From Klebsormidium nitens (lineage: Eukaryota; Plantae; Klebsormidiophyceae), in assembly GCA_000708835.1 (NCBI GenBank), contig DF237687.1, positions 1-42,261 on the forward strand: a DNA stretch of 42,261 nucleotides, written 5' to 3'. The translations under genes were made by a program, and so were the position numbers. Positions within the stretch are counted from its first letter, which is position 1; every line of letters starts with the position of its first letter. Under the pieces are notes generated by a model. The model did no database searches and was not told where the DNA came from. It saw nothing but the letters and a program-made list of their open reading frames with translations. This document shows positions 1 to 42,261 of the stretch, in pieces.

Positions 1-242
1 CAAACGTAAAGAAGCAAGTGCCTTGCGAGGTGCGAGTCTCGAGACTCTTTGACTGAATATGGAGCCTCTTCGTGAGTCCTAACTAATCAGTCTTTGGGAA
101 GAAGGCAAGAAGACGCAATTTTTCTGAGAGGCGCTCTTGCTGAGGTGATCCCAAGGCGTGCTGAAAAGCTTCGCATGGTTTCCGCACATGTGAAGTAGAC
201 AGGCAGCGTGTAAACCCTGTCCAACCGTCACATACATAGCAG

Positions 243-2815
243 GCACCTGTGAGGTTGCGACAGTTGTTGGACTCTACCGCACTCTCAACCAGTCCAAGGA
301 CTTTGTTGAGAAGCAGCTGCGATACAGGCTGCGGCAGTGTGTGCATTATGGGGCAGTTGAGGAGCTGTACCATGGGGTTGCGCTCGTCCGTTCTGTCCTA
401 GACTCGGGAGGGTCAAGAGCCATCGATGACCTGTCCTTGGTCAACACGTTAAAGGGCTTCGGGATGATAGGGGCACTCCTCAATGGTTCACAGGTGACAG
501 CCCTCAAGAGAGTCATAGCCAAGGCCAACAGGAGGTGAGTTCTTCGGATGTGAGACGTTTGCAGAGTGCAAGCCTTGGTTATGACTGACCTGAAGCTACT
601 TGTGGACAGTCAACCCAGTCCTGTGCTGCACTTTAGGGTTTCTCTTGCTCGCAACATAGTCAAAACCGGTTTCCTGTTGAGCACCTGAACACGACTGGTC
701 GCAATCCTACAGGTGCATTCTCCTGACCGATGAAGCTGATGCACAACTCGACGCGGGGCAAAGTAGCTACACCAGCGAGGCTGCCAAACAGTTTGTGACC
801 AGCCTTCACCCTGCCCCCATCCTCCGCGTCTCCATCACTGCTACACCGCTGCGCTGCATGCGGTCTGAGAAGAAAGACGTCCCGGTTGACAACGTGGTCA
901 TCGCTCGAGCGGGCAGCTTGTACCGGGGCCTCGAGCAACTCGAGCGTCTCAGTGACGATGCTGGGGTCATCACCCTGACAACCGCGATCCGCAAGAAGGA
1001 CCTGAATGGCCCTCTAAACGACGACGAGAAACGGTTCCTGGCTGCACTGAAGTTGGGTGAGGAAGGCGCGGGGAAGGCGCTGTACCTCAGCTTTGTTAGC
1101 ACGAGCATCAAAGACCACTCACTGGGCGAGGAAAACATTGTGACAAGGAGTCACATCAGGTATGAAAGCTTCATCATTTGTGAAAGAGATTGTGGAGGTG
1201 GCCATCTTAGGGCTTCCCAAGGAATATAGGGTTTGTTTGTTGCTTACCGGGATGGCTAGAACACACAAGCGTGCATAAGCAAGTGGATTTCAACCCCTCC
1301 TATAGTAACAAAAGGGGGGTCCCAAACTATCAAAACACTTTTGAAAGTTGCGCTCCATCTGTGTTACGCGCATCCGTCAGACAACCCTCCAAAAATTGGT
1401 CAACTTTTCACAAGCTTGTCGCTTGTCTCCTCCAGGAAGACATGGGTTGAGGCCGTCCTTGGGGTTCGGTTAGCAGCCGGCACATACCACGCGGGTAATG
1501 CGCTGTACGAAAAGCCTGGGGAGGACGGCCACATGGAGCTGGGACGGGTTTTGCCAGAGGACCTGATCAAGATGCTGCTGACGTTCGACACACACATGGC
1601 GATCGAGTGTTCAGTCAACCACGTGGATCGGGTCAACAGCCATGTCGCCAGGGACGACAATGGTGAGGAAGTGTCCCGGTCCGCTTTGGGTGCGCTTGCG
1701 CTTCCCACCCAATCAGCTTCGTCTTCGCTCTGCTAGCGGCTTTGTCCTGCCGTCCCTATCCCCAGAGTGTGCTACAGTTGGCTTCTGTCCTCACACCGAT
1801 CCCTGGACATGCAAGCTTTTTGATAGAACCCGTTGCACAGAGCTCACTCTGTGTTCATATTTGTGCAGGTGACGTCATTCATCCCACCGCGATCATGGTG
1901 CAGCTCTCGCCCCACGAGACACTGTGCTCGAGCACTCAAATTGATCTCAACAGGGCTATCCAGATCCTCTCCAGAGCCTGCGGCCATTGGCCGGATAGGA
2001 GGCGCATCCCCGTGTTGTGCAGCCCCGAGCTCTGGGAGATGATTAACGCTTACAAGCTGGGGAAGCAGTGGACGGAGGACTACGAAAGCCAGCCCAACTA
2101 CCTCCAGACCCCAGCCTTTACGAGGCTCGACGAGGTCAGCACGATGGCTCAGGCCGGCTAACTGGAACCTGCCCTGCAATCTGCTCTATCACATGCAAAC
2201 CAGTTAAGAGTGCTGCCCTCTGGATCGTTGTGGTTGTTGTTGCTACCATTTTGGCCTGGTGAAACACACAACCCACTCCACTTGCAGACCACGCTCACAA
2301 CAAGGGCAACACCTCTCCGCGTCTCCCTCCCCCGCAACGCTGATGGCACCTTCGTCGACCCTCCCCAAAACTACACCCTCCTGAAGAGTACGAAGAAGCA
2401 CACCTGGAGGGACAGGGTGAAGTATGTCCGGGACCCGGTCGCGAGCCCTGTCCTCCCGGAAGCTCGAGCTGTTGGCGGAGGGCCGCCGGTGGAGGACGAG
2501 AGAGACGGGAGCGCCTCGAGCGACGAGGGCGAGGAGGCCGAGGAGCCGGTGAAAGTGGATGTGGGCGATCGGCCACTGGCGCCCTGGTTGCAGCGGCAGG
2601 ATCTGACGCTCGAGGAGTTCTACGAGCAGGAGTTCCCAGACGCCCGGCCCTTCACCATGTGCACCGACCCCCCCTATACGGTGGACCTCGCTACCGTCCT
2701 TGAGGAGATTGGGACAAAGGGGCCTCAGCTGCTCAAAGCCCTCGAAAACCACGCTGCTGAGCCAGAGCTGGCCGCATCCACATCGGGGGGCTCCTCAAAC
2801 TGTCAGCATCCATGA
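243..2815 (+). CDS. Spliced gene (5' part unresolved), divergent SF2 helicase-like C-terminal half
   Basis: Phase-consistent GT-AG exon chain 243-534, 803-1159, 1436-1662, 1869-2134, 2288-2815 (phases 2,2,1,0 checked against the ORF frames). The joined protein contains RVSITATP (motif III-like) and AIQILSRACG (motif VI-like). Helicase call rests on these two motifs only. Confidence 0.5.
1269..1372 (+). repeat. Solo copy of the ~105-120 bp IR-bounded CCCC-CTATAG-AAAA-GGGG...ACTTTTGAAA element, inside an intron
   Basis: Shares 28 identical nt (ACTTTTGAAAGTTGCGCTCCATCTGTGT) with 25858-25977 and matches the reverse complement of the 213-bp array unit at 19.4-20.8 kb. Confidence 0.8.
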
Positions 2816-3153
2816 CCGGGAGCAGAACCGTCCGGCACGCAACGTTCATCACTTCCAGCGGCCCAAAAGGTTACCAGATTCCCTTCATCCTGCACAACAA
2901 GTTCCTCGAGTTGCGGGCACTGTACGAGACGGAGACGAAGAAGTTTGTATGCCTGAGGAGCTCGTTCACACAGGAGGAGAGGCAGAACATCACTGAAGCA
3001 GGCTACTTTGCCGACATAGGGTTTGCGGCTCCCACAGCAGGAGTCAGCGGGACGAGCTTCATAGCTCGGATGAGGTATATCCAGCAGCACAGCGACGTGT
3101 CAAGATTCGGGCACAGGCAGCAGCCAACCAAGCGGAAGCTCCCGTTTGAGTAG
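2812..3153 (+). CDS. Hypothetical protein, possibly a frameshifted tail of the upstream gene
   Basis: 113-aa ORF whose ATG overlaps the upstream TGA (ATGA); protein-like composition; no recognised motif. Confidence 0.4.
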   Translation: MTGSRTVRHATFITSSGPKGYQIPFILHNKFLELRALYETETKKFVCLRSSFTQEERQNITEAGYFADIGFAAPTAGVSGTSFIARMRYIQQHSDVSRFGHRQQPTKRKLPFE

Positions 3154-3231
3154 ATTTGAGACAGTTTTGAGAAGCCTCTGGTGTTTGATTGTAAGGTGTT
3201 TTCGGTCTGGATTGCAAACGAGTGCTGATAT

Positions 3232-3414
3232 TCAATTCTTATGCATGTTATGTATCAGCTTTGCGATCGTGCTCACTAGCTCTATATGCTCAAAGTCAGT
3301 GCGTCGCAGCAGGTCTTTGACCAGCACTGTCTTTCCCACGGCTCTCACACCGATTATCAAGATGGTCTTGTTCTCGATGGTCGAGGGAGCAAACTTTCTG
3401 ATAGAAAGCTCCAT
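3232..3414 (-). pseudogene. Truncated A32-like (NCLDV packaging ATPase) N-terminal fragment
   Basis: MELSIRKFAPSTIENKTILIIGVRAVGKTVLVKDLL resembles the phycodna/mimivirus A32 start (M-x-L-x-KF-x-P...IG-x4-GK[ST]-x-LV-x-D) with a Walker A. Stops after 60 aa with no Walker B. Confidence 0.6.
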
Positions 3415-3528
3415 TCTTTTGTGTCACAAAATCTATTACCGATTCTCAACGCGGCTGACCTGTTTCTAAGCAGAGGAAAGTACATTCTGATTTCAGGAAG
3501 CTTTGCTCGCTCGTATGTTTGTCAGAGA

Positions 3529-3972
3529 TTACGGGTCACTCTGGTCACTCTCGGAAATGTCCGAGTCGGGATCTTGCAATTTTTGCGAAAGAGTAGCTTC
3601 GATCTTCGCAAGGATGAAGGGGACATATTCATCACTATGCAAGAGTCTGATGATTTTCCGAAAGATTCTTTCGGACAAGCCACCATCGTCATACATATCC
3701 AAGTCAGCGTCCCGTACAAACTGTTCGAATCGTTTCAAGAGACTGGTATCGACGACTCCAGATTTCAACAATTGATCCACTATTATGATGAGTATGTCCG
3801 CTAGAGCGTATGAATCGGAACATAAATGTCGTTTGGTTTGAGTATGTAATGCTCCTAGATCCATCAGTATCGATGCATGACATTTTATATTACGCGACGA
3901 GGACGCACCTAGTTTTGATGCACAATAGGGTATTCTGCGATCGCAAGCGTCATCATATCCATTTTCGAACAA
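3529..3972 (-). CDS. Hypothetical protein, AT-richer viral-like block
   Basis: 147-aa ATG-initiated intronless ORF with helical, acidic C-terminus; no family recognised. Confidence 0.5.
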   Translation of the reverse strand: MFENGYDDACDRRIPYCASKLGASSSRNIKCHASILMDLGALHTQTKRHLCSDSYALADILIIIVDQLLKSGVVDTSLLKRFEQFVRDADLDMYDDGGLSERIFRKIIRLLHSDEYVPFILAKIEATLSQKLQDPDSDISESDQSDP

Positions 3973-4042
3973 AAATGTAGGCGTCTGGCGGTAGATGCGT
4001 CAACACGGCAACATTTTCTTTCTTTATGAATCCATAATCATC

Positions 4043-4303
4043 ATGATTTCGTGTCCAAAGTGCTCGAGTGGTCTCGTCCAAGAAGGGTCGAAAAATAATC
4101 GATGCATCGCTTGTGATCACAAGTGGAAGCTGAAGTATTCTATGACTTTCAAGTGTTCAGGTTGTTCGTATTCTGGGCCTCTACCGGGCACGTGGATGCG
4201 TCTATACAAAGATGGGAGAACAGATTGGTTTTCGTGCACCACGTGTGGTATGCACAACAACGGAGACTCAATCAGTAGTAAAGTCGAGCTCGAGGATGTC
4301 TGA
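4043..4303 (+). CDS. Small zinc-ribbon protein
   Basis: MISCPKC...CIAC...CSGC...CTTC: four CxxC pairs in 86 aa. Confidence 0.6.
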   Translation: MISCPKCSSGLVQEGSKNNRCIACDHKWKLKYSMTFKCSGCSYSGPLPGTWMRLYKDGRTDWFSCTTCGMHNNGDSISSKVELEDV

Positions 4304-4802
4304 TTGTTTGCGGCAGAGAACTGAAGACGCTACCAGAACGCGTCGATATAGGGCGAACAGATTCCTCGGGATACAACAGAGAGAATATGGCGTCTTCTCG
4401 GTTAGCAGCTCGTCTCCAGACTATCCAGGCAGCGGTCCTACCGCCCCCTGCAGAAAGACAGTATCTGCATCAGTTATGCATGTTTTGTAATGTTTGATGG
4501 CCAATTGTCAAGTTAGTACCGATTGGTCAGATTATAAGCTAGGGGCCAATGATCGGCTTCAAAGTGACTTTCCATCATGTTGCAACCGTTGGCTTCGCTG
4601 CTCAGTTAGAACATCCTGAGCAGCACTGCCAAGTGTCCGTGCCAAACTGTAACGGTATCTCATGTATGTGCCATGCGAATTACAGACAATGAGTCGCACG
4701 GTATCAACGCTCAGCATGCTTGCATCATCCGGATACCATCCTACACTGCCGTAGGTTGAAGTGGTCCTGCGCGTTTTTATCTTAACTCAAAGAAAGACAA
4801 AG

Positions 4803-5544
4803 ATGCCGTCCCTAGCCAGAGCGTATAGACCGTCCCTTCACATGACGAAGACGAAGAAGACCGGGTCGTCACGTGCCCTTGTTCGCCAGCCCCGCCGCCA
4901 CATCCACTCGACGACTGATGCAGTGGAACGTTTGAGGGACGGCCAGCTCAGGCGACTTGCCAGAATGGCCGGTGTGGTGCGCATCAACGGTGAGCTCTAT
5001 GATGCAGTGCGCGGCTGGATCAGGAGGATTGTTGAGCGCTTTGTCAAGGACGCCGTCATCTACACCGAGTACCTTCGTCACAAGATCATTACCAGGGACG
5101 ACATGCTCAATGCCTGGCAACGCAACTTTGGCCAGATGTACGGCGCAACCGTTGCTGCCAAAAAGCACTGCCGCCTGTTCAAGAAGAGGTCCGAGGGCGG
5201 ACGCCCTGCCCGTCCGGGTCGACGCGCCTTGCAGGAGGTCAGGCATTACCAGAAGCAGGCGGACTGCCTGCACTTTTTCTTCTCCGCGTTTTCCGACCTA
5301 CTGCGCTCTGTGGCACATGATTAACGTTGCGCAAGATAGGGGCATCAAGCTATCCAAGGATGCGGTCACGGTTGCGCAGGTTTGTGTAGAGGCTCTGGTC
5401 GTGCACTTGCTTGCCATGGGCCAGCTGGCTGCTATTCATGACAGCGAGCGCAAAACTCTACAACCGAAGGATCTGGCACTCGTCCGCACCTTCTTGGATC
5501 AATCCCTAGCTCACTGCCCCACCAACACCATGCCCACTCTGTAG
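4803..5544 (+). pseudogene. Viral-type H4-H3 doublet histone, interrupted by a 1-nt frameshift at ~5322
   Basis: LRRLARMAGVVRINGELYDAVRG...KDAVIYTEY...MYG aligns to H4. RPGRRALQEVRHYQK...FSDLLRSVAHD aligns to H3 alphaN/alpha1. After an extra T (GAT-T-AAC) the +1 frame gives KLSKDAV...EALVVHL...AAIHDSERKTLQPKDLALVR, matching H3 alpha2-alpha3. Confidence 0.88.
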
Positions 5545-5557
5545 GCTTTCCCGAACC

Positions 5558-5983
5558 TCACTGCCTCGAAACATTCTGCCGATAAGCATTTGAGTCGCCT
5601 ATATTTCCCGGCGGAGAGAATTTTGCGACATACAAATATGCCCCGCCGTCCATCTGGGTCACACCTGCCCCAATCTTTCTGGTATTCTTCCACACAATCT
5701 GCGTGCCATGGCCGGTCTTGTTGTTGAATCCAGGCCGCTCGTAATCGTAGAGGTCCATCTCTTTTGCCCACCAGTCTATTGCGGTGCGCATGTCCGGCTC
5801 GAAGCTCCACACTTTTGCCAGGTTCTCCCCGTACTGTCGATCGGTTGAGTGAACAAACTGCTTCCGATTCGCCCAGTCCTGAGCGCACCTGGCAAGTGCG
5901 TCGTCCCAAACAAGGGCGGGCGCCCCGTGCCTGCGTCTGATATCATTGATGCGTGCAAGTACTTGTGCCTGATTCAGTGACAT
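5558..5983 (-). CDS. CAP/SCP/PR-1 superfamily protein, no signal peptide
   Basis: INDIRRRHGAPALVWDDALA-x-AQDWA, HS-x4-YGENL, W-x2-E-x3-YDY, TGHGTQIVWK and PPGN are CAP signature motifs. Confidence 0.92.
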   Translation of the reverse strand: MSLNQAQVLARINDIRRRHGAPALVWDDALARCAQDWANRKQFVHSTDRQYGENLAKVWSFEPDMRTAIDWWAKEMDLYDYERPGFNNKTGHGTQIVWKNTRKIGAGVTQMDGGAYLYVAKFSPPGNIGDSNAYRQNVSRQ

Positions 5984-6020
5984 GCTCGGTACAATCCGCA
6001 AAGGTTTTGTTTAGGGCTGC

Positions 6021-6689
6021 TTAGTTGCACTTGCAAGTGCAGCTCTTCAGTTCATATGAGTTGTAGCAGACCTGCAAGGGGTCTTCTGTCGGTGCTGGGC
6101 CCGGCGCCATTGCGGGCGAGCTAGTAGGCTCGTCACATGGTGCTTGAGCGGGGGCTGGGCTTGGAGCGTCAATCGGTAGATTTTCGGGCGGAGGGGATGG
6201 TTGGACTGTTGGGGCTGGTGCAATTGGTTGCGGAGCGGGCGCCATGGGCTGCGGAGCAGGCGCGTCCGTTGTGTTGTCACAGGGGGCATCCGTCTGTGTT
6301 GGAGTTGGGGTGGGAGACTCTGTTGGGGTTGGAGTGGGGGCTTCGGTGGGGGCTTCAGTTGGTGTGGGTGTTGGACTCTCGGTTGGAGGTGGCGGAGGGG
6401 GGTTTGGTGGCGGATTTGGTGGCGGGTTCGGCGGTGTGGGTGTTGGACTCTCGGTTGGAGGTGGCGGAGGGCTCTGTGTCTCTGTTGGCTGGGGTGGGGG
6501 AGAGCTCTGTGTTGTCACTGGAGGCGGGTAATTGTACGAGATCGGAAGTGATTCCGGGCTAGGGGTTTGAGTGACGTTGTGGCAGGTGTGATTTGCACAC
6601 AAGAGAGACCTTCGCGAGATGCTTGCAGCAGAGGCAGAAGTGGTCAGCATGGCAAGCACCAAGAACGGGGCTACCCACATAGCCCTCAT
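6021..6689 (-). CDS. Secreted Pro/Thr-rich, arabinogalactan/extensin-like glycoprotein
   Basis: Hydrophobic leader (MRAMWVAPFLVLAMLTTSASA); SPPPP, TPTP, TEAP and APAP repeats; Cys clusters at both ends; intronless. Confidence 0.7.
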   Translation of the reverse strand: MRAMWVAPFLVLAMLTTSASAASISRRSLLCANHTCHNVTQTPSPESLPISYNYPPPVTTQSSPPPQPTETQSPPPPPTESPTPTPPNPPPNPPPNPPPPPPTESPTPTPTEAPTEAPTPTPTESPTPTPTQTDAPCDNTTDAPAPQPMAPAPQPIAPAPTVQPSPPPENLPIDAPSPAPAQAPCDEPTSSPAMAPGPAPTEDPLQVCYNSYELKSCTCKCN

Positions 6690-6963
6690 AGCTGTTACCA
6701 TGGTTCTCGGAAAAAATTCATGGCAAACCAACCGAAGCATCTGATTTTGTTCACAAAGTGTATGCAAGCATGTTTCTTTACTACTGCCTGATCGCTCTGC
6801 TGGTGCTTGGCCTCTTGATTGACTTCAAAGCTGTTGAGCAGTTCACTCCATGGGCCGAAGTGAATCCAAGACTTTTTCAAAGATACATGGCATCACCAGG
6901 CGTCTGAGCAGCACAGAATCATTGCTTAGGAACTTGCAGGACCCCAAGAAGCATCAATCCAAC

Positions 6964-8028
6964 ATGGCTTCTCCAGTCGTGCAAAAGTCGTACGTGTGCA
7001 ATCATGAAGATTGTGGTGCAGAGTACACGAGAAGTAGCAACCTTGCTCGACACAAACGAAAGCATACGGATGAAAAGCAGTTTGTGTGCTCCCACCTTAA
7101 CTGTGATGCTGCTTACACAAGGGTTGACGCCTTGAGATCTCACCAATGTACGCACTCAGATGAGAGGAACTTCGTGTGTTCTGAAGCGGATTGTGGCGCT
7201 GCCTTCAAGACAAGCAATCATCTTGTACGACACGAACTTGCACACACCGATAAATCACTGTCGAAATGCGCTTATCCAGGTTGTGGTGCCCTGTTGAAGA
7301 GAGGAGATACTCTTCTTCGGCACGAACGTACACATAATGATGAGAAGGCTCTCAAGTGCTCCTACTACATGGGCTGCAACGCTGCTTTTGCGAGGCGAGA
7401 CACTCTCACCTTACACGAACGGACGCATTCGGGCATAAAGCCATTCGCATGCAGCGAAGCTGGCTGCGATGAAGCATTTTCAAGGAGCGACGCCCTAAAG
7501 ACACACGTCTTCTATTACCACACGGAAAAAGGCCAGCAGCGTCGGAAGCGCGAGGAGGAGCGGATTGCCAAGCTTCTCACGACGGCCGGACTCCCTTTCA
7601 AGCGCGAGCATCATGTGACCTTTGACTGCTTGGGGGGCTCGTTCGCGCGTATCGACTTCATCCTCGACCACAAAGGGAAGATCATTGTGATTGAGGTTGA
7701 CGAGTACCAGCACGAAGGCTACGGAGTGGCTTGCGATGTGGCACGAATGCTGCAGATCTACGAGGCGTGGGCCATCGAAGGCAACTCACTGCCCGTGCAC
7801 ATCATTCGCTACAACCCTCATACGTTCCAGATTGATGGGAAGCGAGCAGCGGTCACACGCAAGATTCGAGAGGCACGTCTGCTCGAAGCCATCAATGAGG
7901 CAGCAGAGATGGAGTCAGAAGGTCTGCACATTCAATACATGTACTACGATCTGAAGGATGGCAAGCCAGCAATAATGGAGGATGAGGCATTTACCATTAC
8001 AGACTGTTGCCTGGACGCAATTGTGTGA
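6964..8028 (+). CDS. Six C2H2 zinc fingers fused to a Vsr/DUF559-like PD-(D/E)XK nuclease domain
   Basis: Six C-x4/5-C-x12-H-x3/4-H units with TGEKP-like linkers (TDEKQF, SDERNF, SGIKPF). C-terminal E...RIDF...IEVDEYQH...C-x3-RM...IIRYNP pattern, which I recognise from giant-virus endonucleases. Confidence 0.82.
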   Translation: MASPVVQKSYVCNHEDCGAEYTRSSNLARHKRKHTDEKQFVCSHLNCDAAYTRVDALRSHQCTHSDERNFVCSEADCGAAFKTSNHLVRHELAHTDKSLSKCAYPGCGALLKRGDTLLRHERTHNDEKALKCSYYMGCNAAFARRDTLTLHERTHSGIKPFACSEAGCDEAFSRSDALKTHVFYYHTEKGQQRRKREEERIAKLLTTAGLPFKREHHVTFDCLGGSFARIDFILDHKGKIIVIEVDEYQHEGYGVACDVARMLQIYEAWAIEGNSLPVHIIRYNPHTFQIDGKRAAVTRKIREARLLEAINEAAEMESEGLHIQYMYYDLKDGKPAIMEDEAFTITDCCLDAIV

Positions 8029-8155
8029 TGTGATCTGCTACACTTGTACAGTCAGTACAGTACAGCTTAAGTTTGAAAGGGTGCGGAATCTCTAATCAAT
8101 ATCACGGGCTTCCTATAACCAGTGTCCACAAATTTCCTCAACATACGAGTAAGTG

Positions 8156-9820
8156 ATGCAGTGTGCTTGCAGAACGAAACGGGGGCGACGCTGCTCCCTC
8201 CCCGCCAAAGCTAATTCCCGCTACTGTCGTCTCCACCATTTCTGTCATCAGAACGGTGCTGAGTCTCACGTTCCTGACGTAGCGCAGTGCATGTGCGTGG
8301 TCCAGACCGGTCACAGACAGTGTTCACGTGTAGCAGAGCCTGGCAGCACTCTCTGCTGGCAGCACAGATATTGCAGTAAGATCTTTCGAGGACAGACAAG
8401 ACCCCGATCGGGCAGGAGAAGCGGTGTGGGCACACAGACAGGAAGATTCAACAGAGGCACGCAGGTCGGAGGGGTCAACGTGGGCACACAGACAGGAAGA
8501 TTCAACAGAGGCACCCAGGTCGGTGGAGCCAACACGGGCACACAGGTAGGAAGATTCAACAGAGGCACACAGGTTGGGGGGACCAACATGGGCGGAGGTA
8601 CTGATGTTGGCACCGGCACGAATTCAATCACGCGTCCTGTAGTGAGCAGAGGGACGAGCGGACCCCGTCAAGTGACATTTGCAAGTACCGGCGTAGGCCC
8701 GAATGCAGGTCCGAATCGCGCGAGCTTTGGCACGAATGCACGCCCACTTCCAACCTTTGCAAGCACTGCAGCTGGCTCAGATGCAGCGCGGAGCCGTGGA
8801 ACGAGTGCACGCCCTCTCCCAAACTTTGCAAACAAGGCAGCAGGTCCAAATGCACGCCCGCCACGTGCAAACATGGGGACGGCTACCAATGTGGATGATG
8901 CTTGTGCCCTCCTCGCTCGAAGCATGCCATGTACGGACATCCTCAGGGTCCTTGGTATATGGGAACCGAGTCTGACAGAGAGTGAAGCAAGGTCTCGTTT
9001 TGAAAGCTGGGTTCAACAGTACACTGCCAGGTACGGTCAAACAGAGCTTCTGCGGAGAGTGAATGATTGCTTCCAGAGCGTTCGAGACAATGCATGGATT
9101 AACGCAGACGGAGGTCTGCTCAACGAGGAGGCTGATTTCGCCGAAGAAGACCCCCTTGCAGGTCTCGATCAGCCGAGGCGCCGGTACCACGGCCGGGCAA
9201 GGAGTGGGAACCAAGTTGCACCAAGGAGGGCGTTTGTTGGAAGCGGTCAAGGTGCTAGGCGGGAGGGGCTTTCTGCAGAGCTTCGGAGAATCAAGAAGGA
9301 AAGGGAACTTGAGGCTGAGATGAGTGAGTCTGAGGACTGTGAAAAGTTGCTTTTAAAGCACATTTTCAGGCGAACACGAGCTGAGACTAAGAAAGCATGG
9401 ATAAAATTCTCCCTACAATTCCATCCAGACAAGAATCCGGAACTGAACGCGAGGTTTGGAGTTTACTTCAGAAAGGTCAAGGACTGCTAGTATGACAGAT
9501 TCAAGGAAGAAACGTCCCATTGGGACGATGCACAGTGGGCAGCAGTTTACGACCACTACACAGCACACGTCCCATCCGGCCCTTCTCCTTCCATTCCAGA
9601 CCCCAGTCCTGGCCCAATTCCTGACCCAGTGATTCCGGATGACCCAATGCACGTCGACCCAATTCCTGCCCTAGAGGTCCCCAATGACCCAATGCAGGTC
9701 GACCCACAGGTGAGGGACAGGCGCAGAGCAGCTCCGCACGCTTTTCCAGACTATTGGGATATTGCAAACCGCTTGCCTGGCGCCAAAAGAAGTAGACGGG
9801 ACGGTGCTGGGTCTTCCTAA
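8156..9820 (+). pseudogene. Cys3His-motif / TQT-repeat / J-domain protein with in-frame TAG at 9488-9490
   Basis: Two N-terminal C-x6/7-G-x2-C-x9-C-x2-H motifs; 18-aa repeats; a degenerate J-like helical unit; KKAWIKFSLQFHPDKNPE (HPD). The frame stays open after the TAG (YDRFKEE...GAGSS) to TAA at 9820. Confidence 0.7.
8426..8590 (+). repeat. 54-bp coding tandem repeat, three copies (VGTQTGRFNRGTQVGGxN)
   Basis: Units start at 8426, 8480 and 8534. Confidence 0.92.
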
Positions 9821-9872
9821 CAGAACCGTGCTCATACTGGTAGGGCTTGAAGCGCCCCACAAAGGATTCCTA

Positions 9873-10241
9873 GGGGTGGCCGCTCTTCACAGAATGTGAG
9901 CATGTACGGCAACGCTTTAGCAGATACTCTGGCACATGCGCATGCAAGGGCAGTGATGAACAGATGGTCCCGTCAAAGACAACCCAAGCAGAAAACGGGC
10001 CCCCCACTCGAACCAAACGTCAGTCTGCCCAGCAGTAAAAGACTTCGAGACGGTGTTGCCCCAAGCGTCCCTCGAAGGAGCGGAAGGACAAGAAGGCCCC
10101 CGGTTCAGTATGCAACCGGCGTTTACCCGCCACGGGGTGGCCGCTCTTCACTGAATGTGAGCATGTACGGCAACGCTTTAGCAGATACTCTGGCAGATGC
10201 GCATGCAAGGGCAGTGATGAACAGATGGTCCCGTCAAAGAC
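9873..10241 (+). repeat. ~108-bp near-identical direct repeat, 261-bp (87-codon) period
   Basis: GGGGTGGCCGCTCTTCAC...CCCGTCAAAGAC at 9873-9980 and 10134-10241. Confidence 0.9.
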
Positions 10242-12332
10242 ACGAGCAAGCCGAGCGAAACCGGGCCGACCACAACAGAGTCTGGCAAGAAGCGCTTCGG
10301 CGGCACGAGATGAGGAGGCAGGAGCTTCAGAGCAGGAAGAGAAAGACAGATGCTGGCGGGTCCAGTCCTCACAGGACCAAACGGACAAAAGGGAACGAGG
10401 CTGACCAGAGACAATCTGCCCGGGTCAGGTGGCAGCCCAACCAGTTGTCTTACAACCGTCTTGGACAGCAAAGGAGCGCGCGTACGAAAGCACAACGGAT
10501 GGTCCCCAAGCGCCCCAAGAAAACCGCTAAGAACACGCCTGGACTCTCCGGAGAGACAGCGGCGAGACAGCAGTCCGCGAANNNNNNNNNNNNNNNNNNN
10601 NNNNNNNNNNNNNNNNNNNNNNNNNNNNNNNNNNNNNNNNNNNNNNNNNNNNNNNNNNNNNNNNNNNNNNNNNNNNNNNNNNNNNNNNNNNNNNNNNNNN
10701 NNNNNNNNNNNNNNNNNNNNNNNNNNNNNNNNNNNNNNNNNNNNNNNNNNNNNNNNNNNNNNNNNNNNNNNNNNNNNNNNNNNNNNNNNNNNNNNNNNNN
10801 NNNNNNNNNNNNNNNNNNNNNNNNNNNNNNNNNNNNNNNNNNNNNNNNNNNNNNNNNNNNNNNNNNNNNNNNNNNNNNNNNNNNNNNNNNNNNNNNNNNN
10901 NNNNNNNNNNNNNNNNNNNNNNNNNNNNNNNNNNNNNNNNNNNNNNNNNNNNNNNNNNNNNNNNNNNNNNNNNNNNNNNNNNNNNNNNNNNNNNNNNNNN
11001 NNNNNNNNNNNNNNNNNNNNNNNNNNNNNNNNNNNNNNNNNNNNNNNNNNNNNNNNNNNNNNNNNNNNNNNNNNNNNNNNNNNNNNNNNNNNNNNNNNNN
11101 NNNNNNNNNNNNNNNNNNNNNNNNNNNNNNNNNNNNNNNNNNNNNNNNNNNNNNNNNNNNNNNNNNNNNNNNNNNNNNNNNNNNNNNNNNNNNNNNNNNN
11201 NNNNNNNNNNNNNNNNNNNNNNNNNNNNNNNNNNNNNNNNNNNNNNNNNNNNNNNNNNNNNNNNNNNNNNNNNNNNNNNNNNNNNNNNNNNNNNNNNNNN
11301 NNNNNNNNNNNNNNNNNNNNNNNNNNNNNNNNNNNNNNNNNNNNNNNNNNNNNNNNNNNNNNNNNNNNNNNAGTCAGATGGCAGCCCAACCAAATGGAAA
11401 CGCAAGTTTCACCGTACGAAAATGAAGCCGTAGGCTTCAATGTCGATGTGGACAATGCCGATCAGTTAGAAGCAGAAAGGCACGTGAATGCAGCTGCAAT
11501 AGCAGTAAACAGGGCCAGAAACTCAACAAACAGACCACTGCAGAACGAGAACCTTCGGAATGCTTCTGAACACTTGCAACAAGTACCTGGTGGAACGTTA
11601 CATTTGGATGTTGCACAGGAGGCTATCAATGATGCAATGAATGCCACGACCGGAGATGCTGCCGTGCAACACATGGATGTTGCTCAGACACACATTCAGG
11701 AGGAGCCACGAAGGAGTGCAAGGACAAGGAGGCCAGTGGTCCGGGTGGCAAACGCCGTTTACCCACCACGGGGTGGCCGTGCGGCACAGAATATAAACAT
11801 GTACCGTGACCCTCCGAGAAACAATCGGGCACGTGCCCACGTCCAGGCAGCCCTTGATGCGGTGGCAAACGGTCAAGGTAGGGCGATCGCAAATGCACAC
11901 ATCAAGCAGGCAGTCAACAATCTGCAACCTGATGCACCCAATGCCCGCCAAATTGCAGCCAGTGTGGTCGAGGCTAACAATGCAATCAATGCCCAAAGTG
12001 CGGCAGCTGCCGCTCAGCACGTAGCAAACGCTCAAGACCATTTGATGAATAATGCTGGCCCTTCCCAGCCCAACACAAGTGGCCAATGGACAAGTGCTAG
12101 AAGCAACTTTGGACCTCCCAGTGCAAGTCCCAGAACACCTTCGAACCACACCCTCATCACTTCAGATGGGCGGCCAACTACGTATGGCATCTTTAGAAGG
12201 ACCAGGAACTCGAGTGGACGCTTGCAGCATCATAAATCAGTCTCGAAGGGTGATGGTGAATATGGGTGGAAGGCCTGCTCCAAAGAAGCATACAACAAGA
12301 GCACTACAGCAAAGAAGGTGAACCTGTCCTAA
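9902..12332 (+). CDS. Arg-rich then Ala/Asn/Gln-rich repetitive protein spanning an assembly gap
   Basis: Open frame on both sides of the gap, with shared motifs PRRS[GA]RTRRP...VYPPRGGR and VRWQPNQ before and after it, suggesting a single gene. Confidence 0.6.
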
Positions 12333-12377
12333 TCTGCGTCAAGAAAGCACATGCTTTTCCCAACATATCTGAGAAGA

Positions 12378-12641
12378 ATGGAGCTCCCAATCCTAGTGGT
12401 CAGGCCCAGTCCATCAGCATCAAAGGAGGCGGTTCTGACTGCCGCGATGGATCACTGGTTTGCACGAGCAGTCTCGGTGCTGGAAGCAGGTCCCTTGTCC
12501 GAACTTACAGGTATTATACGTGCTCAATGTGAACTCATGCTAGCTTGGAATGCTGTTCGCCCAATAAAGCAAGACATAACCGCAAAGCTGAGTTTGCCTT
12601 GCTTAGGCACTGTCAGGTGCTACCTTCAAAATGTGCAATAG
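12378..12641 (+). CDS. Small hypothetical protein
   Basis: ATG ORF of 87 aa (MELPILVV...), helical composition, no motif. Confidence 0.35.
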   Translation: MELPILVVRPSPSASKEAVLTAAMDHWFARAVSVLEAGPLSELTGIIRAQCELMLAWNAVRPIKQDITAKLSLPCLGTVRCYLQNVQ

Positions 12642-12925
12642 CGGCCATATGGTTTGTGGGGCATCGACATCAACATCTGTCTGACACGCCTTCTTCAGAG
12701 GTGTCAAAGGCAATCTACTGCTCTGCTCTGCTCTCTTTCAGTCTCTCAAGCACTCCTTCTTGTGATGCGAGTGTTCACACCAGCACGCTGAGGATCAGAC
12801 GATATACTTGAAAGTGGAAGCCCAGGAGTTGCAACATTTGGTGGCAGCCTGATTTCAAGCGCGTGTGGATCTTGCTGTAGCCTGCAAACATGTGAAAGGT
12901 GTCGTATGATCTGGTATGCAGGTTA

Positions 12926-13207
12926 TCAAGCATGCATGTACAAGGGCCTGGAGCGTAGGTAATCAAGGGTACACCTTCGATTGATGAAATACACATACCT
13001 GGCATTGTCCAGCTTCTTCTGCAATTCCCGCATGTTGCGTTGGTGGCCATCTTCAATGCTGCGTGTCTCCTTATCATGTATTCTGTTGCGCTCGCGATTC
13101 AGCATGTCATCCCGCAACTCCCTGGCTTGGTGACGTGTCAGAGGGGGCGGCAGAGCAGCATCGCTATCCAAAAACTCTGTAAGCTGTTTCAGTGTGTACT
13201 CCTCCAT
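12926..13207 (-). CDS. Hypothetical coiled-coil protein, possibly spliced
   Basis: MEEYTLKQLTEFLD...RELQKKLDNAR reads as protein; AG|GTATGT donor-like site after LDNAR. Confidence 0.3.
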   Translation of the reverse strand: MEEYTLKQLTEFLDSDAALPPPLTRHQARELRDDMLNRERNRIHDKETRSIEDGHQRNMRELQKKLDNARYVYFINRRCTLDYLRSRPLYMHA

Positions 13208-13733
13208 TGCACTTGGGGCAGACAAATTCTTCATGGAGAACGCGCTCAACCGTTGTGTTGATTGGCGAGTACCTGCTCCTTCTCTGCTTACTCATACCCC
13301 AGCTGCCACTTTTGTTCCGCAAATCTGGACCGGGCGGACCGGGTGGACAGACTGTCAGCCCGCCTTCCTCGGGATAGCGTCCGAGGAAAACCCAACTCTC
13401 CGAAATTCGGCGACGAAGCGAAGGGCGGCCGCGCTTGTTGCTTTTGATGACGCAGTTCGCGTCGGCTGAGAGCAACACGGTGCCAATTGCGACGATAATA
13501 GGAAACGGCGACACGCTTCATAGACGACTTGACGGCAATCAATGGACGACAAACATCCTTTTTAGAGCGCAACCGGTGCCAGAATATCCAAAAGACGGAT
13601 CTGCCTTCATGGTATGATTTTGTGCCAGACTCCTTTTCCCTAATCCAACCGCTGTAGCCCTCACTGCAAATGCTTGTGACTACAGCAAAGAGGTGAACGT
13701 GTCCTGATTACATCATCTGATACTGGTCGAGCT

Positions 13734-14498
13734 TCAAAACGTCAACATCTGTCTGACATACTCCGCCTTCTTCAGAGTGTCAAAGGCAGCACGCTTCCTA
13801 CGGTTCTCAAACTTCCATAAGGGCTGCAAATTCTTGTAATGCCAACAGCAATAACTGTCAGTGACCTTGCTGAGGTCCCAGGATGCGCAGGGAATTGAGT
13901 GGTCAATCTCCCACAGAGTCCCGTAGTTGGACCAATGCATGCCCACCTCAAAACGAGACTCGAGGTATGTCCGCAAATAGTCTATATCACATGAAATGTA
14001 TCTAACTGTGGACATAGTCTTCTTGAGGGTACCGGACTGGTGGGCTGCCAGAGCACTGTGTATACGCGTTCTCATGTTTGCGCGCAATGCATAGTTGATG
14101 TCTGTCACCCGGCGCTGCCTCTTCCATTCCCGGTGGTACTCATTGACCTTGTCACGGTTCTTCTCATTGTATGCAGTCCTGGCAGCAGCTTCGCGGGCCG
14201 GGTTGTCACGCCTCCACTGTTGCTTCCTCGCAATGTAGCTGTCACGATGCTCATCATAGTACACTTGCTGATAAGCTCGAAACTTAGCATTGTCTGTCTG
14301 CCACTCCTTCTGATACTGAGGGTTTTTCTCCCTCCACCTCTTCTGTGCAGCCAAGTTGGCAGCTTGATTGTCCAGATACTTCTTCCGGTTGCATTCCCGG
14401 CACATCATGCTCTCCAGCTTGTCTTTGTTGCGGTTGTAGGTGGCAAACTGATGCAAGGGTTGTGTGATGTTACAGCGCTTGCACACTTTGGTCGCCAT
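13734..14498 (-). CDS. HNH homing-endonuclease-like protein of the chlorovirus/prasinovirus type
   Basis: N-terminal CKRC...CREC, a charged W/Y-repeat linker, then YLESRF-x2-GMHWSNYG...WEIDHSIPC-x2-WDL...WHYKNLQPLW-x2-EN-x2-K. Confidence 0.85.
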   Translation of the reverse strand: MATKVCKRCNITQPLHQFATYNRNKDKLESMMCRECNRKKYLDNQAANLAAQKRWREKNPQYQKEWQTDNAKFRAYQQVYYDEHRDSYIARKQQWRRDNPAREAAARTAYNEKNRDKVNEYHREWKRQRRVTDINYALRANMRTRIHSALAAHQSGTLKKTMSTVRYISCDIDYLRTYLESRFEVGMHWSNYGTLWEIDHSIPCASWDLSKVTDSYCCWHYKNLQPLWKFENRRKRAAFDTLKKAEYVRQMLTF

Positions 14499-14530
14499 GG
14501 TGCTGATAGTATGTCTTCGCTTTGCCCTAA

Positions 14531-14893
<363 letters not shown>

Positions 14894-15127
14894 ACATCAT
14901 GTCAAAGGAGAAGCATGAAACAGCATTTGTGGTTTGATGATTGAGAGCTTGAGCAGATGCACAGATACACAAGGGTTTGATACCCTCCCTACAATCAGAA
15001 ACATTACAGTACTTACAATCTGTGTCTCTGCGCAAGCCTGCTGTTTTCCTCGGCCTCAAACACTCCTTCATGTACACTGGTAGTCTCGTGCCTGTACTTA
15101 TTGTTATTTACATGCCTCACTCAACCC

Positions 15128-15716
15128 TCAGTTTACTGAGGTTACTGAGGACAGAGCCGTCCTATACGATGCTGTTGTCTCGGCACTTGCAAAGGTGTCA
15201 TCATATGAGCTGTGCACAAAAACCTCCGGCAGCTTGCTTGGGGGGTTCACCATGCGGTTGATTGTGTGACCTAGCTGGAGGGCCAGTCGAAAGACCTCCT
15301 CAGCGTTCTCCATGCAGCAAGCATGGCCTGCCAAGTCCTCACGCCTCCCTGACCAAGTGCAGCCCACCAACTGTCCACTGACTTCAAAGCTGCGCGGGCA
15401 GCGCGTACTGCAGCAGACGAGCTCATGAAACCATTTCGTCTCCGCCAAGTACCTGCACAGTTATGACAAGGACAGGTCAGGCCTTTCAAAACACAAGTCA
15501 TAATCATGGACTAACTCAACAGCCAGCTCACAGTCCCCTTGCAAGGCTGCCTGAGCTCCACACCATGACGTACCTCTCGTTGCAGCCGCCTCTTGGACAC
15601 TTTATTGAGGTGGTCCTCTTGAGAACAGGCTTGTTATCCAAGGGGGGCACCAAAGTAGCCCCTGATGACGCGGATTCGCAAGAAGAGGCCAGGGTCAAGA
15701 GACTTGGGTACTCCAT
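15128..15716 (-). CDS. Spliced SIAH/TRAF-type zinc-finger-like protein (partial)
   Basis: KCPRGGCNER followed by AG|GTACGT; acceptor TGTGCAG joins in phase to YLAETKWFHELVCC...GCTWSGRREDLAGHACC, a GC-x-W-x-G-x4-L-x2-H pattern. Confidence 0.4.
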
Positions 15717-16131
15717 GCGTGGAAATTCGGGAAGTTCCGACAGGGTTTGAGGTATGACGGGCAGAGTACCTCGAGCCTTGCCTCAAGTATGGCCTTCACC
15801 CACACCAGGCTAATGGTAAGTCCGGACTGGCTCAGTCTGCTCTTACGGGAGTAACGAGTTAACTGGCGGGTATCTTCTGGTGATCGACGGTGACTTTGTT
15901 GAGATCTACGGTTCACCGACGGGTACACGCGAGTGTGCTTGGCTGAAGGACAGTGAATTAAGGTTCATACTTGGAGTACCTGGTGTCACCGAGTATCTCC
16001 GACCGGTTCACCTTCGGCGATCGACGGGTAATTTAGGGTGTGTCGCGGTGATGGACGGTGCATGCAGATGTAGGCTTACAAGCTGTAGCTTGTAAAGTTT
16101 AGCAGTTGGTGCAAAATAAGTTGCCTACCCC

Positions 16132-16779
16132 TCAATTCCTCGCCCTTTTTGCACGTCTCTCATTCCGTGCTTCATCTCCCTTCCGCCTCTTGTTTGCAGC
16201 CAGCAAAGAGTCCATCAACTCCCAGTAGCTCTCCCTGTAGTCCCACAGGAGCTCACTCAGACCCTTTGCCTCACGTGAGCCCTTTGGGTTGTAAGCAGGG
16301 ACGTCAACCTTTGTGATTGCAAACCCGTCTGAGTCAATTTTGACATTGTTGGGGTACGGCGTGCGGTACCCATCGTTCATCATGTGCATGTGAGCCCCAG
16401 GGTACTCATACTCGTCTGCTGGGAACAACACCTCGCCAGCCACAGCAAGCTGCTCCACATCGCTCTGAGGCGGCCTTGAGCCGTCCACAATGATGCCCCT
16501 TATTGTCAGCAGGTAAGCTGCCTTGCCCGCAGCCTCCAACACCTTTGCCTCCCTCTCTACCTCCCTATTCCCGCTCTTCCCCAGCAGAAAGCCCATGTAC
16601 CTCCCAATGACCGTCCCTGCTGGCATGGGGCGTGCGGCAAACAGCCCTAGCTCGTTTGCCTTTCCAATTCCCCTCAAAGCCTCCGACCGCCGGATAAGGA
16701 CCCACGGCCAACAATGGTTTCCTTCGAGGAGGCAGACATCCACCTCTTTATTGGCCCCTACAACGTCGATGAACTCCAT
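16132..16779 (-). CDS. SET-domain lysine methyltransferase (minimal, vSET-like)
   Basis: LGLFAARP-x3-GTVIGRYMG, HMMND...NN and ELLWDY-x2-SYW motifs; basic C-terminal NLS-like tail (KRRK...RRAKRAR). Confidence 0.85.
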   Translation of the reverse strand: MEFIDVVGANKEVDVCLLEGNHCWPWVLIRRSEALRGIGKANELGLFAARPMPAGTVIGRYMGFLLGKSGNREVEREAKVLEAAGKAAYLLTIRGIIVDGSRPPQSDVEQLAVAGEVLFPADEYEYPGAHMHMMNDGYRTPYPNNVKIDSDGFAITKVDVPAYNPKGSREAKGLSELLWDYRESYWELMDSLLAANKRRKGDEARNERRAKRARN

Positions 16780-16883
16780 CCCTCTACTTCAAGGTAAGAT
16801 TAGTTTGTGTCGCCTATCGAGTGCATGCAGAATTTTCTGTCATTCGGCACTGTCAGGATCTCCTTAAGCCTCTGGCGACGTAG

Positions 16884-17480
16884 TCAGGTTCTAGGCCTGA
16901 GACTGCATGGTGGGAGCTGGATTGCAAAGCTGATGTATCCGTCATTTGCCAAATGCGAGACTTGCAAGTCGTTGTCCTTGCAGAACTCGTCGACTGCACG
17001 CCGCACCCCAAAGGTGTACGGAAAGGGGCACTTTTTCGGATTCGCCCCGTAATCATGCCCGCAGATGAAACCCCCCGGCTTCACCCTAGTCAATGCCGCC
17101 GCCAGATCCTTCTTCACGTCCTCATAAGTGTGCGATCCGTCCAGGTACACGAGATCAAAGTACCACCTGTAGAATTGCAGCAGCCCCGGGGGGGACCACG
17201 CCCGATGAATGAATACCCTGTTGTCACCCTCGAACCGTCGCCGCACGTACTCAATTGCATCGTTTCCATGGCAAGTGCGGATAGAGTCACCGTCTCGATT
17301 GCCTGAGACCAGCTGCCCCTCAAACGGGTCGATGAGGTGCAGCTCCGCTGGCTCCAGAGACAGCATGAACGCGGAGAGGTCACCCAGAAACACGCCCACC
17401 TCTGCCATCCTCCATCCGGGCTCCTGCACAACTTCTGCTCGGAGCATGTTCTCCCTGCACTCGTGCTCGATCGGCGCCAT
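16884..17480 (-). CDS. Class I SAM-dependent methyltransferase (Methyltransf_24-like)
   Basis: AEVGVFLGD (motif I), HLIDPF, FDLVYLDGSHTYEDVKKDL, VKPGGFICGHDY, GVRRAVDEF. Confidence 0.9.
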   Translation of the reverse strand: MAPIEHECRENMLRAEVVQEPGWRMAEVGVFLGDLSAFMLSLEPAELHLIDPFEGQLVSGNRDGDSIRTCHGNDAIEYVRRRFEGDNRVFIHRAWSPPGLLQFYRWYFDLVYLDGSHTYEDVKKDLAAALTRVKPGGFICGHDYGANPKKCPFPYTFGVRRAVDEFCKDNDLQVSHLANDGYISFAIQLPPCSLRPRT

Positions 17481-17541
17481 GCTGTTACGCTCTACAACGA
17501 GATTGTGGACCCGCACAAAGCCGCGGGTTTCCTGTGAGCTC

Positions 17542-18243
17542 TCAGACTGCCGACCGTTTTGCCAGGCGTGAACGCAGCTCACTCATCATGTTTGCCGTCT
17601 GAGCTGTCATCCTTATGTTCTGCAAATGCCTTTCGAGATCTCGTTCGGTGAGAGGCTTTGTCTTGTTCACCTTTGGAATGATCTGGCCAACCACAGCCAC
17701 AGGCAGCTTGAGCTTTTTGCGCTCCGCATCTGCCAGAGCAACTGCATCCATGACCCACTTGTACTTGTGACTGTAATTGCGCAGGATGTTGGCATTTGAC
17801 AGGTTGCTGCCTGTGTATTCCCTTGCTACCTTGGCGAGAACCCGTGCATTATGTCCTGCGACTTTGCGTGCCCGCAGGTTGGTTTCGAACATGTTGGCCG
17901 CCCGCTGGCTGCCCGCTTTCCCGGGTGGTGGGGGGAGGGGTGGAGGGGGTGGGGGTGCACGGGCTGCCCTTCGATTCGCCGATGGTTTTGGCCGCGGTTT
18001 CCCCTTCAGCCAAACCATACAGTCATCGATCATGGCTCTCTGGTTTTGTATGATCTGATCTTGCATGGCAGCCATCTTCTTCAATTCTTGAACGACATGC
18101 ACATACGTGCCAAGAGATCTTGTCAATTCCTCAATTTGCAACTTCAATTGGTCAATCTGCAAGTCTCTGGGGTCGTTCTCCAATGACATGCGCTGGAAGT
18201 CAAGTATCCAGCCATTGTTGCTCTTGTTCGCTTTCCGCGTCAT
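17542..18243 (-). CDS. Coiled-coil / polyproline protein
   Basis: Heptad region (LQIDQLKLQIEELTRSL), PPPPPPLPPPP tract, C-terminal amphipathic NMMSELRSRLAKR. Confidence 0.65.
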   Translation of the reverse strand: MTRKANKSNNGWILDFQRMSLENDPRDLQIDQLKLQIEELTRSLGTYVHVVQELKKMAAMQDQIIQNQRAMIDDCMVWLKGKPRPKPSANRRAARAPPPPPPLPPPPGKAGSQRAANMFETNLRARKVAGHNARVLAKVAREYTGSNLSNANILRNYSHKYKWVMDAVALADAERKKLKLPVAVVGQIIPKVNKTKPLTERDLERHLQNIRMTAQTANMMSELRSRLAKRSAV

Positions 18244-18318
18244 TGTCTCATGTATTGCAAGATTTTCTGAGAACTTGGCGTGTTCGTCAAATGTTAGCTG
18301 CTTCAAGCCAATCTACAC

Positions 18319-19296
18319 TCAGAGTATGTACTGGAGATGGGCGGGAGGGAGTATGACCTGGGCGCCGCATGCTCTTGGCCGCAGCTGCTGGATCGATGTT
18401 GCAAACGGATTTCTGAGCAGGAAATTGTGCTGCCAGCAGTAGATTGTGACCCCACAGGCCCTCCTCGTGCAGCACCGCCCTGTTGCAGCTGAGACTACGC
18501 TGCACCTTGCGTTGGGGATTGGTGCCAGGAGCCTCGTTCCCATTTCAGCCGGAGTATCCTGATAATTAACATTGTAAAAGGAAGCTATCTTGTCGTTCAG
18601 CGCCCTTCGCAACTTTCCTGTCGGGTACGCGTCCGCAAGAACGTTGGCTGCCAGCCGCGGGTTCACAATCCCAAATCGCAGACAGCACAGGGCAACCATG
18701 TTACACAGAAGTTGACAGCACTTTCTTCTGTCAAGCTCAGTCCCTTCAGCTGGCCATCGATGTTGTATTGCTTTGTTGTTGCTGACCCACACCGCTTGCG
18801 CTCTTGGGGCTGTTGTGTATCCTGGTACAAGAGCTGGCCGGTCATAAAAGCGGTCAAAAGCCTTAGTTGCAGGATCGAAGAACCATTGTACACGCCGCTT
18901 CAAGTCAAAAAGGAGGAAGGTAGCATGGGCTCTATCACGTTTCCCAACCTCTTTGTAGCGCAGGTACAGGTACACGATTGCGGATCTAACACCCCGCTCC
19001 CCACGGCATGCCTGCAACTCTGCCACAGTCCCTGGAGGAAGCTGAAACGCATCCACTTGAGCATCTATTGAGTTGTTTGGGCCTCCACACCAAACGTCCA
19101 TGGTCAGGTTCTCAGACCTTCTTTGGCAGACTGAATTCCACGGAGTGACAATCAGCCGGAAGAAGCGATGCCAGGCCTGCGTGTGATGAAAGTCGTCCCC
19201 CACATAGTCCGGGATATCGGTGAGGATCCCGTCCATGTATGTTCGAAACGCAGCCTTCAAGTCGTTCATACACCCAGCGGCAACCGCTGTGGCCAT
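18319..19296 (-). CDS. Putative CE-clan (Ulp1/adenain-like) cysteine protease with a C-terminal Cys3His motif
   Basis: H-D-Q-C order: HATFLLFD, FFDP, AIQ, KCCQLLC. C-terminal CSVVSAATGRCCTRRACGVTIYCWQH. Protease call is motif-level only. Confidence 0.5.
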   Translation of the reverse strand: MATAVAAGCMNDLKAAFRTYMDGILTDIPDYVGDDFHHTQAWHRFFRLIVTPWNSVCQRRSENLTMDVWCGGPNNSIDAQVDAFQLPPGTVAELQACRGERGVRSAIVYLYLRYKEVGKRDRAHATFLLFDLKRRVQWFFDPATKAFDRFYDRPALVPGYTTAPRAQAVWVSNNKAIQHRWPAEGTELDRRKCCQLLCNMVALCCLRFGIVNPRLAANVLADAYPTGKLRRALNDKIASFYNVNYQDTPAEMGTRLLAPIPNARCSVVSAATGRCCTRRACGVTIYCWQHNFLLRNPFATSIQQLRPRACGAQVILPPAHLQYIL

Positions 19297-19410
19297 GAGT
19301 GGTTATACAGATAGGGGAGAAATAAGTGGTAATCACTGTTGCATGTACAGTGAGCAATGTTGTTAACTTGTCCATGCCATCATAACATAATCATGTCTTG
19401 TAAGTCACAG

Positions 19411-20815
19411 CAGACTTGCGCATAAACACGCATGGCGAGCAATTTTCAAAAGTATCTGAAGATTTTGGAGGCCCCTTTTTTGACTATAGGGAGGGGGTAC
19501 GAATCCTCTGCTCCTCCGTGTTTATGCGCAATCATGAGGGGCATGGGTGATAGAGCACACAGTGCAAATACCGACTCAAGCCAAGCATACCGCCGAGAAC
19601 AAGATAAGATAGTGTAAGAGACAGCTGACTTGCGCATAAACACGGATGGCGAGCAATTTTCAAAAGTATCTGAAGATTTTGGACCCCCCTTTTTCGCTAT
19701 AGGGAGGGGGTACGAATCCTCTGTTCCTCCGTGTTTATGCGCAATCATGAGGGGCATGGGTGATAGAGCACACAGTGCAAACACCGGCTCAGACCAAACA
19801 TACCGCCAAGAACAAGATAAGACATTGTAAGAGACAGCTGACTTGCGCATGAACACGGATGGCGAGCAATTTTCAAAAGTATCTGAGGATTTTGGACCCC
19901 CCTTTTTCGCTATAGGGAGAGGGTACGAATCTCTCTGTTCCTCCGTGTTTATGCANNNNNNNNNNNNNNNNNNNNNNNNNNNNNNNNNNNNNNNNNNNNN
20001 NNNNNNNNNNNNNNNNNNNNNNNNNNNNNNNNNNNNNNNNNNNNNNNNNNNNNNNNNNNNNNNNNNNNNNNNNNNNNNNNNNNNNNNNNNNNNNNNNNNN
20101 NNNNNNNNNNNNNNNNNNNNNNNNNNNNNNNNNNNNNNNNNNNNNNNNNNNNNNNNNNNNNNNNNNNNNNNNNNNNNNNNNNNNNNNNNNNNNNNNNNNN
20201 NNNNNNNNNNNNNNNNNNNNNNNNNNNNNNNNNNNNNNNNNNNNNNNNNNNNNNNNNNNNNNNNNNNNNNNNNNNNNNNNNNNNNNNNNNNNNNNNNNNN
20301 NNNNNNNNNNNNNNNNNNNNNNNNNNNNNNNNNNNNNNNNNNNNNNNNNNNNNNNNNNNNNNNNNNNNNNNNNNNNNNNNNNNNNNNNNNNNNNNNNNNN
20401 NNNNNNNNNNNNNNNNNNNNNNNNNNNNNNNNNNNNNNNNNNNNNNNNNNNNNNNNNNNNNNNNNNNNNNNNNNNNNNNNNNNNNNNNNNNNNNNNNNNN
20501 NNNNNNNNNNNNNNNNNNNNNNNNNNNNNNNNNNNNNNNNNNNNNNNNNNNNNNNNNNNNNNNNNNNNNNNNNNNNNNNNNNNNNNNNNNNNNNNNNNNN
20601 NNNNNNNNNNNNNNNNNNNNNGCATACCGCCAAGAACAAGATAAGACATTGTAAGAGACAGCTGACTTGTGCATGAACACGGATGGCGAGCAATTTTCAA
20701 AAGTATCTGAAGATTTGAGAAGACCTTTTCTGACTATAGGGAGGGGGTACGAATCCTCTGTTCCTCCGTGTTTATGCGCAATCATGAGAGGCATGGGTGA
20801 TAGAGCACACAGTGC
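19411..20815. repeat. 213/214-bp tandem array; each unit carries a ~118-bp core bounded by 17-bp inverted repeats
   Basis: Unit starts at 19416, 19630, 19843 and, after the gap, 20667. TTGCGCATAAACACGGA pairs with TCCGTGTTTATGCGCAA. At least four units visible; the gap could hold about three more. Confidence 0.95.
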
Positions 20816-20985
20816 GAACACCGCAATGGCAGTGCACCGTTCGTGCATCGGTGCTTAGGGCGACAGATCAAGCCACAAGTAGCAACTTTCTGGCTAGTAT
20901 AGAGGCTGCTCTCAGGGAAGAGGCGGCCCCTGTGTCAACACTTAGGGCGATCGCTCCGGTCGAGATTGGCAACTCTGCTGGCGTC

Positions 20986-22881
20986 ATGGAAGGAGCTCTG
21001 ATTGATCGCGTCCTCGCACACCCGGCCGTTCAGGCCATTGACGTCAGCCAGCTGGAGGGTTGGCAAGACCTTGGGAGGGTATTCGTGAGGGCATTTAATG
21101 ACAAGGGCCAGCGCTACCCAATCGATTTTGACAACGCGTACGTTTGGCTGCAGTACGGAAGGAAGGACAGTGCTCTAAGGGCTCTGAAGTGTCGTCTTGG
21201 GGAAGTTACCGACTACATAATCATTCTTGGAAAGAACCAAGAATCCAAGTCAGAGAACCGAGGGCCGGCTCCGGACAAATACTACCTGACGATGGAGGCG
21301 TTTTTCATGTTTGCATTACGGGCTTCTGGGGAGAGGGGGGACATCGTCAGAAGATTCTTCATAGCCGTGAGGGAAGCATACTTTGAGACGATACAGGAGC
21401 TGGAGGACAACCCCAACACCCCTGCCCGTGTTACTCTGGACCGACACGAGAAGTTTGTGGACGGCCAACTCATGGAGTTGGGAAAAGAATGTTCCAAGGC
21501 CATCAGGGTAGAGGCCCAAGTGCGGGACAGGCTGGCTAGCAAGCTGGTGGGGGCTCGGACAGAGGTTCGCTGTGAGTACGGTATGATCGACATTCTGACA
21601 GACACAGAGGTGATCGAGGTGAAGGTGTATCACAAGTGGAAGCACGCTTTGGGACAGTGCCTATCATACGGTCTCAGCTTCTCAGACCGGCAGATCCGGA
21701 TACATCTCTTTGCAAACTTCAGCGATTGGGACGATGCTAACAAGCAGAGGGGTGCCATCCTTGAGATCTGCTCGAAGTTTGGCGTTAAAGTGACACTCGA
21801 GAGGCTCGAGGCGGCCCCTTCTGTGTCCACACTTAGGGCGATCAATCCAGCCGGAAATTGCAACTGCTCAGCCGACATGGAGGTAGCCCTTGCCGACCGC
21901 GTCCTCGCACACCCAGCCGTTCAGGCCATCGACGTCAGCCAGCTGGACGGCTGGGAAGAGCTGGGGAAGGTATTCGTAAAATGCTTTGATGAGAAGGGCC
22001 AGTGCTACCCGATCGATTTCGACGACGCATACGTGTGGTTGCAGTACGGGCGGAAGGACGGAGCTCTTCGAAGTATGAAGGCTCGTTGCACAGAAGGCGC
22101 GGATTACACATATGTCCCAGGGGGGGTCCAACGAGATGGGGAAGGGGTCTACGTCGCATTCCAACCGGACAAGTACTATCTCACTGTGGACGCCTTCGAG
22201 CGGTTTGCGATGGCAGCACAGACAGAGGCTGGCGAGCGAGTTCGAGCCTTCTTCAGGGCAATCAGGGACGCCTACTTGGAGCTCACTGCAAGCGGTCCAC
22301 AGCCCGCCATCATTTCGCCAGAGGATCCGCTGCTTCCCAAGAAGCAAGGCGTCTTGTTCAACGGCACCGAGGTCTTGCTTGCGAAGGAAAAGACCCGGCA
22401 GTTGGAGATCGAGGCAAACGCACGGGTGTGCATCGCTGAGATGGACCATGAGTACAGGATGGCCACTCTGAGCCCGAAGCCCCCTCGCAAGCGGAGTCGA
22501 ACCTCTGCAGGAGACCGCCAGGACGTTCAGGGGACTTCTGAGGACGTGCAGGAGCCCTCGGACCAGCAATTGGCGCCCCAGGCCCCGCATCCGCGCAGCA
22601 CGGCCGCTGTCGAGGCCGTCATCAAGCACTTTGTTGCCGAGCACTGCACTGTGGACTCCACGGAGATTGTGGCCTCGAGCTCCTTCCTCGAGAGGCTCGT
22701 CGCCACCATGTACGAGGGCCAGCGCGCTCCCTCCGCAAGGGCCGTGGGAGTTGTCATGCATAAGTTAGGCTACGAAGGGTGCGAGGTCAAGCAAGATGGC
22801 AAGAGATGCCGGGCCTTTTTCGGTCTGAAGCTCGCTCAAGCAGCAGCTACGCCGACCGAGCAGCGTGCAGACCTACCGTAG
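20986..22881 (+). CDS. Tandem MSV199/KilA-N-like DNA-binding protein with an internal PD-(D/E)XK-like domain and a C-terminal D5-type winged-helix-like domain
   Basis: Two copies of PIDFD-x-AYVWLQYGRKD-x-ALR...DY...DKYYLT-x2-AF; GMIDILTDTEVIEVK-x3-KWKHALGQ-x3-YG; C-terminal F-x2-EHC...S...G...G-x-R-x2-FGLKL. Open from 20797; first ATG 20986. Confidence 0.78.
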   Translation: MEGALIDRVLAHPAVQAIDVSQLEGWQDLGRVFVRAFNDKGQRYPIDFDNAYVWLQYGRKDSALRALKCRLGEVTDYIIILGKNQESKSENRGPAPDKYYLTMEAFFMFALRASGERGDIVRRFFIAVREAYFETIQELEDNPNTPARVTLDRHEKFVDGQLMELGKECSKAIRVEAQVRDRLASKLVGARTEVRCEYGMIDILTDTEVIEVKVYHKWKHALGQCLSYGLSFSDRQIRIHLFANFSDWDDANKQRGAILEICSKFGVKVTLERLEAAPSVSTLRAINPAGNCNCSADMEVALADRVLAHPAVQAIDVSQLDGWEELGKVFVKCFDEKGQCYPIDFDDAYVWLQYGRKDGALRSMKARCTEGADYTYVPGGVQRDGEGVYVAFQPDKYYLTVDAFERFAMAAQTEAGERVRAFFRAIRDAYLELTASGPQPAIISPEDPLLPKKQGVLFNGTEVLLAKEKTRQLEIEANARVCIAEMDHEYRMATLSPKPPRKRSRTSAGDRQDVQGTSEDVQEPSDQQLAPQAPHPRSTAAVEAVIKHFVAEHCTVDSTEIVASSSFLERLVATMYEGQRAPSARAVGVVMHKLGYEGCEVKQDGKRCRAFFGLKLAQAAATPTEQRADLP

Positions 22882-23631
22882 CCGCCTCACGCTGGCGTCC
22901 ATGTTGGCAGTCCACGGCTGCCGCGTGAAGGGGTGTCTCCTGCCGGTCCGTCCGTTGCGGACGCTTCGTATAGCATTCTCGTGGTAGATCCTGGGGACCG
23001 TCCCATTACGCCGCAATTCGCTCTCCAGGTACCGATACTTTGCGAGGTTGATGTTTGCTGACCTGTTGACCTCAGTCCAGTTGGAGTTGATAAAGGCGGT
23101 ATTGTTTGCAATAACCCCTGCGTTGCCCAGAGGGTCTCTTACGTTTCCCTGAGGGGCGTTCCGAGCGTTCACAGAGCCTGGATTCTGTGGATCGAATATG
23201 ATCCGACCCGGGCGCGGTCTCCCTTCTGCGAGCCGTCTGCTCCATTCTTCATACTCTTCTCCCCTATACCACATGACCTTAGGAGCCAGCCCGCGGTTGA
23301 AGGACATCTCAAGGATGTCACCAGCAATGTTCACCGGTTGATAGTCATGTGTGTACATGCCGACCCACGCGTCACCAACATAATGTGAACCATCACCATA
23401 GTAACCAGGCACAGGGACCCCATCAACACAGGTTGCAATCCTCAGCCCCCGCTCTTCATTATCGTAGACAATGGATACGGTTGGCGAGCCGGGCTCATCC
23501 CACGTTACCAGGAGCATGCATTCAGCTTCATTTGCCCCCCATCGGACTCGCCTCAGAGCTGTCAGAAGGCGTGGTTTCAAGGTTCTCTCCAGGTCTTCTG
23601 CTTGCGCATTAGTCATTCTTGGCACTTCCAT
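22873..23631 (-). CDS. Hypothetical protein with a degenerate U-box/RING-like C-terminus
   Basis: RIYHENAIRSV...RHPFTRQPW resembles the Y-x3-AI...PFTR-x-P end of U-box folds; Asn-rich linker; overlaps the convergent gene by 9 nt. Confidence 0.5.
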   Translation of the reverse strand: MEVPRMTNAQAEDLERTLKPRLLTALRRVRWGANEAECMLLVTWDEPGSPTVSIVYDNEERGLRIATCVDGVPVPGYYGDGSHYVGDAWVGMYTHDYQPVNIAGDILEMSFNRGLAPKVMWYRGEEYEEWSRRLAEGRPRPGRIIFDPQNPGSVNARNAPQGNVRDPLGNAGVIANNTAFINSNWTEVNRSANINLAKYRYLESELRRNGTVPRIYHENAIRSVRNGRTGRRHPFTRQPWTANMDASVRRLR

Positions 23632-23673
23632 TGCTTCCTAATGCTACTCAAGAAAAGAAGGCAGAGATTGTAG

Positions 23674-25821
23674 TCATGAGCCATCCCACGTTTGGAAGCA
23701 CCTAAACTCGTTCTCAGCAGCAACCTCCCTCACAAGTTGCTCAAAGGGCCCGTTAAGCCGGTCCTTCCGGATGCAGATGTCCCGCATGAACGTGTCGCCA
23801 GAATCTCGAGGGAACTCGGCACGCCTGCCGAGCTCTGGATTGTTGCTGGCTCCAGGCATCACGCACAGATACCTAAAGACATCGACATGTTGCTCGTTCT
23901 GGGGCAGATGAGTGTGGCTTTTGAAGCGCGCAGCCCGTGCAATTGCCTGATTCTCGCTCGTAGAATTCCATTGCGGCTCGAGCATGTGGAAGTAGCGCGT
24001 GCCTTTGAGATTAAGACCTTCGCCACCTGCCTCTGAAAGTATGAGAACGTGCAGATCGTCATTGTTGAAAGCTTCGATTGCATCAGTCCGTTGCTTCAGT
24101 GACTTTGTGCCAATAATCTCACCGAAAGGGATGTTTTCGGCTGCCAGCAGCATCCTCAGGGTGCCCACTCCGTGCATGTTCACCGAGTGCGTGAAAAAGA
24201 CTGTTTTGCACCGCCGCCAGGTGTCATCGTCGGGGGACGGCCCCAAACGGCTCACGAGGTGCCTTACAGCAAGCTTCAGCTTCGGACACACAATCTGCAT
24301 GTTGCCTCCCGCGTGATTCGCAGCCGCTACGCCGGCAGCCAATTCAATGCCCGCCACGTCTGGCGGTGAGACCAGGACACCATCCCGGTAGACAAGGCTG
24401 TTACAAATGGCGCGGGCGGTGTCATAAAATCGCATCAGCTCGGGGTCTGGCTCTCCCGTGAGGTCTGCATCATAGTATGATTGAGGGGGCTCACCGTGAG
24501 CCTCTTGGGCCATCACCTGGGAAGGGGTCATCCTCACGATTGTGTCCCGGATAGTCATCCTCGGGTACCGCAGGTCATCGGCTGGCGATCTGTATGCCAA
24601 GACTGCGCAACTCAAAGCGGCCCTCATGAGGGCTCGCTGCGCCATGCCATCATTTCCAAAGACCGTGTTGAACCCCTTTCGGCTCGTGGGCATGCATCCT
24701 GGCTTGATCATGTCGAGGATTGGAGCAATATCGCTGGGTTGATTTACAACGGGTGTACCGCTGAGCAGCACAATCTTGCCAGCTGCACGCCCGCCCACCG
24801 CAATACGGTCTGAGCGCTGTTTCCCCGAGTTACGTGCATTGTGAACCTCATCAATCACGAGGATTGCATCCCTGCAAAAGGCCTTGATGTGTTCTTGAGG
24901 CATCTTGTCAAACGAGTTGTGAGTTCCGAGATGGATCTCACCCACGTTGGCAATCGGTGCATACCGCTGCATCTCACTCTCCCAAGTGTCCAGCATCGAG
25001 GCAGGTGCCAGGATGACGGTCCGGCCATACTTACCCGGAAATTGTCGCCTAAGGTTGTCGATGCAAGCGATCGCAGTCAGTGTCTTCCCGGCTCCCATCG
25101 AGTAGAGCAGGAGCGCACCCCTGACATGAGGTTGCAACAGCAGGCAGACGGCCTGAATTTGATGACGGTGGAGCCTCCACGGAGGGCCGGGCTGTTCAGC
25201 AGCCTCCAGGTTCACATTAGCTGCAACCGGCCCATATATCGCCCTAACATTCCGGAGGCCCGTGCAAGCAATCTCGTTCTCCATGTTTGCTTGCGTCGGG
25301 GCTTGCAAGGCGGAGTTGTTGGCAGCTTTCGAACGCCTGTACTTGGGTTCGAGATGCGGCCCAGGGCCAGGCTCCCGGTGCTCAGGACGTATCGGTGTTC
25401 TCCCTGTGGCATAGTTCATGTACCGTTGGATCAGCTCCAGTTGTTCGTTGTCCCGCTTTCGTTTTCTGGACCGCGCTGTTTTGTTGTTGGGGTTGTTGTT
25501 CTGCCTTGACGGCCCCGCACCTCGAGCGTTTGCTTGACGGTGGAAGAAGCCAGACGCCAATCTTTTTTGAAAGTTTGCTTCAGACATGGCGTTTCCTGCT
25601 CGCTGATTGGGGCTGTGAGTCCGTCTCGAGGGCCCCGCACCTCGTGCGTTCTCCTGACGGTGGAAAAAGCCAGATTCCAACCTTCTCTGCAGGTTTGCAT
25701 CAGACATGGCGTTTCGGGCGTATGCTTCTCGCCACGGTGTCTCATCAATCGAGGCTTCATCAGCTTCACTATTGCTGTTGAGCACGATGACTTCCTTTCC
25801 TTTTCTTTGACGATTGGACAT
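23674..25821 (-). CDS. NCLDV D6/D11 (VETF small subunit / NPH-I)-like SF2 helicase
   Basis: HQ motif, YSMGAGKT (I), APAS (Ia), IDEVHN (II), LSGTP (III), EAGGEGLNLKG (V), EPQWN...QAIARAARFKSH-x2-LP (VI); intronless. Confidence 0.9.
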   Translation of the reverse strand: MSNRQRKGKEVIVLNSNSEADEASIDETPWREAYARNAMSDANLQRRLESGFFHRQENARGAGPSRRTHSPNQRAGNAMSEANFQKRLASGFFHRQANARGAGPSRQNNNPNNKTARSRKRKRDNEQLELIQRYMNYATGRTPIRPEHREPGPGPHLEPKYRRSKAANNSALQAPTQANMENEIACTGLRNVRAIYGPVAANVNLEAAEQPGPPWRLHRHQIQAVCLLLQPHVRGALLLYSMGAGKTLTAIACIDNLRRQFPGKYGRTVILAPASMLDTWESEMQRYAPIANVGEIHLGTHNSFDKMPQEHIKAFCRDAILVIDEVHNARNSGKQRSDRIAVGGRAAGKIVLLSGTPVVNQPSDIAPILDMIKPGCMPTSRKGFNTVFGNDGMAQRALMRAALSCAVLAYRSPADDLRYPRMTIRDTIVRMTPSQVMAQEAHGEPPQSYYDADLTGEPDPELMRFYDTARAICNSLVYRDGVLVSPPDVAGIELAAGVAAANHAGGNMQIVCPKLKLAVRHLVSRLGPSPDDDTWRRCKTVFFTHSVNMHGVGTLRMLLAAENIPFGEIIGTKSLKQRTDAIEAFNNDDLHVLILSEAGGEGLNLKGTRYFHMLEPQWNSTSENQAIARAARFKSHTHLPQNEQHVDVFRYLCVMPGASNNPELGRRAEFPRDSGDTFMRDICIRKDRLNGPFEQLVREVAAENEFRCFQTWDGS

Positions 25822-25857
25822 CTTTAAAAAAGACACACAAATTCTCATAGCTTAGAG

Positions 25858-25977
25858 GCTTGCGCAGATGCGCGGATGAGCAGGTGATGTCAACCCCCCT
25901 ACTATAGTGAAAAAGAGGGGATCACAGATTTTGTAATACTTTTGAAAGTTGCGCTCCATCTGTGTATGTGCGTAAGC
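25858..25977 (+). repeat. Solo copy of the IR-bounded element, 36 bp upstream of the helicase start codon
   Basis: GCTTGCGCA...TGCGTAAGC ends; CAACCCCCCTACTATAGTGAAAAAGAGGGG...ACTTTTGAAAGTTGCGCTCCATC core. Confidence 0.85.
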
Positions 25978-26114
25978 TTGTCATACATTACAACATTGCA
26001 TTATTGCACAGGAGTAAACCCGTGCATAAACCCGTGCAGAAACACCAAACTGAGAGTATGGGTATGAGAGTAGGGTAGTATGCCTGTGGCAGTCTCTGTT
26101 ATTGTTACACGCAC

Positions 26115-26405
26115 TTACAATTTAGCTTGTAAACTACTTGCCGAACTGAAATCAACGTGGCAGGAAGTCTCTGCCATTGCTACGGGGTTGGGGTTCTTGC
26201 GTGTTATATATTTCTCTCTCAAACTTTCTTCCTGTTCTTTCATACCTTCCCCCACCCGTTTCCAGTACCGGACACACTCTTCGTCTCTGCACATACGCGG
26301 GTGGACCTCGATACATTGTTGCAACGTAAAACCACCATCCCTGCGAAACCACCAAAATTCCAGGAATCTTTTGGCATCGCGGCGGGGGAACAAATATTTA
26401 AACAT
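26115..26405 (-). CDS. Hypothetical protein, possibly with an upstream exon
   Basis: MFKYLFPRRDAKRFLEFWW...EEQEESLREK-like helical ORF, preceded by a TTGCAG acceptor-like site. Confidence 0.35.
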   Translation of the reverse strand: MFKYLFPRRDAKRFLEFWWFRRDGGFTLQQCIEVHPRMCRDEECVRYWKRVGEGMKEQEESLREKYITRKNPNPVAMAETSCHVDFSSASSLQAKL

Positions 26406-27343
26406 ACACCTGCAAGCCCAGAGTAAGTGGATCAGAAACCAACATTGAGAGGGGCATTGGTGGGACAAAGGAGGGCCATTGACAGACCAGCATATGAAAG
26501 GTGGCACCTTGATGAACTTTGGATGAATGCGGCAATATTCCAGGAAATGAGCTTCTGCTTCAAGTCAGAAATGAGACGAAGCTTGCACCCATCGGTTTTG
26601 CAAGAGCTTACGTGTCCATGCAGTGAGGTCGGTTGCATAATACCCCGCTCAGCTGAGTGAATCGTTGAGACAGATCATGCCCCCCCCCCCCCAGCCGAGA
26701 GGATGACCAGTCCAATTATCTGCAATTGAAATCTCAAACAGGTGACTCTTATACAAGAGAGGGATACCCAAGCGGAAGCGAACTTAGGCAACCTAGGCTC
26801 GTGCCAAATTGGAGTCTAAAAGAATGGCCGTAAAGGTGAGTCCTGCTGCTAGTCAACGGCTCAGTCTTGAACGAAGAGTCTTGAAGGTTATACATTTGGT
26901 CGTCAGAATGCCGTTGATAGCAAAACATCGATGGCTTAGAGGGACCGTCGCCCGGATAATCGTGACACGTCGGCCAAAGGCAGGATGTTGAGATCTGTGA
27001 CACGTCACGTCTGACCTGGACAAGTGTCAACTAACTTCGTTCTTAAACAGGTCCCGAATGGTAATGACGAGATCGACGGCTCAGATTTTACTTCCTTGGA
27101 GGTCCTAGGTCGAAAGGGTTCAGTCTTGGTCGCGCAGAGCTGCGAGCAGAGCTGTCTGGGCATCTCACGCGGCATAGCTTCACATCCACCTTGTTCCGGA
27201 TTGGAGGCATCTGAGGAGTAAATATAACTGTAGGAGTCTCTTCCAATGAAAGTTGGTGAGCAGATCTCAACCAATCGAGTAACTTATCGATATCGAAATT
27301 ACTAATCTCATAAACTGCTACGCGTGATAGTCTTCGTTTTTAT

Positions 27344-27700
27344 ATGCCCCTAAATGTCATGGCGACCCAAGTTATCCCCTTACAAAGAGTGTTTGCAATG
27401 CACAGTGGCACGATGTGCCCCCCAAAGTCGCCTACTCCACAGCATATGATCGGCCGTTTTTGTATCAAGGTGACCACAGACCTTATTGATAGCACTGGAT
27501 TGCGACGCATGACATTCAAGGGGTATGGGCCTGATGAGGCTTTCATCAAGCAAAAGACGGTAGCCGCTCGTGACAGGCACAAGCGGGAGGAAGACTCTGT
27601 GACGGAGCCGTTGATAACGACAATTGGTGTGTGTGATCTTTGTGACAACCGTATTGAAGTGCACAACATCAAATCCAGATCATGCTACCATCTGCTATAA
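27344..27700 (+). CDS. Hypothetical protein with a C-terminal CxxC
   Basis: ATG ORF of 118 aa, convergent with the next gene (19-bp gap); CDLC motif. Confidence 0.45.
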   Translation: MPLNVMATQVIPLQRVFAMHSGTMCPPKSPTPQHMIGRFCIKVTTDLIDSTGLRRMTFKGYGPDEAFIKQKTVAARDRHKREEDSVTEPLITTIGVCDLCDNRIEVHNIKSRSCYHLL

Positions 27701-27719
27701 GGTCTTGCGTGAGTACAAG

Positions 27720-28100
27720 TCAGTGAACCTCATTGAGATCCTCATCAACGGCAGAACCATAACGGCTTAACAGATCATCCTTCATGCTCTCAAAGCTTTG
27801 CCAAGCAGCGAAGCCTCCTTTGGCCCTTCGTTTCTCGAGGATCCTTTGTAACACAAGGTTCTGCATGGCGGCCTTTTCTCTCTCATTCGAGGGAACCTCT
27901 TCAGCTCGCAAGCCTGCTGCTGCTGGGTTGCTGGCAATCTCCGAGACCTCTGCAGCAATGACATTCTCGACAGCTAGGCAGGTCATGATCCGCTCCTTGC
28001 GCGCTTCCTCCATTGCTTCCCAGAGGGCCTCTGCCATCTCCAGTGCAAGGAGCTGCTGTGGGGGGCTCAGGTCCTCCGTGGTCCGGAACTCGGTGTCCAT
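27720..28100 (-). CDS. Hypothetical alpha-helical acidic protein
   Basis: 126-aa ATG ORF, E/A/L-rich helical pattern; divergent from the kinase gene. Confidence 0.55.
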   Translation of the reverse strand: MDTEFRTTEDLSPPQQLLALEMAEALWEAMEEARKERIMTCLAVENVIAAEVSEIASNPAAAGLRAEEVPSNEREKAAMQNLVLQRILEKRRAKGGFAAWQSFESMKDDLLSRYGSAVDEDLNEVH

Positions 28101-28126
28101 TCGGTGACTGGAGCAGTAAAATAAAG

Positions 28127-29819
28127 ATGATCCATGACAACGCACCAAGCAGGATGCACCGGTACAGCAGATCAGATGAAATCCTTGGTTCATCTGAATT
28201 CAAGTCCGTCTACTCTGGCTTTGACCACCAGCAGGGGGTGGCAATTGCCTGGTCTGTGATTGACCTAAAGTCAGGGGACTGCACGGACCAGCTGGTGCGG
28301 ACGCTCCAGCTCATCCAGAGGGTTGAGCACGACCACATCGTGCGCATCCATGACTGGTTTCTGGACCCAGATTCGGGAAAGATGCACGTGGTCACTGACC
28401 TCTTTAGGCCCGGGAACCTGCGGGACCTGCTGAAGGCCGCTGGCACGATAGATGAAATCGTGCTGAGAAGGTGGGGGTGCGACCTGCTGACCGCTATCTC
28501 CTTTGTTCACAGCCTCGATGGCCCTCTCTTCATCCGGAACCTGCGCATGGGAAACGTGGGCNNNNNNNNNNNNNNNNNNNNNNNNNNNNNNNNNNNNNNN
28601 NNNNNNNNNNNNNNNNNNNNNNNNNNNNNNNNNNNNNNNNNNNNNNNNNNNNNNNNNNNNNNNNNNNNNNNNNNNNNNNNNNNNNNNNNNNNNNNNNNNN
28701 NNNNNNNNNNNNNNNNNNNNNNNNNNNNNNNNNNNNNNNNNNNNNNNNNNNNNNNNNNNNNNNNNNNNNNNNNNNNNNNNNNNNNNNNNNNNNNNNNNNN
28801 NNNNNNNNNNNNNNNNNNNNNNNNNNNNNNNNNNNNNNNNNNNNNNNNNNNNNNNNNNNNNNNNNNNNNNNNNNNNNNNNNNNNNNNNNNNNNNNNNNNN
28901 NNNNNNNNNNNNNNNNNNNNNNNNNNNNNNNNNNNNNNNNNNNNNNNNNNNNNNNNNNNNNNNNNNNNNNNNNNNNNNNNNNNNNNNNNNNNNNNNNNNN
29001 NNNNNNNNNNNNNNNNNNNNNNNNAACGCCCCCGTGTTGGTTCATCAGGACGTTGGGGTCATCAAGCTGGATCTGCTGAGCGTTTCGTTTCTGTTCACAT
29101 CCCACGGGTATGCCAGGGAGAGGGTGGAGGCGATCAGGGTCATGTCTCCAGAGCATTTGCTAGGCCCAAGCGATGAGAAGGTGGATATCTACGGGTTTGG
29201 CATGGTCATGCTGGAGGCAGCCACCAGGCTCCAACCGTACAAGGAATGCAGCACGGTTGCAAGCCTCTACGACAAGGTGACACACTTTCAGCCCCCAAAA
29301 GCTCTTGGTGAGGTAAAGGACAAAGGCCTGCGCGACATCATAAAGAGGACGTTGCTGAGGGCGTGCGAGCGGCCCTCCGCACACGAGTTGCTCAACCTCC
29401 CCTACTTTCGATTCGAGCCTAGCCTCTGGGGTATGCATGTGGTGGTAATTGACGACGACCCAGTGAACCTCAGGATGTGCACCAGGCTTTTGGAAAAGGA
29501 GGGCGTCACTGTTGTCCCCTGTAACACTTTCAACGAAGTGATCGCCCTACTGTCCACCCGGGCTTTTGCAGCTCTCATCACTGACATTATTATGCCAATG
29601 ATGAACGGTTTCGAGATGAGCGCAAGGTTGCGGCAGCTGAGGTACAGCTCGCTGATGATCATTGGGATCAGTGCGCAGGAGAGAAAGGACCTTGACGAAC
29701 GCATGGCAGAGAGTGGGATGGATGCGTTTGTGCAGAAGCCCTTTACATTCGAGAACCTGCGGGTTGCATTTACAAGGGCCCGCCTCAGAAGAACTTCGAG
29801 CGCCAAGGAAGTTGCTTAG
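28127..29819 (+). CDS. WNK-like pseudokinase fused to a C-terminal response-regulator receiver (REC) domain
   Basis: RY-x2-DEILG-x3-FKSVY-x2-FD-x3-G-x2-IAW, VDIYGFGM-x2-LE...PYKEC...LYDKV and R-x-SAHELL-x2-P-x-F match WNK kinases. REC: VVVIDDD, LITDIIMPMMNG, IIGISA, FVQKP. A gap lies between subdomains VIb and VII. Confidence 0.88.
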
Positions 29820-29833
29820 GGACCGTTTCATTC

Positions 29834-30630
29834 AGGTATGGCCTTACATACATACATATTGGCAACTGGGAACCAAAGGGGAAACTCTGTACTACTAATC
29901 TGTTATATTCTCCNNNNNNNNNNNNNNNNNNNNNNNNNNNNNNNNNNNNNNNNNNNNNNNNNNNNNNNNNNNNNNNNNNNNNNNNNNNNNNNNNNNNNNN
30001 NNNNNNNNNNNNNNNNNNNNNNNNNNNNNNNNNNNNNNNNNNNNNNNNNNNNNNNNNNNNNNNNNNNNNNNNNNNNNNNNNNNNNNNNNNNNNNNNNNNN
30101 NNNNNNNNNNNNNNNNNNNNNNNNNNNNNNNNNNNNNNNNNNNNNNNNNNNNNNNNNNNNNNNNNNNNNNNNNNNNNNNNNNNNNNNNNNNNNNNNNNNN
30201 NNNNNNNNNNNNNNNNNNNNNNNNNNNNNNNNNNNNNNNNNNNNNNNNNNNNNNNNNNNNNNNNNNNNNNNNNNNNNNNNNNNNNNNNNNNNNNNNNNNN
30301 NNNNNNNNNNNNNNNNNNNNNNNNNNNNNNNNNNNNNNNNNNNNNNNNNNNNNNNNNNNNNNNNNNNNNNNNNNNNNNNNNNNNNNNNNNNNNNNNNNNN
30401 NNNNNNNNNNNNNNNNNNNNNNNNNNNNNNNNNNNNNNNNNNNNNNNNNNNNNNNNNNNNNNNNNNNNNNNNNNNNNNNNNNNNNNNNNNNNNNNNNNNN
30501 NNNNNNNNNNNNNNNNNNTTCTCCAAAAAGTCAATGACAATATAAGGTCTTTTTGGAGGTATGGCCTTACATACATACATATTGGCAACTGGGAGCCAAA
30601 GGGGAAACTCTGTACTGCTAATCTGTTATA
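29834..30630. repeat. 112-bp tandem repeat with an internal hairpin, spanning an assembly gap
   Basis: GGTATGGCCTTACATACATAC...AATCTGTTATA occurs on both sides of the gap. Full unit 30519-30630 contains CTCCAAAAAG-18nt-CTTTTTGGAG. Confidence 0.8.
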
Positions 30631-31281
30631 ATTCCTTCCCTGGAGAAGAAAAAAAATATAACAGATTGTAGTACACAAGTCATGGACCTCCGACCTGTTT
30701 GCTGATATGTATGTAACTAAGGGTCCCTCCTGTGAATCATAAGGCAAGAAGGGTGGGATGGGTGACTCACCTGCTCGCCCCAGCTGCCTATTCCGCAGGT
30801 CCCTTCCCCCTTAAGCCCTTGATTGAATGTTGCGACCCGCTCCTGCTTGTGCTGGCAGGTCACCAGCGGTTCTTGTTGGTCCGCCCTCCTGGGATGCTTG
30901 CATGGACGTCTCTGAGGTGCGTTCTGGAGGGTGTGTTGCAGTGGGGGAGGGCTTCCTGAAAATGACAGAAGAATTAGAAATGTTGAGGCCTTTTGAGCTT
31001 ATATATCAAAAGTTGGATGGCGTGCAGGGGCGGCTGCACGGCAAGGGCTGGCGCCTGCTGCCAGAACATGCCAATGGACGCAACCGCAAGTCGCTCAAAC
31101 ATACAGGGAACGGGTGGAATGCGCGACTTGCCTGCCTTCATTCTACCCGCTCCATGCATGCTTCTAGCCCTTGTGGAGATTGCCACCCTGACCGCCCTTC
31201 TGAGAGGTCTTGTTAGCCTTCCCTTGCCGGTCTGCAGACCATCTGAAGGCCAAAGATCTTTTCCTTTAAAATGTTCAAGAC

Positions 31282-32019
31282 ATGGACAGAGTCGCTCGCA
31301 AGCAGCGCCTGGAGGAAGCCATCAAAGGGCGCGAGTTTGTCATGGGCGGCCTGCAATCCCTTATCACCGACCCACACGCAGTCACAATGAACATCTGGAC
31401 ACAAGACACATACATGGACGTCACATTCTCTGCGAAATATGTTAGGTTTGGGTGGTGGACTGTAAGGAGGTATCGAGTAGTTTATGTTATAGCTCATGAA
31501 CGAAAGGACTTCTCTCGTATTCACACGGCAAACTTCAACATCGACCGGCTGACTGATGACGAGGAGCTTAGGCAAGCTACGGGTGATTCACCTGAGGGGA
31601 TCTTGTGGTCAATTGTGTACCGCAAATGCCCCCCGTGGAAGCCTCTTGAAGCAGTACGGCTCGCTTTCAACGATGGAAGGCTCTTCGACTTGTACGTTTA
31701 CAAGCCGCTGGAAAGAAAGCCTGCAAACATACAGAAAGGCACTGCTAACGTGTTGCGAAATGACACTGAATTTCTGGATGCCAACTGGTGTCCAGTCAAC
31801 CGCCCGAACAAGACCTCTCTAACAAAGACCTCTCTGACTACGTGTACATGCTCAATGACATACAAAAGGATGGTACTAAAGGATGGTACTGTCCCAAAGG
31901 TTCCGGAGGTGAGTCTGTTTTCGCCTTATGTTGTCATATGTCGTCATCCCCTTCCCCTAAAAAGGAAGGGAGTGCTCTTTGTCTATAGTGTCTTTTGGTT
32001 GCGGGCCTACGTTGTGTAG
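31282..32019 (+). CDS. Hypothetical protein
   Basis: 245-aa ATG ORF, globular alpha/beta-like composition; possible donor GAG|GTGAGT near 31908, so the 3' end is uncertain. Confidence 0.5.
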   Translation: MDRVARKQRLEEAIKGREFVMGGLQSLITDPHAVTMNIWTQDTYMDVTFSAKYVRFGWWTVRRYRVVYVIAHERKDFSRIHTANFNIDRLTDDEELRQATGDSPEGILWSIVYRKCPPWKPLEAVRLAFNDGRLFDLYVYKPLERKPANIQKGTANVLRNDTEFLDANWCPVNRPNKTSLTKTSLTTCTCSMTYKRMVLKDGTVPKVPEVSLFSPYVVICRHPLPLKRKGVLFVYSVFWLRAYVV

Positions 32020-32129
32020 TCTAGGGTACTCAATCGAAGCTCCTACTCCATTATGATTAGCTGGACGTGCAAAACTGCCCAGCTTGCGACCATTGTTGAG
32101 TACCGGCACTGCTGTCATTGAGAGGTTCT

Positions 32130-32870
32130 GCAGCAGAGAGAAAGAGCACCCGTGGTGACCGGCCGTGGATTAAAGGTGAGTCCTCTGAGGACTGCATGCG
32201 TTTTGTGCAGCTGCTTTTCTGAGCCGCCGGTGCATAAGCTGGTCGGACCAATCTGCAAACAAAAAGGGCAACAGCGCTGAGGACTTGCTTGAAGTTGTGT
32301 TGGTATGTCAATTTAGGTCAGCTTTTCTGTCACCAGACATTGTGCTCTTTACTACTGGCACCTTGCTTGTCCTTATACTCTGTCGCTGGTTGATTTTGTG
32401 ATGCTTTCAACATGTTTCAAAGGCCATCTCACAGATAGAAGAGGTGTAGGTTGAGAGTTGAACAATTGACCAAAAGGAAAATGGTATTTGCCCGGTTGAA
32501 TGCAGGCTGCAGGAGAGAAGGTCAGGCTTGTGGTGCAAAACTGCCTTGCGACCTTTACATAAGAGGAACATAAGAGGAGAGGAAAAAGCACCCGTGATAA
32601 CCTGCAGTAGAAAGGTAAGTCTTTGCAGATGACAAACGCAATCTGTGTTCGTGCCTTTTCGGCTGTCGGTGCATAAGCCAGATAAGCCGGTTGCCTCAGT
32701 CGGACCCCTGTTCAATCCAGAGCAACAGCCCAGGACTGACTTGGAGTTGTGCTGGTATGTCCAGATATGAATTCTTCTTCAACAAACATTGTATGTCTTG
32801 TTTACAACTGTCACCTTGGTAGTCCTCCAAACCTGTCAATTTGGCTGATGTTATAATGCTTTTGAAGGTA
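32130..32870. repeat. Diverged ~440-bp tandem duplication
   Basis: Collinear matching blocks: AAAGAGCACCCGTG/AAAAGCACCCGTG, GGTGCATAAGC twice, GAAGTTGTGTTGGTATGTC/GGAGTTGTGCTGGTATGTC, TGATGCTTTCAA/TAATGCTTTTGAA. Confidence 0.55.
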
Positions 32871-33223
32871 GATTAAGCGCACGCATAAACGTTGTGTAAA
32901 AAGCATAAGTCTCAATCAGAAGATTGTGCTAGAGGGGAAGAGGTTTTGTGGAGAGCCTTTTTTGAGCAGAAAATTGCATGGTGCTGGTTCGCTAGGTTAT
33001 TATTTTATGATGTGCGGTCTATCTGGCAGGAACATTGAATGTTGCATCACATTATGACCTTAGCTGCAGCAAGGTGGCAAAGTCACAGAACGCCTCGATT
33101 CAGAACGAGAGCTTCTATGCAATCGTAGTGTGGAACTCAAGAGCCTATAAGCCCCATTGCGTTGACTGGCAGGATTTCGTTTTGCAGGTTTACCCCCCGA
33201 CTCTGAAGAAACTTCAAAGGACC

Positions 33224-36200
33224 ATGGCCATGATCACACCAACCCTAATTATGAGGATGCTGATCCTTGTGACCTTGTACGGGTGCGGACTCCTAAGTGG
33301 TGTGCACTCAGTTACTATGGAGGAGATTGGCAGTCTGGTTCAGGGCCCCCTCTGGAACCAGAGTAGCATTGATCTTTCCTTTAGACGACTGTCAGGTCCC
33401 ATCCCCCCCGAACTTGGCGGCCTGACCAACCTCACCTACCTCGATCTTTCTACAAATTATCTCTCCGGCTTCATCCCCTCCGAGCTTAGCAACCTGGCTC
33501 AACTCACCTACCTCAATCTCTCTTCAAACAGTCTCTCTGGCCCCATCTTCCTCGAACTTGGCAGCCTAACCAACCTCACCTACCTCGATCTTTCTACAAA
33601 TCATNNNNNNNNNNNNNNNNNNNNNNNNNNNNNNNNNNNNNNNNNNNNNNNNNNNNNNNNNNNNNNNNNNNNNNNNNNNNNNNNNNNNNNNNNNNNNNNN
33701 NNNNNNNNNNNNNNNNNNNNNNNNNNNNNNNNNNNNNNNNNNNNNNNNNNNNNNNNNNNNNNNNNNNNNNNNNNNNNNNNNNNNNNNNNNNNNNNNNNNN
33801 NNNNNNNNNNNNNNNNNNNNNNNNNNNNNNNNNNNNNNNNNNNNNNNNNNNNNNNNNNNNNNNNNNNNNNNNNNNNNNNNNNNNNNNNNNNNNNNNNNNN
33901 NNNNNNNNNNNNNNNNNNNNNNNNNNNNNNNNNNNNNNNNNNNNNNNNNNNNNNNNNNNNNNNNNNNNNNNNNNNNNNNNNNNNNNNNNNNNNNNNNNNN
34001 NNNNNNNNNNNNNNNNNNNNNNNNNNNNNNNNNNNNNNNNNNNNNNNNNNNNNNNNNNNNNNNNNNNNNNNNNNNNNNNNNNNNNNNNNNNNNNNNNNNN
34101 NNNNNNNNNNNNNNNNNNNNNNNNNNNNNNNNNNNNNNNNNNNNNNNNNNNNNNNNNNNNNNNNNNNNNNNNNNNNNNNNNNNNNNNNNNNNNNNNNNNN
34201 NNNNNNNNNNNNNNNNNNNNNNNNNNNNNNNNNNNNNNNNNNNNNNNNNNNNNNNNNNNNNNNNNNNNNNNNNNNNNNNNNNNNNNNNNNNNNNNNNNNN
34301 NNNNNNNNNNNNNNNNNNNNNNNNNNNNNNNNNNNNNNNNNNNNNNNNNNNNNNNNNNNNNNNNNNNNNNNNNNNNNNNNNNNNNNNNNNNNNNNNNNNN
34401 NNNNNNNNNNNNNNNNNNNNNNNNNNNNNNNNNNNNNNNNNNNNNNNNNNNNNNNNNNNNNNNNNNNNNNNNNNNNNNNNNNNNNNNNNNNNNNNNCTAC
34501 CTCGATCTTTCTACAAATCATCTCTCCGGCCCCCTCCCCCCCGAGCTCAGCATCCTAACTAAGCTCACCTACCTCAATCTCTCTTCAAACATTCTCTCTG
34601 GCCCCATCTTCCCCGATCTCGGCAGCCTGACCGATCTCACCATGCTTCTCCTCTCCGGAAACAACTTGTCTGGCCCCATCCCCCCCAGGCTCAGCAACCT
34701 AACCAAGCTCACCGACCTCGATCTTTCTGTAAACATTCTCTCCGGCCTCATCCCCCCGGAACTCGGCAACCTGACCAACCTTACCCTCCTTGATCTCCAT
34801 CGGAATGCTCTCTTTGGTTCGATTCCCCCCCAACTTGGCAGCCTAACCAACCTCAACATGCTCAGCCTCCCTTACAACAACTTGTCAGGTCCCATACCCC
34901 CCGAGCTCGGCAACCTGACCAGCCTCACCGTCTTATACCTCTTCGACAACACCCTCTCCGGCCCCATTCCCCCTGAGCTCGGCAGCCTGACCAGCCTCAC
35001 CGTCTTATACCTCTCTTCCAACGCCCTGTCTGGCCCCATTCCTGCTGAGTTGGGCAACCTAACCAACCTCACCGGCCTATACCTCTCCCGCAACAACCTC
35101 TCCAGCATTCCCCCTGAGCTCGGCAAACTGACCAGCCTCACCGATATAAACCTCTCCGGCAATAACCTCTCCAGCATTCCCCCTGAGCTCGGCGGCCTGA
35201 CCAGCCTCACCAATTTAAACCTCGCTGGCAACACCGCCCTCTCCGGCCCCATACCCCCCGAGCTCGGCAACCTGACAAGATTAACATACTTATTCCTCCC
35301 ATATAACAACCTCTCCGGCCAGATCCCCCCCGAGCTCGGCAGCCTGACCAACCTCACCCACTTATACCTCTTCAACAACGCCCTCTCCGGCCCCATTCCT
35401 TCTGAGCTCGGCGACTCGAACGCGCCTACTACCGTCGTTACACTTACNNNNNNNNNNNNNNNNNNNNNNNNNNNNNNNNNNNNNNNNNNNNNNNNNNNNN
35501 NNNNNNACACACTCNCGCCNCNCNCCCGCGCTCGCACNCTCACCACCTCCACCTACTACTACCTCTCCACCACCGACCCTCCTCCGGCCCACTTCCTTCT
35601 GACGCGTCGGCCGCCTCACCAGCCTCACCTCGTTACAACTTTACAGCAACGCCCTGTCCAGCCCCATTCCTTCCGAGCTTGGCAACCTGATCAACCTCAC
35701 CAGCGTTGACCTCTCCTACAACAGCCTCTCTGGCCCAATTCCTCCAGAGCTCGGCACCCTGACCAAGCTCAGATACTTCGCCCTCTCCAACAACAGCCTC
35801 TCCGGCCCCCTTCCCCCCGAGCTTGGCAGCCTGACCAGCCTCACCAGCTTATACCTCTCCAACAACAGCCTCTCTGGCCCAATTCCTCCAAAGCTCGGCA
35901 ACCTGACCAAGCTCGGATACTTCGAGCTTTACAACAACGCCCTCTCCGGCCCGATCCCACCTGAGCTCAGCAACCTGACCGACCTTAACGAACTTTCCCT
36001 CTACAACAACGCCCTCTCCGGCCCGATTCCTCTGGAGCTCGGCAAAATGAGGAACCTCGAGTTCTTAGACCTCTCGAACAACAGCCTCTCCAGCCGAATT
36101 CCTCCTGAGCTCGGCAAATTGAGGTACCTCCGCTACTTAGACCTTTCCAACAACAGCTTCTCTAGCCGAATTCCTCTTGAGCTCGGCAGCCCGGATTCGG

Positions 36201-36532
36201 ACCTCGCCTACTTGTACCTCCACAACAACAACCTCTCTGGCCCGATTCCGGCTGAGTTCGGCAACCTGACCGCACTCACCAACTTAACCCTCTACGAGAA
36301 CGCCCTCTCCGGCCCGATTCCTCCAAGTCTCCTTCGATTTGGCAACACATCTTTCTATCCTGGAAACTCGGGACTCTGCTGCACCAACTGCAGCGCCGAC
36401 TTCAACTCGCAGTGCCCCAATCCACCACCTCCGGAGCCATCATCGTCATCATCTCCTTCAGTCGGACCCATTGTCGGTGGAGTTATTGCGGGAGCTGCTC
36501 TCGTCCTGGCCTTTGCAAGCTTAGGGTACTGA
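33224..36532 (+). CDS. Plant-type extracellular LRR receptor-like protein (signal peptide, many 24-aa LRRs, Pro/Ser stalk, TM), stopped right after the TM
   Basis: MAMITPTLIMRMLILVTLYGCGLLSGVHS leader; repeated LSGPIPPELGNLTNLTxLxLSxN; GNSGLCC cap; IVGGVIAGAALVLAFASLGY then TGA. Spans two gaps. Confidence 0.88.
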
Positions 36533-39500
36533 ATTTACCGTAGAAAGACTCGGATGTCAGGTTTTAGGGTTCGTGACACAGAGGTGGTTGCTTTCTAGGA
36601 GTTGGGCCGGCGATCTTTCGTTTAGCCGGTTACGGGGCCTGTTAAAAGGATGCCCACAGTATAGGCCCGGTATGTCCGTCTGACATAGAACAAATCACAG
36701 ATAGTGACTTAAGAAACTTAAGAAACTCACAGGCCCGGACTCTCAGTATTGAAGCTTCCGACTTTTTTATTAGGTTTTAAGTGATGGAAACCTAGTGGGA
36801 GACTTGAACCATCTAGATTTTGATTAGAGGGCCGGCCATCGTGGTGTGTATGTGCGGTTTATCTCTGAGATTTATTCACTCAATCGCGAAACGTCTGTAT
36901 GAAGCGCGAACCCTGAATCGCCTCATGACCATGAGAAAAGGTTAGTTGCAGCCTGACGTCGATTGCTACGTTTGACGTAAGACAAGCTATGTTGCATCTT
37001 CTTTTCGAATGGATCAAATCTAGTTGGACTACGTCCGCCTGCTGTCGCTCTATTTAATGCTTGGTGCAGGCAATACATAGGGCAATGAAGGGCTTCTTCG
37101 TTCTGGGAAGTGCGGCAACATCTAGCGCTTCTCATCCAGATATAGGAGGACGGTCGCCCGAAGGCCTCGTTGGATGTCGAATTGTTTTGGAGCAATGACC
37201 TCAGGCTGCCTGTTTGGCTGCTTCGTAATGATGTGCCCCTGACGATTGGCGAGCGCAAGCTTCAAACGGCCGCTCATGTGAGACCAGTCGGACGGACGTT
37301 CGTTTCTGAAGTCCCCTGTAATGTATGGAAGTACGGCGCTGTTTTGCGTCAGCTCCGCTGTGAGTCTAGAGGAAAAACCTCTCGGTTGTTTGGAACTTCG
37401 CTTCGTTCGTTTCAGTGGTTGCAAACAGCTGGTTATTATTTCAGCTTTTGTTGGCTTCTTCCGTTGCAAGCATGCAGAGCTCTCATTCACTCATCAAGTT
37501 GTGCATCAGAGTGACTTGGCTATTTAATTGATTGGGCCCTTTTAGGAATATGTTTGTCATGAACGTCTGCTTCTTACGTACATCTGGTGTGATTTTGGCT
37601 TGCACATCACAACTCAAGATTGGTTGCCTTCCGGGCCGGCAGTAATCGTGTTTGCGGTTTCCCTGTCTTTAAACGGGGGGCGAGGGGACATAAACCCCAG
37701 ATTCCAAACTGCTCTGAAGCCGGATCTGCAGATCCTCGCTTAACAACTGAGTCAAGAATTCTTGTTAAGCGCACTTCCTTGACCGGCTTGAAATGTACTG
37801 GAGAACGGCCGTTGATATTTGTATGACGGAGTGTGTTGAATGATGATCATTCTTGCCAGAGCCACGTACCTTCAACACTAGCATGATATCAGTTAACCCG
37901 CAACGTACGCAGTCAAACAGTTCAAACTGCCAAGGTTGTACGCCGGAACACGTTCGGCAATGCATCGCCCCGCATTCGCCCTGGTAGAGCACCAATTCGC
38001 GACGTGCGTTGGTGGCCCGTTGCGTCCTCTTTTGAATCTGACTAATCTATCAAGGGTTAGGTCGCCCAGCTGTTTTAGTCCAGCTCAGGCGGTGATCTAT
38101 GATAGTGTCAGGAACCTTGCGCGCGCTAGCTGTCGACGTCTTCTCTTTTTCCGTGACTCAATCTTGGCCAATATTTTGCTTCAAAGGGGTCCAAGGTTGA
38201 TGCCATGAGAAGCTTTTGCCATCGCTCTGCATATCCACGTCGGGCAACGACGCCGCTCAGTTGAAGCCGCCTTCCCTTTTCTTCGGTGTTGTACAATAGT
38301 GCATTGATATTATTCTGTAGTCTTCTGTAGATCCAACGTGCCTTATTTGCAGTCTGTGTTGATGTCTGAGGGCCAGAAATTGATTGCAGATTGAACCCAA
38401 GTCAATTTTGTTCTCGGCCATTCTGGCCGTGGGTTGAGAGCGCGTGTAACCACGTACGTGAGCATTGGCTTGCACAACGGATTTCAGTTCGCTCTGCCTC
38501 GTCTGCCTTTCCAGTCCTACTCGAATGAAACGGCGTCCCAGTTCTTCCAACTGGAACGGTTTGAAATGTAAATCTCTCATGGGCGAACAGGCACAGGAAG
38601 TTTCAGCAAAAGCTGCTGGCGAGGGCGGCCGCGGTCACCGCGTGCGCGCAGCGACCGCGCGACCACGCTAAGTACGGCGGGGGCGCGTCGCACTTGCGTC
38701 GCACAATACCCTCAGCTAAAGCAGCCGTTCCCAACGTACGTCAAAAGGGCGTGGCGGCCAGCACCACTGCCCCGGCCTCTGGTATCGTTGAAGAACAGCT
38801 TAGCGGCCGCGGGCGCAGCGGCCGCAACGGTGCCGAGGGGCGCGGCGGCGGTCGTGGCCACGCACAGGCGCGGCGAGGCGCTGCGCCAAGATAAAAACGC
38901 CGTTATGCAGCTGAGTTCAGGTGCCAAACGCTTTCTCCGACTACAAATTGATCAAAAAGGTTCAGGGTACTTCATTATCATGGTGATGCGTCAAGACGTG
39001 TTCCTGAGGTGGGTGTTCCTTTGAGGTTTTACGCCCCAAGAGCTTTTGGAAGTTTCTAAGTTAGCTGCCATCATCAAGCGGTAATATCTGGCGATGAAGA
39101 GTCCGAATACCTATGCCGTTCCTGAAAGCTCGGCACATCTTCGAACACCTCGGACTTTAGCACGTAGCACCTTGTCCAAAACGTTCTCAGAAACGACCGT
39201 GGGCGCTTTGCAGAACCGATGATTTCAGGACCGAAGCTTACCCGAGTCTGTGCGTAAGTACTGGCTGTGACGGTTGGCTCTTTGGTAGTCGCCGCATCTG
39301 CAGCAGAAGAAGATTGACTACGACCAGTAACGATACTTGAGTTGCTTGAGCATTCATTATTCCTGATCGCGACACCTCTACGAACCGCGCCCGCGATTAT
39401 GACCAAGTGAAAAGGCTGGCTGTTGGCTGACGTCCATTTCACGATCTTCTTCGAAGCAATCACTCCTAATCGAATTTTGGCTCCGAATCGGTCTCGAGGA

Positions 39501-40584
39501 TGTGTTCTCTTGCAGTGCTTCGTGCTCGGTAAGGCGATAAAGGGCTTCTGCTCGTTTTGAGAAGGTGCAACGTAGTTCTGTGCTTCTCATCCAGACGTAG
39601 AAGGCCTCAATGAAGCCGGATGGTTTTGAACCCCTGTTTTTCTGTCTGCTCGGCTTGGCGAGAATAGGCTCTAGAGGTATCGTGAGCGCCAGGTTGCTCC
39701 GGCCGCTCAATCGACTGATAAACCGGACGTAACTCGAGCTCCTGAAGCCAGTATTCCTTGTGAGGGCAATGATCGGGCTATGCCGCACTGGTGCTTTGTG
39801 TAGGAGGGGAAGTCGGAAGACTTATAATTTTACTGAATTTTGACGGACCCACCATTGTCAAGTTTTGGGAAGAAAAATATGTCCATCAGTCAGCCTAGCA
39901 CGGTAGCAAGCGGCTGCTCCGAGATTAGAATTTGACCGTATTGTCTTTAGGCTCTTTGAAGCAGTTCAGTGCTCCTTAAGCGAGGCATTTCATTTGCCGC
40001 TTGCGACCAAGGACGCTTAGACTGTGCGACTCCTGTCAGTCTGCATGTAGCTGTTTGGCAATGATCGTTGCAGCAATCTGAGCACTTCGTTTGAAGCCTC
40101 TAGTCAAGTCGTCACGAAGTTTGTTGAGCTCTTCAAGTTTGCGGGCATATAATCTCCATCATGGGGCCGTGAAAAATGGAGTTGGTGGGATGCCTATTCT
40201 GGAGCCCACTGCTCTAGCGATACAGGTTAAGCTTTGATATGAGGCCGCCCTAGACCCTCATGTCTATATTCCTTCTCTTAAGGTCCACACCGAGAGAAAG
40301 CCCTTGTCTGGTTCTTTTCTTAAGTTCGTCTCAAGTTAAGACGGGCTTCAGACTGGAACCAGACGGGTTCAGACATATGTCAGACATCTTCAAGACATGG
40401 TCGAAACGGGCCGCCACGTAAGGCCGACCGGAACCAGACATGGTCCAGACATAGTTGAGACATCCTTCAGACGGATTTTGATGTCTGGTTCGGAAAAAAT
40501 GAGACAAAGTTCAGACATGTCTGTGTGTCCGAATACTGTCTTAAATCAGTCTCGACAAGGTCTGTAAGCAGTCCGGGTCTCTTC

Positions 40585-40618
40585 AGACAGCGCGTGCTAG
40601 TACTAGCACGCGCTGTCT
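40585..40618. repeat. Perfect 34-bp palindrome within a field of short direct and inverted repeats (about 40290-40660)
   Basis: AGACAGCGCGTGCTAGTACTAGCACGCGCTGTCT equals its reverse complement. Neighbouring GAACCAGAC/GTCTGGTTC and AGACAT repeats. Confidence 0.93.
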
Positions 40619-40750
40619 TTGAAAGGTCCTACTGCTGTCTTGAGAATGTCTTAAGCATGCCTGGAAGCGGCTAACCTACTGGCCGTCACCTTGTACGAGA
40701 GTACCAATCTGACGAGGCAGCTACGGGGTTAACAACGCGCTACATACTGG

Positions 40751-41434
40751 CTAAGTCTTTGCCTCCTCGTACAGCTTGATCAGGTCCTCGGAATTGAAAG
40801 GGGCTTGCAGTTGACCTGACTCGATCGCGTGGCTCAAGAGGCGGATCAACTTGCAGATGTGGCCCCGCTTCCTTTCGACCGTTTCCTGCTCGGAGCGCGA
40901 CTTCTCCACCTGATAGGAATGATGAGTGCGGACGCTCAGTCTTGGCGAACACCGTACGTTGACTTGCTTGCACGTAAAGTGCTTCGAAATTAAAACGTGG
41001 GCTGAGCAGAGAAGACGAGGTAATGAGCATAGGTGCAACTACAGTAGTAATACCGAATTAACGTGCAAAGTGAGAGACCTTCACTAGTAGTAAAAGAAAA
41101 GACCTGCAATACCTGGTTGAGAAGATGGCAAGGCGCACCCAAGTCTTCAGAATCACCTTCGTGTGCCCAGATCGCATCAGTCATCTTCCGAAGACGATAG
41201 GCTTCCAACGCAACGCAATCTCCTTTGAGACAAGCTGTGGCAAAACGTACATGAAATGTGCTTCTATGTAACGTTCCGTTAGGATCGAGCATCATGAGCT
41301 CTTACCCCAAGCATGTTCTCGATGCTCAGGCTCTTCTTTTTCGCGTCAACCGTGAGGTGCTGCTTGGTCACGATCTCCTCGATGTACTGTAGAGTGAACA
41401 ACCCACAGTCGTAGTTGTTCTCCTCGACGGGTAC
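40751..41434 (-). pseudogene. Ulp1/C48 SUMO-protease-like gene, 3' exons (degenerate)
   Basis: Exon 41306-41434 (AG|...|GT) reads VPVEENNYDCGLFTLQYIEEI, the catalytic-Cys motif with the oxyanion Gln replaced by Glu. Last exon 40751-40909 contains KRGHICKLI. Upstream frames are broken. Confidence 0.7.
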
Positions 41435-42093
41435 CTGCAAGGTGAAGTATTGCTTAGAGTCTCACTCGTAATGACCATCTTCGGACGATCCTAAGGTTCA
41501 AATCCCGACTTCTTGACTATTAGATACACGAAGTCCCTTACAGCATGTGCACAAGATGCTTCAATGGAAGAGCTGCAACGACTACGTACAAGCCGCATAT
41601 TCTGATGCTTCAAGCCGCATTTCGGAGCTTTCAAATTGTTTGCTATCAGATCAAGCCTTCTCCGAGAGCAGTAAGTATGATATACGGTGCATTCATTGTT
41701 GTATTTCACGAATCCACTCGGCCGAAATTCTTCGACCGCCAGTTGCTTTTTGCTAGAACTATCAAAGGTCTCGGCTTCAGACGACGGAAACGAACGTCCT
41801 CATACGTCACCGAGTGCAAGCACAGCTGCCTTGCCTTGCAACATGTCATTGACTGGCGCCTCGTGACGCATGGCCAGTGAACTGCCCGCATAGCACAAAC
41901 ATACAGTTCCGAGACGGTCGGTATTACTTGCCTGTGGTATGATGGTGGGCATGCTGGTCTTTGTGAACGGCTTTTGCGGGGCAATCCTCTTGGGCGGTCG
42001 CAAAGGCACGTTCCGCGACAGGTACAATTCGGAGAGATACCTAGGCAGAAGAAAGAGATGTGAGTCCAAGCATTCGCTGCGGTGCTGATTGTG

Positions 42094-42261
42094 GACATTC
42101 TTCGGAAGGAGAAGTTTTGAAAACGTCTGTGAGTCGAAATCTATGTTCGCTCAGACAGAGGTCAAATATCTGGGTCATATTGTTGACTCGCGAGGTATCA
42201 GACCCGATCCGAAGAAAGTGGAATCAGTTCAAACCTGGCCAGTACCTCAGAGCGTCACTAA
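42094..42261 (+). mobile_element. Ty3/gypsy LTR-retrotransposon reverse-transcriptase fragment (runs off the window)
   Basis: DILRKEKF, a frameshift, then CESKSMFAQTEVKYLGHIVDSRGIRPDPKKVESVQTWPVPQSV, the C-terminal RT motif of gypsy Pol. Confidence 0.88.

Follow-up and report, generated by a model that had tools for sequence, protein, structure and literature searches.

The 42,261-nt scaffold of Klebsormidium nitens examined here (the whole stretch is called the window) raises the question of whether its giant-virus-type genes form part of the algal chromosome and, if so, what sort of virus they came from. A sequence-only reading had claimed some 27 kb of endogenous giant virus at 3,200–30,630, left by a poorly characterised viral lineage infecting streptophyte algae. 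We found the block to be real, running from about 3,259 to 29,819 (26.5 kb), but placed its right limit near 29,819 rather than 30,630 because the sequence at 29,831–30,750 is a high-copy repeat. The block is gene-dense, with 23 ORFs filling 75% of the non-N bases in 3,235–29,819 at a median spacing of 120 nt; no introns were seen in its viral genes, and at least 8 of the 23 ORFs had no usable match. GC, GC3 and CpG depletion did not distinguish the block from its flanks, and searches for Rfam families, tRNA and tmRNA gave no matches. The features of the window were as follows.

1–232: non-viral flank, terminal part of a very high-copy repeat that is probably an LTR (run X1 depth about 100,000; loose ends behind 232 in run X5)
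233–3,153 (+): left flank, multi-copy gene with predicted GT-AG introns and DEAD- and SAT-like helicase motifs (sequence)
3,160–3,259: left junction zone (A32 identity ends at 3,259; the left-gene paralogue diverges after 3,159)
3,235–3,414 (−): 5′ fragment (52 codons) of a divergent A32-like packaging ATPase, cut off at the junction (identity to P0207)
3,529–3,864 (−): orphan ORF, 111 aa (no Pfam or PHROG match)
3,995–4,303 (+): small zinc-ribbon-like ORF (Pfam Zn_ribbon_RPB9, E 0.007, below cut-off)
4,803–5,544 (+): H4-H3 histone doublet, frameshifted near 5,320, with both conserved cysteines (Pfam, alignments)
5,558–5,983 (−): CAP/PR-1-like protein (Pfam CAP, E 2.5e-17)
6,021–6,740 (−): Pro/Thr-rich protein, hydrophobic N-terminus, Cys-rich end (sequence; no Pfam family)
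6,964–8,028 (+): C2H2 array (6 fingers by pattern) with predicted PD-(D/E)XK-like nuclease (Pfam zf-C2H2, E 2e-20; weak NERD)
8,156–9,820 (+): CCCH-like fingers, 27-nt repeats and J-domain-like HPD motif (in-frame stop at 9,488–9,490)
9,902–12,332 (+): Arg/Asn/Ala-rich repetitive ORF(s) across the N gap at 10,582–11,371 (sequence; no Pfam family)
12,926–13,234 (−): orphan ORF, 102 aa (no Pfam or PHROG match)
13,734–14,498 (−): HNH/endonuclease VII-like protein (PHROG 1035, E 3e-14)
14,654–14,893 (+): single ubiquitin with 3-residue extension and Arg at position 6 (Pfam, E 1e-31; aligned to PDB ubiquitin)
16,132–16,779 (−): weak SET-like protein (Pfam SET, E 0.013, below cut-off)
16,884–17,480 (−): class I SAM methyltransferase (Pfam Methyltransf_24, E 4e-14)
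17,542–18,243 (−): orphan with polyproline run (no meaningful Pfam family)
18,319–19,296 (−): putative CE-clan (C48-like) cysteine protease, a lead only (Atlas neighbours 0.78–0.80)
19,372–20,823: 213-nt tandem repeat array with N gap, inside the block (related inverted sequence at 25,911–25,976)
20,986–22,881 (+): duplicated MSV199/antirepressor-like domains, predicted nuclease-like middle (repeats, BLAST, profiles)
22,873–23,631 (−): orphan ORF, 252 aa (no Pfam, PHROG or Atlas match)
23,674–25,821 (−): NPH-I/D11-like SF2 helicase (Pfam, PDB matches)
25,911–25,976: dispersed repeat that also occurs in a left-gene intron (25 nt identical at 1,340 and 25,941)
27,344–27,700 (+): small ORF with one weak viral-contig match (L190, E 4e-4)
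27,720–28,100 (−): orphan ORF, still beside the kinase gene in run X10 (record 14)
28,127–29,819 (+): WNK-like pseudokinase fused to a receiver domain (PDB WNK3/WNK1; Pfam Response_reg, E 2e-21)
29,831–30,750: high-copy repeat with N gap, the right boundary (depth >1,000)
32,004–36,532 (+): right flank, spliced LRR receptor-like host gene (Pfam LRR; RNA-like X14 contig)

The viral character of the block was apparent from two NCLDV hallmark genes, the A32-like fragment and the NPH-I/D11-like helicase. The A32-like gene named in the sequence-only reading survives only as its 5′ end, where 52 aa (3,259–3,414, minus strand) are identical to the full-length, 225-aa P0207; its homology holds through P0207, which aligns over its full length, at 31–36% identity, with 69 full-length A32 proteins from IMG/VR contigs. 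Four of four of these reference proteins tested matched Pfam Pox_A32, two of them above the cut-off. P0207–P0209 retain full-length A32 homology and Walker A, while the DD of Walker B reads ED or EN (D110 is E in 3/3, versus D in 69/69 references) and the NGR motif reads NNR or NNC (G131 is N in 3/3, versus G in 69/69). The A32-like proteins keep 55 of 119 conserved columns, and in the A32 tree their branch, too long at 4.6 changes per site, attaches beside L196 and falls outside a clade that we take to be prasinovirus-like. Locus searches returned no close A32-like relatives, a phage tblastn search with P0207 and a PDB search with P0208 were blank, and the single-sequence fold of P0207 was unusable (pLDDT 39). 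The protein is likely a degenerate paralogue of the canonical A32 packaging ATPase.

The helicase was correctly read as D11-like, since vaccinia NPH-I tops its 64 PDB matches (E 1e-16), ahead of cellular SNF2 proteins. Locus searches gave no close relatives; one returned 2 distant loci, and the one that was scanned (L001) encodes an SNF2-RING protein. We rejected the public "ERCC-6" gene model, which fuses the upstream ORF at 27,720–28,100 to the helicase, as relatives begin at the helicase's own start. The MSV199-like assignment had indirect support, through BLAST matches to viral-contig proteins (best E 5e-8), with weak to passing MSV199 matches in 4 of the 5 tested, but the protein itself had no direct Pfam match at E ≤ 1. 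At its C-terminus the C2H2-nuclease protein matches proteins of EsV-1-7 type from viral contigs; the gene, which lies within the 6,867–8,115 stretch skipped by a sister copy, is possibly a mobile cassette. The HNH/endonuclease VII-like protein, 32% identical to a protein of viral contig L128, had been called typical of chloroviruses, yet 116 phage records match it too. The core markers that the sequence-only reading proposed searching for did not turn up in the window: no frame of at least 50 aa matched MCP or VLTF3 when compared with 249 loci holding both, and Pfam scans of 66 out of 249 frames showed none of the core set, PolB, D5 and RNA polymerase included.

We next considered how this DNA is joined to its surroundings. 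Record 3 of X1 bridges the left junction (2,638–3,342) with 0 differences, joining the block to non-viral DNA; X1 may be the sample that the scaffold was built from and is therefore not independent evidence. The left neighbour had no Pfam match, and a PDB search with its exon was blank. Its second copies in X1 carry 56 other letters and skip 1,174–1,399, 1,672–1,861 and 2,139–2,277, and the gene may itself be mobile or foreign rather than host. Farther left, we take the loose ends behind 232 to resemble a primer-binding site (PBS motif). The 25-nt match between 1,340 and 25,941 had 0 expected in 100 shuffles. Within the block, the A32-like gene is truncated, the histone doublet is frameshifted and the J-like ORF has an in-frame stop, all lesions indicative of decay, and the sister copies are rearranged, with joints at 6,867–8,115, 27,613–28,196 and 22,689–28,181. 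On the right, where the repeat and an N gap occupy the junction, none of the contigs listed reaches across; beyond it, an X14 contig covers the LRR gene with 0 differences and GT-AG joints at 32,173–32,504 and 32,612–33,186.

Run X5 was dominated by C>T and G>A changes, at 243 and 249 places in one set and 187 and 124 in a second, with other classes at 21 or fewer; we infer a bisulfite-like library type from these base changes rather than from the record. In the second set X5 covers 21/21 block bins, with a median X5/X1 depth ratio of 0.78 (minimum 0.07), while the ratio is 0–0.06 in 4 bins of the spliced LRR gene. This is the pattern that dense methylation of the block would give. Among the X5-only changes listed, 13/18 are in CHH context, modestly above the 58% background. 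The RNA-like runs X11 and X14 gave no contig on the block, which is not evidence of silence.

Taken together, the left-junction contig, the dispersed repeats inside the block, the broken genes, the rearrangement of the sister copies and the coverage of the block, though not of its spliced neighbour, by a bisulfite-like run support integration. The block is very probably part of an integrated Nucleocytoviricota genome, a part that is methylated and decaying and could not make virus alone. Free or episomal virus DNA in the culture, mis-scaffolded to host contigs, would fit the five N gaps between 10,582 and 30,518, the unbridged right junction, the intact state of most block ORFs and the occurrence of helicase relatives (72–82%) on metagenome contigs of 25–62 kb; we consider it very unlikely, given that the left junction lies within one contig, the A32-like and histone genes are broken, a repeat is common to block and flank, there are several divergent copies, and X5 shows the pattern above. 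PMC5294986 also argues against contamination, from the number of marker copies and how far they diverge.

It is about as improbable that the block belongs to a larger provirus, split across scaffolds of a fragmented assembly and perhaps active elsewhere in the genome. The full-length P0207, identical over the 52 shared residues, and the sister doublet without the frameshift would suit such a provirus, as would the five PolB, six MCP, six ATPase and five VLTF3 genes reported for the species in PMC5294986; against it, the present copy is truncated at its left end and has no core genes, and the same source describes marker copies that are 40–92% similar and rearranged. It is extremely unlikely that the block is a giant transposon or a Polinton-like element in which viral and host genes have accumulated. 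A32-type ATPases occur in Polintons too, and the multi-copy behaviour and transposon-rich flanks are in keeping with such an element, but none of the 4 inverted-repeat pairs found bounds the block, the 66 frames scanned with Pfam include no protein-primed polymerase or integrase, and NPH-I, MSV199 and the doublet point to NCLDVs. Neither an integrase nor terminal repeats turned up; an integrated viral segment would have reached the chromosome through illegitimate recombination or as a later duplicate of another insert, and methylation by the host would have followed.

The histone doublet that the sequence-only reading had noticed is an H4-H3 fusion and the block's most unusual gene; a sister copy from X1 lacks the frameshift, being shorter by 10 letters at 5,321–5,332. 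Its two cysteines are co-conserved in 90 of 106 doublets and flank the H3 alpha-N helix. IMG/VR contig L128 carries a doublet of the same type beside VLTF3, MCP, MSV199/T5orf172 and the HNH relative mentioned above. For a histone half (P0050) as for a helicase with 74% identity (P0007), the longest contig listed measures 62,579 nt, so the two probably travel together. No close doublet relatives came from the locus search, and the best 60 of 247 PDB matches were eukaryotic H3, with no viral doublet among them. A quick-method tree, from which P0050 and 32 other rows were left out as non-doublets, resolved only three Klebsormidium-like rows as a clade and contained no named marseillevirus row. 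The doublet is one member of a wide family seen in metagenomes, and this family is not tied to Marseilleviridae. In the donor virus, two copies of the doublet would associate as a tailless (H4-H3)2 particle, possibly stapled through cysteines, and this particle would pack or shield the viral DNA. We found no literature report of an H4-H3 doublet in a Klebsormidium virus, nor of the two co-conserved cysteines.

Capture would account for the ubiquitin, pseudokinase-receiver, CAP and SET-like genes, all of them accessory. Pfam bore out the ubiquitin and kinase-receiver signalling genes of the sequence-only reading, and the CAP gene is present as well. Other labels were not supported: vSET, for which the Pfam match was sub-threshold and the 4 PDB matches at E ≤ 10 included no viral SET (the PDB does contain a vSET structure); the cytoskeleton-like label, as 17,542–18,243 has no such Pfam family; and the cell-wall-like label, which reflects Pro/Thr composition only. 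With vSET unsupported, the HNH type common to phages and the doublet family not tied to Marseilleviridae, the argument from a combination of chlorovirus and marseillevirus traits is weak. In the pseudokinase (best PDB matches WNK3 and WNK1), HRD reads IRN and DFG reads DLL, so that the motifs of an active kinase are missing. The N gap inside this gene is likely an assembly artefact, since X1 and X10 contigs join 28,554 to 29,033 in frame, and we rejected an intron or insertion there because the gap is joined in two runs. A literature search found no WNK-like pseudokinase fused to a receiver domain. A PDB search with the methyltransferase was blank. For the putative protease, Atlas neighbours are mostly Nucleocytoviricota at scores below the 0.9 lead threshold, phage tblastn (18,322–19,296) was blank, and the single-sequence fold of that span was unusable (pLDDT 34). 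That block genes manipulate the host is suggested by domain names only.

As to the donor lineage, we found no close cultured relative, and the reading of a poorly characterised streptophyte-alga lineage keeps its endogenous giant-virus segment without being new for the species. We take the "K. flaccidum" genome, the subject of one report cited below, to be that of the species now named K. nitens. PMC5294986 describes multiple NCLDV inserts with captured plant-like genes, grouping them, as it does the core markers of the species, with Phycodnaviridae; methylated GEVEs in K. nitens are reported in PMC12344493. A giant-virus insert is therefore an already published kind of element and an expected feature here. 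It is conceivable, though doubtful, that Klebsormidium hosts a giant-virus lineage not yet described and separate from marseilleviruses, iridoviruses and medusaviruses, its DNA packed by a tailless H4-H3 doublet with a connector-to-H3 cysteine staple, the doublet type representing a large unrecognised environmental NCLDV family and the WNK-pseudokinase-receiver fusion tapping host signalling. No giant virus had been isolated from a streptophyte alga as of 2017 (PMC5294986), so such inserts are the main record of what these viruses encode. The present one ties the histone doublet to a named algal host, and its intact relatives P0001 and P0002 could show directly whether such a doublet can wrap DNA in the absence of H2A-H2B and whether its two cysteines form a staple.

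Compared with the Megaviricetes A32 packaging ATPase, the A32-like protein is alike in Walker A and full-length homology and altered in Walker B and NGR. The pseudokinase has a WNK-like N-lobe, but differs from WNK kinases in the replacement of the catalytic Asp by Asn and in being one intronless ORF fused to a receiver; the receiver, as read from sequence, has the acidic pocket and the phospho-Asp and Lys motifs of response regulators. Green algae likewise have integrated, methylated, decaying giant endogenous viral elements. The block resembles those of Amoebidium in being decaying Nucleocytoviricota DNA that is probably integrated and methylated and carries transposon or repeat insertions (PMC11244446), whereas it differs from the Amoebidium and green-algal elements in spanning only 26.5 kb and in its apparently intronless viral genes. 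With the inserts described in the accessible text of PMC5294986 and PMC12344493 it shares the species, viral-gene-dominated contigs with plant-like genes, multiple rearranged copies and, probably, methylation, but the present scaffold has no intact core marker; the bridged junction, H4-H3 doublet and pseudokinase-receiver do not appear in that text, and the scaffold may be among those figured. The doublet is like that of Marseilleviridae in its H4-then-H3 order, the connector replacing the H3 tail and the conserved H3 four-helix-bundle residues (PMC8357426; PMC9145170). It departs from Marseilleviridae in having no H2B-H2A partner doublet among the 66 window frames scanned with Pfam, and in the cysteine pair flanking the H3 alpha-N helix; the published disulfide staple sits in an H2A variant (PMC12297534).

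The block between about 3,259 and 29,819 is a genuine endogenous giant-virus segment; segments of this kind are on record for Klebsormidium nitens. The sequence-only reading had called it an endogenous giant virus, and viral-type gene content, a bridged left junction, lesions and sister copies bear this out. By our own calls, 23 ORFs cover 75% of the non-N bases of the block and 13 of the 22 ORF spacings are at most 150 nt; six N gaps of more than 50 bases lie on the scaffold, which the 42,261-nt window takes in whole. Composition did not separate block and flank, which are laid out as follows.

Features of the block surroundings and one array within the block
1-232, left flank: end of a very high-copy repeat
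233-3,153, left flank, beside the block: multi-copy gene with predicted introns
19,372-20,823, inside the block: 213-nt array
29,831-30,750, right flank: high-copy repeat
31,282-32,019, between that repeat and the LRR gene: ORF of 245 aa
from 32,004, right flank: spliced LRR gene, matched by a contig of the RNA-like run X14 with 0 differences and two GT-AG joints
beyond the LRR gene, right flank: transposon-like remnants

A 705-nt contig from run X1, a possible source sample of the scaffold, covers 2,638-3,342 with 0 differences and so crosses the end of the A32 identity; for the right junction, no bridging contig was found among the aligned runs. The left neighbour of the block, the gene at 233-3,153, may be a mobile gene. 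It found no match in Pfam or PDB and has DEAD- and SAT-like motifs; a helicase that is foreign or borne by a transposon is one possible identity. This gene and the block share a 25-nt piece of a dispersed repeat (0 expected, 100 shuffles). Sister copies of the doublet, nuclease and kinase genes also turn up in X1, as do joints skipping 6,867-8,115 and 27,613-28,196; we read these as rearranged copies. The first of these intervals contains a C2H2-nuclease gene, and a mobile endonuclease cassette or a deletion would explain its absence from the sister copy.

Changes in run X5 are mostly C>T and G>A, and its loose ends resemble C-to-T forms of those in X1, from which we infer a bisulfite library. 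At an alignment threshold of at least 85%, the X5/X1 depth ratio, a coarse measure, had a median of 0.78 over the block (21 bins) and was 0-0.06 over the spliced LRR gene (4 bins). Such a pattern would follow from dense methylation of the block, or perhaps from a strain difference. The 245-aa ORF found no match of any kind; since X5 covers it to about 31,715, its place may be in the methylated block or in a different element. Further right, short repeats at 40,330-40,680 with a palindrome near 40,590-40,618 resemble a transposon end, and, read by eye, the scaffold ends in a motif at 41,300-41,430 (minus strand) and a frame at 42,101-42,261 (plus strand) that we take to be Ulp1-like and Gypsy reverse-transcriptase-like, respectively.

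The A32-like gene proposed earlier holds up by homology, as a 5′ fragment: just 52 codons are present (3,259-3,414, minus strand), and they match the first residues of the 225-aa protein P0207 exactly. P0207 has two relatives at 76-79% identity. Because P0207 and these relatives gave no direct match to the A32 profile, we fetched 240 viral loci with two A32 motifs for comparison. In the first locus set, 69 full-length proteins aligned with the whole of P0207 at 31-36% identity, and all four of these that were tested matched Pox_A32, two of them above the cut-off. Of 119 conserved columns P0207 retains 55; the canonical residues of Walker B and NGR are gone, and a degenerate A32 paralogue is the best reading. 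In a tree of 41 representatives of 146 full-length matches P0207 attaches beside the viral locus L196, its best BLAST match (36%), on a branch of 4.6 changes per site, too long to place.

The remaining viral-type genes gave mixed outcomes. The helicase, which is the Klebsormidium nitens protein GAQ91172.1 (NCBI), is D6/D11-like as proposed: its profile placed vaccinia NPH-I (D11) first among solved structures, above 63 other chains, and four relatives (72-82% identity) are encoded on metagenome contigs 25-62 kb long. The public model of GAQ91172.1 ('ERCC-6', 23,674-28,100) was rejected, as it fuses two distinct ORFs that lie about 1.9 kb apart. The MSV199-like call is supported indirectly, the 631-aa protein matching MSV199-bearing proteins on viral contigs and, weakly, phage antirepressors. 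Two supposed chlorovirus traits are not supported: the HNH protein is of the endonuclease VII type, which 116 phage records share with NCLDV contigs, and so gives no pointer to chloroviruses, and the SET-like ORF scored under the Pfam cut-off and brought up no viral SET among its PDB matches. The ubiquitin (14,654-14,893) carries Arg at residue 6 and Ala at residue 10 and keeps its GG end, with a three-residue extension after it; at a distance of 3.4 kb is a possible C48-like protease.

The region 28,127-29,819 is one gene, as contigs from X1 and X10 join 28,554 to 29,033 in frame. WNK3 and WNK1 were the best matches of its kinase N-lobe, HRD reads as IRN, and a receiver domain forms the C-terminus; we read it as a predicted pseudokinase-receiver fusion. 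A 1,986-nt contig of X10, a run under a different organism label, carries this gene together with its neighbour and differs at 139 letters. Any part played in host manipulation by the ubiquitin, CAP, SET-like and pseudokinase genes would be a guess from domain names. This fusion is one of two parts worth following, the other being the doublet family.

The doublet (4,803-5,544) encodes H4 and then H3 in a single gene, with a frameshift near 5,320; two relatives that are intact, P0001 and P0002, share 60-63% identity with it. Matches spanned both halves in 118 of 151 proteins (150 listed by a profile search, plus P0002), and setting aside long or canonical tandem rows left 106 doublets. A cysteine in the connector occurs in 90 of these and another just past the H3 alpha-N helix in 93, the second being present wherever the first is (both, 90/106). 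The Fisher value for their co-occurrence, 4e-14, overstates the case because the gathering profile holds both cysteines and the 106 rows are related. Residues that we take to be equivalent to H3 H113 (82/106), D123 (99/106) and L126 (77/106) are kept, suggesting an H3-H3 interface that is still in place. Separately, P0052, from a four-member cluster, has ubiquitin fused ahead of a doublet with both cysteines.

A piece of viral DNA, broken off within the A32-like gene, would have integrated or been duplicated from another insert, and the block would then have been methylated and begun to decay. This event was probably not very old, since most ORFs are still open. No MCP match was found for any frame of 50 aa or more, and no PolB or RNA polymerase among the 66 of 249 frames scanned with Pfam; the block alone would not make virus. 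In the donor virus, the doublet would assemble a tailless (H4-H3)2 particle.

Such inserts have precedent in this alga. PMC5294986 describes this genome as having five PolB, six ATPase, six MCP and five VLTF3 genes, which group with Phycodnaviridae, and captured expansin and cyclin genes; two others report methylated GEVEs in K. nitens (PMC12344493) and mention its GEVEs (PMC11244446), and PMC5890265 describes silent elements that carry CHG/CHH methylation. Neither a Klebsormidium viral doublet nor the cysteine pair was found in the literature searched, which included few subscription papers and whose figures and supplements may cover the scaffold.

The earlier suggestion of a poorly characterised lineage infecting streptophyte algae stands as to a giant-virus segment in an alga; the lineage is not fixable from the window. 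Among seven loci found by a doublet motif, one (L128:1-12471, an NCLDV contig) encodes such a doublet, along with VLTF3, HNH, an MCP-like gene, MSV199/T5orf172, a phage tail-collar domain protein and MCP. Its HNH is 32% identical to ours. Its MCP is closest, among solved capsids, to chlorovirus Vp54 (281 bits, the runner-up virus scoring 167). This points away from marseilleviruses and leaves Algavirales and Imitervirales unseparated. Its doublet is just 25% identical to that of the window and thus speaks to the viral context of the family, not to donor identity.

Histone repeats are reported mainly from marseille-, irido- and medusaviruses (PMC11222145), to which PMC9145170 adds Imitervirales MAGs, and H4-H3 is among the most abundant types (PMC13681535). 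A disulfide staple is described in an H2A variant (PMC12297534), and the melbournevirus connector packs against the region after H3 alpha-N (PMC8357426); because that region holds the second cysteine, a connector-to-H3 cysteine staple is plausible in the doublets.

Follow-up and report, generated by a model that had tools for sequence, protein, structure and literature searches.

What kind of element is the tandem repeat in the Klebsormidium nitens scaffold DF237687.1? The preliminary description of this 42-kb scaffold, which we analyzed in its entirety and call the window, likened the repeat to the homologous regions (hrs) of baculoviruses and offered two explanations: a cis-acting element of a virus or a MITE family amplified in tandem. 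The repeat system itself is genuine and non-coding; it matches no protein family, has no conserved reading frame, and has dispersed relatives.

The array was delimited with two programs. Tandem Repeats Finder reported a period of 213 bp at 19399-19954 (2.6 copies, 93% matches, score 961), and nhmmer with a one-unit query placed units at 19384-19583, 19585-19796, and 19799-19955, followed by one past an assembly gap at 20622-20823. Thus, the tandem array of 213-bp units is as first described. Its left part (19384-19955) contains 2.7 units of what we call family 1 and is interrupted by the gap (19956-20621), written as 666 N, a length that is estimated. In its right part, the last unit (20622-20823) is in register, running from unit position 1 to 202, and similarity ends at 20823. 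Both parts lie on the minus strand relative to the orientation of the single copies. Array units are 90-95% identical to one another. Because the sequence before the gap stops at unit position 157 and the sequence after it begins at unit position 1, continuity requires a gap of 56 + n × 213 bp; phase-compatible sizes are 482 or 695 bp (n = 3). Both flanks of the gap are part of a single array, and the gap probably hides about three units. No reading frame across the gap is affected.

Unit 2 contains the best-preserved core (19630-19744, minus strand), which measures 115 bp rather than about 118 bp and is bounded by perfect 17-bp inverted-repeat arms (19630-19646 and 19728-19744) that lie 81 bp apart. 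The 17-bp inverted repeat previously ascribed to each unit is perfect in unit 2; it is 15 bp long in unit 1 and contains two mismatches over 17 bp in the last unit. Across the family, a copy spans about 170-213 bp and has a core of 105-120 bp delimited by two 15-21-bp arms, and the copy in the related contig L007 alone has arms of about 35 bp. Since copies of the array, and likewise those of L002, a further K. nitens scaffold, are homologous over 35-70 bp outside the arms, the inverted repeats are subterminal rather than terminal as had been stated. In 10 of 18 copies, the inverted repeat was better than in 200 shuffles. The motifs quoted in the preliminary description are present on the minus strand, and a 23-nt degenerate pattern derived from the copies matched the window six times, compared to no matches in 100 shuffles. 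As an 8-bp indel between subfamilies caused the left arm of the L002 subfamily to be mis-registered in the MAFFT alignment, we used a script to compare the arms position by position, leaving the segments unjoined. In the array lineage, the same two derived bases occur on both arms, indicating that the inverted repeat is being kept in this lineage; these double-sided changes represent one lineage event only.

The window contains four loci of the family, one tandem and three single. Two single copies, near 1.3 and 25.9 kb, had been reported and were recovered with single-copy queries (E 1e-9 to 1e-15) in the orientation opposite to the array. The first (1255-1384, plus strand; core 1263-1372) is diverged, and its left arm has decayed. 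Annotation records list no product for the first 13 kb of the scaffold, where this copy may lie in an intron, as had been suggested. The second (25850-26004, plus strand; core 25861-25974) is upstream of the SF2 helicase gene, as described, and abuts the first ATG (25848) of a 724-aa SNF2-family helicase ORF (23674-25848, minus strand). This copy falls within the span of an annotated 839-aa SNF2 gene model, yet lies just 5′ of the 724-aa ORF, and it is the 724-aa ORF that relatives match. A third copy (14939-15046, plus strand; core 14950-15034; profile E 9.5e-9), absent from the preliminary description, is degenerate and has an internal deletion. It lies 441 bp upstream of its downstream neighbor, an endonuclease VII-like ORF of 254 aa (13734-14498, minus strand; phrog_1035, E 3e-14).

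The array occupies a divergent spacer between two gene starts, ahead of an MSV199-like gene, confirming the position originally given. On one side, a 325-aa ORF (18319-19296, minus strand), which is about 81% identical in DNA and protein to its counterpart in the related contig L003, starts 88 bp from the array and is transcribed away from it. On the other, the MSV199-like gene KFL_007380050 (20986-22881, plus strand) begins 163 bp downstream of the array. In its product, an N-terminal-type domain is duplicated, one stretch shows a D..E-x-K pattern, and a winged-helix domain, assigned to the RFX type by a low-confidence model (E 0.02-0.05), is predicted. The AlphaFold model of the protein is poor (pLDDT 61), and just one of its domains, of about 75 residues, yields a usable match. 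Neither this protein, its four parts, P0002, nor P0003 matched Pfam even at E = 10, and the protein had no match among PDB sequences; the MSV199-like label derives from one source's naming of the paralogue P0003 as "MSV199 domain-containing" and from weak matches to anti-repressor PHROGs. In all four loci with a close homologue, family copies adjoin multi-copy MSV199-like genes. The distance from the gene to the nearest copy is 163 bp in the window, 66-73 bp in L002, about 60-85 bp in L003, and about 600 bp in L011. A rough hand estimate in which copies are limited to spacers gives p about 0.02 for this adjacency among loci that were fetched via those same genes. The adjacency of copies and MSV199-like genes is only suggestive.

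Outside the window, we found seven copies in L002 and further copies in four metagenomic contigs with which the window has genes in common. At least 25 copies of 105-213 bp occur in about 200 kb of related DNA. All copies found lie in giant-virus-like DNA, in agreement with the view that they are confined to viral regions; as the searched sequence amounted to about 200 kb from related loci and 14 kb that is clearly of the host, this is a small-sample claim. Exact-pattern scans of IMG/VR did not find the repeat, IMG/VR contained no close SNF2 relative, and no free virus carrying the family 1 repeat is known. Three matches to the repeat pattern in a metagenome scan were rejected as chance because there was no wider similarity around them.

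The gene content of these loci is virus-like: the window and L003 have in common, in largely the same order, a methyltransferase, the 325-aa ORF, the MSV199-like gene, and SNF2; the related contigs carry dense intronless ORFs for ThyX, TFIIS, YqaJ, TBP, thioredoxin, hybrid histidine kinases, and a D5-type primase; and L002 encodes three MSV199-like segments, zf-MYND, patatin, and dCMP deaminase. Several Phycodnaviridae-like inserts have already been published for K. nitens (PMC5294986). Apart from the surroundings of the 1.3-kb copy, copies occur only between ORFs with homology or family support, on either side (5′ or 3′) of genes and in either orientation. L002 includes a two-unit tandem with 206-bp spacing, and in L011 two repeat families alternate within one spacer.

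Sequence identities reveal how the copies are related. Window copies are 52-70% identical to copies in L002, which comes from the same host assembly, versus up to 82% identical to copies in L003. The 25.9-kb copy of the window is 78% identical (E 8e-26) to the L003 copy at 11.9 kb, versus 72% (E 8e-7) to its positional counterpart in L003. Judged by these identities, the subfamilies track the virus-like lineage, not the host genome. In the window, the array-bearing spacer includes 1639 bp of unaligned sequence, compared to 72 bp and no copy in the matching spacer of L003; by this comparison, the array is specific to the lineage of the window. One position is more widespread. Four diverged contigs have a copy or part-copy upstream of their SNF2 helicase gene: the window (25850-26004), L003 (15401-15601), and L008 (a half copy, 9789-9834), all in the same relative orientation, and L007, where a 46-bp remnant (7725-7770) matches sequence flanking the L003 copy. 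All other positions of the family, including the array, are limited to one lineage.

We consider it fairly likely, given these sequence relationships, that the array and the single copies form one non-coding family belonging to a phycodnavirus-like giant virus that was either endogenized in the K. nitens genome or assembled with it. The copies would have spread between intergenic spacers through recombination or nuclease-driven copying rather than by classical cut-and-paste transposition, and slippage during replication or unequal recombination could have expanded the array. A dimeric DNA-binding protein or nuclease that the element itself encodes may bind the inverted repeat, and the multi-copy MSV199-like genes that adjoin the copies supply candidate binders. 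Several copies are missing an arm, one half, or an internal segment (15.0 kb in the window, L007, L008, and L011). Such losses resemble those of unconstrained DNA and weigh against this explanation.

A tentative alternative, which we regard as possible but doubtful, is that the virus would use the repeats as functional sites (a replication origin, a recombination site, an operator for the adjacent DNA-binding protein, or an element acting as enhancer or bidirectional promoter) and that selection would maintain them as it does baculovirus hrs. The likeness to hrs holds for the dispersal of the loci and for the tandem units, each with an inverted repeat, and the spacer that the array fills is flanked by the starts of two divergent genes. 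The copy or half copy upstream of SNF2 has been kept in one orientation, although the helicases are only 64-75% identical. Copies retain 71-78% DNA identity, compared to 70-81% for flanking coding DNA, while other spacers are unalignable. The columns that are most conserved across the family are the right arm and two short motifs adjoining it, and the neighboring protein has the predicted RFX-type winged helix. The likeness fails in other respects: the arms are about 80 bp apart, a geometry that differs from the compact hr palindrome, only one of the four window loci is tandem, the closest relative lacks the array in its spacer, and decayed copies are common. Moreover, two more distant related contigs, L009 and L013, have no copy and L008 has only its half copy, copies in the window and in L011 are oriented differently with respect to the downstream gene, and copies also occur in 3′-3′ spacers (L002 and L003). 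It is unlikely, though conceivable, that this is a true hr-type system of a streptophyte-alga giant virus, in which the arms would be putative operator or origin sites for the neighboring MSV199-like, nuclease, and winged-helix proteins and a single protein-DNA pair would control regulation and also copy the repeat, together with its own gene, into new spacers.

It is improbable that the repeats are an ordinary host MITE of Klebsormidium, or a satellite derived from one, that entered the viral insert once it had integrated and then underwent tandem amplification. The copies are short, non-coding, multi-copy, and dispersed, with inverted repeats and a local tandem array, and the array is specific to K. 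nitens. In addition, L003 has a host-looking part and an interstitial (AAAACCCT)15 block, and for this reason the relatives may be inserts too. However, the two K. nitens scaffolds carry different subfamilies, the window copies being closest to those of a metagenomic relative, and the SNF2-upstream position is occupied in four contigs. The even spread through host DNA with target-site duplications expected of an ordinary MITE was not seen in 14 kb of clear host DNA: neither this control, limited to 14 kb because the LRR query returned only one K. nitens paralogue, nor the LRR part of the window contains a copy. The inverted repeats are not at the extreme ends, and in the aligned flanks of 15 copies and the seven L002 copies we found no shared target-site duplication, either where the arms end or at the outer limits of similarity, which are fuzzy. 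For the empty-site comparison, the window and L003 spacers proved unalignable outside genes. Neither the window nor the 12 loci contain an autonomous partner with the same ends and a transposase; the nucleases near copies are the endonuclease VII-like ORF and the MSV199-like protein. Thus, of the MITE alternative in the preliminary description, the short, dispersed, inverted-repeat character stands, while no target-site duplication, terminal inverted repeat, or transposase was found.

It is more improbable still that the family represents a SINE, a gene for a structured non-coding RNA, or a hairpin that gives rise to small RNAs. Unit 2 folds with a z-score of -5.5 to -5.9 (as DNA) because of its long-range outer stem, but the z-scores of other copies range only from -0.2 to -3.4. 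The inner C/G self-pairing that had been proposed has a z-score of about 0 relative to shuffled sequence and is lost in relatives, and we rejected it as a hairpin: in eight of 10 copies, folding of the inner 70-80 nt does not exceed that of shuffled sequence, and the G run is absent from the 11.9-kb copy of L003. We found no Rfam match at the gathering score in the whole window or at E = 1 in the array, no tRNA-like part in the repeat, and no RNAalifold consensus structure on the MAFFT alignment with its one mis-registered arm. We give almost no credence to a protein-coding repeat or an assembly artefact, despite a unit length that is a multiple of 3, a minus-strand frame open for 169 of 190 codons, and an assembly gap inside the array, because by our estimate about one in five random 71-codon units is open in some frame, the 8-bp indel separates subfamilies, the frame is not preserved in the single copies, matches to protein families are absent, array units diverge by 5-10%, and assemblies made independently also contain the family.

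If the repeats are a giant-virus family, as we favor, they bear on a wider problem. Giant-virus repeat families are a main source of genome size change and rearrangement, and few have been described outside the viruses of amoebae. How such repeats spread without a transposase is a general puzzle, and family 1 can be traced across several diverged relatives. With traceable copies, a SNF2-upstream position beside lineage-specific ones, and a candidate partner gene, the question is therefore approachable by comparative sequence work. The repeats also account for at least two assembly gaps in the scaffold and can serve as markers of giant-virus-like DNA in Klebsormidium assemblies.

Several known systems resemble family 1 in part. 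Eukaryotic satellites derived from MITEs or other transposons can have the same unit both as single copies and as a head-to-tail array. The family 1 unit likewise occurs singly and head-to-tail, and L002 has its two-unit tandem; unlike these satellites, the copies track a virus-like lineage and have no known autonomous partner. Pandoraviruses contain "submariner" MITEs that, as summarized in PMC10664404, have a transposon relative in the genome of their amoeba host; MITEs in general, according to the same summary, end in inverted repeats and are usually flanked by a short target-site duplication. Family 1 is similar in being a short inverted-repeat element multiplied within a giant-virus genome, but kinship to a host transposon, terminal inverted repeats, and a target-site duplication, the features named in that summary, were not found here.

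Baculovirus hrs, for example those of SpltNPV-II, have units of about 64-70 bp with a compact 24-30-bp imperfect palindrome at mostly tandem loci, and hrs are defined by origin and enhancer activity and IE-1 binding (PMC4535591). Like hrs, family 1 has several dispersed intergenic loci of one repeat (four in the window and seven copies in L002), direct repeats that each contain an inverted repeat, and at least one position common to relatives. Unlike hrs, its unit is 213 bp, its arms are separated by 81 bp, and single copies make up three of the four window loci, so that not every locus is tandem with a compact 24-30-bp palindrome; the virus phylum is unrelated, and the likeness is one of layout.

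The M1 and M2 repeats of pithoviruses cluster in intergenic DNA, differ in occurrence from one syntenic relative to another, at some sites show no target-site duplication, and lack a transposase (PMC10664404; Rigou et al., 2023). Compared by layout, the two differ in that family 1 has arms of 15-21 bp around about 80 bp, while M1 and M2 are palindromic over nearly their full length, with arms of 47-54 bp around 37 bp. Family 1 also covers far less DNA, and its setting is a streptophyte-alga host and a phycodnavirus-like context. As with M1 and M2, which are about 100-150 bp long, family 1 consists of non-coding units with inverted repeats clustered in giant-virus intergenic DNA, with a presence that varies between syntenic relatives, some sites where no target-site duplication was found, no known transposase, and multi-copy genes in the same regions. 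The two repeat families that alternate in one L011 spacer recall the alternation of M1 and M2. Family 1 adds a new case to the repeat families already described in other large DNA viruses.

At 19399-19954, Tandem Repeats Finder detected 2.6 copies of a 213-bp repeat (93% matches, score 961), and an nhmmer search with one unit as the query delineated three units to the left of an assembly gap (19384-19583, 19585-19796, and 19799-19955) and one to its right (20622-20823). These results confirmed the tandem array reported in a preliminary description of the sequence; the motifs quoted there are also present, on the minus strand. Array units are 90-95% identical to one another. The array stops at unit position 157 to the left of the gap and restarts at unit position 1 to the right; continuity requires a true gap of 56 + n x 213 bp, giving 482 or 695 bp versus the 666 N written. 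The two flanks are parts of one array, with approximately three further units probably hidden in the gap. Overall, the window contains six N runs of at least 59 bases and five single N letters. A 23-nt degenerate pattern derived from the copies had six matches in the window but none in 100 shuffles. We rejected a coding reading of the array: one minus-strand frame stays open over 169 codons, yet about one-fifth of random 71-codon units would be expected to be open, and subfamilies differ by an 8-bp indel.

Each array unit encloses a 115-bp core with inverted-repeat arms, which are a perfect 17 bp in the second unit (19630-19646 and 19728-19744), 15 bp in the first, and 17 bp with two mismatches in the last. 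Although these repeats had been described as terminal, similarity between copies extends 35-70 bp beyond the arms and one copy spans ~190 bp (the array begins at unit position 14 and finishes at 202), making the arms subterminal. The proposed self-pairing of inner C/G runs does not exceed that of shuffled sequence and is not conserved among relatives, leaving the outer stem as the sole robust folding feature. The inverted repeat beats 200 shuffles in 10 of the 18 copies; in the remainder it has decayed. Position-by-position comparison revealed two arm positions that differ on both arms between the array lineage and the rest, showing that the inverted repeat was restored after change. This two-sided change, which counts as one lineage event rather than many, fits a symmetric protein site and a hairpin or cruciform equally well.

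As previously suggested, diverged single copies lie near 1.3 kb (1255-1384) and 25.9 kb (25850-26004), both in the opposite orientation to the array. A degenerate fourth copy with an internal deletion occupies 14939-15046, and a profile search of the window found no others. As had been proposed, the array fills a divergent intergenic space, flanked by a minus-strand 325-aa ORF that starts at 19296 and by the MSV199-like gene, whose ATG is at 20986. A 724-aa SNF2 helicase ORF has its first ATG (25848) directly next to the 25.9-kb copy. This copy had been assigned to an intron, and it does fall within the span of the public 839-aa SNF2 gene model (23674-28100); however, relatives match the 724-aa ORF alone and not the whole model. 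That model fuses the SNF2 ORF with upstream pieces, and a model at 11631-14397 on a second K. nitens scaffold (L002) fuses patatin with dCMP deaminase, all separate intronless ORFs. Joining separate ORFs in this way puts repeat copies into supposed introns, and the fused models resemble artefacts of a eukaryote-style gene caller applied to virus-like sequence.

Close relatives of the SNF2 and MSV199-like proteins are limited to a few contigs. In a 62.6-kb JGI metagenome contig (L003), the methyltransferase, 325-aa ORF, MSV199-like, and SNF2 genes are ordered as in the window, with 73-81% DNA identity over these blocks and 70-81% over all shared coding blocks. Five further contigs fetched through these relatives (L007, L008, L009, L011, and L013) carry dense intronless ORFs that include ThyX, TFIIS, YqaJ, TBP, thioredoxin, hybrid histidine kinases, and a D5-type primase, and L002 carries three MSV199-like segments and zf-MYND, patatin, and dCMP deaminase ORFs. 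Additional window ORFs encode class-24 methyltransferase, endonuclease VII-like, histone-fold, and C2H2/NERD proteins. The histone-fold and endonuclease VII-like ORFs are at 4957-5544 and 13734-14498, and the histone-fold homologue in L003 lies between the MSV199-like and SNF2 genes. L003 also contains an interstitial (AAAACCCT) x 15 block (5559-5680), absent from the window and the other loci, which separates short fragmented gene calls (glycosyl hydrolase 9, CAP) from the virus-like part and which we take to resemble the telomere repeat type reported for Klebsormidium. We regard the central part of the window, covering at least 13.7-30 kb, as giant-virus-like DNA. Several distinct Phycodnaviridae-like inserts have been described in K. 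nitens (Gallot-Lavallee and Blanc, PMC5294986).

We sampled the distribution of the repeat family over ~200 kb of related DNA. L002 contains seven copies of 168-192 bp in a single orientation, including a two-unit tandem at 206-bp spacing; L011 contains four copies, L003 three, L007 one full copy and a 46-bp remnant, and L008 a half copy. There were none in L009 or L013, in 14 kb around a host leucine-rich-repeat (LRR) gene on a 160-kb K. nitens scaffold, or in pattern scans of IMG/VR, and one metagenome scan returned only chance matches. Cores share 90-95% identity in the array and 73-91% in L002. Between window and L002 copies, identity is only 52-70% although both scaffolds belong to one host assembly, whereas window copies reach 82% against those of L003, indicating that subfamilies follow the virus-like lineage. 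Such lineage tracking is not the pattern expected from a host MITE invading after integration.

Some positions are inherited, others new. A copy lies directly upstream of SNF2 in matching relative orientation in the window and L003, with a half copy in L008, and the L007 remnant matches sequence flanking the L003 copy; the SNF2 helicases of these three contigs are 64-75% identical to that of the window. Unlike this site, the array is a new position: the corresponding L003 spacer is free of copies, with 72 unaligned bp versus 1639 bp in the window. Another L003 copy, between the MSV199-like and histone genes, sits at a rearrangement point, since the window lacks a spacer there and has its histone gene elsewhere. 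The 25.9-kb window copy is closer to the L003 copy at 11.9 kb than to its positional counterpart, a sign that sequence has been copied or converted from site to site. Copies occupy 5'-5', 5'-3', and 3'-3' spacers and face either way with respect to the next gene.

The gene beside the array had been described as encoding a DNA-binding protein or nuclease. Its product (20986-22881) matches KFL_007380050 of Klebsormidium nitens at 100% identity; the MSV199 label derives from the name that a source gives to the paralogue P0003. Neither Pfam, searched with the whole protein and its parts, nor a PDB sequence search gave a match, and two PHROG anti-repressor families match weakly. Structural comparison of a low-quality AlphaFold model (pLDDT 61) ranked RFX-type winged-helix DNA-binding domains highest (E 0.02-0.05; TM-score 0.71-0.72 on the target), which lends weak support to DNA binding. 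A D..E-x-K pattern, read from the translation between two N-terminal-type domain copies, is the single feature that would make the protein a putative nuclease. These two domain copies result from an internal duplication (20917-21195 versus 21808-22086, 77% DNA identity); the L002 paralogue matches the second half only. Each of the four loci that carry a close homologue has a repeat copy within 60-600 bp of this gene (p ~0.02, estimated roughly by hand for copies confined to spacers), an adjacency that is only suggestive because the loci were fetched through the same genes.

Other repeats occur in these loci. A ~120-bp repeat (2 to 2.8 copies) lies within the 5' end of the SNF2 ORF in the window (25487-25715), L003 (14865-15206), and L007 (about 7959-8265). 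A second family, whose self-complementary ~170-180-bp unit matches itself on both strands, is found at 29830-29911 and 30520-30731, straddling an N gap (29914-30518) just downstream of a kinase/response-regulator gene, and in L011 (7631-8015 and 8410-8750), where it alternates with copies of the first family in one 1.6-kb spacer upstream of an MSV199-like gene, an arrangement that recalls pithovirus M1/M2 pairs. Within the kinase/response-regulator gene, the flanks of a 463-N gap (28562-29024) align to adjoining L011 positions (ending at 4045 and resuming at 4042), and little or no sequence is therefore likely to be missing. A 109-bp direct repeat (9873-9981 and 10134-10242, 98% identical) lies shortly before the gap at 10582-11371, and a long LRR coding array with a 72-bp period (33398-36325, gaps at 33605-34496 and 35448-35506) has 65-77% DNA identity to a host LRR gene on scaffold DF237125.1.

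On balance, the copies are best regarded as intergenic inverted-repeat units of a single virus-borne family. We lean toward a selfish or recombination-spread repeat whose arms would be a putative protein site. That it is a working hr-like cis element, as first proposed, seems doubtful: the layout resembles that of baculovirus homologous regions (hrs), but the repeat geometry does not. A MITE, the alternative offered initially, fits poorly: the inverted repeats are not terminal, and no transposase was found in the window or related loci. We consider a host MITE, like an RNA gene or an artefact, very improbable. No consistent target-site duplication was found either at the ends of the arms or where similarity between copies runs out; nucleases near copies are the endonuclease VII-like ORF and, putatively, the MSV199-like protein. 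Compared by published description, baculovirus hrs (PMC4535591) are alike in layout only, and the closest analogue is the pithovirus M1/M2 repeats (PMC10664404).

What the first reader, a model, noticed from the sequence alone, without database searches (positions are those of the whole stretch)
28127..29819. WNK-like pseudokinase fused to an intact phospho-receiver domain in a giant-virus element
Seen: WNK hallmarks, including Lys in beta2 (FKSVY) and AW in beta3, but a degenerate Gly loop (GSSEF), HRD changed to IRN, DLG to LDLL and APE to SPE. The REC keeps the acidic pocket (DDD), acceptor Asp (TDIIMP), Ser (ISA) and Lys-Pro. Established: WNKs sense chloride/osmotic stress; REC domains end His-Asp phosphorelays (cytokinin, osmosensing) in green plants. 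I do not recognise this fusion from known families. Inference: a decoy or adaptor linking host two-component phosphorelay to WNK signalling. This is the best candidate for a new system here.
Basis: partly seen in the sequence, partly recalled or inferred. Interest (0 to 1): 0.87.

Follow-up and report, generated by a model that had tools for sequence, protein, structure and literature searches.

The report
Viral WNK-like pseudokinase with receiver domain
A gene in a giant-virus-like stretch of the green alga Klebsormidium nitens encodes a catalytically crippled copy of a WNK stress kinase fused to an intact two-component receiver domain. This combination is rare, conserved and apparently undescribed, and it may let the virus read or interfere with host stress signalling.

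Summary
Window 28154-29819 (+) encodes a WNK-type kinase-like domain followed directly by a receiver (REC) domain, interrupted only by the assembly gap.

- **Gap:** The two flanks map to adjoining positions of uninterrupted ORFs in relatives, including an intact 395-aa copy elsewhere in the same genome. No coding sequence is missing and it is one gene.
- **WNK likeness:** WNK1 and WNK3 are by far the best sequence and fold matches.
- **Pseudokinase:** Every family member has lost the second Gly-loop glycine, the alphaC Glu, the HRD Asp and the DLG Asp register. All keep the WNK beta2 Lys.
- **REC:** The five REC signature residues are kept.
- **Distribution:** The architecture is confined to about a dozen intronless genes, which form two 50%-identity clusters among 1.84 billion representatives.
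- **Context:** Some relatives sit on contigs that carry giant-virus genes: PolB and the A32 ATPase on one, and TFIIB and a YqaJ exonuclease on another.
- **Selection:** Copies diverged under strong purifying selection (dN/dS about 0.03-0.17).
- **Nearest kinase:** This is a stand-alone, catalytically complete WNK-type kinase on virus-like contigs from the same samples.

My best reading is a virus-borne, phosphorylation-switched pseudokinase that modulates WNK-type signalling. The mechanism is inferred, not shown. It is a new variant of known kinds.

The parts
28154..29819 (+). Whole gene: WNK-type kinase-like domain, REC domain and basic Ser-rich tail, then the stop codon. It is interrupted by one assembly gap (28562-29024) and is open on both sides of it.
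   Evidence: The public model P0001 (390 aa) bridges the gap as an intron and lacks 5 residues that all uninterrupted relatives have.
28154..29408 (+). WNK-type kinase-like (pseudokinase) domain, spanning the gap
   Evidence: Pfam Pkinase on both pieces. Best PDB matches are WNK3 and WNK1 at E 2e-43. The best fold matches are the same. Per-column loss of catalytic residues is shown.
28562..29024 (.). Assembly gap of 463 N (estimated length)
   Evidence: The flanks adjoin on the intact relatives L003 and L010.
29439..29768 (+). Receiver (REC) domain with the acidic pair, acceptor Asp, Ser and Lys-Pro all intact
   Evidence: Pfam Response_reg E 3.5e-22. Aligned with the RcsC and AHK4 receivers.
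29769..29816 (+). Conserved basic, Ser-rich C-terminal tail that continues REC helix alpha5
   Evidence: Alignment. The AF2 model of relative P0005 has a helix over residues 374-398.
27723..28100 (-). Divergently oriented upstream neighbour of 126 aa, syntenic in the relatives, function unknown
   Evidence: No Pfam or PDB match.
28101..28153 (.). Short intergenic region with an A-rich block shared by the closest relatives
23677..25848 (-). SNF2-family helicase gene of the same element, 72% identical to its counterpart in L003
16887..17582 (-). Methyltransf_24 gene. In L001, L002 and L005 its counterpart lies one or two genes upstream of the kinase-REC gene.
4957..6001 (.). Histone-fold ORF (4957-5541, +) and CAP-domain ORF (5561-6001, -), both shared with L003 or L001

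Best explanation
This is one intronless gene of a giant-virus-derived (Phycodnaviridae-like) element integrated in Klebsormidium nitens.

**Domains.**
- The N-terminal domain descends from a green-lineage WNK kinase. It keeps the WNK fold and the beta2 lysine but has lost the residues needed for phosphotransfer, so it most likely acts as a pseudokinase that binds rather than catalyses.
- A complete receiver domain follows directly. It occupies the position where cellular WNKs carry their autoinhibitory CCT-like domain.

**Proposed mechanism (inferred).** A His-Asp phosphorelay, either the host's (K. nitens has nine CHK-type kinases and a single HPt) or a virus-encoded one, phosphorylates the conserved Asp. 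The resulting change in the REC is passed to the fused pseudokinase. That in turn changes how the pseudokinase pairs with, or competes against, an active WNK-type kinase: a host WNK, or the stand-alone WNK-type kinase found on related virus-like contigs. The result would tie WNK-type stress and osmotic signalling to the phosphorelay state during infection or latency.

**Shown:** the architecture, residue status, family limits, viral context of relatives, and purifying selection.

**Inferred:** lack of catalysis, phosphorylation of the REC, and the identity of the partners. Whether the K. nitens copy is still expressed is unknown.
For: - **One gene.** The flanks adjoin on intact relatives, including L010 in the same genome.
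- **WNK descent.**
  - WNK3 and WNK1 score 152 bits (E 2e-43), against E 1.7e-22 for the next kinase.
  - The top 30 Foldseek hits are WNK1 or WNK3.
  - The nearest cellular proteins are WNKs of green plants and algae.
- **Pseudokinase.** In 10 of 10 members the second Gly-loop glycine is Ser, the alphaC Glu is Thr, Ser or Ala, the HRD Asp is Asn, Pro or Ser, and the DLG Asp column is Leu or Ile. The beta2 Lys is kept in 10 of 10. Fifteen green WNKs keep all these residues with two exceptions: Gln at the alphaC column and Gly at the HRD Arg column, one sequence each.
- **Fold retained.** AF2 gives mean pLDDT 90.8 and pTM 0.82.
- **REC intact.** It resembles the receivers of hybrid histidine kinases RcsC, AHK4 and RpfC.
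- **Constraint on both halves.** pN is 0.05-0.3 against pS of 0.25-0.85, giving dN/dS of 0.03-0.17. This holds even between two copies in K. nitens.
- **Viral context of relatives.** PolB, Pox_A32, RNase III, dUTPase and EsV_1_7_cys; TFIIB, YqaJ, cyclin and SET. ORFs are dense and intronless.
- **Element shared with the window:**
- **Candidate partner.** P0044 is a complete stand-alone WNK-type kinase on virus-like contigs of the same samples. It is the nearest neighbour of the family in 65 of 100 NJ bootstraps.
- **Background.**
  - K. flaccidum carries Phycodnaviridae-like core genes (PMC5294986).
  - Its phosphorelay has a single HPt (PMC5975490).
  - AtWNK1 binds and phosphorylates the receiver-like APRR3 (PMC10743480).
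  - Phaeoviruses encode hybrid histidine kinases thought to sense cues for activation (PMC12993054).
Against: - No activity, binding or expression data exist.
- WNKs themselves were once mistaken for dead kinases. This family keeps the beta2 Lys and the catalytic-loop Asn (9 of 10), and has an Asp one column before the DLG Asp (9 of 10), so an unusual catalytic mode is not excluded.
- No histidine kinase or HPt gene lies within 10 kb of any relative, and none was seen in the window.
- The window holds no giant-virus hallmark gene among the ORFs scanned. IMG/VR gave no relative.
- The sister relation to P0044 has only moderate support and may reflect long branches.
- Viral genes in K. nitens tend to be methylated (PMC12344493), so this copy may be silent.
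- What the gap holds is unread.
Confidence: 0.45

Rival explanations
1. It is an active but atypical Ser/Thr kinase whose output is switched by its own receiver domain. That would make it a eukaryote-virus version of a response regulator with a kinase output, not a pseudokinase.
For: - The beta2 Lys is kept in 10 of 10 members and the catalytic-loop Asn in 9 of 10. An Asp sits next to the DLG column in 9 of 10, and the Pro-Glu of the APE motif is kept in 9 of 10.
- The kinase-like half is under strong constraint.
- REC plus Pkinase fusions with full catalytic motifs exist in bacteria-like sequences, for example P0027.
Against: - Four separate catalytic elements are lost in every member, including the divergent P0034: the second Gly-loop glycine, the alphaC Glu, the HRD Asp and the DLG register.
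- From established kinase biochemistry, replacing the HRD Asp with Asn is a standard way to inactivate a kinase.
- Three members also lack the HRD Arg column altogether.
Confidence: 0.17
2. The K. nitens copy in this window is an inert fossil of an old viral integration. The family works in free viruses, but this copy is silent or disrupted inside the unread gap. This is compatible with the best explanation for the family as a whole.
For: - Another K. nitens copy (L004) carries one frame change.
- L001, a relative's contig, has its PolB split over at least six ORFs. L003 holds a reverse-transcriptase ORF.
- Viral genes in K. nitens are enriched for methylation (PMC12344493).
- A few bases at each gap edge do not match the relatives.
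Against: - Both read pieces are open over 136 and 264 codons, with no stop.
- They differ from the intact copy L010 mostly at synonymous sites (dN/dS 0.12-0.17).
- A 74-nt repeat on both edges of the next gap suggests that gaps in this scaffold are overlaps of contig ends rather than missing sequence.
Confidence: 0.35
3. It is an ordinary host signalling gene of streptophyte algae, meaning a cellular WNK paralogue that acquired a receiver domain, and has nothing to do with a virus.
For: - It lies in a nuclear scaffold of K. nitens and is annotated there as a host protein.
- GC content is close to that of the rest of the scaffold.
- Its nearest kinases are green-lineage WNKs.
Against: - Only two 50%-identity clusters among 1.84 billion representatives show the architecture.
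- All members are single intronless ORFs in dense gene arrays. Some of these arrays carry PolB, A32, TFIIB, YqaJ or dUTPase.
- The window shares many neighbouring genes with those contigs.
- The three K. nitens copies differ by dS of 0.3-0.5 or more.
Confidence: 0.03
4. The receiver domain is not phosphorylated. It would serve as a phosphorylation-independent interaction or dimerisation module, as in plant pseudo-response regulators, or as a sink that only competes for HPt binding.
For: - Plant WNK1 binds the receiver-like domain protein APRR3 (PMC10743480).
- No histidine kinase or HPt gene lies nearby in any relative.
Against: All five residues needed for phosphoryl transfer are kept in 9-10 of 10 members across copies as little as 37% identical. 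From established knowledge, pseudo-receivers typically lose the acceptor Asp.
Confidence: 0.1

Closest known systems
WNK (with-no-lysine) kinases: human WNK1 and WNK3 kinase domains (PDB 4q2a, 5o23, 5o2c, 9d3f) and plant WNKs
   Same: - Best sequence and fold match.
- Lys in beta2 and no Lys in beta3.
- Leu after the DLG Asp column.
- Subdomains IX and XI conserved.
   Different: - 27-37% identity only.
- The second Gly-loop glycine, alphaC Glu, HRD His and Asp, DLG Asp register and the Gly-Thr of the P+1 loop are all lost.
- No CCT-like autoinhibitory domain. A receiver domain starts within about 10 residues of the kinase-like fold.
- About 395 aa, intronless, in a viral context.
Stand-alone WNK-type kinase of virus-like contigs (P0044 and P0189; 276-278 aa)
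   Same: - Present in the same JGI samples, on dense intronless contigs with an mRNA triphosphatase and DNA methylases.
- Nearest neighbour of the family in an NJ tree, 65 of 100 bootstraps.
- Shares Ser at the APE Ala column and a short beta3-alphaC loop.
   Different: - Has the full catalytic set and no receiver domain.
- 45-47% identical to plant WNK6, WNK8 and WNK9.
- Not found in the window, nor among K. nitens proteins in the top hits.
Receiver domains of hybrid histidine kinases (E. coli RcsC, Arabidopsis AHK4/CRE1, Xanthomonas RpfC)
   Same: Best solved relatives of the REC part. The acidic pair, acceptor Asp, Thr/Ser and Lys-Pro all align.
   Different: Here the receiver is fused to a kinase-like domain of the Ser/Thr type and not to a histidine kinase core. 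The origin of the REC, whether host, bacterial or viral, was not resolved.
Phaeovirus (EsV-1 type) hybrid histidine kinases
   Same: They are two-component parts encoded by integrating algal giant viruses, proposed to sense cues for activation (PMC12993054; PMC11890097). An EsV_1_7_cys-type protein lies on relative L001.
   Different: Those are histidine kinases with receivers in viruses of brown algae. This is a receiver on a WNK-type pseudokinase, in a streptophyte alga.
Receiver-to-Ser/Thr-kinase couplings known from cells: yeast Ssk1-Ssk2 (HOG osmosensing), plant ETR1-CTR1, and AtWNK1-APRR3
   Same: In each, a receiver or receiver-like domain controls or binds a Ser/Thr kinase in stress, hormone or clock signalling. 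This is from established knowledge; AtWNK1-APRR3 comes from PMC10743480.
   Different: There the two parts are separate proteins and the kinase is active. Here they form one chain and the kinase part looks dead.
Bacterial-type REC plus Hanks-kinase response regulators (for example P0027)
   Same: The same two Pfam domains occur in one protein.
   Different: The REC is N-terminal there, the kinase is not of WNK type and keeps its catalytic motifs, and similarity is limited to the REC (E 2e-4).

Membership tests
WNK kinase family | Kinase domain closest to WNKs by sequence and by fold | tested here: met
   PDB profile search: WNK3 and WNK1 at E 2e-43, next kinase at E 1.7e-22. Foldseek: the top 30 hits are all WNK1 or WNK3. 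The nearest cellular proteins are named WNK.
WNK kinase family | Catalytic Lys moved to beta2 (Gly loop), with no Lys at the usual beta3 position | tested here: met
   Lys at beta2 in 10 of 10 members and in the window. The beta3 column holds Ser (9) or Cys (1).
WNK kinase family | Competent catalytic core: HRD Asp, DLG Asp, alphaC Glu and second Gly-loop Gly | tested here: not met
   All four are replaced in 10 of 10 members and in the window. Fifteen green WNKs keep them in 14-15 of 15.
WNK kinase family | Autoinhibitory CCT-like (PF2-like, Pfam PF12202) domain after the kinase domain | tested here: not met
   Only Response_reg follows the kinase-like part. PF12202 is seen in several cellular WNK hits.
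Response regulator receiver domain (Pfam PF00072) | Profile score above the curated cut-off | tested here: met
   79.1 bits against a cut-off of 30.2, profile positions 1-109 of 111.
Response regulator receiver domain (Pfam PF00072) | Acidic pair, acceptor Asp, Thr/Ser and Lys (with Pro) | tested here: met
   Aligned with the RcsC and AHK4 receivers. Kept in 9-10 of 10 members and in the window.
Response regulator receiver domain (Pfam PF00072) | Accepts a phosphoryl group from an HPt or histidine kinase | not testable with these tools
   Inference from residue conservation only.
Pseudokinase (functional class) | Kinase fold kept, catalytic motifs lost, sequence still under constraint | tested here: met
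   AF2 mean pLDDT 90.8. Motif loss. In the kinase-like half pN is 0.10-0.22 against pS of 0.53-0.85.
Pseudokinase (functional class) | No phosphotransfer activity | not testable with these tools
   Not measurable here.
Endogenous giant-virus (Nucleocytoviricota) element | Hallmark genes (PolB, capsid, A32, VLTF3, D5) in the same stretch | tested here: inconclusive
   None was found among 37 window ORFs or ORF pieces outside the finding that were scanned with Pfam. The window does share at least 8 genes with L001 and L003.
Endogenous giant-virus (Nucleocytoviricota) element | Relatives of the gene lie next to hallmark genes in dense intronless arrays | tested here: met
   L001 has PolB, Pox_A32, RNase III and dUTPase. 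L009 has TFIIB, YqaJ and dUTPase. L006 and L007 have dUTPase next door.
Bacterial REC plus Ser/Thr kinase response regulators | N-terminal REC controlling an active Hanks-type kinase | tested here: not met
   The domain order is reversed and the catalytic residues are lost.

The most novel reading that the evidence does not exclude
Giant viruses of Klebsormidium-type terrestrial algae may carry their own kinase and pseudokinase pair derived from a captured host WNK: a stand-alone active WNK-type kinase, plus this pseudokinase fused to a receiver domain. Together they would form a virus-owned switch that reads a His-Asp phosphorelay (osmotic, desiccation or hormone state) and sets WNK-type output. 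That could be a sensor for the choice between latency and activity of an integrating giant virus.
Probability: 0.15. Interest if true: 0.85.

Novelty: new variant of a known kind. Interest (0 to 1): 0.62.

Why it matters
- **A new coupling.** If the reading is right, this is the first WNK-derived pseudokinase described in a virus-like element. It would also be the first case where a two-component receiver is wired directly to a WNK-type module.
- **Two open topics.** It bears on how integrating algal giant viruses sense host state; phaeovirus histidine kinases have been a puzzle since 2001. It also bears on how WNK signalling is regulated in the green lineage, where the AtWNK1-APRR3 link hints at a WNK-receiver connection.
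- **Annotation.** The three public K. nitens models of this gene are distorted. One bridges a gap as an intron, one skips a frame change, and one is spliced into a downstream gene.
- **Inventories.** Counts of 'host' response regulators and kinases in this key charophyte genome may include viral genes.

Tried and rejected
- **Phage collection:** tblastn of the C piece found only bacterial response regulators and was uninformative.
- **IMG/VR:** a scan with the family alignment found no relative.
- **BFVD fold search:** only generic viral kinases at 23% identity or less, none with this architecture.
- **Upstream neighbour as an HPt protein:** rejected. The aligned part shared by its homologues has no His, and there is no Pfam or PDB match.
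- **Second WNK-type gene in the window or fetched loci:** none apart from the family itself and L011/L012.
- **K. nitens homologue of the stand-alone kinase P0044:** none among the best 120 hits.
- **Origin of the REC domain:** unresolved. The best non-family hits are multi-receiver bacterial proteins whose scores add up over several stretches.
- **First tree script:** A lighter NJ version was used instead, and it is only a rough tree.
- **Literature:** no paper combines WNK with giant virus, or WNK with receiver domain and pseudokinase.
- **Joining across the gap:** They were searched apart, and intact natural relatives (P0003-P0010, and L010 read as it stands) stood in for the whole protein. 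The public model P0001, which a tool returned, was used only as one row of alignment A1.
Full report
**What the window is.** The window is a whole 42,261-bp scaffold of the charophyte alga Klebsormidium nitens. The protein database holds a 390-aa public model from this very contig, named 'Putative cheY-homologous receiver domain containing Serine/Threonine protein kinase'. The scaffold has five sizeable assembly gaps. The finding's gene is cut by the gap at 28562-29024, and a second gap starts 95 nt after its stop codon. The C-terminal two thirds of the gene therefore sit on an 889-nt island between two gaps.

**The gap, tested first.**
- The N piece (28127 or 28154 to 28561) and the C piece (29025-29816) are each open.
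- As written they are in different frames. That means nothing, because the gap length is an estimate.
- Pfam places the N piece on Pkinase profile positions 4-117 and the C piece on 148-263, followed by a full Response_reg match. The unaligned residues at the two gap edges account for the positions in between.
- Eight uninterrupted relatives of 394-399 aa (P0003-P0010), 57-83% identical, read straight through this place.
- At DNA level the N piece ends and the C piece begins at adjoining positions of the intact ORFs of L003 and L010, with a 4-nt overlap in the relative's coordinates. Both pieces are in that ORF's frame.
- L010 is another K. nitens scaffold (DF238411). It carries an intact 395-aa ORF that is 88-92% identical in DNA and 91-92% in protein to the window's pieces.
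- So relatives, one of them in the same genome, show a single gene with no coding residues missing at the gap.
- A few bases at each gap edge do not match the relatives, and what lies in the gap is unread.
- A 74-nt direct repeat (97% identical) on both edges of the next gap suggests that gaps in this scaffold may be unrecognised overlaps of contig ends.
- The public model P0001 bridges the gap as an intron and lacks five residues that all uninterrupted relatives have.
- The conserved start codon is at 28154.

**WNK likeness.**
- A profile of the family finds WNK3 and WNK1 kinase domains at E 2e-43 (152 bits). The next kinase, MAP3K2, is at E 1.7e-22, and PAKs are near 1e-15.
- An AlphaFold2 model of the intact relative P0005 (mean pLDDT 90.8, pTM 0.82) has WNK1 or WNK3 as its 30 best matches in the PDB.
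- In a HMMER search of 1.84 billion representatives, the family is followed, after a drop from 356 to about 190 bits, by kinase-domain matches. The ones that carry names are WNKs of green plants and algae or JGI 'WNK lysine deficient protein kinase' entries.

**Pseudokinase status.** I aligned ten family members and the window's two pieces with fifteen green-lineage WNK-type kinases.

| Position | Family (10) and window | Green WNKs (15) |
|---|---|---|
| Gly-loop second Gly | Ser in 10 | Gly in 15 |
| alphaC Glu | Thr, Ser or Ala in 10 | Glu in 14, Gln in 1 |
| HRD His | Ile or Val | His in 15 |
| HRD Asp | Asn (7), Ser (2), Pro (1) | Asp in 15 |
| DLG Asp column | Leu or Ile; an Asp sits one column earlier in 9 | Asp in 15 |
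| DLG Gly | Ser | Gly in 15 |
| WNK beta2 Lys | kept in 10 | Lys in 15 |
| Catalytic-loop Asn | kept in 9 | Asn in 15 |
| Pro of APE motif | kept in 10 | Pro in 14 |
| Glu of APE motif | kept in 9 | Glu in 15 |

- The window has the family's commonest residue at every one of these positions.
It holds for the whole family, including the most divergent member, P0034 (37% identical).
- Loss of four separate catalytic elements, with a well-predicted fold, is the signature of a pseudokinase. Absence of activity is still an inference.

**Receiver domain.**
- The REC part scores 79 bits against a Pfam cut-off of 30.
- It aligns best with the receivers of hybrid histidine kinases RcsC, AHK4/CRE1 and RpfC. 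The acidic pair, acceptor Asp, Thr/Ser and Lys-Pro are in register and are kept in 9-10 of 10 members.
- The REC begins about ten residues after the last helix of the kinase-like fold. Cellular WNKs have their CCT-like autoinhibitory domain there (PDB 5o2c; PF12202 in cellular hits).
- A basic, Ser-rich tail after the last REC helix is conserved in all ten sequences of A1.

**Distribution and context.**
- The architecture is rare. It comprises two 50%-identity clusters (P0009 and P0034) plus fragments among 1.84 billion representatives. That amounts to about a dozen 90%-level sequences: three in K. nitens and the rest from two JGI samples, Logan run assemblies and one ENA assembly.
- All uninterrupted members are single intronless ORFs.
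- Their contigs are dense gene arrays, several with giant-virus content:
  - L001 has PolB (split over at least six ORFs), Pox_A32, RNase III, dUTPase, GH9 and EsV_1_7_cys.
  - L009 has YqaJ, TFIIB, cyclin, SET and dUTPase.
  - L006 and L007 have dUTPase and dCMP deaminase beside the gene.
- The window shares several genes with L001 and L003: a histone-fold pair, a CAP-domain gene, a zinc-finger/EsV-1-7-like gene, a Methyltransf_24 gene, an SNF2 helicase (72% identical), two unknown ORFs, and the divergent upstream neighbour of the kinase-REC gene.
- I found no hallmark gene in the window itself and no relative in IMG/VR. 'Giant-virus element' therefore rests on shared gene content.
- It also rests on published evidence that K. 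flaccidum/nitens holds Phycodnaviridae-like core genes with viral neighbours (PMC5294986).

**Selection.**
- Between copies, synonymous sites are at or near saturation (pS 0.5-0.85) while pN is 0.08-0.3. Where it can be estimated, dN/dS is 0.03-0.16.
- The kinase-like half and the REC half are equally constrained.
- Even the window and L010, two copies in one genome, differ by dS 0.30-0.46 with dN/dS 0.12-0.17. This fits separate integrations of diverged, functional viral genes better than a recent duplication decaying in the host.
- Of the other two K. nitens copies, L010 is intact and L004 has one frame change.

**A possible partner.**
- Among the nearest kinases is P0044. It is 276 aa, consists of a kinase domain only, and has the full WNK catalytic set.
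- It lies on dense, intronless contigs with an mRNA triphosphatase, two DNA methylases and an HNH endonuclease. These come from the same two JGI samples that hold P0003, P0005 and P0007.
- In an NJ tree of 85 kinase domains the family is one clade in 100 of 100 bootstraps. P0044 is its nearest neighbour in 65 of 100.
- The two also share Ser at the APE Ala column and a short beta3-alphaC loop.
- P0044 is 45-47% identical to plant WNK6, WNK8 and WNK9.
- This suggests a sequence of events: host WNK captured by a virus, then a viral stand-alone WNK-type kinase, then duplication, loss of catalysis and fusion to a receiver. The support is moderate and long-branch effects are possible.

**Mechanism.**
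- *Shown:* a WNK-fold domain without catalytic residues, covalently followed by a receiver with all phospho-acceptor residues. Both are conserved under purifying selection in a small virus-associated family.
- *Inferred:* a phosphorelay phosphorylates the Asp. The REC change then acts on the fused pseudokinase, which sits where WNKs have their autoinhibitory domain. The pseudokinase in turn binds, sequesters or allosterically sets an active WNK-type kinase or its substrates.
- *Candidate inputs:* the host relay, which has nine CHK receptors, one HPt, three type-A and one type-B regulators in K. flaccidum (PMC5975490). Alternatively viral histidine kinases, as known from phaeoviruses, where they are thought to sense cues for activation (PMC12993054 and PMC11890097).
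- *Precedents for receiver-to-kinase coupling:* AtWNK1 binding and phosphorylating the receiver-like APRR3 (PMC10743480). From established knowledge, also yeast Ssk1-Ssk2 in osmosensing and ETR1-CTR1 in ethylene signalling.
- *Main rival for the family:* an atypical but active kinase under REC control.
- *Main caveat for this copy:* it may be a silent fossil, since viral genes in K. nitens tend to be methylated (PMC12344493).

**Novelty.**
- Both domains are well known, and the domain pair was noticed by automatic annotation.
- The WNK type, the pseudokinase state, the viral context, the family and its active sister kinase are not in the literature I could search, nor in PDB, BFVD or IMG/VR.
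- I rate it a new variant of known kinds, of real but still hypothetical functional interest.

- The two pieces were never joined. No repaired, consensus or ancestral sequence was built.

Noticed in passing
window 29834-29907 and 30557-30630: A 74-nt direct repeat (97% identical) sits on both edges of the gap 29914-30518 and starts 15 nt after the gene's stop. The contig ends seem to overlap, so the gaps in this scaffold may be spurious.
   Followed up: partly
L011:887-1717 and L012:887-1717 (JGI samples 3300060284 and 3300060285): A stand-alone, catalytically complete WNK-type kinase (P0044, 276 aa) lies next to an mRNA triphosphatase, two DNA methylases, an HNH endonuclease and a BTB protein on virus-like contigs. 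It is the nearest neighbour of the pseudokinase-REC clade in 65 of 100 NJ bootstraps.
   Followed up: partly
window 27723-28100 (-): A divergent upstream neighbour of 126 aa is conserved in synteny in L001, L005, L008 and L010 (58-90% identical), with a truncated counterpart in L003. It has no Pfam or PDB match, and the aligned part shared by its homologues has no His, so it is not an HPt.
   Followed up: yes
window 28101-28153: An A-rich block about 30 nt upstream of the conserved ATG is shared by the window, L010, L003, L005 and L008. It may be a promoter element of the element's genes.
   Followed up: no
window 29769-29816: A conserved basic, Ser-rich tail (Arg-x-Arg-Leu-x-Arg-x-Ser-Ser/Asn) follows the REC in all ten sequences of A1. 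It is a candidate phosphorylation or docking site.
   Followed up: no
window 33035-36532: A long array of plant-type 24-residue leucine-rich repeats (72-nt period) shows strong C-skew and is cut by gaps. It is unclear whether this is a host gene or a gene captured by the virus.
   Followed up: partly
window 19399-19954: A 213-nt tandem repeat (2.6 copies, 93% matches) abuts the gap 19956-20621.
   Followed up: no
L004:10001-11175 and L010:793-4611 (K. nitens scaffolds DF237577 and DF238411): The public gene models of the two other K. nitens copies are distorted. P0002 (337 aa) skips part of a copy that has one frame change. P0031 (507 aa) leaves an intact 395-aa ORF near its end and is spliced into a downstream NADAR-domain region across a gap.
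   Followed up: partly
L001:1-5169: The PolB of the relative's contig is split over at least six ORFs while the kinase-REC gene 5 kb away is intact. This could mean a decaying endogenous copy or assembly errors.
   Followed up: no
BFVD hit A0A3G4ZRU6: A Terrestrivirus protein is annotated 'STE/STE20/FRAY protein kinase'. FRAY is the name of the fly kinase of the SPAK/OSR1 branch that WNKs act on, so other giant viruses may carry parts of this axis.
   Followed up: no
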